A DNA stretch of 64,000 nt, taken from contig RDNZ01000008.1 of assembly GCA_011364905.1 (NCBI GenBank), positions 4,401 to 68,400 on the forward strand, in the 5' to 3' direction. Below, one piece after another: positions 1-64,000 of the stretch. Position numbers and translations under genes: made by a program. The notes under the pieces were generated by a model. That model made no database searches and was not told the DNA's origin. It worked only from the letters and a program-made list of their open reading frames with translations. The stretch is from Candidatus Thorarchaeota archaeon. Its GTDB lineage: Archaea; Asgardarchaeota; Thorarchaeia; Thorarchaeales; Thorarchaeaceae. How positions within the stretch are numbered: the stretch's first letter is position 1; every line of letters begins with the position of its first letter.

Positions 1-1
1 G

Positions 2-436
2 GCCTTCACCAATGGCCAATACACAGCAATTGATTTGGAACCAACACCTGCGAAAGGTCGTTCCGGTGCTGGTTTGGTCCTTCGAATCTGGGATGAGCGG
101 GATCAAGCATGGAAAAAGACATCTCAATTAAGTTATGGTGACAGGACCGCTATTAGCCTCGCACTTAGGTTGGGAATCAGCCGCACGATGAGCAGTATTC
201 GTCCACTCAAAGACAGTCCTGTGGTGACACCTCGGGTCCGTTCTGTACTTCTCGATGAGCCCCTCGGAGGACTGGACCGGAGCAGACGTGAGGCTGTTGT
301 AAGGAACCTCATTAATGACCAAAGTTTTGAACAGATTCTCCTCATAACCCACACCGATGTCCAAGGTTGGGAGGGAGTTCCTGTCATCGATGTTTCAAAA
401 ACTGGGACATCCAGCAATGCAGTCCTCGAAATGTGA
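2..436 (+). CDS. SMC/Rad50-family ABC ATPase, C-terminal fragment (N-terminus lies left of the window)
   Basis: Frame is open from the window edge. Degenerate signature motif QLSYGDRTAISLALRL, Walker B/D-loop VLLDEPLGGLD, H-loop ILLITHTD. Confidence 0.6.
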   Translation, partial: AFTNGQYTAIDLEPTPAKGRSGAGLVLRIWDERDQAWKKTSQLSYGDRTAISLALRLGISRTMSSIRPLKDSPVVTPRVRSVLLDEPLGGLDRSRREAVVRNLINDQSFEQILLITHTDVQGWEGVPVIDVSKTGTSSNAVLEM

Positions 437-490
437 ACGACGCACAGCGTTGGAACATATATTAATCAGTGAATAACCTTCGATGTCATT

Positions 491-2797
491 ATGTGTCCCC
501 TCGAGAATAGCCGCAAGCGTTTTCGACTCTTTGAGCGTAAAGTCGACAGATGGCTTCTTCGAGTGGGTCAAAAGGTTGCTAGATCACTAATAGAGAATCG
601 ATTGCTCATTTGTGTACTCTTGATTGGATTCATTGTCTGGGCAATCGTCTTCAACACCGCAGTCATTGACTATACGAACTCCAGTGCTTGGACTTCTCGA
701 ACGGCTTGGCTAGGCCCATTTCCTGGACCTGGCACGGTTCAGGTATTTGGATATACAATCCCGTATCAAATTGAAGGATACAGTGACTATTCTTTCTACT
801 ATGTTCACTGGGGATACAACTCTCTCTATGGAGTCATGCCCTATTCTCCCGATTACGGCGTATTGACGCTGGATGGTATAACAAATAAGAATGGGGCTTT
901 CCTGTTTCCTCCTTTCACCTCCTACTTTTACGCCGCAGGAATTGCTCTTGGTAATTTAATGGGCTGGGAGAACTGGGGGATTGGTCTCCTGATTGCGGCC
1001 CTTGGATATTTGACGGCTCTACCTGTCTATGGGATTGCCAAGGAGTTGTCATCTAACAGACGTGTAGGAGAAGCGGCAGCCTTGACATACTTGCTAAATC
1101 CTTTGATGCTTTACCATACTGATTTTCTGTGGTTTAATCCAGCTCCATTCGTCTTCTTTTTCTTCGCTGGATTTTATATGCTGGTTCGTGGACATCGGCT
1201 TTCAGGAACCCTACTCATAGTGTCTGCGGCGTTGTTCAAACAGACTGCTTGGTTTCTAGGGATTCCTCTTGTTGTGTATCTCTTGGTTAAACCACGGGTG
1301 AGGAGGACCGCAAATGATGATGAAACAGAGTCGAGTACAAAGGGTATCGATGAAGACAAGAAAGAGCGCAGTTTTGGCGAGAAGATCACCTATTTCCTAC
1401 AGCCTTTCGCCGATTATTTTGATTTCAGGAATTTCTTGATCAGCGTTGTTGTAGTACTCATCTTTGTGGGGGCAGTCATGCTTCCATACTTAATTGCTCA
1501 GCCGGGTTTCTGGAACTACTGGCGACTCGCACTAGGTTCATTCTCTTTTGAAGGCAATTACACCGACCCGCCACCTTACAATGTCCCGATGAGAATACAG
1601 GTTTTGGCCATTATTGCAGGAAAACCTGAGCTTGCAAAACTGCTTGATACAATCATTGTTTCTGGTGGTCCGCTTGGATTCGGAGTTGTACTGTGTGCTG
1701 GAATGATGGTGCTCAAGGACAAGTTTATTGGAGAAGAGAAGTTGTACTTCCGTCGCATTCTGTTTATGACTCTCCTCCTGCTCTTGATTGTCACGATATT
1801 GGGTCCAAGAGGAGTTTTCAAGTACTACTTCGTTATGCTAATGCCATTCTTCTCCATATTCTCTTCAGCAAGAATGATTAGAGGAACAGAAGAACACATA
1901 CCCTTCTCAGCATCGATGGTGTGGTTACCAATCACCTTTACGCTTTTGATATTAATTCCTGATCGAAATATCTACTTGGCTTACGTTCTTCTCATCTTCT
2001 TTGGGTATCTTCTAGCTCCACTTTTTGACAGACTATACCATATCGCTAAGTCCCCGTTCAGATACATCCGGAAACAGACTCGGAAGATGAGTAACATCGT
2101 CTGGACTCCCTTAACAGCTGAGGAAGACCTTACTCACTTTTCCAGAAGGCGGTCGCTTGCAAACATCGGCGTTCAAGTATTTACTCTTGGACTTGGATTA
2201 AGTCTCATCTTGTTTGGATGGTGGAGTGTACAAATGGCAATTGCTGTAGACATTGTCACTGGCCTCGAAGTGATTCTCTTTTTCAGCGCAGCTTTTGTAA
2301 TGGGATTCCAACTTTTATCAATCGCCTTGAGTTTTGGTTTAGAGAGTGAACTAAGGCTGACTTACTTGAATAGTAGGCTACATGAATTCTCCTTACTTGC
2401 AGCAGTAATACTCTGGGTTTACAACATTCTTACGTACTTTCAAAGTTGGCCAATCGATATAGCTCCTGAAAGGCAGTTGCTTGTTCTGTCAAGTGTCTTT
2501 GTTTCAATCTGGACAGCATCCCTATTAGTGGATCAGAGTAACAAAACCAGGATACTAACTGATGGTATGCTGCTTGGCGGATTAGGGGTAAGCCTATTTA
2601 TTTGGCATGCTTTGAGTAACCCCAACATCTTCTTCCTTGGAGGCATAGGATTCATTGCTATTGTGGTCCATCTTCTATTTGTCCTAGTCCATTATTCTGA
2701 TAGGAACATCGTGGATCAGTTGAGAGAAGAGCGGGCTACACAGCTTGCAGACGCAAGTTCAGATTTCAGTCAAAAAGGCGGAATGGCTAGTGAGTGA
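491..2797 (+). CDS. Polytopic membrane protein, GT-C-fold glycosyltransferase-like (DUF2029/PIG-M-like mannosyltransferase pattern)
   Basis: ATG start, 768 aa, many hydrophobic helices. First-loop motif EGYSDYSFYYVHWGYNSLYGVMPYS followed by FLFPPF resembles the D..Y...G..PY / YPP signature of GT87/DUF2029-type GT-C enzymes. Clear paralog of the next gene (LNPLMLYH..NPAPFVFFFF..RLSGTLL..AALFKQTAWFLGIPL; KYYFVMLMPFFSIF). Confidence 0.55.
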   Translation: MCPLENSRKRFRLFERKVDRWLLRVGQKVARSLIENRLLICVLLIGFIVWAIVFNTAVIDYTNSSAWTSRTAWLGPFPGPGTVQVFGYTIPYQIEGYSDYSFYYVHWGYNSLYGVMPYSPDYGVLTLDGITNKNGAFLFPPFTSYFYAAGIALGNLMGWENWGIGLLIAALGYLTALPVYGIAKELSSNRRVGEAAALTYLLNPLMLYHTDFLWFNPAPFVFFFFAGFYMLVRGHRLSGTLLIVSAALFKQTAWFLGIPLVVYLLVKPRVRRTANDDETESSTKGIDEDKKERSFGEKITYFLQPFADYFDFRNFLISVVVVLIFVGAVMLPYLIAQPGFWNYWRLALGSFSFEGNYTDPPPYNVPMRIQVLAIIAGKPELAKLLDTIIVSGGPLGFGVVLCAGMMVLKDKFIGEEKLYFRRILFMTLLLLLIVTILGPRGVFKYYFVMLMPFFSIFSSARMIRGTEEHIPFSASMVWLPITFTLLILIPDRNIYLAYVLLIFFGYLLAPLFDRLYHIAKSPFRYIRKQTRKMSNIVWTPLTAEEDLTHFSRRRSLANIGVQVFTLGLGLSLILFGWWSVQMAIAVDIVTGLEVILFFSAAFVMGFQLLSIALSFGLESELRLTYLNSRLHEFSLLAAVILWVYNILTYFQSWPIDIAPERQLLVLSSVFVSIWTASLLVDQSNKTRILTDGMLLGGLGVSLFIWHALSNPNIFFLGGIGFIAIVVHLLFVLVHYSDRNIVDQLREERATQLADASSDFSQKGGMASE

Positions 2798-4256
2798 GAC
2801 GCGCAGTGATTTTTCCTCCCGGTTGAAGGGTTTTCTCCGCTCAAACACAGTGCTAGTTGCGATTGTGTCAGTTGCTGCAGCTGTTTGGATCGTGGTGTTT
2901 TGTCAAGCTGTGTCTGACTACATCTTGATGCAGACATGGACTGGCACGGGGCAGTTCAACCTCTTTGGCTTTACAGTTCATGTGCAGTTTGAAGGTTGGG
3001 CTGACTATACATACTACTATCGGACTTGGGGGAATCAGTTTCTCAGCGGATACACACCATACACAAACCTCTTCGATTATCCGACACCTGATCATTATTC
3101 CCCTTACTTTTTCCCTCCACTTTACGTGTATTTATGCGCCTTGGGAAACCTTCTCCCGTTTGGCCCCTTTGGAATCGCAGTTCTACTCTGTCTTTTTGGC
3201 TTTGCCACTGCATTCCCGATTTATGGGATTGCCAACTATTTGTCGCAAAATAAGCATGTGGGGGAAATTGCTACTGCGACATACCTCTTGAATCCATTGA
3301 TCCTATTTCACGTGACTTATGACTGGTTGAATCCTGCGCCTTTCGTGTTCTTTATGATGTTGTCCTTCTATCTCATCATGAAACAACGACGTCTATCCGG
3401 AACTCTGGCCATGGTAACTGCAGCTCTTTTCAAACAGACTGCTTTCTTCCTAGCGCTCCCATTGATTGCTTATCTCATCAGAGTGCCTCCCTCGAAGGAA
3501 ATACCCAATTTAGAAGACGCAGAAACCAAGGATGCTGATGAAATGGTTCCAGCAGACCAACTTGATGTTCGAGGTTTTCTCAAGTTGTCGATGATTGTCA
3601 TCGTGTTTGTTGTCGCCCTCTCTATTCCATATATTCTGGATTTTGGAAACTATGCATTTCACATCTTTCTCAAACCCGGATCAGTTTTCTTGAAGGATGT
3701 CACGACTCTTCCCCCTTCAAATTCACCAATTACTTTCGCAGTGTTCTTGATGGTCCTTGGCGCACCAAAGGTATTGATTCAGCTCGTGAACATAGCGACA
3801 TCATACTCCCTACTCCTGCTCATTGGGGTTGTCTTTCTATTTATACCGATGCTTCTTGAAGCGAAAGATGACCGAAATCTTCCAAGCTATTGGCGCAGGA
3901 TGCTTTTTCTCACACTATTGCTGATGTTAACAGTCCATATCTTCTCGCCCCGAGGAATCTACAAGTACTACCTTGTTGCCCTCATACCTTTCTTCTCGAT
4001 TTTATCCTGCGAAAGAATGGTCTCTCGTGGTGTAGGGGAAATTTCTGCGTCACTCTCAATGATCATCAATCCACTTCTAATCACTTTGATAATTCTCATG
4101 CCCAGTCGTCTTGTATACGTTGGCCTCCTTCTCATGGTGCTGGCTGCCTACGTCGCTCACGAGCCGTTTGGTTTAATCTACAGCCTCATCGAGGAGCCGC
4201 TTTCTCATCTACGAATGCGAATCAAATCTGGAAGGTTTTCAAAAGGCCCCCTGTAA
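2745..4256 (+). CDS. Polytopic membrane protein, GT-C-fold glycosyltransferase-like, shorter paralog of 491..2797
   Basis: 503 aa. Shares EGWADYTYYYRTWGNQFLSGYTPY, YFFPPLY, LNPLILFH..NPAPFVFFMM..RLSGTLA..AALFKQTAFFLALPL and YKYYLVALIPFFSIL with the upstream gene. The ATG at 2745 overlaps the upstream stop by 53 nt; an in-frame GTG at 2790 is an alternative start. Confidence 0.55.
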   Translation: MQTQVQISVKKAEWLVSETRSDFSSRLKGFLRSNTVLVAIVSVAAAVWIVVFCQAVSDYILMQTWTGTGQFNLFGFTVHVQFEGWADYTYYYRTWGNQFLSGYTPYTNLFDYPTPDHYSPYFFPPLYVYLCALGNLLPFGPFGIAVLLCLFGFATAFPIYGIANYLSQNKHVGEIATATYLLNPLILFHVTYDWLNPAPFVFFMMLSFYLIMKQRRLSGTLAMVTAALFKQTAFFLALPLIAYLIRVPPSKEIPNLEDAETKDADEMVPADQLDVRGFLKLSMIVIVFVVALSIPYILDFGNYAFHIFLKPGSVFLKDVTTLPPSNSPITFAVFLMVLGAPKVLIQLVNIATSYSLLLLIGVVFLFIPMLLEAKDDRNLPSYWRRMLFLTLLLMLTVHIFSPRGIYKYYLVALIPFFSILSCERMVSRGVGEISASLSMIINPLLITLIILMPSRLVYVGLLLMVLAAYVAHEPFGLIYSLIEEPLSHLRMRIKSGRFSKGPL

Positions 4257-4261
4257 TAGCT

Positions 4262-5452
4262 TCATGATTGCTCTACCAGGGACTCTAGTTCTTTCTCCTT
4301 ACCATCAATTCTCGCTTTGAGAGTTTCAATCTGGTCTTCTAGCTTTGCTACTTGTTCGTTGTATGTTTCATCAGGCATTGCTCCCGATGTGTGTCTTTGT
4401 TCAATATGCCTGCGTAATTCCTCAACAGATTTCATTTCCTTCTTGAGGGCTTTCAGGTCTCCTTGTAAGGAAGATGTCCTGCTTTCATCTGCTGTCTTAA
4501 ACTGTTTAGCCGGTATCATTACACCCAGTTGTTGTTGTGTCTTTTCAGCGAAATCTTGGAATTGGTTACGCAGCATCTCGATGTTATTGTCGACATTAGT
4601 GACCTCTTCCTGCACCTTTGCAATGTCCTTCTGCAGATCAAATACGGCATTGACGAGGCGTTTCAAAGTCTTCTCAAATTCCGCTTCTACCATTGATTCT
4701 TCTGCAGGTTTTTCTACTTCTTTTCCTTTCCTCTCAGCTTTCTCCTGCTCCTTGACGATTGCACTGGGCTTAGCCATCAGGAGTTCTCCCGTTAGCCATT
4801 TGAAAGAACTCAGAGCGAATCTTGCATTACCCTTATGCTTTAGACCGCCTCCCCTTCTAAAGACCTCATAGCTGCCGATACACATGACTTTGCCTTTACC
4901 AATCTCTGCAATGGCCACAATTGGGGCTTTTCCTGGTTCTGCTGTGGCCGACGTAGTAGCCAGTGCTTGAGCTTTCCCCGAAATCTTAAGACTACACGCG
5001 GACGGAATAAGGAGGTCTGCGACATCCTCTGTTGCAGGATGAGCAACAACATCCGTGATGATCGGCATAGTTGGGAGTCCTGCATTGCTTCGTTCGTCCT
5101 TCACAGCTGTATTCTCGAATGTTATCCCAAATTCGCCAGATATTTTCGACATATTATTCATGAGTCCGCGGTCCCCTCCAGAGAGAGAGAGGAGCAACAA
5201 ACTACCGCCTTCTTGCACATATTTCTGAAGAACATCAATCTCTGCTGGTCTTACCTTTGAACTGTTGGGGCAACCAAAAACAAGAACATCTACATCTTTG
5301 AGATTCTTGGCTAGAATCATGAACTCGGTATATGCTTCCACATCGAAATCATTGTCACGAAGCATTTGTCCGAGTTCAGAGTATGTACTCTCTAGTCTAC
5401 CACGTTCATTCTGGGTCTGGTCAAAGAGGATTTTCTTTCTCCTTCCGCTCAA
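4262..5452 (-). CDS. Cytosolic GIFT-domain protein (IFT52 / GldG-like N-terminal domain) with long C-terminal coiled coil
   Basis: N-terminal ~230 aa line up with my recollection of the IFT52 GIFT domain: KKILFDQTQNE; VLVFGCPNSSKVRPAEIDVLQKYVQEGGSLLLLSLSGGD; ISGEFGITFENTAVKDE; PIVAIAEIGKGKVMCIGSYEVF; ARFALSSFKWLTG. No signal peptide or TM helix. Residues ~235-396 are heptad-like and E/K/Q-rich. Confidence 0.55.
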   Translation of the reverse strand: MSGRRKKILFDQTQNERGRLESTYSELGQMLRDNDFDVEAYTEFMILAKNLKDVDVLVFGCPNSSKVRPAEIDVLQKYVQEGGSLLLLSLSGGDRGLMNNMSKISGEFGITFENTAVKDERSNAGLPTMPIITDVVAHPATEDVADLLIPSACSLKISGKAQALATTSATAEPGKAPIVAIAEIGKGKVMCIGSYEVFRRGGGLKHKGNARFALSSFKWLTGELLMAKPSAIVKEQEKAERKGKEVEKPAEESMVEAEFEKTLKRLVNAVFDLQKDIAKVQEEVTNVDNNIEMLRNQFQDFAEKTQQQLGVMIPAKQFKTADESRTSSLQGDLKALKKEMKSVEELRRHIEQRHTSGAMPDETYNEQVAKLEDQIETLKARIDGKEKELESLVEQS

Positions 5453-5570
5453 CTGAATACACCCATATCAACCGTTTCTCGTCAATTCAGGAAAGAAGCG
5501 TTAATAGTACTTCCGTAGATGAGCTCATTCATTCGAATGTTTTATCTCAGTGTAGTGTAACAAAGACAGT

Positions 5571-5999
5571 ATGAGCGAGGAGAACTGCATCTTCTGCAAA
5601 ATAATCCGTGGTGAGATACCAGCCTCAGTTGTCTTTGAAGATGACCATTGTCTTGCATTTATGGATGTGTTTCCCATTTCTGAGGGGCACTGTCTCTTGA
5701 TTCCAAAGAAGCATTTCGTAAACATGTTTGATGTAGATCCTGAGGTAGTCGCGCATCTAGCCAAGAGACTTTCAGATTTGTCAAAAAGAGTGCAAAAGGC
5801 TACAGGTGCACAAGGAGTTCTCAATATTGTAGCCAACGGTGAAGGCGCTGGTCAGGATGTTTTCCATCTTCATCTCCATGCAATTCCACGCAACAAGAAT
5901 TCACCCTTCGGATTCAGATTTCCCCCTAATTATCGGGACTCTATGGCTCCGAGAGAAGTCTTGGACCAAATTGCTGACAAGATTCGTAACGCGGTCTAA
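5571..5999 (+). CDS. HIT-family (histidine triad) nucleotide hydrolase
   Basis: CIFCKIIRGEIPA N-terminus, GHCLLIPKKH, and the histidine triad HLHLHAIPR. Confidence 0.85.
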   Translation: MSEENCIFCKIIRGEIPASVVFEDDHCLAFMDVFPISEGHCLLIPKKHFVNMFDVDPEVVAHLAKRLSDLSKRVQKATGAQGVLNIVANGEGAGQDVFHLHLHAIPRNKNSPFGFRFPPNYRDSMAPREVLDQIADKIRNAV

Positions 6000-6430
6000 T
6001 CAATTTGGAGCAGATTCAAGCCGGTAACATCATCACGGGCCCTTATCAGTTCAATCTTGGTTTCAATAATGACAAGCTCGATAGTGACGGAAACTTCGCA
6101 TCCCGCCATCAGATGTCCACCCCAACATTTGCCATTTTCGTCAGCCACGACCATGTGAGCATGAATAACCAAGTCCCCTTCATGCGTGGAGATGTCACCA
6201 ATGCATGAAACCACTTCGACATCCTGGTTAACTGTGAAATCTTTGTAAGTTGACGATTCCCTATGGAAATAGCCGAGTTTTGCCTTTGAAACAGCTCCTA
6301 TCAAGCTCAACTGGCCCGACCTGACACCATTCTCTCTGGCAACAGTTTCGATAGATGTCAAAATGTCTTCTCCAGGTTCCATCCGTGCGAAAATTACATT
6401 CTTGATTTCAGTCTGAATTGAGCGCACCAT
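5996..6430 (-). CDS. PPC (DUF296) domain protein
   Basis: FARMEPGEDILTSIETVARENGVRSGQLSLIGAVSKAKLGYF...GDISTHEGDLVIHAHMVVADENGKCWGGHLMAGCEVSVTIELVIIE matches the PPC/DUF296 pattern. Start trimmed to the ATG at 6430 (MVRSIQ) because the longer ORF to 6622 would overlap the polB start. Confidence 0.6.
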   Translation of the reverse strand: MVRSIQTEIKNVIFARMEPGEDILTSIETVARENGVRSGQLSLIGAVSKAKLGYFHRESSTYKDFTVNQDVEVVSCIGDISTHEGDLVIHAHMVVADENGKCWGGHLMAGCEVSVTIELVIIETKIELIRARDDVTGLNLLQID

Positions 6431-6522
6431 GACTTCTTTGAACGCTATACTCTCTAATGAAGGACTCGCATGATAGGAAGTGCTTATCAGTGATACGCAG
6501 TCCACATAGACAGTGAAAGGTA

Positions 6523-9348
6523 TTGACCAAGGATGAACAACCAGCAGATGAGAGTCAGTCTTCTCTAGAGGACTTCTTCTCTGAATCAGAAGAAGCGGTA
6601 GAGGCCATAGAAGACCCGCCATCTGAGGTCAGTACCAAGTCATCAGACAAGCAGAACAAATCCCAGAAAAAACATGGGAATCCCGGGGATGACTCTGGTG
6701 AAGGTGATGAAGATGAGGAAGACTCCTCATTGGATGTTTCAATTGCGGACAGTGGAACTCCTACAAACTTGTCACCATCTTTTCTTTTATCCATCGACTA
6801 TTCTGGTCCACACAACAAGGCAATGGCTCGACTCTACAATCCCAACGACAAGAAAGTCTACTTCTGGTTTGACAACACAGGCCATAAGCCATACTGCTAT
6901 ACTGACTGGCCAAAACAAGTTGTTGAATCCAGCGTCAAAAGAAAGAAGGGATTTCTTCGTGCAGAAACGGTTGAGTTACACGATTTACTGAAAGACCAAC
7001 CAGTTAAGATGACAAAAGTCATTGGTGATAATCCCTTGGCTATTGGAGGCAGCTCAGACTCCATTAGAGAAGTATTGGTTGAAAAAATCAGTGATCCACT
7101 TGACCCTAATAGGAAGATAAAATCGAGTCATGCTTGGGAGGCAGCAATCCGCTATCAATTGTGCTATACCTATGATCGGAAACTTGTTCCTGGCTTGATG
7201 TACAAGATAGAAAATGGCAATCTTAATCCTTGTCCGCCAAATGTGGATGCTAAGACGCTTAAGGAGTTCAAAAAAACTATACAAGATGAAGAGAGTCTCG
7301 AATCAATCATCACAGAGTACTCACCAATGTTCTTTACGGAAGTTCCAGATATTAAACGGCTCGCGGTGGATATCGAGGTGTATAGCCCGGTTGTGAACCG
7401 TATTCCCGATGCTCGTACCACAGATTATCCTGTGACTGCAATTGGACTTTCCGACAATGAAGGATTCAACAAATGCTTTGTATTGAAGAGGGAAGGTTAC
7501 TCTGAGGGCAAGAAGAGTAAGGAGTTTCCAAAGGAGCTAGAGATAGTATATTTCGAAGAAGAAGGTGAGATGCTCGGAGAGGCGTTCAAAATCATTGATG
7601 AATATCCGATTGTTCTCACTTTCGTAGGTGATACATTTGATCTGAAGTATCTCCATAACCGTGCAAAACGACTGAGACTCGACATGAACAATTGCCCGAT
7701 AAAATTGAGAGGAAATCAGGATCCGCGACGGGAAAGAGCTAGCTTGGACCATGGCATCCATGTTGATATGTACAAATTCTTCACGAATCCGTCCATCAAA
7801 ATCTATGCTCTCTCAGGAGCCTACCAACGAGAAAACCTAGATACAATAGCTCAGGGTATACTTGGTATTGGAAAATTAGAACTGAGTGACAACATCTCTG
7901 ACTTGTCATATTTCGAGCTTGCCCACTATTGCTGGCTGGATGCGAATCTTGTCATGAGGTTCACGCAGTTTGAAGACAATCTCCTGATGCGTTTGATTGT
8001 TCTATTGATGCGTATCTCTCGAATGTCTATGGGTGACGTGACCAGATTCTATATCTCCTCATGGATTCAATCTTTATTCCGGCAAGAACATCGCTCTCAT
8101 AACTATTTGATTCCCCGACGTGTTGATATAGACAGCATGAAGACAGCTAGTGCACAGATTGAGGCGACTATCGATGGCAAGGGTTTCAAGGGTGCTATCG
8201 TAATCGAACCCGTAGCTGGTGTTCACTTCAATGCCACAGTGCTTGACTTTGCTAGCCTGTATCCGACCATCATGAAGACGCACAACATCAGTTATGAAAC
8301 TGTAGACTGCCCTCATGAAGTGTGCAAGAATGGTACAGGGAATCAAGTTCCAGAAACCGAACACTGGACCTGCACGCTCAAGCGAGGAATGATCAGTCAA
8401 ACAATAGGGTTCTTCAGAGACACTCGCGTCAAGTGGTTTAAGCCCAAAGCAAAGGATAAAACATTGGATGAAAAAACCCGCAACTGGTATTCTGTTGTTG
8501 AGAAAGCTCTCAAGGTGTTTGTTAATGCATCATATGGTGTTACTGGTGCACAACACTTTGAACTGTTCTGTATGCCCGCTGCTGAGAGTGTAACCGCATA
8601 TGGTCGAGACGCGATTATCAGAACAAAGAAGAAAGCTGAATCCATGGGAATTCGAGTTCTTTATGGGGACACTGACTCCGTATTCCTTGACAATCCGAAT
8701 GAAGAACAACAGAAAGAACTAGTACGTTGGTCTCGGTCAGAACTAGGCATTGATCTTGAGGTTGAAAAGAGCTACAAGTATGTAGCACTATCGGACCGCA
8801 AAAAGAACTACATTGGTGTCTATAAAGATGGTACAGTCGAGGTCAAAGGGCTTAGTGGAAAGAAACGAAATACTCCAGACTTCGCTCAAGAAGCTTTTCG
8901 AAAGATGTTGGAAGTCCTTAGTAGAGTTGATGATGCTGAAGGTTTCGATGCTGCGAAGGAAGAGATTCGTGAGATTGTTAACCATGTTATTGATAGATTG
9001 GAAGGAGAATCAGAACCGTATAGCCCGGAAGACTTGGCTTTCAGAATTCAAATGACTAAACCCCTTCACTCCTATGATACTAACATCCCCCACATACGTG
9101 CTGCTAGAATGCTTGTAGAGAAAACACAAGATCCAACAAAAGCATTGCCTGGGACTATTGTATCATTTATCAAGACAAAGGGGCAGGAAACTGTCCTACC
9201 AGTTGAGCTTGCAAAAGAAGGAAGCTACTGGATTGATAAGGACGCGTACATTGATATTTTGAAGAGTGTGTTTGAACAGGTTCTTGATTCCGTTGGCCTT
9301 GACTTCGATGAATTTCTTGGTTTCACAACTCTGGACCAGTTCTTGTGA
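6523..9348 (+). CDS. polB: Family B DNA polymerase
   Basis: ExoI LAVDIEVYS, motif A DFASLYPTI, motif B KVFVNASYGVTG, motif C VLYGDTDSVFL. Conserved N-terminal beta-strand region LLSIDYSG...YFWFDNTGHKPYCY lies upstream of the first in-frame ATG, so a TTG start at 6523 (or another non-ATG start) is required. Confidence 0.9.
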   Translation: MTKDEQPADESQSSLEDFFSESEEAVEAIEDPPSEVSTKSSDKQNKSQKKHGNPGDDSGEGDEDEEDSSLDVSIADSGTPTNLSPSFLLSIDYSGPHNKAMARLYNPNDKKVYFWFDNTGHKPYCYTDWPKQVVESSVKRKKGFLRAETVELHDLLKDQPVKMTKVIGDNPLAIGGSSDSIREVLVEKISDPLDPNRKIKSSHAWEAAIRYQLCYTYDRKLVPGLMYKIENGNLNPCPPNVDAKTLKEFKKTIQDEESLESIITEYSPMFFTEVPDIKRLAVDIEVYSPVVNRIPDARTTDYPVTAIGLSDNEGFNKCFVLKREGYSEGKKSKEFPKELEIVYFEEEGEMLGEAFKIIDEYPIVLTFVGDTFDLKYLHNRAKRLRLDMNNCPIKLRGNQDPRRERASLDHGIHVDMYKFFTNPSIKIYALSGAYQRENLDTIAQGILGIGKLELSDNISDLSYFELAHYCWLDANLVMRFTQFEDNLLMRLIVLLMRISRMSMGDVTRFYISSWIQSLFRQEHRSHNYLIPRRVDIDSMKTASAQIEATIDGKGFKGAIVIEPVAGVHFNATVLDFASLYPTIMKTHNISYETVDCPHEVCKNGTGNQVPETEHWTCTLKRGMISQTIGFFRDTRVKWFKPKAKDKTLDEKTRNWYSVVEKALKVFVNASYGVTGAQHFELFCMPAAESVTAYGRDAIIRTKKKAESMGIRVLYGDTDSVFLDNPNEEQQKELVRWSRSELGIDLEVEKSYKYVALSDRKKNYIGVYKDGTVEVKGLSGKKRNTPDFAQEAFRKMLEVLSRVDDAEGFDAAKEEIREIVNHVIDRLEGESEPYSPEDLAFRIQMTKPLHSYDTNIPHIRAARMLVEKTQDPTKALPGTIVSFIKTKGQETVLPVELAKEGSYWIDKDAYIDILKSVFEQVLDSVGLDFDEFLGFTTLDQFL

Positions 9349-9457
9349 TAGAAGAATTGACAGAGGGTCTGAATAAGAAATTCTTATAGCGGTGACATGA
9401 TACACGCAAGAGGACTGAGAGCCATCCTTACACCGATTTCGACGGGGTACAAAGATA

Positions 9458-10492
9458 ATGAAGATAAATTATCGTGAATTCTTCATGCAGAAGATGCTTA
9501 TTTTGTTCAAACCTGAGGACATAGAACTGTCTGCAAAGGAGTTCATTTCTACATATGCATCCTACATGCAAGAGGTCGGAATAGTGGGCAAGGGTCCGGA
9601 TGGTTATGCTTTGTATCCTAGCAAAACTGCACCGGTCAAACAGGAGTACACTGAATTTTTCGCTGAATGGGTTCAGCTCAATGATGCATTAAGCATCCAC
9701 GGCGTTGTGGGGATGGACTTCTATACTGATGGATGGTTTGCACGAGATCCAAAATACCAGACGATGAACGATAAGTCTTTGAAAATGGAGCATCAAATTT
9801 GTCCTAATCGAGAGGAGTTTTGGCAATACGGAGCCGAGATAGTCAAGGAGATTGGCTCTTACCCAATCAATGAGATTCTCCTTTTTGGAACCGGTTTCAT
9901 TCGTGATCACTTTTGTTTCTGCGAACGCTGCAGGAATGAATTTGCACCACTAGTTGATCAAGAGCCAGACCGTCTTAGCTATGCCCTTGTGTCGGAAAAC
10001 GAGGAGTATCATGAGAAATGGCATCAATTTCGCAGTGAGAAGGTGCATCAAGGACTTCAATATCTCCAAGACGCCGCATCTGAATCAGATGAAGCTACAG
10101 GAAGAGAACATCCTCTCAGACTCTCTGTTGAAGTTCTAATTGACCCTGAAACTGGTCTTGCAGAGGGGGCTCGCAATGAGTACGGATATGACTACTCCAA
10201 GATTGGCGAAATTACAAAGAATGTGCTCATTAACTTGTTTCCATGGTCGCCTATTCTCCCGGAGAAAGGAAGTGCAGAATATAGCGAACTTGTGGAATCA
10301 CTCTACTTTGTGAATGAATTCACAAGAAGAGGTGGGAGAGCATCTCTATTCCGATGGGGTGTGACTACCACAGAGCAACTACATGAGTTGAAGGCTCTAG
10401 GGAAAGATGTAGGTATAGATCGAATAGTGGGTACTTTTCACTATCCATCAGACTACTCCCGCAGGCGCGAAAGCGCGATTGGAAACTACTAG
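9458..10492 (+). CDS. Hypothetical protein (weak resemblance to glycoside-hydrolase-like TIM-barrel families)
   Basis: 344-aa ORF filling its interval. ICPNREEFWQYGAEIVKEI...ILLFGTGFIRDHFCFCERCRNEF resembles GHL-type proteins. The functional call is weak. Confidence 0.45.
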   Translation: MKINYREFFMQKMLILFKPEDIELSAKEFISTYASYMQEVGIVGKGPDGYALYPSKTAPVKQEYTEFFAEWVQLNDALSIHGVVGMDFYTDGWFARDPKYQTMNDKSLKMEHQICPNREEFWQYGAEIVKEIGSYPINEILLFGTGFIRDHFCFCERCRNEFAPLVDQEPDRLSYALVSENEEYHEKWHQFRSEKVHQGLQYLQDAASESDEATGREHPLRLSVEVLIDPETGLAEGARNEYGYDYSKIGEITKNVLINLFPWSPILPEKGSAEYSELVESLYFVNEFTRRGGRASLFRWGVTTTEQLHELKALGKDVGIDRIVGTFHYPSDYSRRRESAIGNY

Positions 10493-10495
10493 CAA

Positions 10496-11329
10496 TCACT
10501 GTCTTGCGCTACAGTATGGGCAAACTCGGTTATCAGAACGTATGCTTCTTCCACACGAGAAGCAGAAACTATATCCATCGTTTTCTTTTCGAGCATCATC
10601 TACAAATGGGCTTAGTTCGCCTTGTGAGAACAGAGATCCAATACCTTCGATTGACTCATCGGGTTGGTTGTTACAGACTTTGCGGTCCTCTTCTTGATTA
10701 AAGATGCGACTATCTCCTTGATAGTGGTAGGAATCTGAGGATTGCCTTGATTCAGGCCTTTCATCCCGCCACATTCCAGAACGATCACGGTATTGTGCAG
10801 TAACTGACTGCATTGTTTGATCGAGTGATTCGAAGTCCTGTCTATAGTCGTCAGAGCCATACCCGGGGTCCCGAGCTGGACGATTGGCTACACGATCACT
10901 AGAAGCTTGTTTTTCCCAGCTTGGATCCAGATTTGATAATCCTCTCGCGGTTTCGACGAATCTGATGTGAGAGTCGCTTTTTAGGTGTTCATACTCATCC
11001 AGTGTGAGGCCAAGGATTTCCAACGCGCGATCCCTTTCAGCACATCTCTTTGACAATGGACAGCAGTATGCAAGACTGCCATGACATAGTGATGCCATTG
11101 CCCGATCCTGACGCGACTTGAAGATTGGTGTGATGCGTTTGCTCCCGAGAACAAGTGAGTCCCCAACGGTCCTTAGCTCAGAATATCCACTCTGGGCTAG
11201 AGCTTCAATGATCTCTCTGGCGGGATATGCCCGCCCTTCAATGATGATGTGTCCTTCTGTCTTGTCAAGTCGAACAGGTCGCTCGCTGTCCTTGTTACCA
11301 TCATAGCTAGAATATCTCGTGTTACCCAC
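10496..11329 (-). CDS. Hypothetical protein with C-terminal zinc ribbon
   Basis: 277 aa. C-terminal CFSCGRSIRSDNRVCPYC (CxxC-x10-CxxC), central Cys cluster CHGSLAYCCPLSKRC, low-complexity acidic/Ser-rich linker. Confidence 0.5.
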   Translation of the reverse strand: MGNTRYSSYDGNKDSERPVRLDKTEGHIIIEGRAYPAREIIEALAQSGYSELRTVGDSLVLGSKRITPIFKSRQDRAMASLCHGSLAYCCPLSKRCAERDRALEILGLTLDEYEHLKSDSHIRFVETARGLSNLDPSWEKQASSDRVANRPARDPGYGSDDYRQDFESLDQTMQSVTAQYRDRSGMWRDERPESRQSSDSYHYQGDSRIFNQEEDRKVCNNQPDESIEGIGSLFSQGELSPFVDDARKENDGYSFCFSCGRSIRSDNRVCPYCSARQ

Positions 11330-11470
11330 CTCTCAGAATACTGAATAGATGTCATATTGTCATGTCCTCTGAACAATACAGGTGTATGTATTATCTGGGT
11401 CTGACGCGGGATAGTTATATACTCGCGAAGCATTATCAACGTCCAGCGACCCTTTGGAGGACAAAAAGAA

Positions 11471-11842
11471 ATGGGACTAAAAGCTGAAGGTGCCGCTCAG
11501 GGATATACTGTCCTTGGAGGCATTGTGCTTCTGGTTTATGCTTTCGAACGTATCTATCAAGCCATGATAGGTCCAGGAATTGACACTCTAGATGGAATCA
11601 TAGAAGTTCTTCTTGCCATTGTACTCATCGTCATGGTGGCTCTAGCATTTGATGCCTGCGGATTCATATCTTGGAAGGTCCACAAGTCTGGGGCGCTCTT
11701 AAGCCTCTTTGGACTTATTATCATCTTGATCGTTTCCTATCCAGCCATAACAATTAACCCAATCGCTTGGCTCCGAAGTCTATACACCCTTGCGGGTCTC
11801 ATGATTCTATTGGGCGGACTCCTCCTCGTATTCAGAAAGTAG
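11471..11842 (+). CDS. Small integral membrane protein (about 4 TM helices)
   Basis: 123 aa, four hydrophobic segments. GGAGG lies 12-13 nt upstream of the ATG. Confidence 0.55.
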   Translation: MGLKAEGAAQGYTVLGGIVLLVYAFERIYQAMIGPGIDTLDGIIEVLLAIVLIVMVALAFDACGFISWKVHKSGALLSLFGLIIILIVSYPAITINPIAWLRSLYTLAGLMILLGGLLLVFRK

Positions 11843-11915
11843 GTCTTTCACCTCGCTCACATCGGTAATTAGATAATGGGGATATAATCCTCAACGAACG
11901 TTCACTTCACAGAAG

Positions 11916-13271
11916 GTGAATGATATGGACGACAAACACACTCAGATCTTGAAGGAGCTCGGGTTTACGATTGACAAAAGCATGATGACCAATGAATATT
12001 GGAAGAAACGAGCGGCGGAAGCACTTGCTCTTACTACTCAAGACCGTGATGTATATGGATGCCTTGACCATACAGTAGGTGAGGGCGTCCAGCTGTTCGA
12101 TGTTGAAGGGACAGAATATCTTGATGTCACCGGAGGTGTCGCTGTTAGAGCACTTGGCCTCAGAAACAAATCCCTCCTCGAATTCGAAGAACGTATTTTG
12201 GATGTTGTCCACGAACTGCCAGGTATGGACTTTGATGCTATACCTCAAACTCTCTTGGCTGAACGCGTTATGGGAATTACACCTGGCAATCATAAGAAAC
12301 AGGTTGCATTCACAACGTCCGGAGGTCGAGCTGTAGAAGGATGTTTGAAGTCTGCATTGGACCTGTCAAACAAACGAAGAGTTGTTGCTTTCAGACCTGC
12401 TTTTCATGGTCGAACCGGATATGCTCTTGCACTCACAGCATCGAATTCCAGACACAAATCAGGATTTCCACAAGGATTGGATGTAATCAGGGTTCCATAT
12501 CCCTATTGCTACAGATGTCCTTACAACACTAACGCAGAGGATTGTAGTCTTGAGTGTGTTGAAGAACTCAGATACGCATTACAAGTGGAGGGAAATGACA
12601 TTGCAATCACAGTGATGGAACCAATATGCGGCGAGGGGGGTCTCATTGTGCCTCCATCTAAGGCAGTTCAAGGCATCTATGACCTAACGCGTGAAGTCGG
12701 AGCCTACTTCATGTCTGATGAGGTTCAAGCCGGAATGGGCCGAACAGGCAAATGGTGTGCGATCGAGAATCATGGTGTTGTTCCTGATTATGTTTCAATG
12801 GGCAAAGCCATTGGTGGTGGTTATCCAATGGGCGCCTCAATAGGGCCCTCACCCATGTTCTCAGGGATTGCACGTCATTCCGAAACTTTCTCTGCAGAGC
12901 CAAAGATGTCACTCCTTTCCCTATGGGTCATCAAAACACTAGAAGATGGTGAATATCTCCGAAAGAATAGAGAGAATGGTGAATATCTCATGAAACGTCT
13001 GAATGAACTGAGGGACAGACATGAGGTTGTTGGAGATATCAGAGGAATTGGTCTTATGATTGGAGTCGAATTCGTCAAAGACAAGAAATCCAAAGAAAAA
13101 GATCCAAAGCTTCGGAATAGTATTGTGAAAAACGCGGTCCAAGTGCAAAAAATGTGGATGCTTGGTGCAGGACAAAATGTGATCCGTTTCACTCCAAGCT
13201 ATATCATCTCAAGGGACAATATCGATGATGCCGTAGACCGTCTTGATAGAGCAATCAAAGCTTCTGTCTAG
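11916..13271 (+). CDS. Class-III pyridoxal-phosphate-dependent aminotransferase (acetylornithine/GABA aminotransferase family)
   Basis: TTSGGRAVEGCLK, AFHGRTGYALALT, DEVQAGMGRTGKW, and SMGKAIGGGYPMGA with the Schiff-base lysine. GTG at 11916 or ATG at 11925 could be the start. Confidence 0.85.
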   Translation: MNDMDDKHTQILKELGFTIDKSMMTNEYWKKRAAEALALTTQDRDVYGCLDHTVGEGVQLFDVEGTEYLDVTGGVAVRALGLRNKSLLEFEERILDVVHELPGMDFDAIPQTLLAERVMGITPGNHKKQVAFTTSGGRAVEGCLKSALDLSNKRRVVAFRPAFHGRTGYALALTASNSRHKSGFPQGLDVIRVPYPYCYRCPYNTNAEDCSLECVEELRYALQVEGNDIAITVMEPICGEGGLIVPPSKAVQGIYDLTREVGAYFMSDEVQAGMGRTGKWCAIENHGVVPDYVSMGKAIGGGYPMGASIGPSPMFSGIARHSETFSAEPKMSLLSLWVIKTLEDGEYLRKNRENGEYLMKRLNELRDRHEVVGDIRGIGLMIGVEFVKDKKSKEKDPKLRNSIVKNAVQVQKMWMLGAGQNVIRFTPSYIISRDNIDDAVDRLDRAIKASV

Positions 13272-13330
13272 TACAGAAAAAAGAAGAAGACCCATCTCTA
13301 GTCCAAAGACAAGAGATGAGTGCTCTACGT

Positions 13331-13663
13331 TTACAGTAGCCAGAGAATTGAGCCAATGATGACGAGTATGCCACCAATGTCGCTTGCGAACAGAACCATC
13401 AGGATACCAACAATGAGTACGACGATGAATTTGTTCGTCTTTCCAAAGTCTAAAGCTTTAATCTTGAGGAAACCGCTGTTCACTAATGCGATAAGTGAGA
13501 ATATGATCGCAAGAATGCCCAAGACAATCGCGTTAAGGTATCCTCCTAGTGGATTGAAAAACATGAAACCCCCACCTGGGATTAGAAGTAGGATTCCTTG
13601 GATTAAGCCGATAAGAGCACCAATGAGAACCAATAGGTCTCCAATTTGCTTCAGATTCGCCAT
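13331..13663 (-). CDS. Small integral membrane protein
   Basis: 110 aa, almost entirely hydrophobic helices (LLVLIGALIGLIQGILLLIPGGG...). Confidence 0.5.
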   Translation of the reverse strand: MANLKQIGDLLVLIGALIGLIQGILLLIPGGGFMFFNPLGGYLNAIVLGILAIIFSLIALVNSGFLKIKALDFGKTNKFIVVLIVGILMVLFASDIGGILVIIGSILWLL

Positions 13664-13816
13664 TTTTTCTTTTTTCTCCTTCTACGTATACACCCCTCAA
13701 AAGGGCTTAGAGACGCACATCTGCACAGTATTTAATGTTATCGACTAAATTAACAAACGTTAATTTGTAATGTGAACCTATAAGGGTGGGATTTTGTTAA
13801 AGCGTACTGGATATGA

Positions 13817-15163
13817 TTGCAAAAGGCGGTTAGAAAAGTGAATACTTCAACTCCAAATGATATGCATGATAGCTCTTCTCAAGAGTTGGAGTTTGAAGGG
13901 GGTATCAATCCTAGAATCGACATCCCCAATGGTGGTGAGATTCTTATTATAAGCAATGACCAGTCCTATCTGACGCATGGGATCCACAAGTTTCCAGCTA
14001 AGTTCTTTCCTGAACTGCCCCGTTATCTAATCCAGAAATATTCAGTTGCTGGTGAAACAGTTCTCGATCCAATGTGTGGGAGCGGGACCGTGGTCTTAGA
14101 GGCCATTTTAAACAATCGGATTGGAATCGGGATTGATATAGACCCAATCGCGAGATTGATTACAAAAGTAAAGACCACTACTATTGATCCTGGATTTCTA
14201 ATCAAATCAGCAAGAAACCTTGTCAAACAGATCCATGAACTTGATAGTCTGCCTGATTATCAGCCTTCGATACCTGAATTTCACTATCGAGAGAACTGGT
14301 TTCGTTCGTATGTGTTGCGCGAGTTGGCAATAATCACTGAGAGTATTGATAATCTATTCTTGCCAAAGCAAAACGATACCATGTTTCACGACATCCGTGA
14401 CTTCTGCCGAGTTGTACTTTCTTCTATCATTAGAGATGTTTCTAATGCGGATCCACATTGCACACGCACGGTTCTTAGAAAGAAAGTGGTGAAGAATATT
14501 CGCCCTGGTGATACGCTTAAGAAATTCTCCGAAACCATCTTTCGTCAGTGTGACTCAATGTGTGAGTTTTTTGATGTCTCTCAAGCACTAACCTTCAAAG
14601 ACGTGCGGCTCCCAGATAGGAATGCGCTCAAAACTGGATTGGACAGTGACACCATCGACCTGATAATAACTTCGCCTCCATACATCAATGCTGTGGATTA
14701 CCCTCGAACACACCAGTTAGAGATGTACTGGCTAGGTCTTCTAGGGGATGGTCCACTTTCCCGCTTGAAACGGACTTACATTGGAACTGAGACTGTTTAC
14801 AAGGAAGAGTATGAACATCTAAAGACCACTGGTTATGAAACCCTGGACCCAATACTTGAGGAGATATACGAGAAAGACCCTCGACGATCCTTCATCGTTT
14901 TCAAATTCTTTGATGATATGAAGTCCCAGCTTGAAGAGATGTACAGGATACTCAAGCCAGGGGGCCATTATTGTATCACAATTGGCAGTAATCAAATTCG
15001 TGGAGTGGAAGTCCGTTCAGACCGGATTCTCGCTGAAATTGCTACTGCAGGAATGGGATTCGAGCAGGAAAACACTTTCTTCTCGAAACTCATTCGTCAC
15101 TTTATCAGAATTCCTCGACCTGAACGGATGCTGGGCGAGTGGATTTTAATCTTGAGAAAGTGA
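13817..15163 (+). CDS. SAM-dependent N6A/N4C-type DNA methyltransferase, motif I before motif IV (permuted order), no partner nuclease
   Basis: Motif I VLDPMCGSGTVVLEA...IGIGIDIDP near residue 85, catalytic motif IV DLIITSPPYINAVDY near residue 285, then RILKPGGHYCITIG. Start is ambiguous (TTG 13817, GTG 13838, ATG 13862). Confidence 0.7.
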   Translation: MQKAVRKVNTSTPNDMHDSSSQELEFEGGINPRIDIPNGGEILIISNDQSYLTHGIHKFPAKFFPELPRYLIQKYSVAGETVLDPMCGSGTVVLEAILNNRIGIGIDIDPIARLITKVKTTTIDPGFLIKSARNLVKQIHELDSLPDYQPSIPEFHYRENWFRSYVLRELAIITESIDNLFLPKQNDTMFHDIRDFCRVVLSSIIRDVSNADPHCTRTVLRKKVVKNIRPGDTLKKFSETIFRQCDSMCEFFDVSQALTFKDVRLPDRNALKTGLDSDTIDLIITSPPYINAVDYPRTHQLEMYWLGLLGDGPLSRLKRTYIGTETVYKEEYEHLKTTGYETLDPILEEIYEKDPRRSFIVFKFFDDMKSQLEEMYRILKPGGHYCITIGSNQIRGVEVRSDRILAEIATAGMGFEQENTFFSKLIRHFIRIPRPERMLGEWILILRK

Positions 15164-15200
15164 TTCCGATTCTGAACGGTACTCGCGTTTCCTTTCCGCA

Positions 15201-18200
15201 TCATTTCTTAGCATCAAGATCCGCGTCGATACTTTTCAGGAGTTCATCAATTAGGGCACTAGGAAGATTCTTCGCTTGTTTCAGAATTGATGCGATTTCC
15301 TCTTGTGGTAAACCTCTTTGTTCAAGTTGTTCACGGAGATTTTCAATCTCAAGATCGCTCAATCGGTCCTCGAACTCCACCTCTTTAATTGGCACTTCAA
15401 GCTCTGTGTCTTCGATCGATTCGAGAAACGCCTGAATCTTCTCTCTCGGAGCTGTTTTTGCTTCCTCAATTATGGCGTCAATTTCCTGTTTCGGAACTTT
15501 CTTCCGGACCAATTCGGCGCGTAGGTCCTCTCGTTCCTTGTCTGATAACGTATCGACTTTCTTTCTGGGTTTTTTCTTGGTTTTTGTTTCTGGCTTTTTG
15601 AAGAACTCAAGAGCAAGTTCTCTTGGCAGCTCTCTGGCCTGCTCCATAATCGAATCTATTTCACGTTCACTTGCCTTTCGCTTGATCAACTCAGAACGAA
15701 GATCCTCTAACTCCTTTTCAGATAGATGTTCTACTTCTCCTTCTTCTATTTCTGGTTTCTTCCTAGGTGTGAAACCTTCCAGCAGCATCTGAACTACATC
15801 CTTCGGTAGATCTCTGGCTTGAGTGACGAATGACTCGATCTCATGAGATGGAATGCCACGTTTCTCTAGCTGCTCTGCCATTTCTGCTAATTCTATTTCA
15901 CGTAGTCGATGTTCAAAATCGAGACCAGTTTCCTCCTCTTCTGAGACCTCTGTATCTTCTTCGAGATCTTCATAGAGATCTGGTTTGGCTACGGTTGCAG
16001 CTCCCCCAATCCTCTTTCTTCTTTCTTCCACGACCTCGTCCATGACCTGCTCTACAGACTTGTTTTGAACCCCTGCAACCCTAATTGCCTCTTGCCCAAT
16101 TACCTCTCTCACAAAGCTAGTTTGTTGACTCATTTTCATCTTTGCAATCTCAAACTTGAAGTCGTCAAGCTCTTGTTGAGTCATTCCAGTGAGAATTGCA
16201 AGGTCAATAATCAGTTCATCTATTTCGGGGACTTCTATAATGATGGACTCTGCTGGTAGTTGAGAAGCTTTTCTCTTTATTCCAATTGGCTCATTCAATT
16301 CATTGAATAGTTCTGCAACGATGGCTTGTCTTGACCGCATACCCTTCGCTGGTTTTGGCACCTTATTCCTGCGTAGTCGTCGGACCTGACCACTGATTAT
16401 TCTAATTATCTTCGGCACCCTCAAAATCCTTACCCACAGGACACCGAAAAGAATCATGAAGATGATAAATGCACCACCAACTGTCATTACGAACCGTTGC
16501 GTAAGTTGTTCACTTGATGGGCTGACAGAGATCGAAAGCGCCACGTCATCAGCAACATAGTATGTCTTGTTGAAGTGAATTGTCACATCTGCAACACCAG
16601 TTCTATCCGTTGCTGTGACACGGAACAGATAGTAACCCTGGCGACTTTCATCCGGACCAAGATACTCGACCTTGGCAAATAGGGGTCCTTTATTATCTAT
16701 AGTAATCATGGCCTCAGTAATGCCCTCTGAAGGATGTCCTGGCCACGCGTCTGAATAATAGATCGAGAAAGTAGTGTTCATTCCCCAATGAAGCGATATC
16801 ACTTCTGGTCCCATGACCTCAAGATTCGTTTGAATCTCGATGATTTGAATATCGAAGTCAAATACTGCTGTAGTACGGTTTTCGAGAGCGAGTTGAATGT
16901 GAAACGATATCGTTAGATCCAAATCCCAGTCAAGTGTGTTAAAGACAAATGTGTAATTACCAAATCCTTGATCGGATAAAGTGAGTGGTTCTTCATAGAC
17001 ACCCCTTCCACTATAGAACGAACCATTGAAGATTCCATCAGGAATTCCCATTGCAGCGTAGGTGTCATTGTACAATAGTGTGATAGTTAGTATGTCTCCA
17101 TATGGGACTTGTAGATGTGCCCATGAGTCTCCGATTTGATATAATTCTGGTAGAAGAATTGAGATGTCAGTGGGGACTGGGGCAATATGAATTCTAATCG
17201 TTGTTTCCACATTATCATAGTTTGCCTTTCGGAATTCCATCGCAATGGTGTATGTACCTGGTCTCAATGTTGCTGTATCTATTGGGATGCCATAGACTCC
17301 TTCGCCAAGATAGGATGCACTGCCAACTCCTCCTGCCCAGGAGAACGTGAATGTATCTGCCTCCATGCCCTGGGCATGATAACTATCATAGTATGTAACA
17401 TTGACCAGCCCTGCCCATCCCCAATCAAATTCACCGGTTCCCGGTTGTATAATAATTGCCTCTAGATTCTTCACGAATATTGATGTGGAATTGTCTGCTC
17501 TCTCATAATCATCACTTGGTGCATTAGCAGAAATGATGAAGGTGTGCAGTCCAGTAATGTCTATGCTCGTATTGAAGTCATAGTAATAATATCCTGGTCC
17601 TCCTATTGATGCCCCATTCGTGAGTGTCCCATTTTTGGCGAGTTCTGGCGAGTTCCATGTCACAAAAAGCCCATCCAAACCTGTAGAAAATGGATATGAC
17701 GCGTTAAGGGCTGGAGCAAGAACATATACTCCAATTCTGACGACATCAGACCAATTGATAGGGTTGGATTCGTAAGCTGCAGTGATATTGTCGAACCAAA
17801 CGACCATCTGAATCTTTGATATCGCCATAATCAGCGTTGTCGATGCATCCGCGTAGTTTTGTTTTCCAGCATTCACATGAATCTGGTAACTTCCGAAACC
17901 AGCAGATCCAGTTGATATAAGAAATCTGTAGTATCCTGGTCTGCTTGGTATTTCTGTCAATGTGAGGTTGCCCTCATAATCCCACCACGCTGATACATAT
18001 GCTTCAGTCACAAGACTGTCATCAAGAGAGTCTCCAATATACACAATTACTTCTTCAGCATCTCCCTGGGAAACTGTGAAGACATAATTATTACCTTCTG
18101 GAATGACTTCCATGGGTCTTGGCAGTAACCTGAAAACTAGCTGCTCTGTAGCATCAATGTAGTTTGGTGCACTGCCTTTGATTACAACGATTATTGTATC

Positions 18201-21200
18201 AGATACTGTGCCAGAGCTAGTATCCAGAATTGCAGTGTAATTGCCGGGTACACCGGATGGGATGAATGGACCAACTCCACCATCCCAGTCAAATGTGATA
18301 GTTGCTAATGATACTGTCTGATTCCTCAATGTGTCATTCAAAGATGCGAAAATTGTGAGAGGTTCACCCCAATATACCTCATTTGTAGACCTTGGTCCAC
18401 TCCAGGCTATAATTAGGTTGGATGGGACTGCAAGGAGATTAATATCAACTTTCAACGTATTAATCGAATAATGCAAGAGATTTGCGCCCACAGTCAAAAT
18501 TTGCGAGCCATAGTTCAAATTGACTGTCTGAAGTGTCAGGTTATAGCTACCATTTCCAAGGTCATCATATGAGTTTGAGTCACTCCAAGTGAGATCGAGA
18601 GTGGCTCCAGCAAGTGGGCTATCGTTGTCATCAGAGTCAACAAGGTATATCATGACCGATGTGGCATAGCCTGCATAGTTTGCAGGAGCAACATCTGCTG
18701 AAAGTCCTGCAACTCTGTTCCTTAATCCAAACACTACAGCTGTCTGAGCGGTTTGATATTGAGACATAGCAATTGTCACATTTACTGTTTTCAGACCTGC
18801 ACTTATCGAATCCATCATGCTCAGAATAATGTTATATTGTCCACCACCTAATGCTTGGACAGTCCATGAGGATGGTTCCAGTCCTGATGGCTCGTATCTG
18901 ACTATTATCTGCCCTTCTGCTCCGTTTATTGGGACTGCATGGTCAGTATCATTGAATTGTATCACAAAAGAAACATCTTCATAAAATGCAACAACTGAGG
19001 GCGATGGCAATCCACTTGAAACAGATGTTTGAATTGCACGGACCACCCCATGTACCTCTGGTGAGCTGATATTTACATAAAATGGACTTACCAAAGCACT
19101 CCATTGTACTTCAATTGAGAATGTGAAAACGCCAATGCTTCCTAAAGAGGATGTGCTGATAAGAATTTCATACTTTCCCGAATCAATGCCTGTTCCCATT
19201 TGTACCCAATAGTCCAGTCCCTCAGCAAGACCCGGTACTTCAACACAATCGAGAACTATAGTTGCACCCTCTATTCCGTTTCTTTTCCTAAGATCAGTGT
19301 AGATCAAGTTTATACTCATTAGGTCTCCAATTGGCGTTTCTTCAATTTGACTTAACTCGACAGTTCCCACTCTGCCAACAGTGTTAACAAAGATTGAGAC
19401 TGCGTCATCCTTGTAATAAGGTGCTCCGCCAGTCCAACCAACCTGAATTGTTATGTTCCAGCTACTTACCAGGTTTGCAGCTATCACAGTAGAATTGATT
19501 TGTAGTCGAAATATTGAGCCAATTGGCTGAACCACATACTCACCAGATGCAAGAAGGATTCCTCCGCTGAATATCGTGATATCATTGAGAGAAACTAGCA
19601 CTCTTGCGCCCGTCGATATATCGACAAACGTAAAGTCCAATGTCACGTTATCAAGGTACCATGTCTGACCTGGTGGAAATACAATCTCAACATTTGATGG
19701 TCGCTCAGTGACAGGAATGTTGATTGCACGTAGTGCTTCGTTGTAGTAAGGCGATCCCGCAGACCAGTTGGCTGTAACCTGTATTGTTTTCACTCCTGGA
19801 ATTCCAAGAACTGATGTATCTATTGAGATTAGGTATTGACCTGGGCTATTCTCATTGATTATATAGTCGATGGATGGCTCAAGTAGTACCACTCCATAAT
19901 GGAGATAGATTGTTCCACCTGATATGCCTAAGGAGGTTGATGCATCCTTATACAGAATAGTGAAGTTTGCATAGTCCTGGTAAAGAGTTTGAGATGGTGA
20001 TGAAATCAAATCCAGACTTGTGTCGCGCTCCTTCATCTCGAAAGGCACAAGTATATCGTTCCAATCATAGAACGGTGCAGCAAATTCAGAACTGAAGTTC
20101 AACCAAAGATGATAGGTGCGTCCCAACTCGAGTGGTTGGTTATAGGTTTCAACTGTGAGGAGATAGTTCTGGTGTGAGGGTCTCCAGGAACAAGTGAATA
20201 GCCAATCTGTTCCATTAAGAATCTCTAGAGCTACTATAATTCCAGTATCGTTTCCTATCGGCAAAAAGGTGTCGAGGTCTTGATAATGCAAGACTATGCT
20301 GAAAGAGTTCTCATAAGGAACTGATGCAACAGGTTCCGCAGTCAACAGGGTGGATCGTGGACTGACAGTAAGGCTCTTTGTTCCACTTCTGCTCTGATAA
20401 TAAAACTGCTCAGATGAAGCTTCCACTCTCAATGAATAGAGTCCCGGTTGGCTGAAATACGATGTGTTCAGGTCCACACGATATTCTCCCGAACCTAAAT
20501 CTGTAACCTGAATATAATTGGAGGGAATCAAATCTACTCCAACATATACCTCAATCGTGGTGTTAAGAACTGCCTTGGAGGTTGAACCAGCAATATCAGT
20601 GTACGAAACAGTGAATGAAACATTGTTGCCGTATGGTGTGGCGGGAGGTGTAGGATAGGTCAGAATTGTCTGACGTTCCACTATCGTTATGCCGATGTTT
20701 CGTCCTGTTACGTTCGAATAGAATGGCAATCCACTCCAAGCAAGATTCAGTACTAGTGTTCTTGCTCCCAGTGGAGCTCCCAATTGACTTGTGTTGAATG
20801 AAACTTCATACAATCCTTCTAGGGAACTATAGGTCAGTGTGAAATCTGGTACATTTAGTGAAATCGTCATAACTGCGGGGTTGTAATCTATAGGGCTGGA
20901 TAAGCCTCCAGTCGTATCTTCATAAGTGAATGAGAATGTTGCATTTTCGCCAAAGGGCACATTGGTCGGAGGGATGACGGAGAGCGACGCAGTCCTAGGA
21001 AGGACTCTCACAGAAATCAAGTCAGTCCTGTTTGTGTAGAATGGAACCACACCAGCGGACCAGTTTATGAAAACTCTCATTGAAAAGATTCCAGTTCCTC
21101 CAACTATTGAATTGTTGAATCCGATTGAATACTCTCCTTTCCTGTTGACACTGTCTATCTCCCAAATGTCCACTATGGATAAATCAACGGAAGCGCCGAC

Positions 21201-24200
21201 AAACTCAACATTGATGAAGACGTTGGATGTGTCATTCGTAATTCCACCTGTAGATGGGCTAGAATACAGGAATGTATAGACCATATAATCAAGGCAAGGA
21301 GAGGGAAGAGCAGCTTCAATCAATGTTAGTTCAGTATCTGCTCCCAAAATTTCAACTACAATGGACAGGTATCTGTTCTCATACTTCTGAATACTTCCAG
21401 TCCAGTTGAAATAGACTCTAAGTTGTTGAATCCCAATGCCTCCAAACTGTGAGGCTGCAATCGATATAGTGTAATATCCATCGCCCCTGATTGAGTCATT
21501 ACCCCAATTAACCACCAACTGGTGAGTTGTATTCCAGACTGTGCATAGGACATCAGAAGAGGCAATTCCTTGTAAATGATCGCGATCACCATAGTAGACA
21601 GAAACATTGATTGTCCCATCCGAAGTCGTGTCCTCCACTGGTGACAAAAGTCGTAATTCTGTTGTTATTGTTCGAACGACGACCGTGACATTGAATGTAG
21701 CTGCTTCATATTCTGGCCCAGCTGCGAAGTCAAAGACTAGAAGATAAGATGTCAATGCATCGCTGTCATAGGTATGAATTGTGATACTATATCGATTAGC
21801 CACCCAAACGATGTCAAAATGAGCCGGTGTCCAACTGCAGTTGTGATTCAGAGTGAAGATTGGTAGGTTATGATCCATATCAGTATAATCGACATAGAAA
21901 GTTCGAGAGTCACCCACAGGTATTTCCAGCGCACTAATAGTAGCAGTGGCATAAGTTCTAATTTGTCGTATCTGAATGTCAATAGATATGGTCTTGTTCT
22001 CATAGGTTAATGCAGAAGCCTCAAAAGTCACACTATATGTTCCAATACCCCAAGAGGACGTGTTGAGCGTTACCCGATATCTTCCACTACTTATCAGTTG
22101 TTGACCGAGAATATCTGCTCCTGTCACATAAACAGTTGCTGTGTCAATTCCAATGCCTCTATCCAAATCAACAAACTCCAAGGTGACAATCGCATTTGTA
22201 CTGTAGGATATTGTAAGAAGGGGATAATCTGGAGAAGTCAAATCACTTTGAGCTTGCGTGAATTGAAAACTAATGATAGGCGTTTGTGTGTTGGAGTAGT
22301 TCTCTGATATTCCAAAGACTAGGAAAACCCGTATACCATAGGCGCCTCCCGCGAAATATAAGTGATCGAGAGTTAATACGTAAGTTCCTGAAGGTTGAGC
22401 TGAGAATGTTTTGATGGTGTAGACAGTCCCATTCTTATCCCTGATGATGAAGTGACTCTGTAAAAGACCATTCACGGGTGTATCGTCATATATTGAACTT
22501 GAGTCATTTACAGTCACATGAGTCGTTATCTCGAAGTCATCTCCGATTGGAAAAACATCAATGTCATCCCAAGAGAGGACAACGGCTAGCTTCTGGATCC
22601 TCAACAGTATCGACGTCGTCCCATCATAGAAGTACCTCGGAGAAGTTGTAGCGAGGATTGTAATGTCAATTACATAGGTGCCTAATGTCCAATCCTGAGA
22701 GTCGATGAGGACCTGAAGTGAACCAAAAGATGCAGACCCACCAGCCCACTCAGCCAAAACGCTAGACAGATTTCCTGATATTGCGGCATTTCCAGCGTCA
22801 CGGTCTAGTAATTGAAGAGTGACGGTGGCATTGGACCCCATGGATATAGTGCCATCATAGGAAGCCACTACGGTTGTCCTATGCGGTCTTACAGTTACTG
22901 CCACTGTGATTTGGGCTGGTTGATAATTAGTCCCATCGATTGTGAAATTGAACAAATAAACTCCAACGTCATAGGAATCAACTTCGATTTGGACCGAGTA
23001 TCTCCCATCAAGAAGGTCTGCGTATTGGAACACTCCATCACCAAGTAGTGTTCCTCCAATTATCCCCGCATCACTGTGATCAGTATCCAGCCAATTGAGT
23101 GTGATACTCGCATTACGTCCCCAAGGTACGCTGACTGGATTTACCTCGATCTGAACGAGGTCTGTCTTTATCTCCCTATAGCGGAATACAACATCAACTG
23201 AACTTCCTATCACAAAGCTTTGAGCTGGAACTGCATTTATTGTATAGCAATGTGTTCCGAAGCTCGAGCCTGTTGAAACCAGGCTGACAAGATACGTACC
23301 GTTGTTATAGTCTGTAACACCATTAATCGTACCATTTGATGTGAAAGATGCCCCATCGTAACCCGCTCTGGTAATTGCATCTTCAAGCTCCACTTTGACA
23401 CTAAAGTCATCACCATAGGGCGTTGAGGGGGGTGTCTTGAAAGATAGAATAGTGTTGCGTGAAAGTTCCAAATCAAAGAAAGTTGTTGCATCTATCAGGT
23501 ACTGATGGCTCGAAACGATATTGATTCTCCAATTTCCAGGTTGATTGAGGTCCGAGGTGTTGAGAGTCTTCCCATAGATGCCGTTACCATAGTCTTCCAA
23601 TTGAATCTGTGTTTCGGCTCCCGAGATACTCCAGTTCATTGCAACTTTAGAGCCCGCCACATCTTGGGAAGTTTCAGTATTTGTCAGTTGAACTTCGACT
23701 TTGAGAAGATCTCCTGCAGTCCGTACTGCCACACCATCTCCAACTGCGTCTGTGGGTGATAATAGACTAAGTGACGATGCATGTTTGACGGTGAACAATC
23801 TGCTATACCTTCCAACGCGTTCTGGACTTGAATCAGCTGTGTTATTGAAATCGACATGAACCTCCCAGAGCCCATTTGGCCATGCACTTGTCACACTTAT
23901 TCCAGTCCATTCAAACTGACCACTTCCATCCTGAGTAAGATCATCTGTGCTGTAAAAGAGCTGACCACTTGAATCAATCAAAGAAAGCCGCATTGCGGAC
24001 CCAGGAATCATCGTAGCAGTTCCTCGGAATTTTGCAGAGTCTCCAATTTGCAGTGCTACAGAGTTTCCATATGCCCCCGCATTCGCGCCACACTCAAGAT
24101 TTGTGATCTCATTGGAGGATGAGAACATAAATGTCCAAACTCCGTACACGTCAAGCACTGAAGAGGGCACCATGACCTGTAAGCTTGTAGCAGTGACGTA

Positions 24201-27146
24201 GAAGAGTCTGTCCTGACCGAGTGAATCGGTCACACTTGAAAGAGTCCAATCTGAAGGTTTCATAAGTGTGAAATTCAGTGTACTCACACCTGGCGGGGGG
24301 CTAACTAAGACATTAGCTGTCCATGATGCATCAGTGTCATTATTCACACTGAACGAAGAACCATATTCAAAGTTTGCATCGAGAGTTGAGTCAGAATGAG
24401 TCACATTGATTTTTAGTCTTGGAAGAATCTCAACAACTGAGTCTGAACTCGTGGCAAAGAGCAGTTTTGCCTTTTCTCCGAACTGCGTTGTCTGCTCAAT
24501 ACCTTTAGTCAGGAATCCTGAAGGATCATATTGGTTTGCATATTCTGTCTGAATCCAACCAGCCGATTTGTAACCATTGATTACTCTAAACTCATCAATG
24601 CCTCCTCGAAACGGAGTGCCTCCTCCTATTGTACCAATGACGAACATATTGCTATCGCTACGCAAAGAACCTCCAGTTCCCAAGGTGTTATCATTAAACG
24701 AGTCCAAAAGCACACCATCTACAAAGCTATAGCCCCGGTACCGCCCATCCCCGCTGCTCTCATATTTAAAGACCACATAGTTCCAAGCTTGTCTCTTGAC
24801 GAGCACACCTTGGAAAGCATCGTAGCCGTTGAAATGAACATCAACTTGGAAATTGGCATATCCAGGGACTCCAACATCGAATGTACGCGCCAGACTCATA
24901 GAAGTACCCTTATCGAATACTCTCCATTCGTTTGACCAGAACTCGGTATCAGTGGAGAAATTAAAGTAGATCCAGAATGAGAATTGCCAATCAGACCAGC
25001 CATCAAAGATGCTCTGACCGTCAACAAAGGAAATGTAGTTGCTCCCTACATTCTCGCTGTATCTGGCACCATCAATCATCCCGTTCGGCATATAGCTCGT
25101 TAAAGTTGGTTCTCCGCCGTGACCATTGATGCTTGAATCCATCAAGTACGCTGCAGTGCCTGACTGTTCAGAGAGATGCCAGATACTTTCGTATCCTTGC
25201 CAAATATTGGCTGAATTCTCTATTCTTTGAGGTTCAGGTGTTCCATATTGCATGCTGATTACGGTGTCCTCAGTTGCAGACAAATAGGGGACTTGAACCC
25301 ACGCAATCAGGTGCGCGTGTGTACCATTGTAATTCGGGTCAAATACTTCGACTTGATAGTCCAATGTTTCTGAGCCTGATACAAATCTAATGTCATCACC
25401 ATCTGATCGAGCATGGCTTTTAAGATCGGCATCAAGAATGTCGACAAGAACAGGGAAGTTTTCAAGGTCCGCGCTGACCTTTGTATGGTCTATTGTCAGT
25501 TCTTTACTGTACTGTTGTACTGATATTGTGTCTTCTTCCTGAGGTATCATAAAGTCAACATAGAGTCTTGCGAGGTTTCCTCCTCCATATGACCAAGTTC
25601 CCTTTATCGTGTTGTAGTCGCGATAGTTATCTGAGAACATGTAGCCAATCATTAAACCAATGTAGTTGCCACTAGACCATCCCGAACGGGAAACCACTGC
25701 TTGGACAAGTGATGAAATGTCCGGTGACGCATATCGATAGTCAGCCGTCCAGTAATTTGGTGCCCAGTCAATGCTGTTCTCAATCCAGGGATACTGAACC
25801 TCCAAAGGATTAGCGCCAGTGGCAAATGGTGCCATATTGTCAGCTGCAGCCACCCATACTTTGAACGTGTTGTCATCCCCATCCGAACTATACTCACCTA
25901 GAGCCTCAATTTCCAATCTCGCAGATGTAATTACAGCTCCTCTTGGGATGTTTAATGGAAACTGCATTCCAGTTTGATACTTAATCACATCAGTCCAAGC
26001 TGTGCCACTTGAACTGTAGACTCCCACCTCTGGAGTTCCTGTAACACTTATTCCGGTATCAGAGCGACTGACACAGTCTCTGTTTGCCCCATCTGGTACA
26101 AAGGGCATGGTACTATCTGACACGGTCCCTGTGATCACAGTCTGATTGGCATGAAGACCAACTTGTTCTGGGAAAGGCCTTACTGTGAATGTGGCCTCTA
26201 TCTCATCTATATACACGAAGTTATTAATATTGGATGGAGGTTGACCCGAAAAGTCTGTACTCAGACCAATTGACAATGGAACAGATCCCGGTACTGGAAT
26301 ACTTGAGAATACCGAGGCCGGTACATCAACAAATCCCTGCAGCCACGTGTCGGTGGTATAGCCTGTATCAAATACGCCAAACCTGGCCTCATAGTTTCCG
26401 ACCCTCACAAACAGATAAAACATGCCATTCAATGTCTGACCACTTGGTACTCTATGATAGAATGATAGTCTGCAGGAGTACACCTCTCTCCATGGCAACT
26501 GGACCTGCTGACTTAGATATATCTCCATGTTGGGATTAAGAGTCTTGGTTGTGTCAAATAGAACACTGGGTCTCCACCCCATAGAGCTCTCTCTCCCGGC
26601 TCCTGCTGATGTGTACCAATAGAGCCCTCCATGCCTAGGATGCGTTGTCGAGTCACCCTTTTTCACAAGTGACCAGCCATCAGGCAGATAGAATGTTTCT
26701 GAGTTCCATGTTGAGCCTGTTATAATGTAACGTTCTGTATGGTAGTCATCAAGAAGTCCATTTGTCAATTGGGAAATTCGCGTAGAAATGTGCTCCATTG
26801 TTCCACTTAGAGCATTTGCAGTCCAGCCTTGAGGTGTGGCGATGGGAACTGATGCTGGCGTTGATGAGTCGAGCATGACAATAGGCTGTGTGGCATTAGA
26901 GAAGACGCCGCTAAAATTGATTGGTTGTGCTGCTCCTGTTGAACTATACTCTTGAGAACCCTCGGAAGGCTCAAACCAGTAAGGCGAGTTTTTGTTAATG
27001 ACCTTTCCACTGGTCAAATCAGACTGATTTGGAGTGAAACCTGCTGGAGAGCAAAACATTAGCAGGATGATACATGGGATTATGGCTCTGGAACACACTA
27101 GCTTCCATATCTTAGCGCGTTTCTTAGGGGAAGTACCTACTATCAT
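15201..27146 (-). CDS. Giant type-I membrane surface protein (3981 aa), paralog of the upstream giant gene
   Basis: Uninterrupted 11,946-nt ORF. N-terminal hydrophobic signal/anchor KLVCSRAIIPCIILLMFCSPAGF. ~550-aa head domain. One DUF2341-like + LamG-like module (LTIDHTKVSADLENFPVLVDILDADL, DGDDIRF, IWHLSE, GWIQTEYANQYDP). More than 20 ~100-aa repeats. TM helix FVMTVGGAFIIFMILFGVLWV (16431..16493). 409-aa charged tail (15204..16430). The ATG overlaps the stop of the upstream gene (ATGA). Confidence 0.85.
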   Translation of the reverse strand: MIVGTSPKKRAKIWKLVCSRAIIPCIILLMFCSPAGFTPNQSDLTSGKVINKNSPYWFEPSEGSQEYSSTGAAQPINFSGVFSNATQPIVMLDSSTPASVPIATPQGWTANALSGTMEHISTRISQLTNGLLDDYHTERYIITGSTWNSETFYLPDGWSLVKKGDSTTHPRHGGLYWYTSAGAGRESSMGWRPSVLFDTTKTLNPNMEIYLSQQVQLPWREVYSCRLSFYHRVPSGQTLNGMFYLFVRVGNYEARFGVFDTGYTTDTWLQGFVDVPASVFSSIPVPGSVPLSIGLSTDFSGQPPSNINNFVYIDEIEATFTVRPFPEQVGLHANQTVITGTVSDSTMPFVPDGANRDCVSRSDTGISVTGTPEVGVYSSSGTAWTDVIKYQTGMQFPLNIPRGAVITSARLEIEALGEYSSDGDDNTFKVWVAAADNMAPFATGANPLEVQYPWIENSIDWAPNYWTADYRYASPDISSLVQAVVSRSGWSSGNYIGLMIGYMFSDNYRDYNTIKGTWSYGGGNLARLYVDFMIPQEEDTISVQQYSKELTIDHTKVSADLENFPVLVDILDADLKSHARSDGDDIRFVSGSETLDYQVEVFDPNYNGTHAHLIAWVQVPYLSATEDTVISMQYGTPEPQRIENSANIWQGYESIWHLSEQSGTAAYLMDSSINGHGGEPTLTSYMPNGMIDGARYSENVGSNYISFVDGQSIFDGWSDWQFSFWIYFNFSTDTEFWSNEWRVFDKGTSMSLARTFDVGVPGYANFQVDVHFNGYDAFQGVLVKRQAWNYVVFKYESSGDGRYRGYSFVDGVLLDSFNDNTLGTGGSLRSDSNMFVIGTIGGGTPFRGGIDEFRVINGYKSAGWIQTEYANQYDPSGFLTKGIEQTTQFGEKAKLLFATSSDSVVEILPRLKINVTHSDSTLDANFEYGSSFSVNNDTDASWTANVLVSPPPGVSTLNFTLMKPSDWTLSSVTDSLGQDRLFYVTATSLQVMVPSSVLDVYGVWTFMFSSSNEITNLECGANAGAYGNSVALQIGDSAKFRGTATMIPGSAMRLSLIDSSGQLFYSTDDLTQDGSGQFEWTGISVTSAWPNGLWEVHVDFNNTADSSPERVGRYSRLFTVKHASSLSLLSPTDAVGDGVAVRTAGDLLKVEVQLTNTETSQDVAGSKVAMNWSISGAETQIQLEDYGNGIYGKTLNTSDLNQPGNWRINIVSSHQYLIDATTFFDLELSRNTILSFKTPPSTPYGDDFSVKVELEDAITRAGYDGASFTSNGTINGVTDYNNGTYLVSLVSTGSSFGTHCYTINAVPAQSFVIGSSVDVVFRYREIKTDLVQIEVNPVSVPWGRNASITLNWLDTDHSDAGIIGGTLLGDGVFQYADLLDGRYSVQIEVDSYDVGVYLFNFTIDGTNYQPAQITVAVTVRPHRTTVVASYDGTISMGSNATVTLQLLDRDAGNAAISGNLSSVLAEWAGGSASFGSLQVLIDSQDWTLGTYVIDITILATTSPRYFYDGTTSILLRIQKLAVVLSWDDIDVFPIGDDFEITTHVTVNDSSSIYDDTPVNGLLQSHFIIRDKNGTVYTIKTFSAQPSGTYVLTLDHLYFAGGAYGIRVFLVFGISENYSNTQTPIISFQFTQAQSDLTSPDYPLLTISYSTNAIVTLEFVDLDRGIGIDTATVYVTGADILGQQLISSGRYRVTLNTSSWGIGTYSVTFEASALTYENKTISIDIQIRQIRTYATATISALEIPVGDSRTFYVDYTDMDHNLPIFTLNHNCSWTPAHFDIVWVANRYSITIHTYDSDALTSYLLVFDFAAGPEYEAATFNVTVVVRTITTELRLLSPVEDTTSDGTINVSVYYGDRDHLQGIASSDVLCTVWNTTHQLVVNWGNDSIRGDGYYTISIAASQFGGIGIQQLRVYFNWTGSIQKYENRYLSIVVEILGADTELTLIEAALPSPCLDYMVYTFLYSSPSTGGITNDTSNVFINVEFVGASVDLSIVDIWEIDSVNRKGEYSIGFNNSIVGGTGIFSMRVFINWSAGVVPFYTNRTDLISVRVLPRTASLSVIPPTNVPFGENATFSFTYEDTTGGLSSPIDYNPAVMTISLNVPDFTLTYSSLEGLYEVSFNTSQLGAPLGARTLVLNLAWSGLPFYSNVTGRNIGITIVERQTILTYPTPPATPYGNNVSFTVSYTDIAGSTSKAVLNTTIEVYVGVDLIPSNYIQVTDLGSGEYRVDLNTSYFSQPGLYSLRVEASSEQFYYQSRSGTKSLTVSPRSTLLTAEPVASVPYENSFSIVLHYQDLDTFLPIGNDTGIIVALEILNGTDWLFTCSWRPSHQNYLLTVETYNQPLELGRTYHLWLNFSSEFAAPFYDWNDILVPFEMKERDTSLDLISSPSQTLYQDYANFTILYKDASTSLGISGGTIYLHYGVVLLEPSIDYIINENSPGQYLISIDTSVLGIPGVKTIQVTANWSAGSPYYNEALRAINIPVTERPSNVEIVFPPGQTWYLDNVTLDFTFVDISTGARVLVSLNDITIFSGGILLASGEYVVQPIGSIFRLQINSTVIAANLVSSWNITIQVGWTGGAPYYKDDAVSIFVNTVGRVGTVELSQIEETPIGDLMSINLIYTDLRKRNGIEGATIVLDCVEVPGLAEGLDYWVQMGTGIDSGKYEILISTSSLGSIGVFTFSIEVQWSALVSPFYVNISSPEVHGVVRAIQTSVSSGLPSPSVVAFYEDVSFVIQFNDTDHAVPINGAEGQIIVRYEPSGLEPSSWTVQALGGGQYNIILSMMDSISAGLKTVNVTIAMSQYQTAQTAVVFGLRNRVAGLSADVAPANYAGYATSVMIYLVDSDDNDSPLAGATLDLTWSDSNSYDDLGNGSYNLTLQTVNLNYGSQILTVGANLLHYSINTLKVDINLLAVPSNLIIAWSGPRSTNEVYWGEPLTIFASLNDTLRNQTVSLATITFDWDGGVGPFIPSGVPGNYTAILDTSSGTVSDTIIVVIKGSAPNYIDATEQLVFRLLPRPMEVIPEGNNYVFTVSQGDAEEVIVYIGDSLDDSLVTEAYVSAWWDYEGNLTLTEIPSRPGYYRFLISTGSAGFGSYQIHVNAGKQNYADASTTLIMAISKIQMVVWFDNITAAYESNPINWSDVVRIGVYVLAPALNASYPFSTGLDGLFVTWNSPELAKNGTLTNGASIGGPGYYYYDFNTSIDITGLHTFIISANAPSDDYERADNSTSIFVKNLEAIIIQPGTGEFDWGWAGLVNVTYYDSYHAQGMEADTFTFSWAGGVGSASYLGEGVYGIPIDTATLRPGTYTIAMEFRKANYDNVETTIRIHIAPVPTDISILLPELYQIGDSWAHLQVPYGDILTITLLYNDTYAAMGIPDGIFNGSFYSGRGVYEEPLTLSDQGFGNYTFVFNTLDWDLDLTISFHIQLALENRTTAVFDFDIQIIEIQTNLEVMGPEVISLHWGMNTTFSIYYSDAWPGHPSEGITEAMITIDNKGPLFAKVEYLGPDESRQGYYLFRVTATDRTGVADVTIHFNKTYYVADDVALSISVSPSSEQLTQRFVMTVGGAFIIFMILFGVLWVRILRVPKIIRIISGQVRRLRRNKVPKPAKGMRSRQAIVAELFNELNEPIGIKRKASQLPAESIIIEVPEIDELIIDLAILTGMTQQELDDFKFEIAKMKMSQQTSFVREVIGQEAIRVAGVQNKSVEQVMDEVVEERRKRIGGAATVAKPDLYEDLEEDTEVSEEEETGLDFEHRLREIELAEMAEQLEKRGIPSHEIESFVTQARDLPKDVVQMLLEGFTPRKKPEIEEGEVEHLSEKELEDLRSELIKRKASEREIDSIMEQARELPRELALEFFKKPETKTKKKPRKKVDTLSDKEREDLRAELVRKKVPKQEIDAIIEEAKTAPREKIQAFLESIEDTELEVPIKEVEFEDRLSDLEIENLREQLEQRGLPQEEIASILKQAKNLPSALIDELLKSIDADLDAKK
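15231..15917 (-). repeat. Four tandem ~42-aa helix-loop-helix repeats in the cytoplasmic tail of the 3981-aa protein
   Basis: LREIELAEMAEQLEKRGIPSHEIESFVTQARDLPKDVVQMLL / LSEKELEDLRSELIKRKASEREIDSIMEQARELPRELALEFF / LSDKEREDLRAELVRKKVPKQEIDAIIEEAKTAPREKIQAFL / LSDLEIENLREQLEQRGLPQEEIASILKQAKNLPSALIDELL. One copy occurs in the larger giant (27176..27304: LDEDELKQIRKKLESVGIKGSELETIMDQARELPRSLAEELL). Confidence 0.7.
16494..23795 (-). repeat. Array of ~100-aa beta-sandwich-like (Ig-like) repeats, extracellular stalk of the 3981-aa protein
   Basis: At least ~23 recognisable copies of the same strand motif (ITLNWLDTDHSDAGIIGGTL, FYVDYTDMDHNLPI, VSVYYGDRDHLQGIASSDV, NLIYTDLRKRNGIEGATI, VMIYLVDSDDNDSPLAGATL, ...). 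Confidence 0.6.
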
Positions 27147-30100
27147 TCCTCTTCACCTCCTTTCCCGAGAATGCTTCTCAGGAGCTCCTCAGCTAGACTT
27201 CTTGGAAGTTCACGTGCTTGGTCCATGATTGTTTCAAGTTCGCTGCCCTTGATTCCAACACTCTCCAGTTTCTTGCGAATCTGTTTCAACTCATCTTCAT
27301 CCAACATCTCTGCTGATTCGACTTCTTCAAATTCCACTGGTTCTGGAATAGCTTCTTCAGGCTCTTCCACTTCTGGTGGAATGATCCTTTCTTCAAGTGG
27401 CTTGGATTCCACCACTACTTCAATCTCTTCTCCAGCCAGAACAGCACGCGCCTTAGCGGCGGTTTCCTCCAAAATTACCTCCATCGGTTTTCGTTCTAAT
27501 CGTGCCTGTTTGATGGCCTCTTGGTTGATTACCTCTTTGACAAAACTCACCTGTTCACTCAACTTCATCTTTGAAACATCAAGCTTGAAGTCTTCAAGTT
27601 CTTCAGGTGATAGCTTCGACAGGATTGATAGTTGAATGAGCAGTTCCTCAATTTCAGGAACATCACTGGCGATAGGTTCACTTGGCATACTGGATGCTAT
27701 CTTTGTGATACCAATAGGTTCTGCAATATCATTGAATAAGTTTGCAACAATCTCTTGCCTACTTAGAACGCCATCTGGAGGCTTGGGTATTTTTCCCTTA
27801 GCAATAGTTCTTACCATTTTCCTGATAGCCCGTAGCTGCTTTGGCACACTAAATAGCCTGGTCCATAGTACTGCTCCAAGCAATAATATTGCACCAATTG
27901 GAACACCGAAGAGTATTGCTTGTTCAACAAGCAAATCAAACTCAGAGGGTTCGACTGAAACTGTTACCAACGCACTGATTGAAACATAATTGTCCTTGGA
28001 TAGAATGATTGAAACTAGAGCTGTTCCTTCTGCTCTATTAGATCGCACTCTTATTTCATACCAGCCTGGTCTTGATGGATCGGACTGGTTTAGTGAAACG
28101 TCCACGAAGCGCGTATCTAGACTTGTAGCATTTATTGACGCTCCTACTATGCTCGCATTCATATGACCTTCCCAAGTGTCATAGTAAAGTACCCAGATAC
28201 TGAAGACTTGGCCATAGTTCATGGTTACGGAACTTGGATCAATATATAGCGCTGTTGGGACATCAATTATCGTGAGATGAATATCCAGTGTTGCCCTACT
28301 CCAGTTGGTAAGGTGGAAGTTTAGAATCAATCTATATGGATCTGAACTAACCGTCCATCGTGTGGTGTCAATCAGCAGACTATAGTTGCCATTTGTGATT
28401 TCTTCGATAAGGAGATTGTCTCCATCAGGAACCGAAGAACCAAGAATCACACATTTCGTTTCGGTAGCACCCATAATCCCCCGATTATACCATGTGTCAT
28501 TATAGAAAAGGGTGAGTGAGATTGTGTCTCCATAAGGTATCTGAAGATTTAGAACATCATGGTCAATCTGATTTATCGTGGGTGCGAATGCAGCTATATC
28601 TGTTGGGACTTCTTTTACATTAAGTGTGAAAACGCCTGTTCCACTCTTGTAATTGTCCATCAGAAACCTCACAGAAACAGGATAAATTCCGGGACTAACT
28701 AGGGAGGCATTTATGAATACTTGATATGTTCCATTTGCTACATACGTGGATGTACTCTCACCACCATCCCATTCCACCAGTACTGTGGCTCCAGCTATTC
28801 CTCTATCAAACAAGAGGTCCCAGTATGTGATATCAACCCAACCAGTCCACCCCCAGATTTTTGGACTCAAGTATGTTGATTCGACTGATGTTTCAATGGG
28901 TTTTATTATCAAGGTTGTAAGATTGCTAGAATACGCAAACATGCCGATATTGGGATAAGCTGTGATTCTAAGTGTGTAAGTAGAAACATCATAGTTCCAG
29001 GTTTCGAAATCGAAGTAGAAATATCCTGGTCCTTCCATTGACGTCCCATTGAGGAACTCTCCTGTAAAAGTGGTTCCCGAGAGTGACCATAGCACCGTGC
29101 AATTTGCCAAACCTGTTGAAAATGGATCAGACTCGTTCAATGAAGGTGCAAGAACATATACTCCAATTCGAATTGTATCTGACCAGTTGAAGCTTTGACC
29201 ACTGTAACTAGAGGTTAGCGCATCAAGTTGTAGAACTGTGGCTATCTGTTTGACCTTAATGCTTGCAGGGGCTACTGAACGAAGATAGTTAGTTCCACTT
29301 GCTTCTATCGTAATGGAATACTGTCCAACAAGGAAGTCGTTTGTGTCAATGAAACAGGTATAGTACCCATCTTTTGCAGGGATTGGAGATAAGCTAATGC
29401 TCTGCGGTCCTTGTAAAACCCATCTGACTGTGACAGTTGCTCCTAGTAGAGGTATGTTTCGATATGTGTTATTGACATAGACTGTCACATTTACAGGAGT
29501 GCCTTTAAACACCTCTTGTTGTGCGCTACTGATAATACTCACAGTGGTTGGCAGTTTTAGGACATTCACTATGACTTGCGAGGTATTAGTGACGTAGTTG
29601 TTGAATGTAGCTGTGATTGATATGACATAGGTCGATGCTAGCACTAGATTGCCCGTATCTACTGTGACTGTGTAATTCCCTTGGTCAGATACGATTTCAG
29701 TAAGACTACCACTCAATGTACCAAACTGGTAAGTGAGTGTTGCTCCAGATATTACAGTGCCAGCTTTAGTGTCATTGAAGATTGCCCAGAATGATATGTC
29801 ATCGCCCCAGTAGACATCTGGGATTGTCTGAGGCAGAATGAGTCCAGTTGGTATGCGTTGGATTTCAACTGGTACAGAAATATCTGAGATGAAGTAGTCA
29901 CTTCTTAATGCACCAACCATGAGTGTATAGAGACCCGCATCAAGACTAGATGTAGTGAGTGTAATGTTGTACTGGCCATTCCCAAGATTGGTATAGTATG
30001 GAGTATATCCGATGTCTGGCCAAGTGATTGATAGTGTGGCGTCACTAATGGGTGTGTTATTTGCATCTGTGTCAACAAGTTCTACGATAACAAAGGTGGT

Positions 30101-33100
30101 TTCGCTGTAGTATGGCTTCTGTGAAACCAGTTCATTCAGCTCTCCCTGCCGGAGTCTGATCTGAAATGGCACCTGCACTTGGACTGTCTGATAATCTGGT
30201 AACGCCAAGGTTATAATGAGTGCGTTGGTTACTGTTGTACCTGCATCATAACAATCCACGGTCAAATTGTATATTCCTGGTGATATCGGAGTTATGCTCC
30301 ATATGTAAGGCCCAGAAGCATTCGTCTTATATTCCACCGAGAATAGGCTCTCGGCTCCACTAATAGGAACGAAATGGTCCAAATCTTGGAGATTCAAAAT
30401 CACAGAAACATTGTCGTTTATCGGAACAGTGGATGGAACAGGTTCTTCATTTGTGAGCTGCAACTGTATTAGTCTGACAGACCCTTGGAGGAATATTGTT
30501 GTGGTGTTTCTGTAGTAAGGCGCAACTGTAGGATTCCAAAGCAAACGTAGAGAGAAGGTGAATGTGCCTATACTGCCAAGACTTGTGGTGTCAACAAAAA
30601 TTGAATAATCGCCAGAATTCCGATAAATCCAGAAATCTGTTCCTTCTGCAAGGCCACTTGGACTTAGACAGTCGAAAACTACAATTGCATCATTGATTCC
30701 TGCACCATTTGAATCATCAACATAAGTGAAGTTGAGTGTCATATTATCATATATTGGGACAGTTGGTGTTGCTCCACGGATAACGATTCCGATTCTGTTT
30801 GCCACTGTTACCCATGAGGATGCACGTCCATCTGCATAATATGGTGCAACAGTGTTATGCCAATCTATGTAGAAGGTTATGTTCTGATTGTCAATTAATC
30901 CTGCAGCTAATACTGATGAGTTGATAGAGATCTCATAGCCAGATCCGAGATATACCATAGCGAAATCATTGCTTGATAGCAAGGTTCCCTCATTGTATAT
31001 TAACAACTGATCCTTGCTAAACTGGATTGCTTTACCTGATGTTTCATCACTATATCTAATGGTAAAAGTGACATTCTCTAAGAACTTGACTTGTGTTGTT
31101 GATGATACTATCTCAGTGATTGAGTTTCTCTCTGTTACAGTAAGTGTGAGGCTCAGAGTCGAAGTTGAATAATATGGTTCGTTATCAATCCACGATGCTC
31201 CTAGTTCAAGATTAACTGATGATCCAGCTGGTCCCAGTACTGTAGTGTTGATTGAAATGTAATAGCTACCATCAAATGGACTAAGAAGTGAATAGTCTAT
31301 ACCTTCTACCAGGTTCGTTCCGCCAACTGCAAGAGTAATTGTGGCTCCAGCGATTCCGGCAGAGGACGATGAGTCTTGATAATACACAGCGAAGTCTACA
31401 CTGTCCAAGTACTGAGTAGGTTCCGGAGATTCTGTGACCTCCAAGATGGTTGCTCGCTCCTGAAGAGTAAATGAAACAAAAGCTTCGGCCGAAAGATAGA
31501 ATGGCGATGAATCCGGATAGCTAACCTGTATCCAAAGAACATACTCCTTGTTTATCTCAAGATTTTGATTATGAGTATCAATTGTGAGAAGATAGTCCTC
31601 TGGAGCCCCTCTCCAAACTGAAACAAAGAACCATGAACTTCCATTTAGAATCCAAACTGTTGTCGGTGTTGAACTGTTGCCAATTTCAGATAGAGTCAAC
31701 ACATCACTGTAATGAAACACTACCTGAAGGGAGTTGTTATATGCTGTTTCCTCAACGGGCTCTATGAGAAGGACTGTTAGTCTATATCGCAGACTAAGTG
31801 TTCGTGATGCAGTAACTATGTCATAGTAGAAATGACTTGTACTCATCGCTACTGTGATTGTGTAAGTGCCTGGCTTCGTAAAGTAGGTCGTCTTGAGTTC
31901 AACGTCATACTCTCCATTGCCAAGTGGCATGAATGAGTATTCAGTCACAGGAATTGCTCCCGACCCATTGTACAAAGTAATGAAACCATCATCAATGGTT
32001 TGTGACTGCCCCGGCGTGATGTCATTGAATGTTAAATGTAGGGTTACATTATCGCCATACGCCGTGGGACTAATTGTTGAATAATCGAACTCTGTTTCAC
32101 GGTATCTGACGCTAATGATGACATTTCTCCCTGTCAAATTAGCATAGAATGGCGCTCCAATCCAACTGACTCCTATTGTGAACTGACGCGTTCCGAGGGG
32201 GGCTCCCAGAATGCTAGTGTTGAATGAAACATGAAACTGTCTTGCAGATGTGTTGTAGGTGAGAGAGTAATCTGCCAGTCCAATAGTGACTCTCATCTGA
32301 GAACTGTTAGCAATACTATATGAGCCGCTTCCTGCAATATCATCAAATGAGAATGAAAATGTAGCATTGACTCCATAAGGAGTGCTTTCAGGTGGGACCA
32401 AATTAATCAAAGTGCTCCTCGGTATGACTCGAACTGACACCGTATCTGTCCAGTTACCATAGAATGGCTCCTGAGTTTCGGTCCAGTTCACATGTACAAC
32501 CATTGTATACACTCCTGGTTCAGCAAAAATTGTGCTGTTGAACTCAATTGTATAGTGTCCTAGATTTCCGGAATCTTCTTTGATTGAAAACAAGGAAGGA
32601 CTGAAAGACTGGCTAACAAACTCTACATAGATGAATACATTTCCTGCTGGCGCTGATACATTGGAAATGCCATTGCCACTGTATAGCTCACTATAGAAAT
32701 AGGTGTAACTCAGATTCTCTAGATATGGCGTTGGCTCAGCTGATACAATCAGTTCAAGATCAGATGCCTCGCCTACGATTCTAACAGAAGAAACTACGGA
32801 ATTATCATAGAACTTCGGAACAGGCCCTGTCCAATTGAAATATACAGTGATATCATAAATTCCAGAGGTACCTAAGTTCGTGGCTGCAAAGCTGATTATG
32901 TAATACCCATTTCCCAAAGTTGTGTCATTCTTGAAGGTAGATGAAATCCATCCCGAATCCCCATATACAGACAAGTTGACAGGAGCGTCAATTATTCCTA
33001 AATCGTTGTCCAAGTCACCACAATAGACGGAAATATTGACCATTGCATTGTAGCTTGTTGGTTCGGTAGCACTTGCGAGTCTGAACTCGGTTAGGTGTGT

Positions 33101-36100
33101 CCTTAGAATGATGCTTATGTTGATGTACCCAAATTGATAGTTGGGTCCTTTTGAAAAGTTTAGCACTACCAAGTAAGTGCCAAGACTATCTGTATCTATG
33201 CTAGGTAGCTCTATTCTATACTGGTCGCCAGTCCAACTAATACTCAATGGATAGGTCCAGTTATGATTCAGAGTCGCCCCGATTATCGCTTCATTATGTG
33301 TGATGTCCCAGTAGTCTGCGTAGAAGACAGCAGTGTCTCCCAAAGGCAAATCGATGATAGAAACAGAAGACCTTGCATATGCATATGCAATCTGCACAAG
33401 GATTTGGAACGTGAGTGTTTTTGCTTGATATCCACTTGCATCTGCAGTAATATTCACCTCGTGGGCACCAAGGTCCCATCCTTGTACGATAATCAAAACC
33501 TCGTAAGTTCCACTTCCAATGTGCTGCCATTCAATCAAAGCACCTTCCGAAGTCATGATACCCGTCGTAATGTTCTGAACATGATCAATATCAACATAGG
33601 ATAGTGTGATTGTAACATTCGTATCAAAACTAGTTGTTACACTTGGGTAATTTGAAGACGACAAGTAAGTAAGAATCGGGCGGTATGTGAATGAAACTTG
33701 AGTAGTACTACTGTCTGTGTAATTCTCTGTGGGCTGAAAGTCCACAAAGACAATGATTTCATACTGCCCTTCTAGGAACCTTGTGTTGTCAATCGTTATT
33801 TGATATCTCCCATCTCCAAGGTTCAAGAAACTCTCAAAGGTGTAAAGTCCACCTGTTTCGTTGCGAGCGCTGAAGTAGGTCTGATCAAGTCCAGCAATTG
33901 CTGTCCCGTCAATCGGACTATCCGGTTCGCTTACATTCACATGAACAAACATTACGAAGTCATTGCCATTTGGAAATGGTTCGAGAGGCTCCCAACTCAC
34001 ATACACACCCAGTTTTCGAATCTCAAGATGGATTATGATATACGAGTCCATATAGAATCTCGGGGATGCCGTGGCACTTATCGTCGCATTGATGGAGTAC
34101 GACCCCGCTGCCCAACCACTGGTATCCACCCAAAAGCCTAGCACAGAATGACTGTCACTTCCAGTTCCCCAATCCAAGCTTACTTGGGTCAGATTGCTAG
34201 GACTTACAGGAACTGAATCAAGATCTAGATCCATCCACAAGACATCAAAGTAGACATCAGTACCAACAGGTATGGTGGAGTTATAGTTCACGCTTGGCGT
34301 TGTTCTGTGTGGAAGAATCAAGATGCTTATTGTGGTCGTTGATGATTGGTAATTTTGCTTTGAGCATGTTAGGTCGAAGTAGTAAGTTCCAGGCATAAAT
34401 GAACTCACGTCGATTGTGATGAGATAATTGCCAATGCTGGTTTCATCTACCTGTATCGGAACAATTGGAGAAATTGAGATTGTGCTACTATCTACTCCAA
34501 TTCCTGCGTGGTCGATATCAAACCAGTATATACTTGTGTTCACTTGTTGCCCCCATGGAGCCTCAACTGCATCAGGACTGAGTGGAATAGTTTCAGTTGC
34601 AATAGGCCTATAATTGAATTGAACATCTATACTGCTACTCAATAGATACGTAGTACTTGGGGTTGCTATGAACCTAAATGTGTGCTCCCCACTTGAGAAC
34701 CCTGTACTATCCACTGTCACAAGGTATGTCCCATTTCCATAATCTGTAGGTATTCCTAAAATTGTCGCATTACAGGAGAGGGTTGCACCTGTCAATGGCG
34801 TGCTATCGAATTTGTCCCTCAATGTCAACCTAATCTCAAAATTGTCGCCATATGGTGTATCATTTGGAGGTTCATATGTCATGAATGTTCTGTGCGAGAG
34901 GTCTAAATAGAGGAAATCCGTTGCATCGCTATAGAATGAGTGTGATGCTTGAACATCTAACCTCCAACGGCCATAGCCGCCTAAATCGGACGTATTCAGT
35001 GTCTTGCCATATCTTCCGTCTCCATAATCATTGAGCTGAACATCCGTGGGTGTACCACTGACGCTCCAATTCATTGATACCGTTGCACCACTCACCATTG
35101 TTGAGGTCAATGTATCTTGCAGATCAAACTCAACATAGAGCTGCTCGCCGATGAGCTTGGTTGAAATTCCATCAAGTATAGCGTCTCCTGGTGCAGTGAG
35201 GCTTAAAGAAGTTCCACGTTTCACAATGAAAGTCCTATCAAATATACCTGTTCTGAGGTTTACGTCAGAATTGCTATCACTATACCTCGTGGTAGCATGC
35301 CAAACTCCTGCAGGAGCAGAGGTGTCCAAGTTGATGGACGCTGACTCTGAATATCCTATGTTTTCCTCCAATCCTATCGAATAGAAGTTGCTTGGATTGT
35401 ACTGATTGCTGAACTGCGTTTGAATCCATCCTGCTGAACGTGTGACATCCGAAACACGCACCTCGTCGATTTGGCCATCCCACTCTGCGCTCCAGGTCTT
35501 GTTCTGAGGTTGGTCACCTTGTCCAATCCAGAAGTCCTTCTCAAATGAAGAGGGTTCAATCGCATTCGTTTTTGTTAGAACATTTGGATCCTGAACTCCA
35601 TCCACATAGATTCTCATCAACGAACCATCGTAGGTTGCCACAATCTGATGCCAAGAACCTCCAGTGACATCATTGGCTCCGACAAGCTGATGAGTATCGC
35701 CGGGTAGGCTGAAGGTTGGTTTGATGGTTGAGCCTCCGCCATAATTGATGTACAAGGCATATCCATCATACCAGCCTTTGTGGTTCATTATGCCATAGAC
35801 ATGAGTATTAGGAGTGATGTCATGCTGAATCCACGCTTCAAGTGTTATCTGATATCCATCAATATCCCAAAGAGGACTGTCTCCACAGTCTATGAAATCG
35901 TAATAACCATCAAGATTATTGAATTCCTGACCAGCGCCAATCTTTCCGACTGTTTGAGTCGGAACAAACAAGCTATCCCCATCCCCACCTTGACCATCGT
36001 TCTTGTATTGGCTACTGTCTCGATACTCACCCAGTAGTCCCGTTCCACTTTCAGAGAGGTGCCAAACCCCCAGATATCCTGAATCCCAAACAGGTCCCGA

Positions 36101-39100
36101 ATCGTACACTATTGGGGCTAATGGGTTTCCATAATACATGCTAATTACGGTGTCTGTTGAACCAGACAGTACTGGCACATTTACCCAAGCCACGAGATGA
36201 GCATGAGTCAGGTTGTAGGTTTGGTCGAAAAGTTCTATCTCATGCGAGAGTGTTTTTTCGCCAATTGTGAAGGCAATGTCCCTACCGTCGGCGCGCACAT
36301 CTGTTCTTAGATCCGTATCGTATATGTCTACTAGCACGGGGAAGTTGACAAGGTTTTCCATGACGTTATCATGACTGATTGCCAAGTATTTTCTATGGTA
36401 GTACGGAAGGGTAAACCCAGCTCCCTGAAATGTTGTACTTCCCGCATACCATGTAGAGCCTGTTGGGTCCGTCAGCTCTAGAGAAATCGTAGAACCAATG
36501 GTTCCAGAACTCCAAACATGGAATTGGATATTCTCGCCAACTGCAAACTGCCCTGTGGTGGAATAGGGCCCTCCACTGGGTCCAATTTGCATGTCAAGAA
36601 CATGATTTCTATCTAGGAATTTAATCTTCCACATACCATATTCATCAATCGCAGTTGAGCCAACTATCAGTTTACCATCGAAACATGTCCAATCGGCTGC
36701 AAATGTTCTCTCGACCCCTGAGGGACTTGCAACAGAAAATGGCCACCACTCACCCTCTGGGTATGAAATCTCAAAAGAAACCGCTTCTAATTCAGGAGGC
36801 GGAGAAATCATCACATTCGCGGTCCAAATCGGCAGACTACCATTAACGATGGAAAATGATGTGCCTTGAGTAAAGTCATCAGCATAACTGAGTATCGAAG
36901 TCTGTACTCCAAGCGACAGTTCAGTTCCAACTGTGATGCTAGATTCAGAACTTGTTGTGAAGATGTATCCATTGCCACTCACCTGTTCCTCTGACTCGAT
37001 GGAGTAGAAGGAACTAGGATTGTATTGATTATTGTACTCTGTCAATATCCAACCAGAAGACCGAATAGCAGGTGAAACTTGAATTTCATCGAATCTCCCT
37101 AGAAAACGACTGGCTGAATCAAGTTGATTCCCTCCCCATAGCCAATCACCAAGACTTGCTAGTTGGGTCCATTGTGTTGGCACATTTTCTATGGCTAGAA
37201 TCAATTGTGTGCCATCCAAGTAAATCTCAACAGTTTTCGTAGAATAGTCAAGTGTGACAACGAGATGATGCCACACATTGTTTGTAAATGGATTGGTTAC
37301 AAGATTATAATCGATGTCGTTTCCGCCCCAGGGGTAGAAGAAGTTGTCACCATCAGGTTGTACCGCCCATTCAAAGCCATCGTCTTGGATGAGGGTGGGC
37401 GGAGGAGATGGGTTCAGTATGAATCGGTCGCTTGTCGTCATAATACGCTGATATCCCCCATCGGAAGAATTCACCCAGTTAATCCAGATTGAAAGAGTTC
37501 CCCCAGATTTAATGGAGTCTAAGCTGGAGCTTTCAGAAACATTGATCATGTCATCAATGCCATCCAACTCAAATCCACTGCCTATTTGACCTTGGACTAA
37601 ATCTGAACCGCTCATAGATCCTAAGGTCGCCCCATCATTATTGTAATGAGTACTGTCAAGCACTGTTCCTGCTGGACTTTGGTCTAGATGCCATACGCCA
37701 ACATAACTTCCCCATACTGCACTCGGATTTTCTTGATTCGTCAGATCTGGGTTGCCATAATACATGGTGATTGTTGTATCGATTGAAGAAGAAAGGTCTG
37801 TCTTGACCCAAGCAATAAGATGGGCATGCGTGCCATTATATGTTTGGTCGAAGTACACGATTTCGTGTGGGCACCAAGTATATCCATTCTTGAACATGAT
37901 GTCATCTCCATCAGCCTGTACATCGGTTCTTAGATCTGTGTCAAAGATGTCAATGAGCATAGGAAAATCAGTCAGGTCTTCTGCAACCATTGCGTGATCA
38001 ACAATCAAATTCTTCCTATACTTGAACTCCGCAGTATTAACATTAGGCTGATGTTCCGCCTGGGATGTCTTTTCCGGTCCAATAGTGTAGAAACTTGATG
38101 GACTATATTGGTTACTATATTCAGTCGCAATCCATTCAGGTGAAAGCGCAGTATTTGCAACACGCACTTCATCTGTGTTTGCAGTGGACCAATAGCCAAG
38201 AGTACCACCTATCTCACTGCGGAATGCGTTTATGTAGAAGGATTCCACCTCGTCAAGACTGCCATAACCTGTAATATCAATTGGAGAATTCGGATCCTCT
38301 GCTCCATCAATGTATAGTCGAAGATAGTTCCCATCTCTTATCATAGAAACAAGGTGCCACAAATTGTCCCCGTAGGTTGATGTCGAGTAGATGTTCTTCG
38401 CTACAGTATTGTCGTCAATCGCTGCCATCAACATTCCTGGACCTGATTCTATGCTAATTCGATATCTCTTAGCCATAAGTACAGCACCTTTTCCGGCAAG
38501 GGTTCCCATGTTCACACCATCATAATTGAACCACAGTGAAAATGAGAAGTCATTAGAACCCACATTTAACGAAGTATCATTCCCACAGTTAATGTAGTCC
38601 TGTGTATTGTCGAAATCAATGCTCCCATCAATCTGTCCTTCTACCTGATCGTCTGATTGAAGATTGTATCCTGTGCCATCATTCGAATTACTTGTCGAAT
38701 CATAAAGCGGTCCGGTCGGATTTTCACTAAGATGCCAGACCCCTCTGTAATTAGAGTCCCATACACCTGCGACGTTCTCTTGGTTCCCAACGACAGAGTT
38801 ACCGTAATACATTGTGATTACTGTATCAACTGATGATGAAAGGTCAGTCTTAACCCAAGCTACCAGATGTGCATGGGTGTCATTATAGGACTGCTCGAAG
38901 GACTCTATCTCATGAGGAAGGATAATTTCACCAGATTTGAATATGATATCATCACCGTCAGACTGCGCTTTCGTTCTTAGGTCAGCATCAAAGATATCTA
39001 TGAGCAATGGAAAGTCATTTAGATCTGTGCCAACCTTTGTATGATCAATGGCTATGTCCTTCTCGTAGTTGTATTGGGTGGCTTGATTGATTTCTATCCC

Positions 39101-42100
39101 AAGTGATGTTGTGGGTTCAGGACTAACGTATGGCCTTAGAAACACGTCATCCGCATAGACAGTATTGGGTTCCGTCTGAGGACTTGCCCAATAGAACACA
39201 GTACAGAACCTGTTGACACCCTCTGAGCCTAGATTTATTCCTGTTTCTTCGACTTCAAGGTTTCCATCAACCCACAGTCTTGCTTCTCCATCCGTGGTCG
39301 AGAATTTAGCTTGTATTTCTAGCATGTGCCAAGAACCCTTGGAAATTGGACTCGTAGTCCCGTAACCATATGCTTCACTCGCAATAGCGTTCCACAGGTA
39401 CAGGGACATATCGCTGTATATGGTCAGGCTTAGCTGGTTTACCCAAACTGGGGACGTATCAACGAATTGCATTATTGTGACATGATCAGTAGTCGAAAAA
39501 GTCGCAGGGAGATAGAAGTGGACTCTAGCAAACAGACTCGTCTTGTCACTGAAATCCTTCCAGATCATTGCCTGAGCTGCGGCCTGATTGTCAACCACTC
39601 CTTTTGCTGAATAGGTACCAGTATTGGCCTGCTCCGTGGTTACTGACAGCGAGTCTCCAATATCCGTGTATGAGCCATCCCAAGAGTTAAGGTCGCCACT
39701 CTCAAACCCATCATAGAATTGGAAGACGTTGGCGTGGTTGTCTGGTGGTGAAGATACCGATGGATCTCCATAGTATAAATAGTAATTATCATCAGCTGTT
39801 GAAGATGGAATGTCAGACTGAATCCTGAACCATACCTTTGTGGCTGCAGAGTCCCATGAAGAATCAGAGTCCAATACTCTGTCCAGTTCAATTAGGCTGA
39901 AACCATTCCAATACATAATCCGCATGTCATCACCATCAGCCTGTGATTTTCCTGATGCAACCAATGCTGCGTGATCGAATGTCACCGAAGTGGAGTATCC
40001 CGCCGTAACTGGCTCAGAACCAGTGGTGACAGTGATCTGTCTACTGAATTCGTAGGTTTCTCCAAGCATGGTTTCCTCCTTTACAGTATAGAATGATTCT
40101 GGATCATTCTGATTGTTGAACTCCGTAGTGATCCAGTCTGGGCTTCGATAGGAACTTGAAACTCGCACCTCATCAATGCGACCATCCCATTCCTGTATGA
40201 AGCCAGTTGAGCCGGGGTTATTGCCTATTTGGAGAACTGATGTGCCAGTCTGGGTCGTACCGCTATAGGGTGCACTATTCCGCTCAACTCCATCAACATA
40301 CAAGAGCAGTTCACTGGTTCCTGCGTTTGCCACACCGACAACATGATGCCACTTGCCATCATTCACGAGACTGATGGGTGCAGTCACGCTCTGAGTATTG
40401 TCGACATAAAATGCGAAGGTCGAACTATCCAACTTGCCTAACCAATAATTCCGATGACCCACAGCACCCCACTTGGCTACTATCACATCCGAAGTAGGAT
40501 CTGTATTGTTTGTATGTACCCATGCTTCCACCAGCATGTCTGATGATAGAACAAGTGAAGTAGAGTGTGGTGCCTCGATGCGTTCATTGGTTCCTTCTCC
40601 ATAGAACTCGGAGCATCCGTCGAATTTTCCTGTTTGAAGAGTGGGTTCAGTACCAATTGGGAGACCCACAGCGTCATTGCTATTTGAGGTACTATCATAC
40701 ACAGTGTCAGCTGGATCCTCGCTAAGATGCCACACGGCTGCAAAAGAAGTATCCCAGACACCGTGAGGATTCTCTAAACTATTCGAATTGGGATTTCCAT
40801 AATACATGGATAACACAGTATCAGAAGATGCAGAGAGATCTGTTCTCACCCAAGCAAGAAGGTGTCCATGTGTGGAATTGTATGACTGCTCGAACAGCTC
40901 AATCTCGTGAGGGAGTATCCATCCATCTTTTACAAACACAATGTCATCGCCATCAGATTGAACATCGAATCGAAGGTCTGAATCGAAGAGATCAATAAGA
41001 ACTGGAAATCCATAGAGATCCGCGGTCACCTTAGTGTGATCGATAACAATGTCTTTCTTGTACATGAAACCAAGAGGTACTTCTTGGGGAACTGTGACTT
41101 CTTGCTCAATCCCTATCGAGTAAAAGCTAGAAGGATTGTTTTGATTGTTGAACTCTGTAAGAATCCATTCTGAAGTGGTCGTAGAGCTGAGAACATGAAC
41201 TTCATCGATTTTCGCCGATAGAAACAGATTGGGTGCTCCAGCGTTGTCGTAGTTGTCACACGCCGCAATCAGAAATGGCTCAATGGAATTAATACTTCCA
41301 TATCCAGTGATGTCAACTGGCGAGGTCGGTACTTCAGATCCATCAATGTAAAGATGGAGAAGATTTCCTTCTCTCACCATGGCAGCGTAGTGCCAGAGGC
41401 CATCATTCAGCGCTGACGCCGAATAAATGCTGATTTTTCCAGGTGACGCAGAGTTGTCGTCGATTTCTGCCTTTATTGTTCCTGAACTTGTGACTGACAA
41501 CATGTATCTGTAGGCATCTGTGCCGATAGCTCCTTTATTGGCAAGAGGTGCGTCCAGATCGGATGTGGCGAACCACAAGCTCATAACAAAATCATTGTAA
41601 CCCACTGCAAGCGAGGCTGTATCTCCACAGTCTATATAGTCATTTGATCCGTCAAAGTCAATAGCATTGCCTATTAGACCCGGGACTTTGTCTTCTTCGA
41701 GCATTGTGCCGTACGTAGTCCCATCATTGTTGTTGTATGTACTGTCAATGATTTGTGGGGCTGGCTTGCCAACAGATGGACTTTCTCCGAGGTGCCACAC
41801 GCCTTGATACTGATTTCGCCAGACCTCCTCAGGACTTTCTTTGGCCCCCATGGCAGAATTTGCATAATACATTGAGATTATCGTGTCCGATACAGATGAG
41901 ATGTCTGCCCGTACCCAGGCGACTAAGTGTGCGTGTGTTGAGTTATACTGTTGGTCGAACAGTTCTAACTCATGCGGTAGACTCCTGCCATTTGATGTGA
42001 ACATTATGTCGTCGCCGTCTGGTTGGACCTTCGAATGCAGGTCTGAATCATAGATGTCAATCAACACTGGAAATCCCGTGAGGTCGGCTGCAACTTTATT

Positions 42101-44812
42101 GTGGTCAATTTTGATGTCCTTCTTATACTGGAAGTTGACTGCCTGTTCGCCAAGTGTCAGAAATAGCTGTGGATTTTTCTGATTGTTATATTGAGTTTTA
42201 ATCCATGCATCCGATCTTGCAGTATTTGAAATCCGAACCTCATCAACTATTGCATCGAGATATGACGTTCCACCTGGGTTATCGGACCTGCGGCCAATTC
42301 TAACCGGTCGAGCTGGGTCGTTCGTAGATGCTGGGATCCCGGTTGTCACCTCATCAACTAGCTCACCATTCAGGTAGAACCTGGCAAAGACTGAAGGGTA
42401 GAAGACTCCAACAACGTGGTACCATTGACCAGCATCGACCCGTTCATAACCAACAGTGTTGGTATTTACACCATCTGGGCTATACCGAAACATGACCCAC
42501 CCTGAAGGACTAATGGAAGAATCATCATCAAAACTGATGTCCCATCCTCGATAACCTGATTCGCCGGACTTGACTACAAGATAGTCATTATCTATGAAAT
42601 TCGCCTTGAACCAAGCTTCAACGGTGAATGCTCCAGTCATCTGCAATTCTGTTGGATCTCCAAAGTCTATGTAGTCATTCACGCCCTCCAGATCGATGGC
42701 ATCTCCAAAATACCCGCCGACGCTATCAGTAGAAGTCATTGTTCCATACGTCGTCCCGTCAAGATTGTGGGATGTGCTATCCACAATCTGAGGTTGATGC
42801 GGTAGATAGTCGGCTTGAGAAGAGTCCCACTGTGGTTGCGAAGGGTTGTCATTCAGATGCCAGACAGCAGAATAGCCCGAATCCCATACAGCCTCCGGAT
42901 TCTCTTGGCTTCCAAGATTCTCATCACCATAAACCATGACAATTGTTGTGTCTTCTACTGACGACAGATGAGGAGCTTTTACCCAACAAACCAGATGTGC
43001 ATTCGTTCCATCTCCCTGCTTGTCAAACAAATCCAAATCGTATGGAATAACTTGACCATTATACAGAAATGCGATATCGTCACCATCTGGTTGCGCATTA
43101 AGGTGAAGGTCCTGGTCCCATATATCTACAAGGACCGGGAAGTCTTGAAGATCCGAAACAACTTTGGTGTGGTCGATGACGATGTTCTTGCTAAAGCTGA
43201 AGCTGGGGATTGTATCAGATGCTTCTGAATCAGTGAAATCTACGAAAAGCCTGGCGAGGTCTGCTTGCGCAAATCCTGATGAGCCCTTTATTTGGTTGTA
43301 CGCATATTGCTGGTTCGAATATGCATAATCAATCATTATACAGATGTAATTGCCCCTCTGCCAACCCGGTCGTGAAACAACCTCCTGGATAAGGGATGAT
43401 ATATCCGGAGTGTCATACCTCCCATTTGCTGTCCACGTTGTAGGATGCCAATATACGCTCGTGTTCACCCAATCATACCTGTCTGGAAGAAGGGGGTACC
43501 CACTGGTGAAGGCAGCAACATTGTCTTCATCAGCTACGTAGACACGCATTCCTGGAAAACCAGTTGAGTCACTTACTGCTTCCACTCGCAGGTTCGCTGA
43601 AGTAATTGATGCTCCTTGAGGTACATACAGTGGAAACTGAAATCCAACTTGATACGCAAAGGCATCACTCCAATCGCTTCCAAAAGTCGTGGGAACATCA
43701 GCACCAACATCCAACCACCCATTATTACCGTAGCCGTCGAGATCGACTCCCCCAGACCCCCCATTTGAATCAGGGGCACTATAGCAGTCTCTGTTAATGC
43801 CATCTGGAACATATGGATTCACACTCCCTTGTGTTGAACCAGTCACGCGAGCACCATTAGCAAGAAGATCAATCTGCTCAGGAAACGGACGTACAGAGAG
43901 TCTTAGCTCTATCTCATCGATGAACACCTCATGATCTGCAGTACTGGGATTGCCATTGATATCTGTCCCAAGTCCTATATTGAAAAGTAATGCAGTCGTT
44001 ACTGGCAACGACTCAAAGTATGATGAAGGAACCGTGGCACTAGCCTGAAGCCATGTGTCCATAGGTGTACCAAGCCCAAACACGTGGTACTTTGAAACAT
44101 AGCCCTCAAGACTAGTTGTGATGAATACCTCATCATTCAGAGTAGAGGTGCTTGAAACATAATATTGAAAGCTAATTTCTGCTGAGTAGACATTCCTCCA
44201 AGGAATGGGGACCTGTTGACTCATATAGAATCCGTTGGTGGGATTGACGGTTGCCCCGCTATCTAGATTACCATCGAATCTCCAACCTGAACTCGCATCA
44301 TACCCAGCACCAGCTACGCGATTGATTTCAAAATAGCCATGCTGAGGGTGCTGGGTCCCACTGGGAACTGCGTCATTCTTCACAAATGTCCAAGCATCCG
44401 GGATAAAGAAGGGGTCGTAGTTATACTCCGGATGGTCTGTAAGAAACCAATGTTCCTCATGGTATGTATCGAGTTTTGAATTGACAAGCACATCATCGAC
44501 CCACATCGAGAGATGGTCAAGATCTGCTTCTAATCCCTCGGAACTCCAACCTAAAGGCGGATCAATGCCAACAAACGCTGTGTGCGAATAGTCAATTACA
44601 GAAGTTCCGCTTGCAACACTCAGCCCGTTGATGGTTCCAGGCAAGGGATTTCCATTCCCTGAGTTGGTGTCCTGCCAATCACTAGGGACAAAATAATCTC
44701 CTCCAGCTATGGGATTTTTATTAAATGAAAACCCATCATTGGTTATTGGACCACTTGCGAATGGGACCAAGAAGATTATAACAAATGCAAGAGCAATCCC
44801 TGCCTTTTTCAT
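27143..44812 (-). CDS. Giant type-I membrane surface protein (5889 aa) with multiple DUF2341-like/LamG-like modules
   Basis: Uninterrupted 17,670-nt ORF. Signal peptide MKKAGIALAFVIIFLVPFASG. ~540-aa head domain homologous to the smaller giant. Six canonical modules (FPVLVDI/FPVLIDI/FPLLIDI/FPMLIDI + DGDDI + VWHL + W..T.(Y/F)NNQ.NP) plus one divergent module. Long repeat array. TM AILFGVPIGAILLLGAVLWT (27860..27919). 238-aa cytoplasmic tail (27146..27859). Confidence 0.85.
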   Translation of the reverse strand: MKKAGIALAFVIIFLVPFASGPITNDGFSFNKNPIAGGDYFVPSDWQDTNSGNGNPLPGTINGLSVASGTSVIDYSHTAFVGIDPPLGWSSEGLEADLDHLSMWVDDVLVNSKLDTYHEEHWFLTDHPEYNYDPFFIPDAWTFVKNDAVPSGTQHPQHGYFEINRVAGAGYDASSGWRFDGNLDSGATVNPTNGFYMSQQVPIPWRNVYSAEISFQYYVSSTSTLNDEVFITTSLEGYVSKYHVFGLGTPMDTWLQASATVPSSYFESLPVTTALLFNIGLGTDINGNPSTADHEVFIDEIELRLSVRPFPEQIDLLANGARVTGSTQGSVNPYVPDGINRDCYSAPDSNGGSGGVDLDGYGNNGWLDVGADVPTTFGSDWSDAFAYQVGFQFPLYVPQGASITSANLRVEAVSDSTGFPGMRVYVADEDNVAAFTSGYPLLPDRYDWVNTSVYWHPTTWTANGRYDTPDISSLIQEVVSRPGWQRGNYICIMIDYAYSNQQYAYNQIKGSSGFAQADLARLFVDFTDSEASDTIPSFSFSKNIVIDHTKVVSDLQDFPVLVDIWDQDLHLNAQPDGDDIAFLYNGQVIPYDLDLFDKQGDGTNAHLVCWVKAPHLSSVEDTTIVMVYGDENLGSQENPEAVWDSGYSAVWHLNDNPSQPQWDSSQADYLPHQPQIVDSTSHNLDGTTYGTMTSTDSVGGYFGDAIDLEGVNDYIDFGDPTELQMTGAFTVEAWFKANFIDNDYLVVKSGESGYRGWDISFDDDSSISPSGWVMFRYSPDGVNTNTVGYERVDAGQWYHVVGVFYPSVFARFYLNGELVDEVTTGIPASTNDPARPVRIGRRSDNPGGTSYLDAIVDEVRISNTARSDAWIKTQYNNQKNPQLFLTLGEQAVNFQYKKDIKIDHNKVAADLTGFPVLIDIYDSDLHSKVQPDGDDIMFTSNGRSLPHELELFDQQYNSTHAHLVAWVRADISSVSDTIISMYYANSAMGAKESPEEVWRNQYQGVWHLGESPSVGKPAPQIIDSTYNNNDGTTYGTMLEEDKVPGLIGNAIDFDGSNDYIDCGDTASLAVGYNDFVMSLWFATSDLDAPLANKGAIGTDAYRYMLSVTSSGTIKAEIDDNSASPGKISIYSASALNDGLWHYAAMVREGNLLHLYIDGSEVPTSPVDITGYGSINSIEPFLIAACDNYDNAGAPNLFLSAKIDEVHVLSSTTTSEWILTEFNNQNNPSSFYSIGIEQEVTVPQEVPLGFMYKKDIVIDHTKVTADLYGFPVLIDLFDSDLRFDVQSDGDDIVFVKDGWILPHEIELFEQSYNSTHGHLLAWVRTDLSASSDTVLSMYYGNPNSNSLENPHGVWDTSFAAVWHLSEDPADTVYDSTSNSNDAVGLPIGTEPTLQTGKFDGCSEFYGEGTNERIEAPHSTSLVLSSDMLVEAWVHTNNTDPTSDVIVAKWGAVGHRNYWLGKLDSSTFAFYVDNTQSVTAPISLVNDGKWHHVVGVANAGTSELLLYVDGVERNSAPYSGTTQTGTSVLQIGNNPGSTGFIQEWDGRIDEVRVSSSYRSPDWITTEFNNQNDPESFYTVKEETMLGETYEFSRQITVTTGSEPVTAGYSTSVTFDHAALVASGKSQADGDDMRIMYWNGFSLIELDRVLDSDSSWDSAATKVWFRIQSDIPSSTADDNYYLYYGDPSVSSPPDNHANVFQFYDGFESGDLNSWDGSYTDIGDSLSVTTEQANTGTYSAKGVVDNQAAAQAMIWKDFSDKTSLFARVHFYLPATFSTTDHVTIMQFVDTSPVWVNQLSLTIYSDMSLYLWNAIASEAYGYGTTSPISKGSWHMLEIQAKFSTTDGEARLWVDGNLEVEETGINLGSEGVNRFCTVFYWASPQTEPNTVYADDVFLRPYVSPEPTTSLGIEINQATQYNYEKDIAIDHTKVGTDLNDFPLLIDIFDADLRTKAQSDGDDIIFKSGEIILPHEIESFEQSYNDTHAHLVAWVKTDLSSSVDTVITMYYGNSVVGNQENVAGVWDSNYRGVWHLSENPTGPLYDSTSNSNDGTGYNLQSDDQVEGQIDGSIDFDNTQDYINCGNDTSLNVGSNDFSFSLWFNYDGVNMGTLAGKGAVLMAKRYRISIESGPGMLMAAIDDNTVAKNIYSTSTYGDNLWHLVSMIRDGNYLRLYIDGAEDPNSPIDITGYGSLDEVESFYINAFRSEIGGTLGYWSTANTDEVRVANTALSPEWIATEYSNQYSPSSFYTIGPEKTSQAEHQPNVNTAEFKYRKNLIVDHAMVAEDLTDFPMLIDIFDTDLRTDVQADGDDIMFKNGYTWCPHEIVYFDQTYNGTHAHLIAWVKTDLSSSIDTTITMYYGNPDLTNQENPSAVWGSYVGVWHLDQSPAGTVLDSTHYNNDGATLGSMSGSDLVQGQIGSGFELDGIDDMINVSESSSLDSIKSGGTLSIWINWVNSSDGGYQRIMTTSDRFILNPSPPPTLIQDDGFEWAVQPDGDNFFYPWGGNDIDYNLVTNPFTNNVWHHLVVTLDYSTKTVEIYLDGTQLILAIENVPTQWTQLASLGDWLWGGNQLDSASRFLGRFDEIQVSPAIRSSGWILTEYNNQYNPSSFYSIESEEQVSGNGYIFTTSSESSITVGTELSLGVQTSILSYADDFTQGTSFSIVNGSLPIWTANVMISPPPELEAVSFEISYPEGEWWPFSVASPSGVERTFAADWTCFDGKLIVGSTAIDEYGMWKIKFLDRNHVLDMQIGPSGGPYSTTGQFAVGENIQFHVWSSGTIGSTISLELTDPTGSTWYAGSTTFQGAGFTLPYYHRKYLAISHDNVMENLVNFPVLVDIYDTDLRTDVRADGRDIAFTIGEKTLSHEIELFDQTYNLTHAHLVAWVNVPVLSGSTDTVISMYYGNPLAPIVYDSGPVWDSGYLGVWHLSESGTGLLGEYRDSSQYKNDGQGGDGDSLFVPTQTVGKIGAGQEFNNLDGYYDFIDCGDSPLWDIDGYQITLEAWIQHDITPNTHVYGIMNHKGWYDGYALYINYGGGSTIKPTFSLPGDTHQLVGANDVTGGSWHQIVATYDGSLMRIYVDGVQDPNVLTKTNAIEPSSFEKDFWIGQGDQPQNKTWSAEWDGQIDEVRVSDVTRSAGWIQTQFSNQYNPSNFYSIGLEENIGYSESASINLDTSAPAGVWHATTRYSDSNSDVNLRTGIFDRTFIVKRGTSLSLTAPGDAILDGISTKLIGEQLYVEFDLQDTLTSTMVSGATVSMNWSVSGTPTDVQLNDYGDGRYGKTLNTSDLGGYGRWRLDVQASHSFYSDATDFLYLDLSHRTFMTYEPPNDTPYGDNFEIRLTLRDKFDSTPLTGATLSCNATILGIPTDYGNGTYLVTVDSTGFSSGEHTFRFIATPSTTYLLSSSIDVQFNYRPIATETIPLSPDAVEAPWGQQVNTSIYWFDIDHAGIGVDSSTISISPIVPIQVDETSIGNYLITIDVSSFMPGTYYFDLTCSKQNYQSSTTTISILILPHRTTPSVNYNSTIPVGTDVYFDVLWMDLDLDSVPVSPSNLTQVSLDWGTGSDSHSVLGFWVDTSGWAAGSYSINATISATASPRFYMDSYIIIHLEIRKLGVYVSWEPLEPFPNGNDFVMFVHVNVSEPDSPIDGTAIAGLDQTYFSARNETGGLYTFESFLNLGDGRYQITIDNTRFLEGQYEIIVFVDFQPTENYTDSSTTQVSFTYRPILTYLSSSNYPSVTTSFDTNVTITLSYVDIDHVQNITTGIMTSEGALIEWQHIGSGTYEVLIIVQGWDLGAHEVNITADASGYQAKTLTFQILVQIAYAYARSSVSIIDLPLGDTAVFYADYWDITHNEAIIGATLNHNWTYPLSISWTGDQYRIELPSIDTDSLGTYLVVLNFSKGPNYQFGYINISIILRTHLTEFRLASATEPTSYNAMVNISVYCGDLDNDLGIIDAPVNLSVYGDSGWISSTFKNDTTLGNGYYIISFAATNLGTSGIYDITVYFNWTGPVPKFYDNSVVSSVRIVGEASDLELIVSAEPTPYLENLSYTYFYSELYSGNGISNVSAPAGNVFIYVEFVSQSFSPSLFSIKEDSGNLGHYTIEFNSTIFAEPGVYTMVVHVNWTETQEPFYGNWTDTVSVRVIPRSTLINLVPPESTPYGVNATFSFSFDDIAGSGSYSIANSSQMRVTIGLADYSLTYNTSARQFHVSFNTSILGAPLGTRQFTIGVSWIGAPFYANLTGRNVIISVRYRETEFDYSTISPTAYGDNVTLHLTFNDITPGQSQTIDDGFITLYNGSGAIPVTEYSFMPLGNGEYDVELKTTYFTKPGTYTITVAMSTSHFYYDIVTASRTLSLRYRLTVLLIEPVEETAYNNSLQVVFHYSDVLTLSEIGNSSTPTTVWILNGSSWFFVSVWRGAPEDYLLTIDTHNQNLEINKEYVLWIQVSYPDSSPFYLSAEAFVSFTLQERATILEVTESPEPTQYLDSVDFAVYYQDSSSSAGIAGATITLAVGGTNLVEGIDYSLLSPFDGSYYISINTTVLGPAGSSVNLELGASWIDNEPYYSTSTLSLTLTVTERNSITEIVSSTTQVKFLENVTFTIRYSDETSGKAIQFSKDQLLIYNEGTLLSSNDFAMVYLGSGYEISINSSVLAAGLIDNQNITFYIDWHNTVAPYYADGRASSWVTVANRIGIVIRGATPTVPIYDNMTLNFTYVDDSNGAGINDAIVVFDCLSPSGLAEGTDFWIYRNSGDYSIFVDTTSLGSIGTFTFSLRLLWNPTVAPYYRNTTTIFLQGSVRLIQLQLTNEEPVPSTVPINDNVSVILNLQDLDHFVPISGAESLFSVEYKTNASGPYIWSITPISPGIYNLTVDCYDAGTTVTNALIITLALPDYQTVQVQVPFQIRLRQGELNELVSQKPYYSETTFVIVELVDTDANNTPISDATLSITWPDIGYTPYYTNLGNGQYNITLTTSSLDAGLYTLMVGALRSDYFISDISVPVEIQRIPTGLILPQTIPDVYWGDDISFWAIFNDTKAGTVISGATLTYQFGTLSGSLTEIVSDQGNYTVTVDTGNLVLASTYVISITATFNNYVTNTSQVIVNVLKLPTTVSIISSAQQEVFKGTPVNVTVYVNNTYRNIPLLGATVTVRWVLQGPQSISLSPIPAKDGYYTCFIDTNDFLVGQYSITIEASGTNYLRSVAPASIKVKQIATVLQLDALTSSYSGQSFNWSDTIRIGVYVLAPSLNESDPFSTGLANCTVLWSLSGTTFTGEFLNGTSMEGPGYFYFDFETWNYDVSTYTLRITAYPNIGMFAYSSNLTTLIIKPIETSVESTYLSPKIWGWTGWVDITYWDLLFDRGIAGATVLVEWDGGESTSTYVANGTYQVFINASLVSPGIYPVSVRFLMDNYKSGTGVFTLNVKEVPTDIAAFAPTINQIDHDVLNLQIPYGDTISLTLFYNDTWYNRGIMGATETKCVILGSSVPDGDNLLIEEITNGNYSLLIDTTRWTVSSDPYRLILNFHLTNWSRATLDIHLTIIDVPTALYIDPSSVTMNYGQVFSIWVLYYDTWEGHMNASIVGASINATSLDTRFVDVSLNQSDPSRPGWYEIRVRSNRAEGTALVSIILSKDNYVSISALVTVSVEPSEFDLLVEQAILFGVPIGAILLLGAVLWTRLFSVPKQLRAIRKMVRTIAKGKIPKPPDGVLSRQEIVANLFNDIAEPIGITKIASSMPSEPIASDVPEIEELLIQLSILSKLSPEELEDFKLDVSKMKLSEQVSFVKEVINQEAIKQARLERKPMEVILEETAAKARAVLAGEEIEVVVESKPLEERIIPPEVEEPEEAIPEPVEFEEVESAEMLDEDELKQIRKKLESVGIKGSELETIMDQARELPRSLAEELLRSILGKGGEEE
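27930..35230 (-). repeat. Array of ~100-aa beta-sandwich-like (Ig-like) repeats, extracellular stalk of the 5889-aa protein
   Basis: Periodic strand motif of aromatic/aliphatic residues followed by D/T-rich turn and I.GA (e.g. IYWFDIDHAGIGVDSS, VTITLSYVDIDHVQNITTG, AVFYADYWDITHNEAIIGATL, VNISVYCGDLDNDLGIIDA). Collinear with the array in the smaller giant. Confidence 0.6.
35362..43198 (-). repeat. Array of ~350-aa DUF2341-like + LamG/ConA-like modules inside the 5889-aa gene (protein-level tandem repeats)
   Basis: Module starts read on the reverse strand near 43198, 42115, 41050, 40000 (divergent, lacks the FPVL motif), 39060, 38005 and 36385. DNA identity between modules is only moderate, so the duplications are old. 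A ~200-aa non-module segment sits between modules 6 and 7. Confidence 0.7.
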
Positions 44813-44967
44813 ACTACCTGCTCCTAATTACTACCACTGCGATAGAACAGCATATTATCAAAATATCAAGAAATAAGATAATCTAGTATAGTTGAATACC
44901 GCTTTTTGGAAAAGAAGGCAAAAAATTGAACAACCGTGAATCTAAATGAAGACCCTTTTTGAATACT

Positions 44968-45600
44968 TCACTCCAGGACAAACTCAATCCTGTTTCTTTC
45001 AATCAACTCATTAAGAGCGGGAGGATTCAAAGGCTGAATGTCTTTTTTAATTTTTGATACTAATCTTGTTGTTTCCGGCACTAGCAACTCGCGCAGCGAT
45101 GCACATAAGAAGAGAGGGGTAATATCAAGACGTTTCAGTGGGTTTTCCAAAAGATTGAACCTTTCGAGTTTCCAACATTTGGAGATGGGAGATACATCCA
45201 GATTCACTAACCGATTCTTCTCCAGACTGAGCGTTACCAGATTCTTGCATTCAGAAATTGCAGAAAGATTGACTCTTAGAATTTGATTATGGCTCATATC
45301 AAGTTGCTCTAGATGGGTACAATAACGTAGCGAATCCAAGTTTACTATCTGTAGATTATTGTCGCTTACATTCAATTGCCGAAAGTTTGCGCAGAAAGCC
45401 AAGACAGTCAGGTCAACTGTCATTAAATGATTACCACAGAGATTCAGGTCTTCAAGATCATCAAGCTGGTCGAGTTCTGTCAGGTCGATAGCAACAATTG
45501 AGTTCTTTGAGAGATCGACTATTTTTGAGCTAGAGGAGATTTGGATTTCTTTATTGGTGCCATCTGATAGGGTGACATTAACTTCTATCACTTTCGCCAC
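44968..45600 (-). CDS. Leucine-rich repeat (LRR) protein, cytosolic
   Basis: About eight 22-23-aa repeats of L..L.L..N.L..(V/L)(D/N)L (LEDLNLCGNHLMTVDL, FRQLNVSDNNLQIVNL, LEQLDMSHNQILRVNL, LVTLSLEKNRLVNLDV, LERFNLLENPLKRLDI). No signal peptide or TM helix. GTG start. Same strand as, and 155 nt upstream of, the giant gene. Confidence 0.8.
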   Translation of the reverse strand: MAKVIEVNVTLSDGTNKEIQISSSSKIVDLSKNSIVAIDLTELDQLDDLEDLNLCGNHLMTVDLTVLAFCANFRQLNVSDNNLQIVNLDSLRYCTHLEQLDMSHNQILRVNLSAISECKNLVTLSLEKNRLVNLDVSPISKCWKLERFNLLENPLKRLDITPLFLCASLRELLVPETTRLVSKIKKDIQPLNPPALNELIERNRIEFVLE

Positions 45601-45772
45601 TCTTTGTGAAACTGGATTAGTTCACTTCGTCTTGTTAATTCTCACATTTCAATATATGGCGACTCACCTTAACTACGAATAAACTGGCACAGACTCACGA
45701 TATTCCATTCTTACTTGAGTATTTTGACATCAAAGCTTCTGTGTTCCTTGTCTTCAATGGTTTAAGAAAGAT

Positions 45773-45780
45773 TTTAATAT
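45773..45780 (+). promoter_or_regulatory. Putative TATA box (TTTAATAT) for GTPase-like paralog 1
   Basis: The TTTAATAT core is shared with the paralog's upstream region, ~70 nt before the ATG. The downstream leader motif TTGAGGAAGGCGTGGTTG (45823..45840) is also conserved. Confidence 0.3.
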
Positions 45781-45848
45781 ATAAGAATAGTAATTAATTA
45801 CACCTCATAGTGTTGATTATTATTGAGGAAGGCGTGGTTGTCGTAAAG

Positions 45849-47090
45849 ATGCAGATTCCGGGTACAAACATTGACGTAAGTCTCAAGGTCAATCGCATAT
45901 ACGTTGCAGACCCGGCTGTAAATCGAAGACTAAAATTCGCCGGTAGGTCCTTCAAAGAAATCATGGAGGAAGTACAACGATTTACCTACTTGCGAGGATT
46001 CAACGTTCCTCTCCCAATTCTAAAGTTTATTTTGAAGAGGATAGGCCTTCCTGAAGTCGATATAATTCCTGGAGAAGATGAGCTAACAAAGGAGGATCTG
46101 CTCGAACTCTCAAGAGCGTTGAATGTTCTCGATTCACTAAAGGATGAATTTCTCTCGCCAACTGGCAAAAGTGGCATTCCCGACGATATTCAAAGCACTC
46201 TAATACGTTCCTCTCCAGAGCTTGAAGACTTGAAGATGGATGTTCCAGCTCCTCAAGAAACAAGTATTTGGGATATTCCTGCAAGCGAGGAGGTCAAAGG
46301 GTTGGTCTTTTCTTTCCATGGTGAGAATATCCCAAGCACCTCCACGCCAAGAACACAATCAGCGGATGAAAACAAATCTGTGAAATTCATATGGGATGAT
46401 CCAGAGGTAGTTGCATCATTGGAAGATGTATCTCAAGATGAGAAATCAATGCCTGAGGGCGTACCCGAAATTCTCGACCTGAAAGTCCTGTTTCTTGGCG
46501 AAGAAGGAGTCGGTGTGAACAGCATTATCTTTGAGTCAAATCTGAAGCTTGGAAACGACTATTCTTCTCTTGATTTACCCCCAACTAGACCATTCACATT
46601 CAGCAACATAATTGAGCGAAACGATGCAAATGTTAGAGTTGATGCTTGGACATTTCAGAAGAGTACTGAGGCAAAAGTTCCAAAGACGGAGTTTTACACT
46701 GGATCTGGAATTGTTGTGCTGGTTTATTCGGTGGCAGAGCGATGGAGCTTCGACAGCCTTGACTTCTGGATTCGAGAAGTTTCTAACGCCTTCCTTATAC
46801 CACCACCGATAATAGTCGTCGGAAATAAAACCGATCTCCGTGATCATCCAGTCTATGATGATGATGATGAGGTTGAAGTCCCAGTTTCAACAGAAGAAGC
46901 CCGTGAGTATTGCGAAAAAGTCGCAAAGACGCTTGGGGAAAATGGACAGTCTCATCCGCTGTTCTTCATTGAAACCTCAACAATAACGGGACAAGGAATC
47001 ACCGAGCTATTGAATAAAATCATCGACTTTTGGCAAAGCAATGAGCGCCCAAGCATGCCAGCAACCGAGCAACACGCACCAACACTCTAA
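45849..47090 (+). CDS. Ras-superfamily small-GTPase-like protein with degenerate P-loop and switch II, plus ~215-aa N-terminal extension (paralog 1)
   Basis: C-terminal domain: G1-like FLGEEGVGVNS (Lys replaced by Val, Ser/Thr by Asn), G3-like DAWTFQ (DxxG Gly replaced by Thr), intact G4 VGNKTD, G5-like ETSTITGQG. Start set at the ATG at 45849 (MQIPGTN) by alignment with the paralog; the 13 upstream codons of the ORF track have no counterpart. Confidence 0.75.
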   Translation: MQIPGTNIDVSLKVNRIYVADPAVNRRLKFAGRSFKEIMEEVQRFTYLRGFNVPLPILKFILKRIGLPEVDIIPGEDELTKEDLLELSRALNVLDSLKDEFLSPTGKSGIPDDIQSTLIRSSPELEDLKMDVPAPQETSIWDIPASEEVKGLVFSFHGENIPSTSTPRTQSADENKSVKFIWDDPEVVASLEDVSQDEKSMPEGVPEILDLKVLFLGEEGVGVNSIIFESNLKLGNDYSSLDLPPTRPFTFSNIIERNDANVRVDAWTFQKSTEAKVPKTEFYTGSGIVVLVYSVAERWSFDSLDFWIREVSNAFLIPPPIIVVGNKTDLRDHPVYDDDDEVEVPVSTEEAREYCEKVAKTLGENGQSHPLFFIETSTITGQGITELLNKIIDFWQSNERPSMPATEQHAPTL

Positions 47091-47176
47091 AGCTGGTTTC
47101 TTCAGGCATTGAATAGATAATCGAAGACTACATTTAATTCTCTCAACAAACAACCCCGCAAGATATCAGAAAAGTA

Positions 47177-47184
47177 TTTAATAT
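47177..47184 (+). promoter_or_regulatory. Putative TATA box (TTTAATAT) for GTPase-like paralog 2
   Basis: Identical 8-mer ~55 nt before the ATG. Conserved leader TTGAGAAAGATGTGGTTG (47211..47228) ends 7 nt before the ATG. Confidence 0.3.
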
Positions 47185-47235
47185 GTTCAAATATTACATA
47201 ATAATTACTCTTGAGAAAGATGTGGTTGCTTAGAT

Positions 47236-48480
47236 ATGCAGATCCCCAGGACTAACATTGAGGTAACGCTCAAGACCAATGGCATCTATCTCAGAGACCC
47301 GGCTACACATCGCAGGCTGCGCATAATTGGTAGATCTTTCAAGGAAATATTGGAGGATGTGCAACGGTTTGTATATATGCGCGGATTCAAAGTTCCTCAG
47401 CCAATTATCAAATTCATCTTGAAGCGAGTAGGTCTTCCTGAAGTCGATATCATTATTGAAAAACATGAGTTGACAGACGATGACCTTCAGGAGCTTTCGA
47501 AAACTCTCGACGTTATTGATAGTCTAAAGGACGAGTTCCTCACTCCATCTTACTCTCTCAAGGCAATTGATGAAACTGATAGTGGCATTTCAGAAATACC
47601 ACAAGAACTACCAGATTTAACAGCAGACATTCCAGCGCCTCAAAAAATGAGTGTCTGGGACATTCCTGTAGACGAGGAGATCAAGGATCTTGTTTTCTCC
47701 TTCCACCCAGAGAACATATCAACAAGTGTTCCCACCCCACGAACTCAGACGTCTGCGGACGAACAACCGATGAAATTCATCTGGGATGACCCTGCAGTTG
47801 CGGCAGCCATCGCAGAAACATCCGATGACGAGCAACTATCACCTGAAGTCATTTCAGACCTGCAAGACCTGAAGGTTTTGTTCCTAGGTGAAGATGGGGT
47901 TGGTGTGAACAGCATTATCTTTGAGTGCAACCTGAAGCTCGGGAACGATTATTCATCCCTTAGTTTGCCACCTACCAATCCATTTACATACAGTAACATA
48001 ATTCAAGACGATGGAACAAGTGTTCGTGTTGATGCTTGGACATTTGAGAAAAGTATGGAAGCGAAAGTGTCAAAGACAGAGTTCTATTCAGGATCCGGCA
48101 TCATAGTACTTGTTTATTCAGTTGCTGAGAGATGGAGTTTTGATAGCCTTGATTTTTGGACTCGAGAAGTTTCCAATGCCTTCCCAATTGCACCACCTAT
48201 AATTGTGGTTGGAAATAAGACTGACCTCCGTGACCATCCAGTTTATGACGAGGAAGATGAGGTGGACATCCCAGTGTCCACGGAAGAGGCTCGTGACTAT
48301 TGCTTCAAAATGGCTATGACTCTTGGAGAAAGTGGGCGGTCTCATCCTGTGTTCTTCATTGAAACTTCAACAATTACTGGACAAGGCATTACTGAACTTT
48401 TGAAGAAGATTGTTGACTTTTGGAAAGCAAATGAACGACCAAGCATGCCTGCCACTGAGCAAGATGTCCCAACAATCTAG
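47236..48480 (+). CDS. Ras-superfamily small-GTPase-like protein with degenerate P-loop and switch II (paralog 2)
   Basis: Same architecture and same substitutions: FLGEDGVGVNS, DAWTFE, VGNKTD, ETSTITGQG. High identity to paralog 1 along the full length, including the C-terminal peptide NERPSMPATEQ. Confidence 0.75.
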   Translation: MQIPRTNIEVTLKTNGIYLRDPATHRRLRIIGRSFKEILEDVQRFVYMRGFKVPQPIIKFILKRVGLPEVDIIIEKHELTDDDLQELSKTLDVIDSLKDEFLTPSYSLKAIDETDSGISEIPQELPDLTADIPAPQKMSVWDIPVDEEIKDLVFSFHPENISTSVPTPRTQTSADEQPMKFIWDDPAVAAAIAETSDDEQLSPEVISDLQDLKVLFLGEDGVGVNSIIFECNLKLGNDYSSLSLPPTNPFTYSNIIQDDGTSVRVDAWTFEKSMEAKVSKTEFYSGSGIIVLVYSVAERWSFDSLDFWTREVSNAFPIAPPIIVVGNKTDLRDHPVYDEEDEVDIPVSTEEARDYCFKMAMTLGESGRSHPVFFIETSTITGQGITELLKKIVDFWKANERPSMPATEQDVPTI

Positions 48481-48491
48481 AGAACGTCTTT

Positions 48492-49190
48492 CTATGAGAG
48501 AAATTGTCGGATGATTGCAACAATCTGAGTGAGGACCCTCAGTGAATCTGTTACGTTCCCCTCTATCTCCAAACTATGACTTGCTCCATCTATTACTATT
48601 CCACTTGTTTGGGTGGATGCGTTTAGTCGATCTATGATATCGCGATCATACTGCTGGTCTTTGGTCCCTATCACCAAGACCGCATCTTTCATGTATGTGA
48701 GCATTTGCTCAAGAAGCTCAGGATTCCTGATTAAAGGTGTCAGCCAGATGGTTTTGGTATCTCTGAGTTCTTCATGAGTTTCAAGGAGATGACCCAGAGC
48801 TAAAGTGCCAATTGACTTTCCAGTCAAGCAGACTATTTTCTGATTCTCATACTCACTCATGAATTTGAACGCAGCCTCCACGTCGTTTATGAGCCATTCT
48901 GATCGCTCCCTCATTGATTGCGCCATGTAATCCGAGTTGTTTGAATAGTCATAATCCAAAGAAAGTACATTGATGCCACTGGCAATCATTGTCTTGATTG
49001 AATAATACAAGAGGGGCATGTCTGAATTATATGCTAGTCCAGGGAATAGAATAGCAACATCTTGAGCATGGTCAGATTGTCTGAAGAATCTGTTTTTTAA
49101 TGGTCTGTTCGCATGTCCGTGAATATCCAATTGTTCAATGGATTTCATTGTTGAATCAACTCCTGAATACATTAGAGTCTCTGATGCCAA
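48492..49190 (-). CDS. Alpha/beta-fold hydrolase
   Basis: Nucleophile elbow GKSIGT (GxSxG), VAILFPGLAYNSD, C-terminal LVIGTKDQQYD and GASHSLE (likely catalytic His). TTG at 49190 or ATG at 49172 could be the start. Confidence 0.65.
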   Translation of the reverse strand: MASETLMYSGVDSTMKSIEQLDIHGHANRPLKNRFFRQSDHAQDVAILFPGLAYNSDMPLLYYSIKTMIASGINVLSLDYDYSNNSDYMAQSMRERSEWLINDVEAAFKFMSEYENQKIVCLTGKSIGTLALGHLLETHEELRDTKTIWLTPLIRNPELLEQMLTYMKDAVLVIGTKDQQYDRDIIDRLNASTQTSGIVIDGASHSLEIEGNVTDSLRVLTQIVAIIRQFLS

Positions 49191-49270
49191 GACTTATCAA
49201 TGAAGCTACATGCAAGAAGCAAAACAAAATGGAGGTACTGATAACATGGTAACAATAATACGGTGGGATC

Positions 49271-49504
49271 ATGTTTGCCCGACGCTCATTCTTGTCTCTG
49301 CCTCCTTCTGCGAAGTTTCTCTATGTGGTGCTTAAGAACCGGCGACGAATGTCCCGACAAGACCTGATTAGTAACACATACCTACCTCCCAGAACAGTGA
49401 ACTATGGCCTCAGTAGACTAAAGGCCTTGGGTCTCGTTCGGGAAGAAGAACACGAGAGCGACGCGAGGGAGCGAGTCTATGCACTGGTCGAAGCACCTAT
49501 GTAA
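49271..49504 (+). CDS. Small winged-helix (MarR/ArsR-like) DNA-binding protein
   Basis: 77 aa. FLYVVLKNRRRMSRQDLISNTYLPPRTVNYGLSRLKALGLVREE fits a helix-turn-helix plus wing. Confidence 0.5.
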   Translation: MFARRSFLSLPPSAKFLYVVLKNRRRMSRQDLISNTYLPPRTVNYGLSRLKALGLVREEEHESDARERVYALVEAPM

Positions 49505-49591
49505 TGGGAACATTGATCTAGAAGGTGGTTCTGGAATGCAATCTGGAACCGCTTTCGACTCCCTTTTTCTGAGAGTTCCAAAAGCCTCATA

Positions 49592-50995
49592 ATGTATTCG
49601 ACACCAGCAGATGCATCTCACACTGAGGCATCAATAATGGATTTCTACAAAGATACAGGCACGGAGCCAATTGGTACAGAGGTGCGAACCCATTTCAGTA
49701 CTGAGATAAATGGTGAGTTGGCTGGGAAGAAAGTGGTCCTAATGGGATGGACTCACATATTGAGGGATAAAGGGCGAATAAAATTCCTCATTCTCAGAGA
49801 CGAACGTGGAACTGTGCAAGTCACAATTCCTCAGAAGAAGGTGCCTGCAGAGGTCTTTAAGATATCTGAAACACTAAAGCCAGAAACTGCTGTAGCGGTT
49901 ACTGGAACAGTTGTTGCGACCAACCAGGTTGAAAGTGGAGCTGAGATTATCCCAGAGAAGATTAGGATAATCAATACTGCTGAGCGGCTCCCTATTGATG
50001 TCGTAGAAGGCAAAACTGACATCGATCTTGACACACGTCTTAACTATCGAATCCTAGACCTCAGAAAACCATCAACCCATGCAGTATTCAGGATTCAGTA
50101 CAATCTTGTTCGATTTGCGAGAGCATATCTGGAAAGCAATGATTTCATTGAGATTCATACGCCGAAGCTCGTCGCTGAAGCGACAGAGGGCGGTGCAAAT
50201 CTTTTCGAGGTCAAGTACTTCGACAGGAAAGCATACCTTGCTCAGAGTCCACAGTTCTACAAACAGCTCATGCTCCTCGCTGGGTTTGGAAGGGTCTATG
50301 AGATTGCTCCAGTTTTTAGAGCGGAGAAACACAACACGCGACGTCATATCAACGAGTATACATCATTTGATTTTGAGATGGCTTGGATAAGTGGTGTTGA
50401 GGATGTCATGGCAATGGAGGAGAGGATGCTTCATCATTCATTCAAGATGACTAAGAAGCATGCTGCTGCAGAACTCGAAGTCCTTGGTGTCGACTTTGAT
50501 GTACCAAAAGTTCCTTTCAAACGCATAAAGTATGAGAAAGCTATTGAACTTGTCAATGAGGCCGGGAAAGATCTTTCGATTACTGATGACCTTGATCCTG
50601 AGTGCGAACGCATCTTGGGTGAGGTGTTTCCAGAGAAATACGGGACTGACATGGTCTTCATCACTCATTATCCGCTTGAGCTTCGCCCAGCTTATACAAT
50701 GCCAAGTATGACTGATGAAGGCATGACGGAAAGCTTTGACCTGACATACAAGGGGATGGAGATAACAACAGGGGGTCAGCGTATCCATCTGTATGACCTT
50801 CTCGTTGAACGTTTCAGGGCCAAATGCTTCAATCCCGATGACTTTTCATTCTATCTTGATCCCTTCAAATATGGCGCACCGCCTCACGGCGGTCTAGGAC
50901 TTGGTGTTGAACGAATGACAATGCAGCTCCTAGGAATTGAGAACATCCGAGAAGCAACTCTACTACCTCGTGACCGAGACCGTTTGACACCGTAG
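49592..50995 (+). CDS. aspS: Aspartyl-tRNA synthetase, archaeal/eukaryal type
   Basis: OB-fold N-terminus VRTHF...GKKVVLMGWTHILRDKGRIKFLILRD, class-II motif 2 FRAEKHNTRRHINEYTSFDFEMAW, motif 3 GGLGLGVERMTMQLLG, C-terminal LLPRDRDRLTP. ATG 49637 is an alternative start. Confidence 0.9.
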   Translation: MYSTPADASHTEASIMDFYKDTGTEPIGTEVRTHFSTEINGELAGKKVVLMGWTHILRDKGRIKFLILRDERGTVQVTIPQKKVPAEVFKISETLKPETAVAVTGTVVATNQVESGAEIIPEKIRIINTAERLPIDVVEGKTDIDLDTRLNYRILDLRKPSTHAVFRIQYNLVRFARAYLESNDFIEIHTPKLVAEATEGGANLFEVKYFDRKAYLAQSPQFYKQLMLLAGFGRVYEIAPVFRAEKHNTRRHINEYTSFDFEMAWISGVEDVMAMEERMLHHSFKMTKKHAAAELEVLGVDFDVPKVPFKRIKYEKAIELVNEAGKDLSITDDLDPECERILGEVFPEKYGTDMVFITHYPLELRPAYTMPSMTDEGMTESFDLTYKGMEITTGGQRIHLYDLLVERFRAKCFNPDDFSFYLDPFKYGAPPHGGLGLGVERMTMQLLGIENIREATLLPRDRDRLTP

Positions 50996-51045
50996 ATAAT
51001 ACTCCCTCTTAAAGCACGAGTGGTTCTAAGACATCTGCCGACCAA

Positions 51046-51837
51046 GTGCGGATTAGAAGAACGAAGGGACACACTCCAATGCATGAGCGACTTCAATCAG
51101 AACTCTATGCTTCAATTGCTACACTTGACCAGCTGAAAAAACTCTATGACTTTGGTGCAGTGGATATAAGGTCCTATCAGAGGGAGTCCGAAGCCCTTCT
51201 TCAGGATGTTCGCACTCAGATTGAGAATCTTCGACGTTTGGGTCTTGATATTGGGAGATTTGTCACAAGCGAACGGATAATCGAGATATTTCCTGAGGCT
51301 GCAAATCTACTCCGACTTGGTACTCACGCTCCAAGACGGTCTCTTCAGGGCATGACATTGGACCAGTTCTACGATTACATTGGCCTTGCTATACTTGACG
51401 TGGCAACCGAGAACTCATCAAAGGGCCTCATGGGCTTAGCAGAGCTTATTGTAGAGGTCGTCCGGCGACTTCCTGAGATTGAATCAGTGACCTACAATGA
51501 TGTCATTGAATCTGTTAATCGTGTTGCTGAAAACGGGCTGATTCCTGGTATTCGAACCCTGCGAGGAGGAGTCAAAGTCGTGGAGCTTCGACCGCTAGAA
51601 CTTCGGCGAGACCAAGCTGATGTGATCAATCTTGCAGCTACAAAAGGATACGTTTCTGTCGAGGAGGTCATAATGCAGCTCAAATGGTCCGAAGATCATG
51701 CGCGTCAAGTTCTTTCAAGTTTGGTGGATGCAGGCATGGCTGTAGCTGATATCCGCTTCTCCACAGGTGGCCGGTACTATTTCCCTGGCTTAAGGTCTCG
51801 TGAAAGCACCGATTCACGAAACACAGGTGCTTACTGA
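51046..51837 (+). CDS. ESCRT-II subunit, EAP30-domain protein (Vps22/Vps36-like)
   Basis: Tandem winged-helix C-terminus aligns with eukaryotic SNF8/EAP30: LRPLELRRDQADVINLAATKGYVSVEEVIMQLKWSEDHARQVLSSLVDAGMAVADIRFSTGGRYYFPGL versus P.EL..D...VL.LAE..GYVTV.E....LKW...RARQVLE.LL.EGLAW.D......YW.P.L. GTG 51046 or ATG 51079 could be the start. Confidence 0.8.
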   Translation: MRIRRTKGHTPMHERLQSELYASIATLDQLKKLYDFGAVDIRSYQRESEALLQDVRTQIENLRRLGLDIGRFVTSERIIEIFPEAANLLRLGTHAPRRSLQGMTLDQFYDYIGLAILDVATENSSKGLMGLAELIVEVVRRLPEIESVTYNDVIESVNRVAENGLIPGIRTLRGGVKVVELRPLELRRDQADVINLAATKGYVSVEEVIMQLKWSEDHARQVLSSLVDAGMAVADIRFSTGGRYYFPGLRSRESTDSRNTGAY

Positions 51838-51839
51838 CT

Positions 51840-52577
51840 CTATGATGATGAAATTATAATCGCTCCTTTCTTCTCATCAATCCACTCAGCTAGTCCTTTC
51901 TTGACCATAAGGGCAAGAACTATGTGAATGTCCTTCTCTGGGAGGTTAGCAAAATCCTCCTCGACTTCTTGAATGACGATTGATTTCACATCTAGTCTAA
52001 GTTTTCCTGTCTTCAATGCCCACTGGTACACTATGTCCGCCCAATCTTCAAGAGGTCGCCAATAGACTCTTAGCTGGCGCTGTTTCTTGTCGACCCACTC
52101 AGCAACTTCTTTGTTCACGAGGACTTCTGCTATATCCCTGAATGAATCTACTTTGTTTCTCAGATCCTTGAATGGTGGTTCACTGATGAACGTAGCTAGA
52201 GACAGAATGTGCACCTTGTTATTCTCTGTCCACTCCAAGAGATAATCTGCCCATTCCTCTGCCCAAAGATTTCGGTCCTCCTCTCTGGTTGGTATTCCAT
52301 ACATCCATTCAGTTTCCTCAATATCTCCCCAACTTGGCATCAGAGAATCGGGTTCAACGATCTTAGTTTCAAGTTCCGCATCATTCGCAGTTTCGATTTC
52401 TGTTTTGGGCTTGACTACTTCCGTAGTTTCCTCAACTTCGACAACAACTTCTGGAGAATGAGTTGTGTCCTCAGTGATGGTTCTATCAATATCTGGGGAT
52501 TCAATTTGTTCTTGTTTTACGGGCTTGGCTGACTTCTTTTGTTTGGCCTTCTCCCGTTTTCTCTCCTTGACACCCAA
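51840..52577 (-). CDS. ESCRT-II subunit, Vps25-like (two winged-helix domains) with possible K/E-rich N-terminal extension
   Basis: NKEVAEWVDKKQRQLRVYWRPLEDWADIVYQWALKTG and FANLPEKDIHIVLALMVKKGLAEWI match the Vps25/EAP20 pattern (EWLDK....I.WRRPEEW..LIYQWV..SG). A TTG start at 52577 lies 1 nt after the vps4 stop codon. The first ATG is at 52340 (MPSWGD). Confidence 0.75.
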   Translation of the reverse strand: MGVKERKREKAKQKKSAKPVKQEQIESPDIDRTITEDTTHSPEVVVEVEETTEVVKPKTEIETANDAELETKIVEPDSLMPSWGDIEETEWMYGIPTREEDRNLWAEEWADYLLEWTENNKVHILSLATFISEPPFKDLRNKVDSFRDIAEVLVNKEVAEWVDKKQRQLRVYWRPLEDWADIVYQWALKTGKLRLDVKSIVIQEVEEDFANLPEKDIHIVLALMVKKGLAEWIDEKKGAIIISSS

Positions 52578-52580
52578 ACC

Positions 52581-53798
52581 TTAGGAACCCTCCGCCCAGT
52601 CAATATACTTCTTGACATCCTCAGGTGGAGTTGCAGGGCGAATGTTTTCAATGGCATGTAGGAAGTCGTCCCTCGATACGGGACGAATGTCGAGGATCTC
52701 CTGTTCATCTTCCATTCTGCCAGTCCGCTGCAAATCCCTAATTGGTTCCAGAGCTGCCTCTCGACAGACTACACTGATGTCTCTCCCGCTGTACCCTTCT
52801 GTGAGGTCCGCAAGCTCCTCATACTCGACAGTCGGGGCAACCTCGACATCTTCCATGTGAATCTCGAAAATCTTCGCACGCGCATCTCTGTTCGGAAGAG
52901 GAACATGTATCTTCTTCTCAAACCTAGATCTCAGAGCAAAATCCAACTCCCAAGGCAGATTAGTTGCACCAATTAGAGTGATTCGTTCATCCTCATTACT
53001 TGCTAGTCCTTGGAGTTCAGTGAGCAGCTGTGTTTTCAGACGTCTCTCACCCCCAACATCATCTCCTGATCTTGAAACACCAATGGAATCCAACTCATCA
53101 ATGAAGATGATGGCGGGCTGATTTTTTCTTGCTAGTTCAAAGAGGCTCATCACCAATCTTTCAGATTCGCCCAACCACTTGCTTACTATATTTGCTGCTG
53201 ATACGTTGAAGAATGTTGCATTAACCTCTGAAGCCACAGCTTTGGCGACGAGGGTTTTGCCACACCCTGCGGGACCATAGAAGAGAATGCCTCTCCAGGG
53301 TTGTCTGGCTTTTCCCTTGAAGAGCTCGGGATGCTTCATTGGTGCGATTATCGCATCATCAATAGCTTGTTTTGCATCTTCAAGACCTGCAACCTCTGAC
53401 ATTTTTATTCTAGGACGTTCCGTAATGATAGTGTCTGAAATCATCTCTCTGAGTCGTTTTTCCTCGTCGTCTAATTCAACTTCCGTCTTTGAGGCTTCAT
53501 GGATTGAAACTGGCTCAGCTGTATCAACATCGACTGTCGGAGGTGAAACAAGTCCATCTACAGGTCCGTGTGACTTCTTCTTGATACCTGAAAGATACCT
53601 CACTCTATCCACGCATTCCTGAGCTCTATCAAAATAGTGCTTCTTAACTGAAGGCAACGCTGATGAATTTGATAACTTAATGAGAATCTTGCTTGCTTTG
53701 AGATACTCTTGGCAAGCCTCTTTTTTCATGCCCCTTTGGTCTAATTCTATTGCTTTAGAGAGCATTGCCTTTAGTCCCTGATCTACGCGGTCTGCCAT
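52581..53798 (-). CDS. vps4: Vps4-type AAA+ ATPase with N-terminal MIT domain
   Basis: MIT-like three-helix N-terminus (KAIELDQRGMKKEACQEYLKASKILIKL...YFDRAQECVDRV), Walker A GPAGCGKT, Walker B IIFIDELDS, second region of homology. Confidence 0.9.
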   Translation of the reverse strand: MADRVDQGLKAMLSKAIELDQRGMKKEACQEYLKASKILIKLSNSSALPSVKKHYFDRAQECVDRVRYLSGIKKKSHGPVDGLVSPPTVDVDTAEPVSIHEASKTEVELDDEEKRLREMISDTIITERPRIKMSEVAGLEDAKQAIDDAIIAPMKHPELFKGKARQPWRGILFYGPAGCGKTLVAKAVASEVNATFFNVSAANIVSKWLGESERLVMSLFELARKNQPAIIFIDELDSIGVSRSGDDVGGERRLKTQLLTELQGLASNEDERITLIGATNLPWELDFALRSRFEKKIHVPLPNRDARAKIFEIHMEDVEVAPTVEYEELADLTEGYSGRDISVVCREAALEPIRDLQRTGRMEDEQEILDIRPVSRDDFLHAIENIRPATPPEDVKKYIDWAEGS

Positions 53799-53940
53799 CT
53801 GAGTTCATGTGAACAGTATTCGTAAGGTGTTAAGAATTTCTGTCACATCCGAGTACATACATACACAATATCATCTGCGAACTGCGAAGGTTTAAACGGT
53901 ATCTCCCCACTGGATGAGCTGAGTATCTCTCTTGGAATAG

Positions 53941-54558
53941 GTGATAGAATTGGGTTCAATTAGAAAGGCATTCTCCTGGGGCAGAAAAAAACCAGATATA
54001 GGTGAGGTCTCAAGCCGACTCAGGATCTTATCCAAGCAGCTAGCGCGCCAAAGGAACAAATTGGAAAAAGAGGAGAGGGACGCTAAATCGCGAGCAGTCC
54101 GAGCGCGAAAAGCTGGTCAATTGGAAGCCTATCGAACATATGCTACTGAGATGGTTCGATTTCGCCGATATGCCCTTTCGGTTGACAAGTCGCGCCTGCA
54201 AATTCTGAAGATTCTAGCTCATCTAAATCGCGCTCAGACATCAGCGAAGACACAATTAGCATTGCAGGAGGTCGCAAAGATTCTTGGAATGTTGGGGGAC
54301 GGTTCCGACGCCACTAAGGTAGTAGCGAATGTAGATGAGATTGCTCGTCGCCTCGAGGAGTTCGAGATTGAAGCGAGTATCTCCGATGAGGCTCTGGATT
54401 CAACAATGGAAGTGTCATCTGAAGACTTGACATTTGCATATCAGGAAATCGATGCTGAAGCTGGGCTTGCTGATACTCCGGCTGTAACAAGACCTGCTAG
54501 TGAATCCGAATCTCTTGAAGAAGATATCAAAGCGTTAGAACGCGAACTTGGAGTGTAG
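53941..54558 (+). CDS. ESCRT-III (Snf7-family) protein, probably Vps2/24/46-like
   Basis: 205 aa. Basic helical hairpin N-terminus (LSKQLARQRNKLEKEERDAKSRAVRARKAGQLEAYRTYATEMVRFRRY), acidic C-terminus ending in the amphipathic ESLEEDIKALERELGV. GTG start (no nearby in-frame ATG). Divergent from vps4. Confidence 0.75.
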   Translation: MIELGSIRKAFSWGRKKPDIGEVSSRLRILSKQLARQRNKLEKEERDAKSRAVRARKAGQLEAYRTYATEMVRFRRYALSVDKSRLQILKILAHLNRAQTSAKTQLALQEVAKILGMLGDGSDATKVVANVDEIARRLEEFEIEASISDEALDSTMEVSSEDLTFAYQEIDAEAGLADTPAVTRPASESESLEEDIKALERELGV

Positions 54559-54560
54559 AA

Positions 54561-56138
54561 TCACCACAGTGCATCACGAGATTCTTTGCCGATTCGTTCC
54601 ATCTCTAGTCTAGTATGGTAGGAGTCCCTCATCAACTCTCGATATCTTCTAATGAAGTCCTCGGCCATAAGCTGACCACTTCGTAGCATGTGGACAGTAT
54701 CTCGAATTGCTGCTTCAATGGATGCTGCATCTCTTTGTAGCGAATGTAGCCTGGGATTAGTATCATAACTTGGGTGAATACTTGGTTTCTGACCATATTG
54801 GCCAACGACTCTGCCAAGCTCATCTTTGAATGATTCCGGTTTTCTGTAGTAACTATCGTAGGGGTAATGGCGAACAGGAGAAGGATTCCACCCCTCTGCT
54901 CCAGGTATTGAACCTGGTCGCATCATTGACATATCTTCCTTGTACTGAGACCTGTCATTGGTGGAGAGGAGTGAATAAACCATCCCTTCGATCTTTAATC
55001 GCACATCGCTTGTGCTGATATCGGTTTGCTCAATCTTTCTGACCCTTTGCATATCAGTTTGTATATACTTCTCAAACTTCCTAGCAATTTCAATATAGTC
55101 TGGCAAGACTTTCTTTGTCTGGTCAGCACATGTTAGTCTAATCTCCCCTTGTTTTAACTTTAAGACGAGGCGTTTTCGGAGTCGCCCATCCTCCTCAATA
55201 GATTTCAAATAGAGCAACGGGAAGTCAAAGATGGTTTCCATCTTCTTTCTGACTCTTCCAGTTTCTGCAATGAACAGCAGTCGTTTGTTTGTCATGAAAA
55301 GCATTCCAAGGGCCTTATCGTTTTTGAGAAAGTCGCTACCTGATATTTTGATATCAGGAAGGGCACACACAGGCAACTCTCCAACTGAAAGTTGACCGTG
55401 TTCATAGAACATGGTAAACTGCCCTTTGTAGTAATCGAGCCCATCAAGCTGCCTCTTGACGTCCTTGAGTGTTTCTCTTAGAGGTTCGAGGGACTCGTCA
55501 ACATTCTGTTTATAGTAGATACCCATCTCTGTTATTCTGTTCGTTATCCCCTCTATGAATGGGAATTGATTTGGATTCCATTGATTATAGTCGATGAAGT
55601 CCCTTGTTTCAGCTGCCATTCTCTTTGCTATGATCTCTGCTTGACTAGAGATTCTATTCTTAATCGCCGGCAGTTCATCCTGCATGCCTTCAATCTTCTC
55701 TTCTATCCATTTGTAGTGGAGAAAGTTAGCCATTCTTAGAGATACAAGCAGTCTCTTTGCACTCGCTAGTTTGTTTGTGAACTCTCTGAGTTTAGTATGT
55801 CCATACTGAATAGTCATTATGGCATGTCGCATATCTAGGGCAAGAGACCTTCTCCGGTCTTCCAGAAGTACGACTCTGGTAGAGTGGCACTTCGGACAGA
55901 TATCCACTGTTTTTCGTCCCTTGCTGAGTTCCTCTGATTCACATTGCGGGCATGTTTCGAACTTCTCACCGGGCACTGGTGTTCCCAGTATGTGGTGGCA
56001 CTCACTGCAAACAATGTACTCTGTGGATTTTGATTCAAGACATTCCGTACACAAGGCGGCCCCACAGTCTTCACACATATGTGTCGCTCTTCCAGATTGA
56101 CACGATTTGCATTGGCCCGTTGGAGAGTCTTTTATCAA
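54561..56138 (-). CDS. Zinc-finger (B-box-like + zinc ribbon) protein with coiled-coil region and PH/GRAM(GLUE)-like segment
   Basis: N-terminus CKSCQSGRATHMCEDCGAALCTECLESKSTEYIVCSECHH and CPQCESEELSKGRKTVDICPKCHS. Long helical region. ALGMLFMTNKRLLFIAETGRVRKKMETIFDFPLLYLKSIEEDGRLRKRLVLKLKQGEIRLTC resembles GRAM/GLUE/bacterial-PH strands. Pro/Tyr-rich linker and helical C-terminus. TTG start. Confidence 0.6.
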   Translation of the reverse strand: MIKDSPTGQCKSCQSGRATHMCEDCGAALCTECLESKSTEYIVCSECHHILGTPVPGEKFETCPQCESEELSKGRKTVDICPKCHSTRVVLLEDRRRSLALDMRHAIMTIQYGHTKLREFTNKLASAKRLLVSLRMANFLHYKWIEEKIEGMQDELPAIKNRISSQAEIIAKRMAAETRDFIDYNQWNPNQFPFIEGITNRITEMGIYYKQNVDESLEPLRETLKDVKRQLDGLDYYKGQFTMFYEHGQLSVGELPVCALPDIKISGSDFLKNDKALGMLFMTNKRLLFIAETGRVRKKMETIFDFPLLYLKSIEEDGRLRKRLVLKLKQGEIRLTCADQTKKVLPDYIEIARKFEKYIQTDMQRVRKIEQTDISTSDVRLKIEGMVYSLLSTNDRSQYKEDMSMMRPGSIPGAEGWNPSPVRHYPYDSYYRKPESFKDELGRVVGQYGQKPSIHPSYDTNPRLHSLQRDAASIEAAIRDTVHMLRSGQLMAEDFIRRYRELMRDSYHTRLEMERIGKESRDALW

Positions 56139-56304
56139 GTGAGTACCTCCGGTAGTCTACTTACATCGAGGAGTTATCCAAGAATAACTCGTGTATTATT
56201 CTGGAAACATCGGGGTATCTCTGTATAAATTGCTAAAAGATTGTACACGCCATATCAGTTATATCCGACTAGAATTGCCTGACCTTAATTCACAGGCGAT
56301 ATTC

Positions 56305-57690
56305 ATGGAAGACCTAGCTCAGGCAGCCATCGATGCAGCTCTAAAAACCGGTGCAAGTTTCGCAGATGTCAGAATCGAGAATTCTACCACGACTATTATC
56401 GAACTTAACGATGGCATCACTCGACAGTCAATGGCTTCGCGGCTGAGAGGTGCTGGAATCCGTGCATTTGTCGACGGAGCATGGGCATTTGCTCAGACAA
56501 CGAACCTGACGCGTGAGGGGCTGAAAGAAACCGCCGAATCCGTCGCCAAGCTTGCTATGGCTACTCGAAACAAAGTCGACGAGAGATTTTCAATTGATGG
56601 TCCCGTTTATGAAGACAAAGTTGAACTGAACGTTAGACGCCCTTTTGAAAGCGTAACGATTGATGAGAAGATGCAATTTGTCCAATTGATTGATAATCAG
56701 GCACGTGAGTTCGACCCGAGAATCGTTTCTACGAGAACTATCTATGGCGAGTTGACCTCTGAACTATATATAGCCAATTCAATAGGAACGCGAGTTTATC
56801 TTCAAAATGCAATTCCAAGAATAATCTCAGTACCAACTGCAAAGGACGGTCCAAATCGACAACGAATCCAACAGTCCATCAGTCTTCGAAGCGGGTTCGA
56901 AGAAATGGAAACAGAGGCTGCACAGAACATTGGTGTGACAGCTGCGAAACTCGCTATCGCTCTCTTATCCTCTAAGGCCGCTGAGGGTGGGATGTATGAT
57001 GTAGTCCTTGACCCAGCTCTAAATGGTGTAGTGACTCATGAGGCGTTTGGCCATGCCACAGAAGCTGACAACTGGATCTCTCACTCGACTGTCCTTGAAG
57101 ATAAAATCAACAAGAAGGTAGGTCCTGAATATCTCAGCATAAGCGACGATCCAACACTAGATGGCAAGCGTGGGTCAACAGAGTATGATTGGGAGGGGAC
57201 CAAGACCAAGAAGCGGCATCTTGTGAAAGATGGAATTCTTACTGACCTACTTCATAGTCTAGAAACCTCAAGCCGGTTAGGTCTAGAACCTAATGGGGCG
57301 GCTCGCTCGCAGTCGTTCATGCATGTTCCACAGCCTCGAATGAGCAACACTTTCATGGAGCCAAAGGACTGGGAGGTAGATGAACTCATTGAGGATACGA
57401 AGCAGGGGATTCTTCTTTGCAGTTTCAACTACGGCTATACGCAGAGTGCAAAAGGTCAGTTCATGTTTCAAGCAAGCTATGGATATGTTATCGAAAACGG
57501 AGAGAGAGGAACTATGGTCCGAGATGTATCGCTTGCAGGAAACATCCTCGATATACTAACAAGGATTGATGCGATTGGAAAAGACTTCGAGTTGGAGGCG
57601 GGGACATGTGGAAAAGATGGGCAGAGCGTTCCTACAATGACTGGGGGTCCACATGCTAGAATCAGACAGGTGCCCGTAGGAGGAATGTAA
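56305..57690 (+). CDS. tldD: TldD-family metalloprotease
   Basis: HEAFGHATEAD (HExxxH) motif and C-terminal GTCGKDGQSVP...GGP pattern. Start trimmed to ATG 56305 (MEDLAQAAIDAALKTGASFADVRIE), the typical family N-terminus. Confidence 0.85.
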   Translation: MEDLAQAAIDAALKTGASFADVRIENSTTTIIELNDGITRQSMASRLRGAGIRAFVDGAWAFAQTTNLTREGLKETAESVAKLAMATRNKVDERFSIDGPVYEDKVELNVRRPFESVTIDEKMQFVQLIDNQAREFDPRIVSTRTIYGELTSELYIANSIGTRVYLQNAIPRIISVPTAKDGPNRQRIQQSISLRSGFEEMETEAAQNIGVTAAKLAIALLSSKAAEGGMYDVVLDPALNGVVTHEAFGHATEADNWISHSTVLEDKINKKVGPEYLSISDDPTLDGKRGSTEYDWEGTKTKKRHLVKDGILTDLLHSLETSSRLGLEPNGAARSQSFMHVPQPRMSNTFMEPKDWEVDELIEDTKQGILLCSFNYGYTQSAKGQFMFQASYGYVIENGERGTMVRDVSLAGNILDILTRIDAIGKDFELEAGTCGKDGQSVPTMTGGPHARIRQVPVGGM

Positions 57691-57727
57691 ACTGAAGGAG
57701 CAGCTCCTTGAAATTGCAGAATCTGCA

Positions 57728-59041
57728 GTGAGGTTGGCTGAAAAACTAGGGGCCTCGCAGGCTGAGGCTTATGTGGGTCAATCTCACGCTTTTTCCATAG
57801 AAGCTGAAAACTCCGCAATCCGAAATGCAGAGGAAACTGTTGATGCAGGGATTGGTATTCGAGCAGTCATAGACAAAAAGATAGGATTTGCGTTTGTCAC
57901 CACGCTTTCAGATGATGATGTACGTGAGGCTGTGGAAAAGTCAGTGATTCTTTCTAGAGCCTCAATACCCGATCCCGACTTTGTTAGTCTTCCGTCTGGT
58001 GACGACTCATATCAACCAGTCAATGGTCTCTATGACAAGGAAATTGCTGCTCTCTCATCTGAAGAAATCGCTGACATGATAATTAGGGTGATAGATTCTT
58101 CCAGACAGGTTCTAGAAGGCCGAAGTTATGCAATTTCTGCTGGCGTGCAGAGTTCGTTCGGAGTAAATGCAGTTGTCAATTCATTAGGAATCTCATGCTC
58201 AGAATCACGGACATCACTGTTTCTAAGTTCATCTCCAGTAGTAAAGAGTGAGGACGACCAAACAACAAGTTATGATTTTCAATTGACTAGGGACCTCAGT
58301 GAAGCGAATCCGGAGCATGTGGGCGAAAGCGGCGCTGAACGAACACTTAGTTTACTTGGTCCAAGGATTATCGAAGGGGGCGAAATGCCTGTCGTCTTCG
58401 CTCCTCTAGGAGCCGCAACTGTCATAGGGAGAGGTTTTGCTGGTGCTGTGTATGCAGAGGAGGTCCAGAAGGGCCGCTCATATGTCAGCGACGCATTTGG
58501 CGATACCATCGCTTCCGAACACCTTGAGATAGTGGACGATGCACTGTTGCCCTCTGGTTTGGGTTCAAGAACGTTTGATGCAGAAGGCTATCCATCGCAA
58601 AAGACATTGATAATAGAAAAGGGTGTATTGAAGGGACTACTTCACAACTCGTATACTGCAAACAAAGATAAAGTTCCGAATACCGGGAATGCTAGTAGGC
58701 CATCATATTCGGGTCTCCCTTCGATATCGACTTCTAACTTTATCATCAAACCAGGGAGTGGTACATTAGATGACTTGGTTTCTGAAATAGATAGGGGTGT
58801 TGTATGCAGAAACACTGCAGACCGTCCGAATATGACCACTGGTGATCTCAGCGCGATGCTATATGAGGGATTTTACATTGAAAGAGGCGAAATAAAGCAT
58901 CCACTCAAAAACACCCTTATTGGAATAAACATGCGTGACTTGCTGAAACGGGTCACCCGAGTCGGAAGTGATACAAGAACAACACTCGCAATGATCACTC
59001 CCTCGTTTGTAATTGAAAATGCCACAGTCACATCTGGCTAG
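57728..59041 (+). CDS. pmbA: PmbA/TldE-family protein (TldD partner)
   Basis: AEAYVGQSHAFSIEAENSAIRNAEE, GIGIRAVIDKKIGFAFVT, TFDAEGYPSQKT, GNASRPSYSGLPSISTSNF; lacks the HExxxH motif, as expected for PmbA. The GTG at 57728 is the first canonical start, but family-like residues KEQLLEIAESAV are encoded in frame just upstream. Confidence 0.8.
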   Translation: MRLAEKLGASQAEAYVGQSHAFSIEAENSAIRNAEETVDAGIGIRAVIDKKIGFAFVTTLSDDDVREAVEKSVILSRASIPDPDFVSLPSGDDSYQPVNGLYDKEIAALSSEEIADMIIRVIDSSRQVLEGRSYAISAGVQSSFGVNAVVNSLGISCSESRTSLFLSSSPVVKSEDDQTTSYDFQLTRDLSEANPEHVGESGAERTLSLLGPRIIEGGEMPVVFAPLGAATVIGRGFAGAVYAEEVQKGRSYVSDAFGDTIASEHLEIVDDALLPSGLGSRTFDAEGYPSQKTLIIEKGVLKGLLHNSYTANKDKVPNTGNASRPSYSGLPSISTSNFIIKPGSGTLDDLVSEIDRGVVCRNTADRPNMTTGDLSAMLYEGFYIERGEIKHPLKNTLIGINMRDLLKRVTRVGSDTRTTLAMITPSFVIENATVTSG

Positions 59042-59042
59042 T

Positions 59043-60995
59043 TTACATACGCTTTACAACCGGGATGCCCAAGACGGTCAGGCAGTTTGCCATGGTTGTT
59101 TTGAATGCTCTTACTAATGCCATTCTAGATGCCCTCACATTCGCCTCCGCCTTCAACACTGGACAAGAGTCATAGAACTTGCTGAAGAGGTTTGCAAGGC
59201 CATAGGCGTATGCCGTGAGTCTGTTTGAGGCAAAGCTTGTCCCCCACACGTTCTTCTTCAGGGATCTGGCAACCTCAAGAAGTTCCTCAGGAAAATGAGC
59301 AAGAGCTTTGACCAAAGCAAACTCCGCGTCAGACACGAGAATTTTGAGGTCGGCATCGGATGCCACATCTTCACCTGCCTTTTCTAGTATTCTCTGAGCT
59401 CTTGCATGAGAATATTGGAGATAAGGCGCTGCATCACCGTTGAAATCGAGAACCTCATTCCATCTGAAGGTGATCTGCCTATCAGGGGAAGCATTCAGCA
59501 TGAAGTATCGAATTGCTCCTACAGCTATCTGGCTGGCGACAGTGTCTTTGAATGTATCATCATCTTCTGGATTTCTCTTATCGACCTCGATTCTTGCTAG
59601 CTCTGTTGCCTTGTTTAGAACGTCATCAGTCGAATATCCAATCCAGGTTCCCTCTCTTCCAGAAAAGTCTGCATCGTCAAGTCCAACGAACTCGTAAGCG
59701 ATATGATGTGAGTTCTCGCTTTCTTTTGAATACCCGAGTATATCAAGGACTGTGTAAACCATCTTCTGTGGGTGCGCCTGCCGAGAACCGATGACATTCA
59801 TCACAACATCAAATTTGCCCAACTTAGATTCCTTTCCTTTGAGGTCCGTTCGCATCACAGTTTTGCCGTTTGGTTGTTCCTCAAATTCTGAATACTTGAA
59901 CGGATCTTCAATAATCCCAAACTTCCAGAGCTGAAGGGCCACATCAGCCCCTGTATACGTCCTTGTACCATCAGACCTGAACAATATCTTGTATGGGTCC
60001 TTTAAGTCTTTGAACTCATCAATGATTGAGAGGTCCGCAACTATACATCCTGCTTTTTCGCCTTCCTCAATCTTCAGTATGTTCTTCGACTTCAACATCA
60101 TCTTCTTGGCAAGTTCAAGTATGCCACTATGGGCTATTGCACTCTCCCAGACCTGATAGTCATGATAGATACCTAATCTGTATGATGTTTCATTTTGTGC
60201 TTTGAGACACCTTGTCACCATCTTTGCACTGAGCTTAGCTTCATCACTATTCAGCTCCTCGAGCTTCCTAGAAACTTCACGAACCTCTCTTTGAATGGTT
60301 TCACTACTGTCAAAGGCTTTCTGAACATCAACATATAGATGACCAAGCAAGTGGTCATATTTCATATCGCTTCTCTCATCCTCAACCTGCCTGAGTTTCC
60401 ATATCAATTGTGCAATCTGAAGTCCGAGGTCATTAATGTAGTCTAGTCTTACGGCGTCATATCCAACCCAGTCGAGAATGTTGCAAAGAGTGTCCCCAAG
60501 AATCGCGTTTCTTGCATGTCCTATGTGCCAAGGCTTGGAGGGATTGACAGCGGGATACTCAATTAGAGCTCGTTTTCCTTGGAATTCTTCACAACGTCCG
60601 TACTTGTGATCTAGTTCAAGGATACTTCCCACTGTCAACTCTGCGAGTTGGCCTTGATCAATGAATATGTTGATGTAGGGTCCTTTTGTTGTGACCTCCT
60701 TTATCATTGACTCATGGCTTGCTCGCTCCTTGAGTTTCGGTAAGAAATCATTAACAACAGCTACCGGGTTCTTCTTGAGTTGTTTTGCCAACGCGAACGC
60801 AATTGTTGAAGCAAGGTCTCCCAGAGCAGAATCAGGAGGTCTCTCTATCGTTGCATCAACGACGTCCTGCGAAACTGAAAAGACGTCCGATAGTACTTTC
60901 ACTAACGTTTGTCTAACTGTTTTCCAGGGGTTTGTGGAAATCTCGCTCACTTGCGCTTCACCAGAAACGAGAGACAATCCACACTGACGCCTCAT
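59043..60995 (-). CDS. argS: Arginyl-tRNA synthetase
   Basis: Class-I HIGH region PSKPWHIGHARNAILGD, anticodon-binding (DALR-type) C-terminal domain, family-typical C-terminal Met (...VVKRM). Confidence 0.9.
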   Translation of the reverse strand: MRRQCGLSLVSGEAQVSEISTNPWKTVRQTLVKVLSDVFSVSQDVVDATIERPPDSALGDLASTIAFALAKQLKKNPVAVVNDFLPKLKERASHESMIKEVTTKGPYINIFIDQGQLAELTVGSILELDHKYGRCEEFQGKRALIEYPAVNPSKPWHIGHARNAILGDTLCNILDWVGYDAVRLDYINDLGLQIAQLIWKLRQVEDERSDMKYDHLLGHLYVDVQKAFDSSETIQREVREVSRKLEELNSDEAKLSAKMVTRCLKAQNETSYRLGIYHDYQVWESAIAHSGILELAKKMMLKSKNILKIEEGEKAGCIVADLSIIDEFKDLKDPYKILFRSDGTRTYTGADVALQLWKFGIIEDPFKYSEFEEQPNGKTVMRTDLKGKESKLGKFDVVMNVIGSRQAHPQKMVYTVLDILGYSKESENSHHIAYEFVGLDDADFSGREGTWIGYSTDDVLNKATELARIEVDKRNPEDDDTFKDTVASQIAVGAIRYFMLNASPDRQITFRWNEVLDFNGDAAPYLQYSHARAQRILEKAGEDVASDADLKILVSDAEFALVKALAHFPEELLEVARSLKKNVWGTSFASNRLTAYAYGLANLFSKFYDSCPVLKAEANVRASRMALVRAFKTTMANCLTVLGIPVVKRM

Positions 60996-61182
60996 AAATG
61001 AAACGCTCAGACTTTAGTGATTGATATTTCCAATTTCTAACATACTAAGAGCAGCATTCTGGTGCAATTTCAAGGGTTAGCCGCAATATCAAAGAAGACC
61101 AAGATATGAAATCAATCATTAATTATTCAAAGATTTGTTTGAATAGTCTACAAAGGCTTTATATTGGTTTTTGTGTGGGCAA

Positions 61183-61301
61183 TGGTGTTCGTTCGCCCGT
61201 CGAACGAATCACTGGCGCCGCAAACTGACAAGGATTCCCTCTACGCCAGAGGGAATCGATGCATTCGATTACCACACAGCTCTGACCGCAGCGCTGCCAA
61301 T
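61183..61301. other. GC-rich, hairpin-dense element upstream of tfb (candidate structured RNA or 5' leader)
   Basis: Perfect stems: TTCGTTCG(61188-61195)/CGAACGAA(61201-61208), loop CCCGT; GATTCCCTCT(61233-61242)/AGAGGGAATC(61248-61257), loop ACGCC; AATCGA(61254-61259)/TCGATT(61265-61270), which shares 4 nt with the second stem. Visibly GC-richer than the flanking DNA. Confidence 0.35.
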
Positions 61302-62282
61302 ATGGTGGCCTGCATGGAGATGATTGGACTGGCCAGCAGACACTCAAAGACCCAAAAGAAAAGAGAGCGCATTGGTCCAGCTAGTTATGTCTGTTCTGCT
61401 TGCAACTGTGTTGACGTATACATTGATCACACTCGTGGAGAAGTTATTTGTTCTAGTTGTGGCTTGGTTCTTTCAGACCGTTCTATAGACATGGGACCAG
61501 AATGGAGAGCCTTTACTGCTGATGAGCAAAATGCACGACAGCGTGTAGGAGGCCCAACAGACTGGAGCAAGTTTGACCAAGGTCTAACTACTACCATCGG
61601 TCGACAGAATGTTGACGCATCCGGAAGAAAACTGACTTCAACACGAAGAGCAGAGATACATAGACTCAGGAAATGGCAGATTCGTACCAAGGTGCACTCT
61701 TCTGACAAACGCAACCTCGCAGTTGCGATGACAGAACTCCATAGAATAAGCTCTCAATTGAGCATCCCGTACTCGATTCGAGAGACCTCGGCCGTGATCT
61801 ACAGGAAAGCCTTACGAAAGAGGCTGACCCGTGGTCGTACCATTCTTGGGATGATTGCAGCCTCTCTATATCTCGCGTGTCGTGTTCATCAGGTTCCACG
61901 ACCTCTGGAGGAGATTGTTGAACAGATACACATCACGCGAAAAGAACTCAGCCTTTGTGTTCGACTCATTCTACGCTATCTCAACCTTAAGATACCTCAT
62001 AGCAACCCTGTTGAGTTTGTACATCGGTTCGGAACCGAGTTAGACCTCCCTGGTGAGGCGAAGAAGAAGGCTATCGATATCTTAGAGTTGGCGCGGGAGC
62101 AAAGACTTACCATCGGTAAGGATCCCAAAGGAATGGCGGCTGCAGCAATCTATGTTGCTAGCATCCTCACAGGTGCTAGAAGGACCCAACTTGAGATTGC
62201 TAGAACCGCACGAGTGACTGAGGTCACCGTGAGGAACCGCTACAAAGAGATGGTTGAGAAGCTAGGCATCTCGACCACTTGA
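61302..62282 (+). CDS. tfb: Transcription initiation factor IIB (TFB)
   Basis: Zinc ribbon CSACNCVDVYIDHTRGEVICSSCGLVL, B-reader/linker GPEWRAF, two cyclin-fold repeats (AASLYLACR..., AAAAIYVASIL...). Start placed at ATG 61302; the ORF-track start at 61164 runs through a GC-rich hairpin element with atypical codons. Confidence 0.88.
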   Translation: MVACMEMIGLASRHSKTQKKRERIGPASYVCSACNCVDVYIDHTRGEVICSSCGLVLSDRSIDMGPEWRAFTADEQNARQRVGGPTDWSKFDQGLTTTIGRQNVDASGRKLTSTRRAEIHRLRKWQIRTKVHSSDKRNLAVAMTELHRISSQLSIPYSIRETSAVIYRKALRKRLTRGRTILGMIAASLYLACRVHQVPRPLEEIVEQIHITRKELSLCVRLILRYLNLKIPHSNPVEFVHRFGTELDLPGEAKKKAIDILELAREQRLTIGKDPKGMAAAAIYVASILTGARRTQLEIARTARVTEVTVRNRYKEMVEKLGISTT

Positions 62283-62287
62283 GCCAC

Positions 62288-62319
62288 AGAGGGGGATATC
62301 CCCCTCTTTCTCCCTTTTT
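62288..62319 (+). terminator. Hairpin plus T-tract immediately after tfb
   Basis: Palindrome AGAGGGGGATATCCCCCTCT (8-bp G/C-rich stem, ATAT loop) starts 6 nt after the tfb stop. It is followed by TTCTCCCTTTTT (T5 at 62315-62319). Confidence 0.5.
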
Positions 62320-62476
62320 CGGATTGTCATCCATTATTGTACTTTTCAGAGGATATTATCTTGGACAGGATTCACTGAATCGGGTGCAATATGAAATCTA
62401 TTGAGATTCTCTATATTTCCCTCGTCGTATATAGGCTTATCATTGTAGGTTTCAACGGTATGATGTGAGGAGTGAA

Positions 62477-63313
62477 ATGTCCTTAAAACGATCCATACTC
62501 GGTGTTTGGCTCATTGAGCGAGGCAGCGGTAGGAATCTTGTTTCCAGATGCTATTCTGAAGCAGTAAAATTGGATATGGATCTAATTGCTCCATTCCTCT
62601 CAGCAACTCATACCTTTATTGACAAAGCATCCAGTGAAACCCTAAAGACAGTAGATACCGAAACCAGCAGATACGTTTGGGAAGCCAACGATTATCTTCT
62701 CTTTGTCATGGTCGTTTCCAAAGCGGCTCGCCTTGGGCATATGCGTTTCATGCTTGAGTACGCTCTCAGCGAGTTTATGAACCGAGAGGTTCCTCAAAAT
62801 TCTGACATCTCTACTGTGCTGAAGAATTGGCTAGGGTCTCCAAACACATTCAAGAAATTTGGAGACTTCATTGATGAGTTGGTGACTCAGTATGAGATCA
62901 CTGATGAGAGTCTAGTGGCTGGAAAATCCATGGATTGTCTTGAGGTTTACAGCCATCTGTTTAGAGGCATTATGAGAGTGAAAGGCGGACAAAGGAAAAA
63001 GCAGGCAATTGTTAAACGCATGAAATCTCTTATAGAACCACTTTTGGACAGATATCCATTCCTCAATGAAGTCCCGATCGATGCAGCTGGAATTGAGGTT
63101 TTAAACATAGATGTCAATACCGTGGCGTACCAACATCTTCGCGACGCTTTGGAGGAGTTGCTCCGCCTTCTCGGAAAGGCTGTTCGTGAGATTGCCTCTG
63201 CCAAGGCATATCGGGATATGCTGTTTGACCATGTTATGCCCTATGTGAAACACGACATTATGAGGCTTCAAACCTATGCGATTCTTGATGACGTCGTCAG
63301 ATATCTCTTCTAA
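62477..63313 (+). CDS. Hypothetical protein with N-terminal roadblock/longin-like alpha-beta domain
   Basis: SILGVWLIERGSGRNLVSRCY...DMDLIAPFLSATHTFIDKAS..LKTVDTETSRYVWEANDYLLFVMVVSKAARLGHMRFMLEYA follows the beta-beta-alpha-beta-beta-beta-alpha pattern of longin/roadblock (LC7/MglB) domains. ~170-aa helical C-terminal part of unknown type. ATG 62477 preferred over GTG 62465. Confidence 0.45.
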   Translation: MSLKRSILGVWLIERGSGRNLVSRCYSEAVKLDMDLIAPFLSATHTFIDKASSETLKTVDTETSRYVWEANDYLLFVMVVSKAARLGHMRFMLEYALSEFMNREVPQNSDISTVLKNWLGSPNTFKKFGDFIDELVTQYEITDESLVAGKSMDCLEVYSHLFRGIMRVKGGQRKKQAIVKRMKSLIEPLLDRYPFLNEVPIDAAGIEVLNIDVNTVAYQHLRDALEELLRLLGKAVREIASAKAYRDMLFDHVMPYVKHDIMRLQTYAILDDVVRYLF

Positions 63314-64000
63314 TCACTTCTCTAGGACTATGACTGCTCTTTGAACTATCTGTCCTCGTTTTCTTTCAGGAATCAGTTCTCGATTTGGTCTTATCTTCAG
63401 CCTGGTGTCGATATTCTTCCCAGTCTTGATAGATTCATCTGAAAGCATTCTATACAATCCAAGACCTGTGTTTTCTATCAATTTGTCAAACTCAATCGAT
63501 ATAGGACCGCCCACTGAGTTGATTACAGGAATCGTCATTGCGACACGGCCATCAGGTCGAAGTATGGTAGAGATTTCTTTGAGTACCTCACGATAAAGAA
63601 CCGTGAGTGATCTAATAGTCTCTGCAGCTTCCTTCATTGATGGTGGATTCTTGTATATTGGCCCCAGAGGAGGTTCAAAAGCAACCGCATCAATCTGTGT
63701 CTTGATTAAGGATGAGAGATTTCTTGAGTCTCCTTTAATAATATTGTAATCAAGCTTCTCGCCCAGATCATTAGCGAGCCATTTCAGATTTGATCTTGCA
63801 CCCTGCACTTGGTCTCCATCAATATCTACTCCTATGCACTTCATATCCAACAGCGCTGCTTCCATGAGTAGAGTTCCAGTCCCGCAGAACGGATCAAGGA
63901 TTTTGTCTCTGGGCCTTGCTCCCGCGAGATTGAGTAGTGTTCTACAGATCTTAGGACTCGTGCTAATCTCTGCTGAAGTGAATGGTCTTGACTCGTCTCG
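63314..64000 (-). CDS. SAM-dependent RNA methyltransferase, Trm11/Trm-G10-like (UPF0020 family), partial (N-terminus right of the window)
   Basis: The reading frame stays open upstream of the annotated Met to the window edge. It encodes ...RPFTSAEISTSPKICRTLLNLAGARPRDKILDPFCGTGTLLMEAALLDMKCIGVDIDGDQV (motif I), then VAFEPPLG (DPPY-like motif IV). Confidence 0.7.
   Translation of the reverse strand, partial: RDESRPFTSAEISTSPKICRTLLNLAGARPRDKILDPFCGTGTLLMEAALLDMKCIGVDIDGDQVQGARSNLKWLANDLGEKLDYNIIKGDSRNLSSLIKTQIDAVAFEPPLGPIYKNPPSMKEAAETIRSLTVLYREVLKEISTILRPDGRVAMTIPVINSVGGPISIEFDKLIENTGLGLYRMLSDESIKTGKNIDTRLKIRPNRELIPERKRGQIVQRAVIVLEK

Follow-up and report, generated by a model that had tools for sequence, protein, structure and literature searches.

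Two adjacent giant genes of a Thorarchaeia (Asgard) archaeon, here denoted A and B, are best read, with moderate confidence, as encoding coupled type-I glycoprotein fibrils, that is, adhesin- or receptor-like rods of 23 Ig-like domains with CBM-type heads that likely form a heterodimer or stand at matched height. Both genes are located on the minus strand, and together they occupy 46% of the window, the 64-kb stretch of DNA that was analyzed as a whole. In the open reading frame (ORF) list, gene A (27143..44812, minus strand) encodes a giant type-I surface protein of 5889 aa, the A-type, and gene B (15201..27146, minus strand) encodes its paralog of 3981 aa, the B-type; neither the 17.7 kb of gene A nor the 11.9 kb of gene B contains an internal stop. 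The two proteins share a common layout: a predicted signal peptide, a CBM-like head of two jelly rolls, DUF2341 and LamG units, 23 Ig-like domains, a transmembrane (TM) helix, a juxtamembrane block, and 47-aa units.

The stop codon of A and the start codon of B overlap by 4 nt as ATGA (27143-27146). At this junction (27143..27160, minus strand), the Shine-Dalgarno sequence GGAGGTGA (27153-27160) lies within the last codons of A, 6 nt 5' of the ATG of B (27144-27146), with the TGA of A at 27143-27145. The Shine-Dalgarno sequence and the 4-nt overlap are also present in four other contigs (L014, L018, L019, and L022) and are kept while protein identity is only ~57-59%. An earlier note on this DNA had described two uninterrupted giant minus-strand ORFs that overlap as ATGA and are translationally coupled; the ORF list and a reading of the sequence agree with the former, and the overlap together with its recurrent Shine-Dalgarno sequence substantiates the latter. 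Such an arrangement would link the synthesis of A and B. The collinear paralogy reported in the same note is apparent in two BLASTP blocks, in which residues 1-900 of A align with 18-895 of B (35.6% identity, 5e-141) and residues 3149-5878 of A with 1072-3849 of B (35.7% identity, E = 0); the peptides aligned in that note are located at A3242 and B1165. A and B thus appear as co-transcribed, translationally coupled, paralogous giant type-I membrane glycoproteins.

The type-I topology, comprising a huge ectodomain and a tail in the cytoplasm, had been proposed previously and is borne out by several indicators. Hydrophobic segments span residues 1-25 and 5625-5657 of A and residues 11-39 and 3548-3581 of B. 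The N-terminal segment of A corresponds to a predicted signal peptide (44747..44812, minus strand) that consists of MKK, a hydrophobic core, and ASG, as indicated by hydropathy and an AF2 helix at residues 2-19, and that of B to a predicted signal peptide or signal anchor (27030..27146, minus strand; aa 1-39), as indicated by hydropathy and a basic n-region; hydrophobic N-termini with basic n-regions are kept among the orthologs. Each protein has a single C-terminal TM helix, identified by hydropathy and AF2, as its cell-surface anchor: that of A (27842..27940, minus strand; aa 5625-5657) has a hydropathy of 2.39 and a homologous helix in the AF2 model of B, and that of B (16404..16505, minus strand; aa 3548-3581) has a hydropathy of 2.56 and corresponds to helix 246-293 of the model. 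Basic residues immediately follow the TM helix, and in the AF2 model of the C-terminal part of B (pLDDT 80), the long TM helix is succeeded by helical domains. The distribution of N-X-S/T sequons is strongly biased, with 79 (A) and 70 (B) outside, or 1.4 and 1.97 per 100 aa, and 0 (A) and 1 (B) in the tails. Hence the predicted N-terminal signal would export each protein, and the one TM helix would hold it in the membrane. In contrast to PGF-CTERM/archaeosortase-processed S-layer glycoproteins, neither protein has a PGF motif before the TM helix or a short basic tail.

The tails are rich in E, K, and R. The A tail (27146..27841, minus strand; 232 aa) comprises a juxtamembrane helical block, an acidic linker, and one 47-aa three-helix unit (27170-27313), and the B tail (15204..16403, minus strand; 400 aa) comprises a juxtamembrane four-helix block, a disordered acidic linker, and four 47-aa units (15225-15908), which AF2 models with pLDDT 85-95. 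A hidden Markov model (HMM) of the 47-aa motif detects four copies each in B and in the homologs P0014 and P0015, and one copy in A. An alignment of the tail contains 21 residues that are invariant among 27 homologs, and the TM/juxtamembrane window shows 44% identity between A and B, making the cytoplasmic part the best-conserved region outside the repeats. Searches of the tail domains against Pfam and NCBIfam and of the 47-aa motif profile against PDB matched no known family. A possible SAP/HeH/LEM-like identity of the 47-aa unit was considered and rejected given that PDB yielded only noise-level helical matches, Pfam yielded none, and the AF2 model is a plain three-helix unit. The conserved juxtamembrane four-helix block and the C-terminal three-helix unit(s) may represent the intracellular docking end of the fibril.

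Between the membrane and the distal domains, iterated HMM searches delineated a stalk of 23 tandem Ig-like domains of ~105 aa each in A (28034..35242, minus strand; aa 3191-5593) and another 23 in B (16605..23798, minus strand; aa 1117-3514) that are positional orthologs of those in A. In both proteins, Pfam Ig families match these domains at sub-threshold scores, and the stalk-repeat profile produced nothing significant against PDB sequences. AF2 modeling followed by Foldseek search revealed an Ig-like fold for the last two, membrane-proximal stalk domains of B, which are homologous to those of A, and the modeled stalk domains matched KIT, FdeC adhesin, titin, filamin, SbsB/SbsC, and LigA. 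The ~2450-aa alignment of the two stalks contains 0-6% gaps per 100 aa, except for one membrane-proximal block with 11%. Domains at the same position in A and B are 35.8% identical compared to 18.7% off the diagonal, and for 19 of the 23 domains, the best partner occupies the same position. Ortholog conservation per stalk position also correlates between A and B (rho 0.71 and 0.45). All A- and B-type orthologs have 23 stalk domains, compared to 16-33 in solitary paralogs. Each chain would thus project a rod of 23 Ig-like domains, with an extended length of ~80-100 nm inferred from the typical size of an Ig domain. The equal, register-matched stalks suggest that A and B pair side by side or are matched in height, and the idea of a hetero-oligomer, put forward in the earlier note, gains circumstantial support at the sequence level from the 23 versus 23 domains, the near gap-free alignment, and the conserved overlap. 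A and B may be the two halves of a heterodimer, or at least reach the same height. Equal stalk numbers and correlated rates could, however, stem from en-bloc duplication with inherited constraints rather than from physical pairing.

The distal domains of both proteins, namely LamG_3 and the CBM-like head, were predicted from sequence and fold. AF2 and Foldseek indicate that the A head (43202..44746, minus strand; aa 23-537) consists of two beta jelly-roll CBM-like domains. The AF2 model is of moderate confidence (pLDDT 60.6), and its Foldseek matches include a tandem CBM22 (4xup, 6e-10), the carbohydrate-binding domains of BcsB, malectin-like ANX, and CBM4, with low TM-scores except for the single-domain CBM4 match. 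The A head had zero matches in Pfam and NCBIfam, and the head profile produced nothing significant against PDB sequences; in the homolog search, head homologs came only from Thorarchaeia-type metagenome-assembled genomes (MAGs), and genome contigs were scanned with a head profile built from the 8 closer sequences. The B head (25515..27029, minus strand; aa 40-544) is a homolog of the A head (BLASTP, 35.6% identity), and B-type heads were also found in P0012 and L014.

Adjacent to the A head is an array (35363..43201, minus strand; aa 538-3150) of seven DUF2341-containing modules, identified by Pfam searches, with the whole protein and then segment by segment, and by self-BLAST repeats. Both main families score above the gathering threshold in A, with 270.4 bits (cutoff 27.6; 6e-81) for Laminin_G_3 (PF13385) and 118.5 bits (cutoff 23.4; 2e-34) for DUF2341 (PF10102). 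Laminin_G_3 is present in six of the seven modules. Module 4 (39074-40012) contains a jelly roll similar to Polysacc_lyase (PF14099; heparinase I/PL20-like), whose match to aa 1703-1890 scores 50.2 bits (cutoff 29.9) and covers positions 1-209 of the 210 in the profile; by sequence, module 4 matched no solved structure in PDB. A 240-aa stretch of the array (36413-37132) has no Pfam match, and searching NCBIfam with module 4, the spacer, the head, and both tails identified no family. The B protein has a single module (23892..25514, minus strand; aa 545-1085), with DUF2341 (32.1 bits) and Laminin_G_3 (29.2 bits), both above the gathering score. The extra DUF2341/LamG modules previously ascribed to the larger protein are therefore confirmed by Pfam, with seven in A and one in B. 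The distal end of each rod would thus bear modules of the carbohydrate-binding type, the two-jelly-roll head and the DUF2341 and LamG units, one of the seven units in A apparently being replaced by the polysaccharide-lyase-like jelly roll. Such modules on a long rod imply a mode of action like that of a fibrillar adhesin or a long-reach receptor, and the fibrils may bind glycans, other cells, or particles far from the membrane. The earlier note had described an adhesin- or receptor-like layout of unknown function; the layout stands, and its architecture, that of a lectin-headed fibrillar adhesin or receptor, narrows the range of functions.

The A/B genes belong to a Thorarchaeia-centered multigene family, for which a profile search yielded 1065 representative sequences at E<=1e-3, so that proteins of this size, previously considered rare in archaea, are not rare within Thorarchaeia. 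The A-type cluster comprises 8 sequences of 5531-5543 aa (one being a 3322-aa fragment) that are recorded 12 times, on contigs of up to 296 kb. Full-length B-type orthologs are 3989-4004 aa long; one of these, P0051 (3989 aa), is 57.5% identical to B over its full length. Tandem giant genes in Thorarchaeota MAGs that are homologous to each other, as A and B are, have been noted by Wu et al. (2022, Nat Microbiol, Extended Data Fig. 7; PMC8813620), and, judged by their description, these genes are in all likelihood either this pair or orthologs of it. Their account of these genes consists of synteny cartoons and CDD domains only; stalk numbers of 23:23, translational coupling, modular cytoplasmic tails, the size of the family, and the conserved chromosomal flanks are not among its topics. 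Thus, as far as that account goes, the gene pair has already been noted in the literature, and the dissection of its anatomy is new here. In a survey of archaeal huge proteins, Laminin_G_3 near the N-terminus is the commonest architecture of proteins of at least 5000 aa, three huge proteins from Thorarchaeota were counted in UniProt, and the function of such proteins is described as not understood (PMC11573180); the stalk, tail, and pairing were left unresolved in that survey.

Homologous genes are often broken in MAGs, with a 100-N gap in L015, Ns in L017, and a frameshift in L018, which could suggest that the ORFs described here are themselves assembly artifacts or decaying pseudogenes. The probability of this is negligible, and the possibility is refuted by conservation across assemblies. 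Independent Thorarchaeia assemblies hold full-length orthologs with conserved domain order and count, as well as the pair itself, the 4-nt overlap, and both flanks, which means that the locus is real, chromosomal, and under selection, rather than an artifact or a recent mobile-element insertion. No near-identical DNA repeats were found in the locus, and the DNA copies of the modules are just 60-80% identical across 40-53 nt, making repeat collapse unlikely; the continuity of the ORFs, for which the earlier note had named frameshifts, stops, or collapsed repeats as possible breaks, is independent of this one assembly. The co-occurrence across genomes called for in the earlier note is seen in the four contigs that share the A-to-B junction, and both flanks are syntenic, with the order ESCRT-AspRS-Ras-LRR upstream and methylase-aminotransferase-PolB-PCC-HIT-GIFT downstream (the latter including L022). 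Another origin to be weighed is that the pair is cargo of an element like the aloposons, which, in the part of Wu et al. that describes them, carry tandem giants of 3000-6000 aa beside a tRNA gene and four upstream genes, including one for a MinD/ParA-like ATPase (PMC8813620). The two adjacent genes of Otus/Ephialtes (Ca. Heimdallarchaeum), encoding 3000-6000 aa each, resemble the 5889- and 3981-aa pair in being tandem giants in an Asgard genome, a distant homology between the Thorarchaeota tandem giants and one aloposon giant is reported in the same source, and a DNA methylase gene lies immediately downstream of the pair. Nevertheless, ARAGORN detected zero tRNA genes in the window, no MinD/ParA, integrase, or transposase is encoded among the neighbors, the GC content of the pair is close to that of the flanks, and, unlike in the aloposons as described there, these flanks consist of conserved housekeeping genes. 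Three word-indexed homolog searches found zero Heimdallarchaeial proteins among the named sources, which are Thor-, Hermod-, Sif-, and Promethearchaeota, with one additional L. ossiferum protein that shares the stalk only; none of the 20 profile-search matches that were looked up is Heimdallarchaeial, and a 900-aa stalk query matched only Thorarchaeota and one Sifarchaeia protein, so that no link to Heimdallarchaeum was recovered. We therefore rejected a mobile-element origin of this locus as highly improbable.

With regard to function, A and B might instead be independent, non-pairing surface components, either two specialized adhesins or glycocalyx-like/S-layer-substitute bulk, with the operon serving co-expression only. 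This is possible, if unlikely: solitary family members of 4409-5048 aa are present in housekeeping neighborhoods, indicating that pairing is not a family requirement, Thorarchaeia-type MAGs contribute members of many sizes to this large family, the Foldseek matches include S-layer proteins, and the distal ends differ so strongly, with seven versus one modules, that the A and B heads would not be at equal height. The stalk number fixed at 23 in both lineages, the overlap and Shine-Dalgarno sequence retained despite protein divergence, and the near gap-free stalk register all argue against it. It is considerably less likely that the pair is a transmembrane signaling receptor in which the ectodomains sense a ligand or contact and the juxtamembrane block and the three-helix units relay the signal to the LRR protein and Ras/Roc GTPase(s). 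The genes upstream of the pair encode an LRR protein (44968..45600, minus strand; 210 aa, no signal peptide; Pfam LRR_8, 4.7e-14), the membership of which in the system is uncertain, two Ras proteins (45810-47090 and 47236-48480), an alpha/beta-hydrolase, and AspRS, and genes nearby encode ESCRT-II, Vps4, Snf7, and Ras-family GTPases, which supports an Asgard origin. In 12 loci, the A-type gene is immediately preceded by an LRR gene on the same strand, with a Ras-family GTPase gene transcribed divergently; these include the most divergent locus, L011, where the context further upstream differs and a B-type gene precedes Ras-LRR-A, so that this gene order does not hold everywhere. Neither the LRR nor the Ras proteins contain signal peptides or TM segments, and both would meet the conserved tails on the cytoplasmic side. 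However, because synteny with related genomes extends over the entire region, including the ESCRT and AspRS genes, these genes may be neighbors by descent and not for a functional reason. Neither LRR nor Ras was found beside solitary paralogs with the same tail, and we rejected a family-wide linkage, leaving the locus-specific adjacency alone; LRR and Ras/Roc are separate genes, in contrast to ROCO proteins, which unite LRR, Roc, and COR domains in a single polypeptide, neither a COR domain nor a kinase was detected, and the tail has no recognizable signaling domain. Similarly improbable is a more elaborate model in which A and B form a ~100 nm heterodimeric adhesion receptor with tails that recruit LRR and Ras/Roc GTPase, coupling contact with glycans or cells outside to ESCRT- or cytoskeleton-proximal responses inside the cell.

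The reading as coupled, possibly paired fibrils places A and B among several known types of surface proteins. Bacterial fibrillar adhesins (FdeC/intimin-invasin, LigA, and SiiE-type) combine a tandem Ig-like stalk, the fold of which matches that of A/B in the cases of FdeC and LigA, with a secretion signal and distal domains of the lectin/CBM type, both of which are predicted for A and B. They are anchored through LPXTG, a beta-barrel, or T1SS retention, whereas A and B are held by a C-terminal TM helix, beyond which lies a conserved cytoplasmic domain of 232-400 aa, and A and B further differ in their archaeal host, the coupled paralog pair, and the fixed stalk number. DUF2341 is also found in large, putatively adhesive extracellular proteins of methanococcal type IV pilus loci (PilY1-like), which have been proposed to be pilus-tip adhesins (PMC4858521); A and B differ from these in being membrane-anchored themselves and in having no pilus genes nearby. 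Eukaryotic type-I adhesion receptors (IgCAMs, protocadherins, and KIT-type) have the topology predicted for A and B, from the signal peptide through an ectodomain of tandem Ig-like domains and one TM helix to a tail in the cytoplasm; the Foldseek matches of the Ig arrays reflect a likeness at the fold level only (8-16% identity), with unrelated tail domains, that does not imply homology. A literature search on the Asgard surface, LamG, or LRR-Roco links found nothing relevant beyond PMC8813620, PMC11573180, and PMC4858521.

Among known organisms, Asgard archaea are the most closely related to eukaryotes, and the way in which their cells make contact with partners and surfaces is a central element of models that base eukaryogenesis on syntrophy. 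In this context, the topology of A and B is of the kind found in eukaryotic adhesion receptors rather than that of typical prokaryotic adhesin anchors, and the locus adjoins ESCRT and small-GTPase genes. If the improbable model of a ~100 nm signaling receptor were true, the pair would be a prokaryotic, forerunner-like analog of eukaryotic adhesion-receptor signaling. Genes of this family are routinely broken in MAGs, and the family is therefore under-annotated. The constant number of 23 stalk domains in A and B alike offers a clear, testable molecular-ruler feature, and the tail domains, which are conserved but fit no known class, lend themselves to interaction screens.

What the earlier note observed holds on every point. 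The two uninterrupted minus-strand ORFs that it describes are present, with gene A (27143..44812) encoding 5889 aa and gene B (15201..27146) encoding 3981 aa. Reading of the sequence bears out the ATGA at 27143-27146, in which the TGA of A shares bases with the ATG of B; a Shine-Dalgarno sequence, GGAGGTGA, lies within the last codons of A, 6 nt 5' of the B start. The collinear homology claimed for the two products was recovered by BLASTP as two blocks, A1-900 with B18-895 (35.6% identity, 5e-141) and A3149-5878 with B1072-3849 (35.7% identity, E = 0), and the peptides cited in support of it were located at A3242 and B1165. Between these blocks, five A segments each match the lone B module at about residues 545-900. 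The larger protein indeed carries extra modules: Pfam searches identified seven in A (~350 aa apiece, DUF2341 at the start of every one) versus a single DUF2341+Laminin_G_3 module in B. In six of the seven, DUF2341 is followed by Laminin_G_3, and in A module 4 by a polysaccharide-lyase-like jelly roll (PF14099, 50.2 bits vs cutoff 29.9). At the DNA level, module copies are 60-80% identical across 40-53 nt, and judging from this low identity, the duplications are old.

The N-terminus of A consists of MKK, a hydrophobic core, and ASG; in B, a basic n-region precedes a core of 12 residues. The heads (about 515 aa in both proteins) matched no family in Pfam or NCBIfam. AF2 modeling of the A head (14 sequences, pLDDT 60.6) revealed two beta jelly-rolls matching tandem CBM22 in Foldseek (6e-10), along with BcsB carbohydrate-binding domains, Cry toxin domains, malectin-like ANXUR ectodomains, and CBM4 (TM 0.52); these matches suggest, though they do not prove, a carbohydrate-binding-type fold. 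By iterated HMM search, the stalk comprises exactly 23 repeats of ~105 aa in each protein (A3191-5593 and B1117-3514), with sub-threshold matches to Invasin_D3, Big_3_5, CarboxypepD_reg, FlgD_ig, and PKD. In the AF2 model of B3300-3981 (27 sequences, pLDDT 80.3), the final two repeats are beta-sandwiches, for which Foldseek returned the KIT ectodomain, FdeC adhesin, titin, filamin, SbsB/SbsC, LigA, and protocadherins.

In the same model, the stalk is followed by a long TM helix, a four-helix juxtamembrane block, a disordered acidic linker, and four three-helix units (pLDDT 85-95). Each unit corresponds to a 47-aa motif (consensus DkLSe.EIEELRkeLvkkGiP.hEIetImeQARELPRELVeELLKSi) present in four copies in B-type tails and one copy in A-type and solitary-paralog tails; in the juxtamembrane block, 21 residues are invariant among 27 homologs. 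Neither tail element matched Pfam, NCBIfam, or PDB sequences. A by-eye reading of the 47-aa unit as SAP/HeH was dropped after profile searches gave no support. The protein P0146 (294 aa) joins an unrelated 110-aa N-terminus to the juxtamembrane block and C-terminal three-helix unit; it has no TM helix and could be either chimeric or a soluble relative consisting of the tail only. Basic residues directly follow the TM helix in A and B. N-X-S/T sequons occur in the ectodomains at 1.4 (A) and 1.97 (B) per 100 aa (expected 1.0 and 0.85, respectively), and the tails contain 0 (A) and 1 (B). We are fairly confident of the architecture and localization of A and B as membrane-anchored surface proteins.

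Homologs of the heads are few, all fragments, and come only from Thor-, Hod-, and Promethearchaeota MAGs. A scan of GTDB genomes yielded 13 loci (12 Thorarchaeota-labelled or unnamed, 1 Hermodarchaeota), in six of which the A-type reading frame runs without a stop for 3800-3900 aa, as far as the locus end. Where the contig extends far enough upstream, the gene order is ESCRT, AspRS, (hydrolase), Ras, LRR, and A-type gene. Among the family members retrieved by the profile search described below, eight sequences form an A-type cluster; seven of them span 5531-5543 aa and the eighth is a fragment of 3322 aa, and the cluster was recorded 12 times, on contigs as long as 296 kb. The same search retrieved a 3989-aa B-type ortholog that shares 57.5% identity with B along the entire protein. 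The A-to-B junction, with the 4-nt overlap and a G-rich Shine-Dalgarno sequence, recurs in four loci from other assemblies (L014, L018, L019, and L022). In L019, the upstream synteny is complete, and A and B follow with 5531 and 4004 aa, respectively; L022 encodes A and B (3989 aa), followed by methylase, aminotransferase, PolB, PCC, HIT, and GIFT genes in the downstream order of the window. Given this synteny, the pair represents a stable chromosomal locus. The feature is genuine and well conserved, and an artefactual origin of the ORFs is scarcely credible.

A profile search of 1.84 billion representatives retrieved 1065 family members at E<=1e-3 and 235 at E<=1e-30. Named members belong to Thorarchaeota, Hermodarchaeia, or Promethearchaeota. 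One 3420-aa protein, from Lokiarchaeum ossiferum, has only the signal, stalk, and C-terminal TM helix in common with them. Giant genes are broken in public assemblies by a frameshift (L018, ~5975) and N runs (L017, ~5056; L015, 9901-10000), and because of such frameshifts and scaffold N runs, the family is mostly annotated as "partial hypothetical protein." In a Hermodarchaeota-labelled MAG (L011:1-7668, +), a B-type giant gene (46% identity to B1415-3976) terminates immediately 5' of Ras-LRR-A, an order deviating from the A-to-B tandem of other loci.

Judging by the neighbor genes, which encode ESCRT components, two Ras/Roc-family GTPases, and an LRR protein as well as ArgRS, AspRS, TFIIB, and PolB, the source is an Asgard archaeon of Thorarchaeia type. 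The ESCRT cluster (51046-54558) encodes EAP30/Vps22-36-like (+), ESCRT-II Vps25-like (-), Vps4 (-; carrying MIT and Vps4_C), and Snf7 (+) proteins and is syntenic in six loci (L002, L006, L007, L012, L013, and L019). An IFT52 GIFT-domain protein (4262-5452, minus; 1.3e-16) with a coiled-coil-like C-terminal half is encoded at an equivalent position in L022. ORFs without a Pfam match (277-768 aa) lie at 491-2797, 2745-4256, and 9458-10492 (plus) and at 10496-11329 and 54561-56138 (minus); a 525-aa one beside Snf7 is 70-83% identical in related genomes.

Could the pair be cargo of a mobile element? Tandem giant genes are common to this locus and the aloposons of Heimdallarchaeum, which carry Otus and Ephialtes, as described by Wu et al. 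2022 (PMC8813620); however, the aloposon hallmarks, an adjacent tRNA and a MinD/ParA module, were not found here. No tRNA genes were detected across the 64 kb window and no integrase, transposase, or ParA among the neighbor genes, and in GC content (0.42-0.46) the giant genes are in line with the flanks. The N6/N4 DNA methyltransferase gene convergent with B (13817-15163, plus) keeps its position in L022 and is thus not a mobile-element sign. We consider cargo status highly improbable. A signaling receptor tied to LRR and Ras is unlikely, if less so. Directly upstream of A lies a gene for a 210-aa LRR-only cytoplasmic protein (44968-45600, minus), a neighbor shared by A-type genes in 12 loci, and beyond it are two tandem Ras/Roc-family GTPase paralogs (45810-47090 and 47236-48480, plus), in both of which the first ~210 aa lack annotation; this tandem looks like a lineage-specific duplication, being single copy in related genomes. 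The solitary paralogs P0057 (5048 aa, 30 stalk repeats; L020:10001-25147, flanked by DUF2334 and RadA-like genes) and P0074 (4409 aa, 33 repeats; L021:10001-23230) are surrounded by housekeeping genes, with no partner giant, LRR, or Ras gene found, so the proximity of LRR and Ras genes is peculiar to the A/B locus, where it may be either functional or inherited.

That A and B are independent envelope or adhesin components is a more serious, if still doubtful, alternative. Every A- and B-type ortholog has 23 repeats, and other family members have 16-33. The A-B stalk alignment (about 2450 aa) contains 0-6% gaps per 100 aa, except for one block with 11% toward the membrane-proximal end. Repeats at the same position are on average 35.8% identical (off-diagonal, 18.7%), and the best partner holds the same ordinal position in 19 of 23 cases. 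Per-position ortholog identities in A and B are correlated (Spearman 0.71, p 3e-4, for L019; 0.45, p 0.03, for L022), which fits a length-matched pair, but en-bloc duplication in which the copies kept ancestral constraints could account for it as well. On balance, we favor a translationally coupled pair of giant glycosylated type-I proteins that resemble fibrillar adhesins or receptors, carry lectin/CBM-type modules at the distal end, and may form a heterodimer. With the heterodimer included, our confidence is lower than for architecture and localization, though still better than even. Translational coupling would yield the two membrane-anchored proteins together, their distal modules could mediate adhesion or glycan binding, and the two chains may pair, with the tails serving a putative cytoplasmic function.

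In archaea, most proteins of at least 5000 aa carry N-terminal Laminin_G_3, and their function is not understood; 3 proteins of this size were counted in Thorarchaeota (PMC11573180); DUF2341 proteins have been put forward as adhesins (PMC4858521). The existence of tandem giant genes in Thorarchaeota is already on record (Wu et al. 2022, PMC8813620). What A and B add to the known fibrillar-adhesin architecture is their unusual anchor, their unusual tail, and the matching of two paralogs as a pair.

What the first reader, a model, noticed from the sequence alone, without database searches (positions are those of the whole stretch)
15204..16430. Conserved cytoplasmic tail with four HeH/SAP-like ~42-aa repeats (3981-aa giant)
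After the TM helix the two giants share a basic juxtamembrane segment and a conserved ~120-aa region. RILRVPKIIRIISGQVRRLRRNKVPKPAKGMRSRQAIVAELFNELNEPIGIK...VPEIDELIIDLAILTGMTQQELDDFKFEIAKMKMSQQTSFVREVIGQEAI aligns with RLFSVPKQLRAIRKMVRTIAKGKIPKPPDGVLSRQEIVANLFNDIAEPIGIT...VPEIEELLIQLSILSKLSPEELEDFKLDVSKMKLSEQVSFVKEVINQEAI. This tail then carries four repeats of L(S)..E.E.LR..L...(R/K)G(I/L)P..EI..I..QA..LP......LL separated by K/E-rich linkers. The first half of each repeat resembles the helix-extended-loop-helix pattern of SAP/HeH/Rho-N motifs (L..L.V.ELR.EL..RGL). That resemblance is pattern-level inference only. Conservation of an intracellular tail on a giant surface protein argues for specific cytoplasmic partners such as nucleic acid, cytoskeleton or the neighbouring LRR/GTPase-like proteins.
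Basis: partly seen in the sequence, partly recalled or inferred. Interest (0 to 1): 0.75.

Follow-up and report, generated by a model that had tools for sequence, protein, structure and literature searches.

The report
Conserved cytoplasmic tail of Asgard giants
The end of this giant archaeal surface protein is a real, conserved intracellular tail: a novel helical domain next to the membrane, then an acidic flexible leash carrying four small three-helix bundles. The tail marks a family of Asgard-archaeal surface proteins, but it is not a SAP/HeH DNA-binding motif, and its binding partner is unknown.

Summary
Window 15204-16430 (- strand) encodes the last 409 residues of a 3981-aa type-I surface protein (g1), directly after its only C-terminal membrane helix. 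The upstream 5889-aa giant (g2) has a homologous tail.

The tail has three parts:
- a 142-residue, gap-free, all-helical juxtamembrane block
- an acidic Glu/Pro-rich linker
- a 46-residue module predicted with high confidence as a three-helix bundle, present four times in g1 and once in g2

A profile search of 1.84 billion protein representatives found this module in only 103. In 96 of them it ends within 8 residues of the C-terminus. It almost always follows TM + block, on proteins up to 5543 aa. Every named source is Asgard: Thor-, Hod- or Hermodarchaeota, or unclassified Promethearchaeota.

The HeH/SAP reading is not supported:
- No Pfam hit reaches threshold.
- Profile-profile similarity covers only helix 1 plus the "RGxP" turn.
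- SAP's invariant Gly and Lys are not matched.
- Foldseek returns no SAP, LEM or Rho-N fold.
- The modules are acidic (mean net charge -4.2).

Neither domain matches any known family or solved fold.

My best reading is a cytoplasmic protein-docking or tethering cassette. The LRR/Roc-GTPase neighbours are specific to this locus, not to the family. The cassette is a new, uncharacterised pair of domains, and its function is inferred only.

The parts
16431..16493 (-). g1 single C-terminal transmembrane helix (aa 3552-3572, FVMTVGGAFIIFMILFGVLWV). It acts as the stop-transfer anchor that precedes the tail.
   Evidence: Hydropathy scan. Coordinates verified by translation.
16008..16433 (-). g1 conserved juxtamembrane block (aa 3572-3713, 142 aa). 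It is gap-free across 20 homologues with 21 invariant columns, is all-helical, and has no known relatives.
   Evidence: Alignment A2. AlphaFold pLDDT 85.6 with six helices. No PDB sequence hit below E 0.49, no Foldseek hit below E 0.97, and no Pfam or NCBIfam hit at threshold.
16371..16412 (-). Basic amphipathic juxtamembrane helix KIIRIISGQVRRLR (net charge +5), followed by the near-invariant G-K-(I/V)-P-K-P turn. Inferred to lie on the inner leaflet.
   Evidence: Helix at block residues 8-21 in the model. Charge. Conserved columns P7, K8, R11, P26, K27 and P28.
16011..16226 (-). Four-helix core of the block (aa 3641-3712). It holds the most conserved motif, SKMKxSEQxxFVxEVIxQE.
   Evidence: pLDDT 90-94 over block residues 70-140. 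Invariant columns K98, M99, S102, F107, E110, V111, I112, Q114 and E115.
15909..16007 (-). Acidic linker between the block and repeat 1 (33 aa, net charge -12).
   Evidence: Across the family this linker has a median length of 46 aa, with 28% Glu and 13% Pro.
15771..15908 (-). Repeat 1 (aa 3747-3792), three-helix module.
   Evidence: 41.6 bits against the independent single-repeat HMM. Coordinates verified.
15591..15728 (-). Repeat 2 (aa 3807-3852), three-helix module.
   Evidence: 46.7 bits..
15414..15551 (-). Repeat 3 (aa 3866-3911), three-helix module.
   Evidence: 42.2 bits..
15228..15365 (-). Repeat 4 (aa 3928-3973), the terminal three-helix module. It is the counterpart of the single repeat in g2-type proteins. 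Only 8 residues (DADLDAKK) follow before the stop codon.
   Evidence: 65.3 bits, the best of the four. AlphaFold pLDDT 90.2 with helices 8-20, 25-37 and 40-54. R4 orthologues are 60-85% identical to it, against 29-45% for all other units, including the single repeats of g2-type proteins.
27437..27862 (-). g2 juxtamembrane block (aa 5651-5792), 47% identical to the g1 block.
27170..27307 (-). g2 single terminal three-helix module (aa 5836-5881), preceded by a 43-aa linker of net charge -15 (window 27308-27436).
27863..27919 (-). g2 C-terminal transmembrane helix (aa 5632-5650).

Best explanation
The region encodes the intracellular C-terminal cassette of a giant type-I surface protein. The cassette defines a family of Asgard-archaeal surface proteins, most of them from Thorarchaeota.

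Proposed mechanism:
1. The N-terminal signal sequence exports the glycosylated ectodomain.
2. The single TM helix stops transfer across the membrane.
3. A strongly basic amphipathic helix plus a KIPKP turn pins the chain to the inner leaflet.
4. A ~110-residue helical domain of novel sequence and fold sits at the membrane.
5. A Glu/Pro-rich, probably disordered leash of about 30-55 residues holds an acidic three-helix bundle at the very C-terminus. There is one copy in most members and in g2. There are four copies on K/E-rich spacers in the g1 lineage.

I read the bundle as a protein-protein docking handle, not a nucleic-acid binder. It would recruit a shared cytoplasmic partner, or associate with other tails, so that surface giants are positioned, clustered or mechanically coupled from inside. 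The four copies in g1 would raise valency or reach.

Shown here: the anatomy, the conservation, the family-wide architecture, the predicted folds, and the absence of known homologues. Inferred: the topology, the disorder of the leash, the docking function, and the existence of a partner.
For: - **Topology.** Signal-like N-termini and a single C-terminal TM helix. K/R count of 10 after the TM helix against 0 before it. Sequons doubled over expectation in the ectodomain and nearly absent from the tail. Composition changes from S/T/N/Y-rich and K-poor to K/E-rich.
- **Constraint.** The block aligns over 142 columns with no gaps and 21 invariant columns across 42-85% identical homologues. The repeats are conserved in a position-specific way: R4 orthologues are 60-85% identical, other units 29-45%.
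- **Fold.** The repeat is predicted as a three-helix bundle (pLDDT 90.2). The block is predicted as six helices (pLDDT 85.6).
- **Family-wide architecture.** 103 hits among 1.84e9 representatives. In 96 of 96 full-length repeat hits the last repeat ends within 8 aa of the C-terminus. In 62 of 65 a hydrophobic segment abuts the start of the block. Sixty-eight members have one repeat and 7 have four. The linker has a median of 46 aa with 28% Glu and 13% Pro.
- **Taxonomy.** All named members are Thor-, Hod- or Hermodarchaeota, or 'Promethearchaeota'.
- **Charge.** Units have a mean net charge of -4.2 (range -7 to +1), which argues for protein rather than DNA ligands.
- **Cell-biology context.** A cultured Asgard archaeon has no ordered S-layer. 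It shows many complex surface proteins on a single membrane above an actin cytoskeleton (PMC9834061).
Against: - No partner was identified.
- No gene recurs next to family members at different loci.
- Within orthologues the tail is only about as conserved as the ectodomain: 62 vs 57%, 44 vs 43%, 43 vs 42% and 50 vs 43% identity. Tail conservation is therefore not exceptional for these proteins.
- Most conserved positions in the repeat are hydrophobic-core or helix-capping residues (S-x-x-E, P-x-x-E, L-P). They could reflect fold stability alone.
- Topology rests on the positive-inside rule and sequon statistics, not on a dedicated predictor or an experiment.
- Both structural models are predictions from shallow alignments that are narrow in taxonomy.
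Confidence: 0.55

Rival explanations
1. HeH/SAP-like nucleic-acid-binding repeats. Each repeat would be a helix-extended-loop-helix motif that tethers DNA or RNA to the membrane under the giant protein.
For: - The first half of the unit (L..E.E.LR..L..RG[IL]P) resembles the SAP helix 1 plus 'RGL' pattern.
- hhalign of the unit alignment against solved SAP domains gives pairwise E 4.4e-4 (probability 33.6%) over 24 columns.
- Four of 61 units give sub-threshold Pfam SAP hits, best E 0.01.
Against: - The hhalign match stops before SAP helix 2. The SAP-invariant G27 and K29 face the repeat's invariant E27 and a variable column.
- No unit reaches Pfam's SAP cut-off, and other helical families match more units (VIT1 21, cwf21 18, RecX_HTH1 16).
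- The unit profile finds no SAP, LEM or Rho chain in the PDB at E<=10.
- The predicted fold is a three-helix bundle with a 4-residue H1-H2 turn.
- Foldseek lists no SAP fold for the repeat among the 50 matches shown.
- Units have a mean net charge of -4.2, against 0 to +3 for five SAP domains.
Confidence: 0.04
2. Passive anchor. The cassette only fixes topology, retains the giant in the membrane and acts as a spacer or ballast. No specific partner exists, and conservation reflects folding and membrane-interface requirements.
For: - The basic amphipathic juxtamembrane helix and the positive-inside pattern.
- Conserved repeat residues are mostly core or capping positions.
- Tail conservation is no higher than that of the ectodomain among orthologues.
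- No operonic partner is conserved across the family.
Against: - Topology and anchoring need only a TM helix and a few basic residues.
- A 142-residue gap-free block with invariant polar residues (R35, N44, E70, E88, K98, S102, E110, Q114, E115) is more than an anchor requires.
- The same holds for a folded module kept at the extreme C-terminus in 96 of 96 members and held on a leash of conserved length and composition.
- Position-specific conservation of four diverged copies in the g1 lineage also exceeds what an anchor requires.
Confidence: 0.2
3. Tail-tail oligomerisation. The block and/or the bundles associate with each other, for example g2 with g1, which are made from overlapping genes. 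This would assemble the giants into a complex or lattice from the cytoplasmic side.
For: - The g2 stop and g1 start overlap by 4 bp (ATGA, 27143-27146). The same arrangement occurs in the orthologous locus L007 (gene ends 24632, next starts 24629). This suggests co-production.
- All family members share the same cassette, so it could act as a common assembly interface.
Against:
- Strongly acidic bundles on acidic leashes would repel each other unless cations or a basic partner bridge them.
- Family members also occur singly at other loci.
Confidence: 0.13
4. The tail is the docking site for the neighbouring cytoplasmic LRR protein and Roc/Ras-like GTPases. This would form a split ROCO-like signalling unit under the giants.
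For: - The order LRR gene (44968-45600, -), then g2, then g1 on one strand, with divergent Roc/Ras GTPase genes (45810-48480), is seen.
- The order LRR-giant plus divergent GTPase is kept in the related loci L003, L005 and L007. L002, which is cut by its contig end, keeps only the LRR gene next to the giant. Identities are 52-67% for the LRR protein and 52-81% for the GTPase.
- The LRR protein has no signal peptide.
Against: - All loci with this synteny are orthologous loci of fairly close relatives, so gene order may simply not have decayed yet.
- Three other cassette-bearing family members (L006, L008, L009) have no LRR or GTPase within 8-10 kb.
- No interaction test could be run.
Confidence: 0.08

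Closest known systems
SAP domain (Pfam PF02037) and the wider HeH/LEM/Rho-N helix-extended-loop-helix motifs
   Same: Helix 1 and the following 'R-G-[LIV]' turn share the L..L.v.ELr.EL..RGl pattern. hhalign aligns 24 columns at 33.6% probability.
   Different: - SAP has two helices joined by an extended loop with invariant Gly and Lys. It is basic and binds DNA.
- This unit has three helices with a tight 4-residue turn.
- It has an invariant Glu where SAP has Gly.
- It is acidic.
- It fails the Pfam threshold and finds no SAP structure by sequence profile or Foldseek.
RecX three-helix repeats (Pfam PF21982 RecX_HTH1, PF02631 RecX_HTH2)
   Same: Both are tandem ~50-residue three-helix modules. 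This is the structurally most sensible sub-threshold Pfam match: 16 of 61 units, best E 4.8e-4. Two homologues (P0012, P0013) carry a precomputed 'faint' RecX_HTH1 hit.
   Different: - No unit reaches the gathering score (11.4 bits against a cut-off of 26 for the g1 tail).
- No RecX chain was found with the unit profile in the PDB or among the listed Foldseek matches.
- RecX repeats pack against each other in a soluble RecA regulator. Here the units are separated by charged linkers on a membrane-protein tail.
UBA-type and other small three-helix bundles (HHR23A UBA, USP5 UBA, paramyxovirus P X-domain, protein A Z-domain)
   Same: Same size and three-helix topology. These appear among the weak Foldseek matches (E about 5-8, TM about 0.4-0.65). 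UBA_HYPK gives 4 of 61 sub-threshold Pfam hits.
   Different: No match is significant (best Foldseek E 2.0, probability <=0.30). The UBA signature loop (MGF/MGY) is absent. The resemblance is at the level of a generic fold.
Helix-loop-helix of the polycystin-2 C-terminal EF-hand domain (PDB 2y4q, 2kq6, 2kld)
   Same: This is the best sequence-profile hit in the PDB (E 1.3e-3)...[20 protein letters not shown] against ...EL..LR.EL..RG.P..EIE.I. It also lies in the cytoplasmic tail of a membrane protein.
   Different: Only 23 columns align (per-domain E 0.6). The repeat has no DxDxDG calcium-binding loop and three helices rather than a four-helix EF-hand pair.
Membrane tethers built as TM - charged domain - flexible linker - terminal globular domain (e.g. 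E. coli ZipA), and cytoplasmic tails of eukaryotic adhesion receptors (integrin, cadherin). Functional analogy from general knowledge.
   Same: Same architectural logic: a single-pass anchor, a juxtamembrane region, a flexible leash, and a terminal docking element that in the known cases binds a cytoskeletal or adaptor protein.
   Different: No sequence or fold relationship was detected. The orientation differs from ZipA, which is N-terminally anchored with no ectodomain. The partner here is unknown. This is an analogy only and was not tested.

Membership tests
SAP domain (PF02037) | Match to the Pfam SAP model at or above its gathering score | tested here: not met
   The whole tail gives no SAP hit at E<=1. 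Of 61 units scanned singly, 4 give sub-threshold hits (best E 0.01) and none reaches the cut-off.
SAP domain (PF02037) | Two helices joined by an extended loop that carries a conserved Gly and Lys, followed by the helix-2 pattern L..RL | tested here: not met
   In an alignment of solved SAP domains, G27, K29, L32, R35 and L36 are invariant. hhalign with the unit profile ends at SAP column 29 and puts G27 opposite the repeat's invariant E27. The model has a 4-residue H1-H2 turn and a third helix.
SAP domain (PF02037) | Structural similarity to a solved SAP/HeH/LEM/Rho-N domain | tested here: not met
   Foldseek of the pLDDT-90 repeat model against 350,542 PDB chains gave a best E of 2.0. No SAP, LEM, HeH or Rho-N entry appears among the 50 listed matches.
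SAP domain (PF02037) | Nucleic-acid binding | not testable with these tools
   Only electrostatics are available. Units have a mean net charge of -4.2 (range -7 to +1), against 0 to +3 for five SAP domains. This argues against binding but does not measure it.
HeH (PF12949), LEM (PF03020), Rho_N (PF07498) | Match to the family model | tested here: not met
   None appears among the Pfam hits at E<=1 for the tails, or among the 25 families most often hit by single units.
RecX three-helix repeats (PF21982, PF02631) | Match at the gathering score, or similarity to solved RecX | tested here: not met
   RecX_HTH1 gives 11.4 bits against a cut-off of 26 on the g1 tail. Sixteen of 61 units hit below threshold, best E 4.8e-4. 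No RecX chain was found by profile or by Foldseek.
EF-hand | 12-residue DxDxDG-type calcium-binding loop between two helices, in paired hands | tested here: not met
   The sequence shows this directly. The H1-H2 connection is the 4-residue turn R-G-x-P. The polycystin-2 match covers 23 columns only.
ESCRT-III-type MIM1/MIM2 motifs for the Vps4 MIT domain (considered because an ESCRT cluster is nearby and the module is C-terminal) | [DE]xxLxxRLxxL[KR] at the C-terminus, or a [LV]Px[VL]P motif | tested here: not met
   Of 136 family tails, none has a strict or relaxed MIM1. Three have a MIM2-like string anywhere in the last 260 aa. The consensus was recalled from general knowledge.
Type-I (N-out, C-in) single-pass membrane protein | N-terminal signal sequence, one C-terminal TM helix, positive-inside charge bias, and glycosylation sites confined to the N-terminal part | tested here: met
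   g1 has hydrophobic segments at aa 13-39 and 3551-3578 only. K/R count is 10 after the TM helix and 0 before it. There are 69 sequons in the ectodomain (35.7 +/- 4.8 expected) and 1 in the tail. No dedicated topology predictor was available.
The Asgard 'TM + block + terminal three-helix module' cassette family defined here | Block starts at the end of the TM helix, an acidic linker follows, and the last module ends within 8 residues of the C-terminus | tested here: met
   g1 and g2 both fit. So do 96 of 96 family representatives for the C-terminal position and 62 of 65 for the TM-block junction.

The most novel reading that the evidence does not exclude
The cassette is an Asgard-specific transmembrane coupling device. 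Its terminal three-helix handle and juxtamembrane domain would link giant adhesin-like surface proteins to the cytoskeleton (Lokiactin), to ESCRT membrane-remodelling machinery, or to small-GTPase signalling. That would make it a functional counterpart of integrin and cadherin cytoplasmic tails in the closest archaeal relatives of eukaryotes. The four-handle g1 and one-handle g2 would form a co-translated receptor pair.
Probability: 0.12. Interest if true: 0.8.

Novelty: new variant of a known kind. Interest (0 to 1): 0.5.

Why it matters
Asgard archaea lack an ordered S-layer. In the one species imaged in detail, they display many large surface proteins over an actin cytoskeleton (PMC9834061). 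How the surface and the interior communicate is unknown.

This analysis defines a compact, recognisable intracellular cassette made of two domains with no detectable relatives. It terminates roughly a hundred sequence clusters of Asgard surface proteins, including giants of 3000-5900 residues.

- **For annotation:** the cassette is a practical marker for finding these proteins, whose genes are usually broken in metagenome assemblies.
- **For experiments:** it offers small, soluble, well-predicted baits, namely a 46-residue bundle and a ~110-residue helical domain. Pull-downs or co-folding screens with them would turn the question "are Asgard surface proteins wired to the cytoplasm?" into a direct experiment.
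- **For the record:** the SAP/HeH/DNA-tethering idea can be dropped.

Tried and rejected
1. **SAP/HeH/LEM/Rho-N homology.** Tested with Pfam on the whole tails and on 61 single units, a unit-profile search of the PDB, Foldseek, and hhalign against solved SAP domains. Only the helix 1 + RGx turn resembles SAP. Rejected.
2. **RecX, UBA, EF-hand, FtsY N-domain, uS15 and paramyxovirus P-XD.** All matches are sub-threshold or generic helical hits. Rejected as family assignments.
3. **Known fold for the juxtamembrane block.** The best PDB profile hit is E 0.49 (NHE1 tail peptide). The best Foldseek hit is E 0.97 (a designed protein). NCBIfam and Pfam give nothing at threshold.
4. **A fifth, degenerate repeat inside the block (LS.EEL.DF..I.KMK.SEQ).** HMM E-values are 0.1-10. 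hhalign of unit against block gives 6% probability over 23 columns. Suggestive but not established.
5. **MIM1/MIM2 motifs for the nearby Vps4.** Essentially absent.
6. **A conserved operonic partner.** The LRR/GTPase neighbourhood occurs only at the orthologous locus. Other members have unrelated neighbours.
7. **Context from the 2.58-Mb Thorarchaeota record CP070658.1.** The homologue there is called as a 495-aa partial gene with no giant upstream, so it is uninformative.
8. **DNA-level tandem repeats.** None with the ~180-nt period.
9. **Literature.** Searches found no description of this tail. The held library does not cover all journals.
10. **Not done.** The third Foldseek job (viral library) and the third homologue search were left unused because they could not change the verdict. 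Multimer modelling was not available.
Full report
**What is at the coordinates**

The window carries two adjacent giant genes on the minus strand: g2 (27143..44812, 5889 aa) and g1 (15201..27146, 3981 aa). The finding (15204-16430) is exactly the part of g1 that follows its only C-terminal hydrophobic helix (aa 3552-3572, window 16431-16493). It runs to the last codon. The two tails align at 41% identity over 221 residues (E 2e-51).

**Topology**

Each giant has a signal-peptide-like N-terminus and a single C-terminal TM segment.
- In g1 the 26 residues that begin 6 residues before the end of the hydrophobic segment (RILRVPK...) contain 10 Lys/Arg and no acidic residue. The 15 residues before the segment contain none.
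- g2 shows 6 against 0.
- N-x-S/T sequons number 69 in the g1 ectodomain, against 35.7 +/- 4.8 in shuffles, and 1 in the tail.
- Composition changes from S/T/N/Y/G-rich and Lys-poor to Lys/Glu-rich.

These are standard indicators of an N-out, C-in type-I protein, so the tail is very probably cytoplasmic. This is an inference. No dedicated predictor or experiment was available.

**Anatomy of the tail**

*Part 1: the juxtamembrane block.*
- It spans 142 residues (window 16008-16433) and aligns without any gap across 20 homologues of 42-85% identity.
- It has 21 invariant and 21 nearly invariant columns.
- AlphaFold (pLDDT 85.6) predicts six helices:
  - a basic amphipathic helix directly after the membrane (KIIRIISGQVRRLR, net +5)
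  - a conserved G-K-(I/V)-P-K-P turn
  - a short helix (SRQxLVADLFN)
  - an extended conserved stretch (…MPxExIxIEVPE…)
  - a four-helix core with pLDDT above 90 that holds the motif SKMKxSEQxxFVxEVIxQE

*Part 2: the linker.* It is 33 residues with net charge -12 in g1, and 43 residues with net charge -15 in g2.

*Part 3: the 46-residue module.*
- It occurs four times in g1, starting at aa 3747, 3807, 3866 and 3928 (a period of about 60 residues, with K/E-rich spacers). It occurs once in g2.
- The repeats are not a by-eye artefact. An HMM built only from the C-termini of 21 single-repeat homologues finds exactly four domains in the g1 tail, at 41.6-65.3 bits. The best of 1000 shuffled tails reaches 9.5 bits.
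- The terminal copy (R4) scores highest, so it is the counterpart of the single copy elsewhere.
- R4 orthologues are 60-85% identical to it, and all other units are 29-45% identical. The quadruplication is therefore old and each copy has been kept.
- There is no DNA-level periodicity.

**Fold of the module and the SAP/HeH question**

With an alignment of 61 units, AlphaFold gives a compact three-helix bundle (pLDDT 90.2; helices 8-20, 25-37, 40-54). The conserved pattern reads naturally as helix-capping boxes (S-x-x-E, P-x-x-E, L-P) plus a hydrophobic core. That reading is my inference from the sequence.

I tested the SAP/HeH idea in four ways.
1. **Pfam.** There is no SAP, HeH, LEM or Rho_N hit at E<=1 on the tails. 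Scanned singly, 4 of 61 units hit SAP below threshold (best E 0.01). VIT1 (21), cwf21 (18) and RecX_HTH1 (16) hit more units, and nothing reaches a gathering score.
2. **Unit profile against all PDB sequences.** Forty-two hits at E<=10 include no SAP, LEM or Rho chain. The best is the helix-loop-helix of the polycystin-2 EF-hand domain (E 1.3e-3, 23 columns).
3. **Foldseek of the model against the PDB.** The best E is 2.0 and there is no SAP-type fold among the 50 listed matches. Only generic small helical domains appear: FtsY N-domain, UBA, uS15, paramyxovirus P-XD.
4. **hhalign against SAP domains harvested from solved structures** (1zrj, 2do1, 2kvu, 1h1j, plus hnRNP-U). The result is 33.6% probability over 24 columns. 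These cover helix 1 and the R-G-x turn and end before SAP's second helix. SAP's invariant Gly27 falls opposite the repeat's invariant Glu27.

The units are also acidic (mean net charge -4.2, range -7 to +1, against 0 to +3 for the SAP set). This makes nucleic-acid binding unlikely.

**The block has no known relatives**

- The profile search of the PDB gives nothing better than E 0.49.
- Foldseek gives nothing better than E 0.97.
- Pfam and NCBIfam give nothing at threshold.
- A possible fifth, degenerate repeat inside the block (LS.EEL.DF..I.KMK.SEQ) is not established. Its HMM E-values are 0.1-10, and hhalign gives 6% probability.

**Distribution: the most informative result**

The tail query finds 23 homologues, and the block profile 51. 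All named ones come from Candidatus Thorarchaeota, Hodarchaeota, Hermodarchaeota or unclassified 'Promethearchaeota'. Most are fragments at contig ends, as expected for giant genes.

An exhaustive HMMER search of the unit profile against 1.84 billion cluster representatives finds only 103 proteins at E<=1e-3. Their architecture is very uniform.
- In 96 of 96 proteins with a near-full-length module, the last module ends within 8 residues of the C-terminus.
- Seventy-five also contain the block. The others are short fragments.
- In 62 of the 65 where the start of the block is present, a hydrophobic segment abuts it.
- Sixty-eight have one module and 7 have four.
- The linker has a median of 46 residues, with 28% Glu and 13% Pro.
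- Protein lengths range from fragments up to 5543 aa.
- A more divergent subfamily (for example P0159, P0161, P0167) keeps the same order of parts and is also from Thor- and Hodarchaeota.
- The few off-family hits are bacterial proteins with a simple E..L...L...G.P..EI..IL hairpin that matches helices 1-2 only (P0147, P0148, P0151, P0152, P0171).

The cassette TM + block + leash + terminal bundle is thus a defining C-terminal module of an Asgard-restricted family of surface proteins.

**Caveats on "conservation"**

- g1 and g2 are paralogous over their entire ectodomains (about 35% identity). The shared tail is partly a consequence of a tandem gene duplication.
- Between g1 and four orthologues the tail is about as conserved as the ectodomain: 62 vs 57%, 44 vs 43%, 43 vs 42% and 50 vs 43%. 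It is not exceptionally conserved.
- The argument for function rests on three other points. The block tolerates no gaps. Polar residues within it are invariant. The module keeps its terminal position and its leash across the whole family.

**Neighbours**

The order is: ESCRT cluster (EAP30, ESCRT-II, Vps4, Snf7; 51046-54558), AspRS, hydrolase, two Roc/Ras GTPases (45810-48480, +), LRR protein (44968-45600, -), g2, g1.
- The LRR-giant order with a divergent GTPase recurs in the related loci L003, L005 and L007. In L002, cut by its contig end, only the LRR gene is seen next to the giant. Identities are 52-67% for the LRR protein and 52-81% for the GTPase. Those relatives have one GTPase rather than two.
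- These are orthologous loci of related Thorarchaeota.
- Three other family members at different loci have unrelated neighbours.
- The LRR/GTPase link is therefore a property of this locus and not of the cassette. It remains a candidate partner, no more.
- MIM1/MIM2 motifs for Vps4 are absent from 136 family tails.

**Interpretation**

The best-supported reading is a cytoplasmic docking or tethering cassette. It comprises a stop-transfer anchor, a membrane-hugging basic helix, a novel helical domain at the inner leaflet, and one or four acidic three-helix handles on flexible acidic leashes for protein-protein contacts. The architectural logic resembles known membrane tethers and adhesion-receptor tails. 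That is an analogy only.

Rivals are:
- a passive anchor or spacer
- tail-tail oligomerisation of the co-translated g2/g1 pair (ATGA start/stop overlap at 27143-27146, also present in L007)
- docking of the neighbouring LRR/GTPase proteins
- the SAP-like nucleic-acid reading, now very unlikely

In the one Asgard archaeon imaged in detail, the envelope lacks an ordered S-layer. It carries numerous complex surface proteins above an actin cytoskeleton (PMC9834061). This makes an inside-outside link worth testing but does not demonstrate one.

**Verdict**

The cytoplasmic location and the conservation hold. HeH/SAP does not. Partners are untested.
- The cassette consists of two uncharacterised domains with no detectable relatives and a restricted Asgard distribution. 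It is a new variant of the general theme of single-pass surface proteins with adaptor tails.
- Interest is moderate. The anatomy is clear and the cassette is a useful handle for experiments, but the function is inferred only.

Noticed in passing
window 27143-27146: The g2 stop codon and the g1 start codon overlap by 4 bp (ATGA), with AGGA just upstream. The same 4-bp overlap is seen between the two giants in locus L007 (gene ends 24632, next starts 24629). This suggests translational coupling of the two giants.
   Followed up: partly
window 15201-44812 (both giants): g1 and g2 are paralogous throughout their ectodomains (about 35% identity over >2400 aa). A module of about 350 aa (g1 aa 545-900) matches at least six places in g2, so the ectodomains are built from internal repeats. 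Pfam sees only DUF2341 and Laminin_G_3 in g1.
   Followed up: partly
window 15201-27146 and 27143-44812, ectodomain parts: N-x-S/T sequons are enriched in the g1 ectodomain (69 observed against 35.7 +/- 4.8 in shuffles). Enrichment is milder in g2 (79 against 61.3 +/- 6.7). This is consistent with heavy N-glycosylation of the exported part.
   Followed up: partly
window 44968-45600 (-), 45810-47090 (+), 47236-48480 (+): A 210-aa LRR protein without a signal peptide lies directly upstream of g2 on the same strand. Two tandem Roc/Ras-type GTPases of ~420 aa, each with an unannotated ~210-aa N-terminal half, are transcribed divergently. Related loci L003, L005 and L007 have one such GTPase, so the pair here is a recent duplication. 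Together they resemble a split ROCO-like set.
   Followed up: partly
window 51046-54558: An ESCRT gene cluster is present: EAP30/Vps36-like, ESCRT-II subunit, Vps4 (AAA + weak MIT + Vps4_C) and Snf7. It lies about 6 kb from the giants. The same neighbourhood, including AspRS and an alpha/beta hydrolase, is kept in locus L007.
   Followed up: partly
L001 10001-11488 (CP070658.1, 2.58-Mb Thorarchaeota record): In this apparently complete chromosome the four-repeat tail homologue (P0012) is annotated as a 495-aa partial protein, with a tRNA-synthetase fragment just upstream and no giant gene. The giant may have been collapsed or lost in assembly. Most family members in the databases are likewise truncated at contig ends.
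   Followed up: no
P0148, P0151, P0171 (bacterial-looking proteins found): These small signal-peptide proteins carry three copies of a ~25-aa motif, YNMDDP.ERE.LAASLR..G.PE.EI..IL. The motif matches helices 1-2 of the Asgard module only. It is an unrelated family sharing the same simple helix-turn-helix hairpin, and it shows how easily this pattern recurs.
   Followed up: no
P0163 (182 aa, ENA contig of 710 bp): This short protein has an N-terminal HTH-like segment, one TM helix and a single C-terminal copy of the three-helix module (E 2.5e-4), but no block. It may be the only case of the module outside the cassette. Its source organism is unknown.
   Followed up: no
window 9458-10492 (+), 10496-11329 (-), 54561-56138 (-): Three ORFs of 277-525 aa have no Pfam match at E<=1e-3.
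   Followed up: no

What the first reader, a model, noticed from the sequence alone, without database searches (positions are those of the whole stretch)
15201..48480. Candidate undescribed module: LRR protein + two giant tailed surface proteins, divergently paired with two degenerate Ras-like GTPases
The gene order on the minus strand is LRR protein (45600..44968), a 155-nt gap, giant 2, an ATGA overlap, then giant 1. A 248-nt AT-rich divergent promoter region separates the LRR gene from two tandem GTPase-like paralogs on the plus strand. In eukaryotes and in ROCO proteins, LRR and Ras-like (Roc) domains work together as signalling scaffolds. Here they are split into separate genes flanking receptors that have conserved cytoplasmic tails. 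The ESCRT cluster lies within about 3 kb of the module's right-hand end (48480 versus 51046), and a roadblock/longin-like gene is at 62.5 kb. My inference is an outside-in module that links a very large surface adhesin or receptor to cytoplasmic GTPase-like switches or scaffolds. No part of this is established.
Basis: inference. Interest (0 to 1): 0.8.

Follow-up and report, generated by a model that had tools for sequence, protein, structure and literature searches.

The report
Thorarchaeal giant-receptor, LRR, pseudoGTPase gene module
In Thorarchaeota (Asgard archaea), genes for giant membrane-anchored surface proteins with conserved inner tails sit beside genes for a small leucine-rich-repeat protein and a Rab-like GTPase lacking its catalytic motifs in every locus I could check, which points to an undescribed, eukaryote-style link between cell surface and cytoplasm whose function is still untested.

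Summary
The window holds two giant type-I membrane proteins (3981 and 5889 aa, joined by an ATGA overlap), a 210-aa cytosolic LRR protein, a 248-nt divergent intergenic region, and two tandem Ras-fold proteins with degenerate G1 and G3 motifs.

Among 33 distinct loci from Thorarchaeota-labelled MAGs and metagenomes, the GTPase-like gene (42-97% identity) has the LRR gene as its divergent neighbour in 24 of 25 testable cases. A giant LamG/DUF2341 gene lies beyond the LRR gene in 17 of 17. The set survives in three different gene orders.

Adjacency to the ESCRT cluster is not part of the core: it holds in only 14 of 22 loci. The second GTPase-like gene is a lineage-specific duplicate.

The GTPase-like proteins are Rab-like, not Roc, and have no COR domain. 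The whole family lacks the Walker lysine and DxxGQ but keeps NKxD and the G5 motif. Each carries an N-terminal domain found in only 16 representative clusters among 1.84 billion proteins.

The tails fold confidently into a helical juxtamembrane domain plus one to four three-helix repeats of about 45 aa. These repeats have no detectable relatives.

I read this as an undescribed, Thorarchaeota-restricted surface-to-cytoplasm adaptor module. Physical interaction and function remain inferred.

The parts
15201..27146 (-). Giant 1 (3981 aa). Type-I membrane surface protein: signal-like N-terminus, ectodomain with DUF2341 and LamG_3 rich in Ser/Thr and NxS/T sequons, one transmembrane segment, and a 403-aa cytoplasmic tail. 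It is a paralog of giant 2.
   Evidence: ORF. Pfam. Hydropathy. NxS/T sequons 69 against 35 expected, and collinear 36% identity to giant 2.
16413..16496 (-). Transmembrane segment of giant 1 (residues 3551-3578).
   Evidence: Kyte-Doolittle window score 2.56. The stretch that follows is basic, net +9 over 60 aa.
15204..16412 (-). Cytoplasmic tail of giant 1: basic juxtamembrane stretch, a conserved helical domain of about four helices, then four three-helix repeats of about 45 aa (consensus LSExELExLRxxLxxRGxPxxEIxSIxxQARxLPRxLxxELLKSI).
   Evidence: Ortholog alignment. AF2 model with mean pLDDT 83.4. Repeat hits. Repeat consensus. No structural or sequence relatives in PDB.
27143..44812 (-). 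Giant 2 (5889 aa). Same architecture as giant 1, with about 2200 extra residues of DUF2341-LamG_3 repeats (at least six LamG_3 copies) and a Polysacc_lyase-like stretch. Its stop codon overlaps the giant 1 start (ATGA).
27860..27937 (-). Transmembrane segment of giant 2 (residues 5626-5651).
27146..27859 (-). Cytoplasmic tail of giant 2 (238 aa): the same juxtamembrane domain and one three-helix repeat.
   Evidence: It has 42 tail homologs; every hit that carries a taxon name is Thorarchaeota or, in one case, Promethearchaeota, and most hits are unnamed.
44813..44967 (.). 155-nt AT-rich gap between the LRR gene and giant 2. It may hold an internal promoter for the giants.
   Evidence: Sequence read directly. 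Not tested.
44968..45600 (-). Small cytosolic LRR protein (210 aa): about six LRRs with conserved Cys positions and a conserved C-terminal cap (LNPPALNxLI..RIEF). It is the divergent partner of the GTPase-like gene.
   Evidence: Pfam LRR_8 at 4.7e-14. No transmembrane segment. Ortholog conservation. Adjacency to the GTPase-like gene in 24 of 25 loci, and in 9 of 9 loci found by searching from the LRR side.
45601..45848 (.). 248-nt divergent intergenic region with TATA-like elements facing both ways.
   Evidence: Sequence read directly. Promoter function not tested.
45849..47090 (+). GTPase-like A (413 aa from ATG 45849; the ORF opens at GTG 45810). It has a family-specific N-terminal domain (~105 aa), a linker predicted with low confidence and likely disordered that carries conserved short motifs, and a Rab-like G domain lacking the Walker lysine and DxxGQ. 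This is the ancestral-type copy.
   Evidence: GTPase-like genes in single-copy genomes are about 80% identical to A and about 67% identical to B.
47236..48480 (+). GTPase-like B (414 aa): the lineage-specific tandem duplicate, 69% identical to A, with the same architecture and the same degenerate motifs.
   Evidence: Two copies occur only in a subclade.
48492..49190 (-). Alpha/beta-hydrolase (Abhydrolase_11). An optional accessory gene that travels with the GTPase-like gene in 11 of 33 loci, including the rearranged locus L023.

Best explanation
This is a conserved gene module restricted to Thorarchaeota. Its core has three kinds of component.

1. One or two giant type-I membrane proteins. Their glycan-binding-type ectodomains (DUF2341 and LamG repeats) face outward. 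Their conserved helical tails face the cytoplasm and consist of a juxtamembrane domain plus one to four three-helix repeats.
2. A small cytosolic LRR protein.
3. A Rab-derived protein with a private N-terminal domain. Its G domain has lost the residues needed for canonical phosphate/Mg binding and for hydrolysis.

Most likely mechanism (inferred, not shown): the tails act as multivalent docking platforms at the inner face of the membrane. The LRR protein and the Rab-like pseudoGTPase form a static adaptor or scaffold on them, not a GTP-hydrolysing switch. This would couple a very large adhesin or receptor to intracellular partners.

Shown: the gene architecture, the topology by hydropathy, the family-wide motif loss under strong conservation, and gene linkage that survives rearrangement. 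Inferred: that the proteins bind each other, and what the complex does.
For: Linkage.
- Of 33 distinct loci (no pair above 97% identity), 24 of 25 with upstream sequence have the LRR gene as a divergent neighbour. The one exception is the displaced second copy.
- 17 of 17 have a giant LamG gene beyond the LRR gene.
- An independent scan of metagenomes starting from the LRR protein gave 9 of 9 orthologous loci with the GTPase-like gene next door.

The same gene set occurs in three orders:
- g1-g2-LRR / GT(-GT)-abh (the window);
- g2-LRR / GT / convergent g1 with no ESCRT genes nearby (L030-L037, L077);
- left flank-GTb-abh-g1, with g2-LRR-GTa on a second contig of the same MAG (L023 and L024).

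Specificity. A paralogous family (25-30% identity, same N-terminal domain, Walker lysine kept) has no LRR or giant neighbours.

Selection. Across 24 diverse members, mean column identity is 60% with many invariant positions. These include the non-canonical G1/G3 residues and short conserved motifs in the low-confidence, likely disordered linker.

Topology. Signal-like N-terminus, sequon-rich ectodomain, one transmembrane segment, then a basic stretch. The LRR and GTPase-like proteins have no hydrophobic segments.

Tail. The tail is a folded, conserved structure (AF2 pLDDT 83). It is conserved between orthologs at 46-47% identity.

Co-expression hint. The ATGA overlap couples the two giant genes.
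Against: - No interaction was tested. Multimer modelling was not available.
- All loci come from one class-level lineage, so shared ancestry contributes to the conservation.
- The tail is not more conserved than the ectodomain (47% against 45% identity to L033).
- There is no charge complementarity: tails, LRR and GTPase-like proteins are all acidic.
- NKxD (108 of 109) and the G5 motif are retained, and 30 of 109 members have a Lys one position after the canonical site. Some form of nucleotide binding, and hence regulation, cannot be excluded.
- The AF2 model of the N-terminal domain is unreliable (pLDDT below 55).
- ESCRT adjacency in 14 of 22 loci leaves an ESCRT-related role open.
Confidence: 0.45

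Rival explanations
1. Biogenesis, sorting or turnover factors. On this reading the LRR protein and the Rab-like pseudoGTPase do not relay signals. They help target, insert, position or remove the giant proteins. One version has them hand the proteins' tails to the neighbouring ESCRT machinery for vesicle budding, in a lineage reported to lack ubiquitin.
For: - The module sits directly next to AspRS and the EAP30-Vps25-Vps4-Snf7 cluster in 14 of 22 loci.
- Thorarchaeota seemingly lack ubiquitin homologues (PMC9192718, read), so a different cargo adaptor would be needed.
- Proteins of 4000-6000 aa plausibly need dedicated handling.
- From general knowledge, Rab- and Arf-type folds are associated with trafficking.
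Against: - ESCRT adjacency is lost in 8 of 22 loci that keep the module.
- AspRS, a housekeeping gene, lies between the module and the ESCRT genes, which suggests plain regional synteny.
- There is no sequence link between the tail and any ESCRT-binding domain.
Confidence: 0.25
2. A split, ROCO-like or SHOC2-MRAS-like nucleotide-regulated switch. On this reading the GTPase-like proteins still bind guanine nucleotide through a non-canonical P-loop and toggle their binding to the LRR protein.
For: - NKTD is kept in 108 of 109 members and ETSxxTG is invariant, which argues for a preserved guanine pocket.
- 30 of 109 members read GVG[VI]KS, with a Lys shifted by one position.
- The best PDB match of the LRR profile is the LRR domain of the Chlorobium tepidum Roco protein (5il7 and 6hlu, E=6e-38), and SHOC2 also matches (1e-26). 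Identifying 5il7 and 6hlu as CtRoco rests on my own knowledge.
- A related small LRR gene lies next to an Arf-like GTPase in another archaeal contig (L079).
Against: - There is no COR domain, and Ras outscores Roc in Pfam (48.9 against 32.2 bits).
- The nearest solved sequences are Rab1, Rab9 and Ypt1.
- The canonical Walker lysine position is V or I in all 109 members, the Mg-binding Ser/Thr position is N, K or S, and WDTAGQ has become W[TS]F... in all.
- Internalin A scores almost the same as the Roco LRR (4e-37), so the LRR ranking does not discriminate.
Confidence: 0.15
3. No functional link. On this reading the adjacency is inherited regional synteny within one archaeal class, and the LRR/GTPase-like pair works on something unrelated to the giants.
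For: - All loci come from Thorarchaeota-type MAGs.
- In the 52-97% identity group a block of more than 30 kb, including housekeeping genes (AspRS, TldD/PmbA, ArgRS), is collinear.
Against: - Where both flanks have changed (L030-L038, L023), LRR, the GTPase-like gene and the giants remain adjacent, even in a different order.
- The paralogous GTPase family in the same MAG (OWC3: L038 against L051) lacks these neighbours.
Confidence: 0.12

Closest known systems
ROCO proteins (LRR-Roc-COR; for example LRRK2 and Chlorobium tepidum Roco)
   Same: An LRR unit is paired with a Ras-superfamily G domain. Pfam Roc matches the G domain weakly (1e-7). The Roco LRR is the top-scoring solved LRR, by a negligible margin.
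   Different: - No COR domain.
- The LRR and the G domain are separate, divergently transcribed genes.
- The G domain is closer to Rab/Ras than to Roc.
- The P-loop lysine and DxxG are lost.
- The gene set is tied to giant membrane proteins.
Rab-family small GTPases, including the crystallised Thor-Rab (PMC10933270)
   Same: Same fold. The best sequence matches are Rab1a, Rab9, Ypt1 and Rab18 at about 1e-12. Rab-like NKxD and ETSxxTG motifs are present.
   Different: - The Walker lysine position is V or I, the Mg-binding Ser/Thr position is N, K or S, and WDTAGQ has become WTFEKS.
- There is a 200-aa N-terminal extension containing a private domain.
- There is no C-terminal Cys.
- Thor-Rab is a canonical, active GTPase.
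PseudoGTPases (for example CENP-M, the p190RhoGAP pG domains, and the IRGM 'GMS' proteins in which Met replaces the P-loop Lys). This comparison rests on my own knowledge.
   Same: A GTPase fold is retained under selection while catalytic G motifs are lost, which suggests a scaffold or regulator role.
   Different: There is no sequence relationship to any of them. Here G4 and G5 are fully retained while G1 and G3 are lost. The setting is archaeal and the genes are linked to LRR and giant surface proteins. Nucleotide binding has not been measured.
Eukaryotic receptor or adhesion scaffolds that use LRR adaptors with Ras-family proteins (SHOC2-MRAS-PP1C; Rsu1 in integrin adhesions). This comparison rests on my own knowledge.
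   Same: The logic is similar: a transmembrane receptor tail, a cytosolic LRR adaptor and a Ras-fold protein. SHOC2 matches the LRR profile at 1e-26.
   Different: This is analogy only. No orthology is shown, the tails are unrelated, and no interaction data exist.
Giant prokaryotic surface adhesins with LamG/DUF2341 domains
   Same: A huge, Ser/Thr-rich, lectin-like repeat ectodomain.
   Different: These giants have a C-terminal transmembrane anchor followed by a 240-400-aa folded cytoplasmic tail of conserved three-helix repeats. They are also genetically linked to cytosolic signalling-type proteins.

Membership tests
ROCO (Roc-COR) proteins | A COR domain directly C-terminal to the Roc G domain in the same polypeptide | tested here: not met
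   Pfam finds only Ras and Roc at residues ~213-405 of a 414-aa protein. No COR hit appears, and only about 20 residues follow G5.
ROCO (Roc-COR) proteins | The G domain is of Roc type (best match Roc) and has an intact P-loop | tested here: not met
   Ras scores 48.9 bits against 32.2 for Roc. The best PDB sequence matches are Rab1a, Rab9 and Ypt1. The Walker lysine is absent.
ROCO (Roc-COR) proteins | LRR or other repeats fused N-terminally to Roc | tested here: not met
   The LRR is a separate gene on the opposite strand. The N-terminal domain of the GTPase-like protein has no LRR match.
Canonical Ras-superfamily/Rab GTPase | G1 motif GxxxxGK[ST] | tested here: not met
   The motif reads G-E-x-[GQ]-V-G-[VI]-[NKS]-S in all 109 members. 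The position aligned to the Rab1a Lys is V or I.
Canonical Ras-superfamily/Rab GTPase | G3 motif DxxG(Q), seen as WDTAGQ in Rab | tested here: not met
   The motif reads W-[TS]-F-[EQP]-[KQG]-[SG] in all members.
Canonical Ras-superfamily/Rab GTPase | G4 motif NKxD and G5 motif (ETSAK-like) | tested here: met
   NKTD occurs in 108 of 109 members. E376 and S378 are invariant, within ETS[TS][IV]TG.
Canonical Ras-superfamily/Rab GTPase | C-terminal Cys prenylation motif (eukaryotic Rab) | tested here: not met
   The C-terminus is ...NERPSMPATEQDVPTI, with no Cys.
PseudoGTPase (functional class) | A GTPase fold is retained | tested here: met
   Pfam Ras. The AF2 G domain has pLDDT of about 70. Foldseek returns Rho, Rab and Ras structures at E about 1e-9.
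PseudoGTPase (functional class) | Loss of nucleotide binding and/or hydrolysis shown biochemically | not testable with these tools
   Only sequence-level loss of G1 and G3 is shown. Binding and hydrolysis assays are needed.
Leucine-rich repeat proteins | Tandem LxxLxLxxN repeats recognised by LRR profiles | tested here: met
   LRR_8 at 4.7e-14, LRR_4 at 1.4e-10. The profile matches 366 PDB LRR chains.
Type-I single-pass membrane surface protein | N-terminal signal sequence, one C-terminal transmembrane segment, positive-inside juxtamembrane stretch | tested here: met
   Hydropathy segments lie at residues 13-39 and 3551-3578 (g1) and at 1-25 and 5626-5651 (g2). The first 60 tail residues have net charge +9. 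No dedicated signal-peptide predictor was available.
ESCRT machinery (as an accessory component) | Consistent co-location with ESCRT genes, or an ESCRT-binding domain | tested here: not met
   Adjacent in 14 of 22 loci and absent in 8 of 22 that keep the module. No ESCRT-related domain is present in the tail, LRR or GTPase-like proteins.

The most novel reading that the evidence does not exclude
Thorarchaeota may possess a true transmembrane adhesion and signalling complex. In it, giant lectin-like receptors would use multivalent three-helix-repeat tails to recruit an LRR adaptor and a Rab-derived pseudoGTPase. That would be a prokaryotic counterpart, and possibly an evolutionary forerunner, of eukaryotic receptor-LRR-Ras-fold scaffolds. 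It could couple contacts with partner cells or glycans to membrane remodelling by the adjacent ESCRT genes.
Probability: 0.2. Interest if true: 0.85.

Novelty: new variant of a known kind. Interest (0 to 1): 0.6.

Why it matters
Asgard archaea are studied for the origins of eukaryotic cell organisation. Their many small GTPases have almost no known partners or cellular roles.

This module gives one GTPase-fold family a concrete, testable context. It has a fixed LRR partner and giant surface proteins with folded cytoplasmic tails, which I believe is an unusual architecture for an archaeal surface protein (my own knowledge, not tested here).

If the proteins bind each other, this would be an archaeal surface-to-cytoplasm adaptor system built from 'eukaryotic signature' domains, and a natural archaeal pseudoGTPase. 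It could bear on how uncultured Thorarchaeota contact partners or substrates.

All components are small enough, or modular enough (tail repeats, LRR, G domain), for recombinant tests.

Tried and rejected
- **ROCO membership.** Rejected: no COR domain, Rab-like G domain, separate genes.
- **Tail repeats as SAP, UBA or HeH-type domains.** This was my own lead from the motif. Pfam at E up to 10 gave only noise. Foldseek of a confident tail model gave no hit at E<=1e-3. A repeat profile against PDB matched only de novo designed helical repeats. Rejected.
- **N-terminal domain of the GTPase-like protein.** No Pfam or NCBIfam match. The AF2 model has pLDDT below 55. The fold is unresolved.
- **Exact-sequence look-up of the window protein.** Not on record.
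- **Word-indexed protein search with the LRR protein.** It returned only 4 hits and was uninformative, so I took orthologs from the fetched loci instead.
- **The distant paralog loci (L039-L062) as divergent versions of the module.** HMM re-scan and Pfam show unrelated neighbours: phosphoribosyltransferase, AMP-binding enzyme, ABC/FtsX transporter.
- **Charge complementarity between tail and partners.** None: all are acidic.
- **The 'roadblock/longin' gene at 62.5 kb.** No match in Pfam, NCBIfam or PDB.
- **Literature.** Seven full-text searches found no description of this module. The ESCRT synteny paper plots only 2 kb around ESCRT genes.
- **Tail-bearing giant in MAG OWC5 (L068).** The gene is cut by the contig end, so it gives no information on partners.

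Full report
**1. The observation**

The ORF map reproduces the finding exactly. On the minus strand lie giant 1 (15201..27146, 3981 aa), giant 2 (27143..44812, 5889 aa) and a 210-aa ORF (44968..45600). On the plus strand lie two ORFs of 426 and 414 aa (45810..47090 and 47236..48480).

The stop codon of giant 2 and the start codon of giant 1 share ATGA. The family alignment starts at MQIPGT, so GTPase-like A most likely begins at ATG 45849.

Pfam calls LRR_8 (4.7e-14) for the small ORF. For residues ~213-405 of both plus-strand proteins it calls Ras (about 1e-12) ahead of Roc (about 1e-7). The giants carry DUF2341 and Laminin_G_3 units. Giant 2 has at least six LamG_3 copies plus a Polysacc_lyase-like stretch.

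The two giants are collinear paralogs at 36% identity. Giant 2 has about 2200 extra residues of repeats.

**2. Topology**

Each giant has a hydrophobic N-terminus and a single hydrophobic segment near the C-terminus. After that segment comes a strongly basic stretch (net +9 over 60 aa), followed by an acidic tail of 403 aa (g1) or 238 aa (g2). The ectodomains are Ser/Thr-rich, and giant 1 has 69 NxS/T sequons against 35 expected.

The LRR and GTPase-like proteins have no hydrophobic segment. So the giants are type-I surface proteins with long cytoplasmic tails, and the other three proteins are cytosolic.

**3. The GTPase-like family**

A protein search found 123 homologs. The complete ones are ~400-440 aa and cover at least 87% of the query, and shorter hits are truncated sequences. 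Nearly all hits that carry a name come from Thorarchaeota MAGs.

In 109 near-full-length members the motifs read as follows:
- G1 is G-E-x-[GQ]-V-G-[VI]-[NKS]-S.
- The Rab WDTAGQ block is W-[TS]-F-[EQP]-x-x.
- NKTD is present in 108 of 109.
- The G5 block ETS[TS][IV]TG is essentially invariant.

A profile search of PDB puts Rab1a, Rab9, Ypt1 and Rab18 on top (about 1e-12). The printed alignment pairs the Rab1a Walker lysine with V and the Mg-binding Ser with K/N. Foldseek of the AF2 model gives generic Rho, Rab and Ras matches; the G domain has pLDDT of about 70.

The first ~105 residues form a highly conserved domain. The following linker is modelled with low confidence and is likely disordered, but it carries conserved short motifs: SIWDxP...YSFHxEN, TPRT and KFIWDDP. 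The C-terminus ends in NERPSMP.

The N-terminal domain has no Pfam or NCBIfam match. In an exhaustive phmmer scan of 1.84 billion representatives it hits only 16 clusters. In the full-length hits (319-471 aa) it sits at the N-terminus; the rest are short fragments.

A paralogous family at 25-30% identity shares the architecture but keeps the Walker lysine (GVGK). It also lacks DxxG. Canonical hydrolysis is very unlikely. Retention of G4 and G5 leaves nucleotide binding open.

**4. The tails**

Orthologous giant-1 tails align end to end from the window to relatives at 46-47% identity.

An AF2 model built from 38 tail sequences is confident (mean pLDDT 83.4, with 234 residues at 90 or above). 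It shows a juxtamembrane helical domain followed by four three-helix units joined by low-confidence linkers. Giant 2 has the same juxtamembrane domain and one unit.

Neither Foldseek (no hit at E<=1e-3) nor a repeat profile against PDB (only designed helical repeats) nor Pfam finds a relative. I therefore dropped my SAP/UBA lead. No other ORF in the window carries this tail.

**5. Synteny, the key test**

Contexts came from three sources: exact-protein look-ups, a scan of species-representative genomes, and a metagenome scan starting from the LRR protein. I mapped them with tblastn and with HMMs built from the window proteins and their locus homologs.

Collapsing loci whose GTPase-like proteins are more than 97% identical leaves 33 distinct loci at 42-97% identity:
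- The LRR gene is the divergent neighbour in 24 of 25 loci with at least 900 nt of upstream sequence.
- A giant LamG gene follows the LRR gene in 17 of 17 loci with enough sequence.
- All 9 orthologous loci found from the LRR side have the GTPase-like gene next door.

Three gene orders occur:
- **A** (the window and the 52-97% identity group): g1-g2-LRR / GT(-GT)-(abh)-AspRS-ESCRT.
- **B** (the 44-45% group, for example L033 on a 103-kb contig): g2-LRR / GT / convergent g1, with no AspRS or ESCRT genes.
- **C** (MAG TM2M.152): the window's left flank (GIFT protein ... PolB ... methylase) runs straight into GTb-abh-g1 (L023). g2-LRR-GTa-AspRS sits on another contig (L024).

In OWC3 (L038) the genes downstream of the GTPase-like gene are unrelated to those in the window. 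Downstream, ESCRT/AspRS adjacency holds in 14 of 22 loci, a convergent giant-1 tail in 6, and neither in 2.

The paralogous Lys-containing family has quite different neighbours (phosphoribosyltransferase, AMP-binding enzyme, ABC/FtsX transporter), even within the same MAG.

Tandem GTPase-like genes occur only in a subclade. GTPase-like genes from single-copy genomes resemble copy A (about 80% identity) more than copy B (about 67%).

Conclusion: the core set is giant(s) + LRR + one pseudoGTPase. Copy B and the hydrolase are accessories. ESCRT proximity is regional synteny in one part of the lineage.

**6. What it most likely is**

Retention of the same genes through shuffling, the fixed divergent LRR/GTPase-like pair, translational coupling of the giants and compatible topology together favour a functional module.

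The commitment I make, at a confidence of about 0.45, is this. The giant tails are multivalent docking sites at the inner membrane face for an LRR-pseudoGTPase adaptor. The adaptor acts as a scaffold, not as a hydrolysing switch.

Rivals:
- a biogenesis, sorting or turnover role, possibly linked to ESCRT (0.25). Thorarchaeota are reported to lack ubiquitin (PMC9192718);
- a still nucleotide-regulated, split ROCO-like or SHOC2-like switch (0.15);
- mere inherited synteny (0.12).

No interaction has been tested.

**7. Comparison with known systems**

ROCO membership fails on COR, on fusion and on G-domain type. The top PDB LRR match is the C. tepidum Roco LRR (5il7 and 6hlu, 6e-38), but internalin A scores 4e-37, so the ranking carries no weight.

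The proteins work like pseudoGTPases by sequence, but there is no biochemistry. The crystallised Thor-Rab is a different, canonical protein (PMC10933270).

Seven literature searches found no description of this neighbourhood.

**8. Novelty and score**

The domains are familiar. The novelty lies in four things:
- the combination of components;
- the family-wide G1/G3-dead but G4/G5-intact Rab-like protein with a private N-terminal domain;
- the orphan three-helix-repeat cytoplasmic tails;
- the strict gene linkage.

I rate it a new variant of a known kind (a receptor or adhesin with LRR and Ras-fold cytosolic partners), with interest 0.6. The main limits are restriction to one uncultured lineage and the absence of any interaction or expression evidence.

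Noticed in passing
L079:3957-6071 (metagenome contig Ga0315550_1000152): A 276-aa LRR protein, 31% identical to the window LRR over residues 1-192, is followed on the same strand by a 328-aa Arf-like small GTPase (Pfam Arf 2.7e-26, Roc 5.5e-12). The pair lies between a thermosome gene and HisRS. Pairing of a small LRR gene with a small GTPase gene may therefore extend beyond the Thorarchaeota pseudoGTPase module.
   Followed up: partly
window 54561-56138 (-): A 525-aa protein with no Pfam, NCBIfam or PDB match sits directly after the Snf7 gene in every ESCRT-linked locus examined. It is 67-97% identical in the relatives, which makes it a candidate undescribed ESCRT-associated gene in Thorarchaeota.
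   Followed up: partly
window 4262-5452 (-): A 396-aa protein matches the IFT52 GIFT domain at its N-terminus (Pfam 1.3e-16) and gives weak coiled-coil-type hits at its C-terminus. It is conserved at 91% identity in L023.
   Followed up: no
window 47236-48480 (+), residues ~105-208 and 400-405: The GTPase-like linker is modelled with low confidence and is likely disordered. It still carries near-invariant short motifs (SIWDxP..EEV..YSFHxEN, TPRT, KFIWDDP), and the C-terminus ends in NERPSMP. These are candidate docking motifs.
   Followed up: no
L039-L062 (for example L044:10022-11254): A paralogous Thorarchaeota family (25-30% identity) has the same N-terminal domain and a Rab-like G domain. 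It keeps the Walker lysine but also lacks DxxG. Its conserved neighbours in the two loci examined are a divergent phosphoribosyltransferase and an AMP-binding enzyme; an ABC/FtsX transporter lies downstream in L044.
   Followed up: partly
Its identity remains open.
   Followed up: partly
window 48492-49190 (-): An Abhydrolase_11 gene accompanies the GTPase-like gene in 11 of 33 loci. In L023 it moved together with GTPase-like B next to giant 1, so it may be an accessory member of the module.
   Followed up: partly
loci L007, L028, L032, L033; proteins P0041, P0062, P0075, P0099, P0119: Several MAGs labelled Odinarchaeota, Hermodarchaeota, Promethearchaeota, Sifarchaeia or Hodarchaeota carry orthologs of the GTPase-like gene at 44-68% identity. 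Where I examined the locus, the context was Thorarchaeota-type: the full ESCRT-linked arrangement in L007, and arrangement B in L032 and L033. The taxon labels of these assemblies may be unreliable, or the module may reach slightly beyond Thorarchaeota.
   Followed up: no
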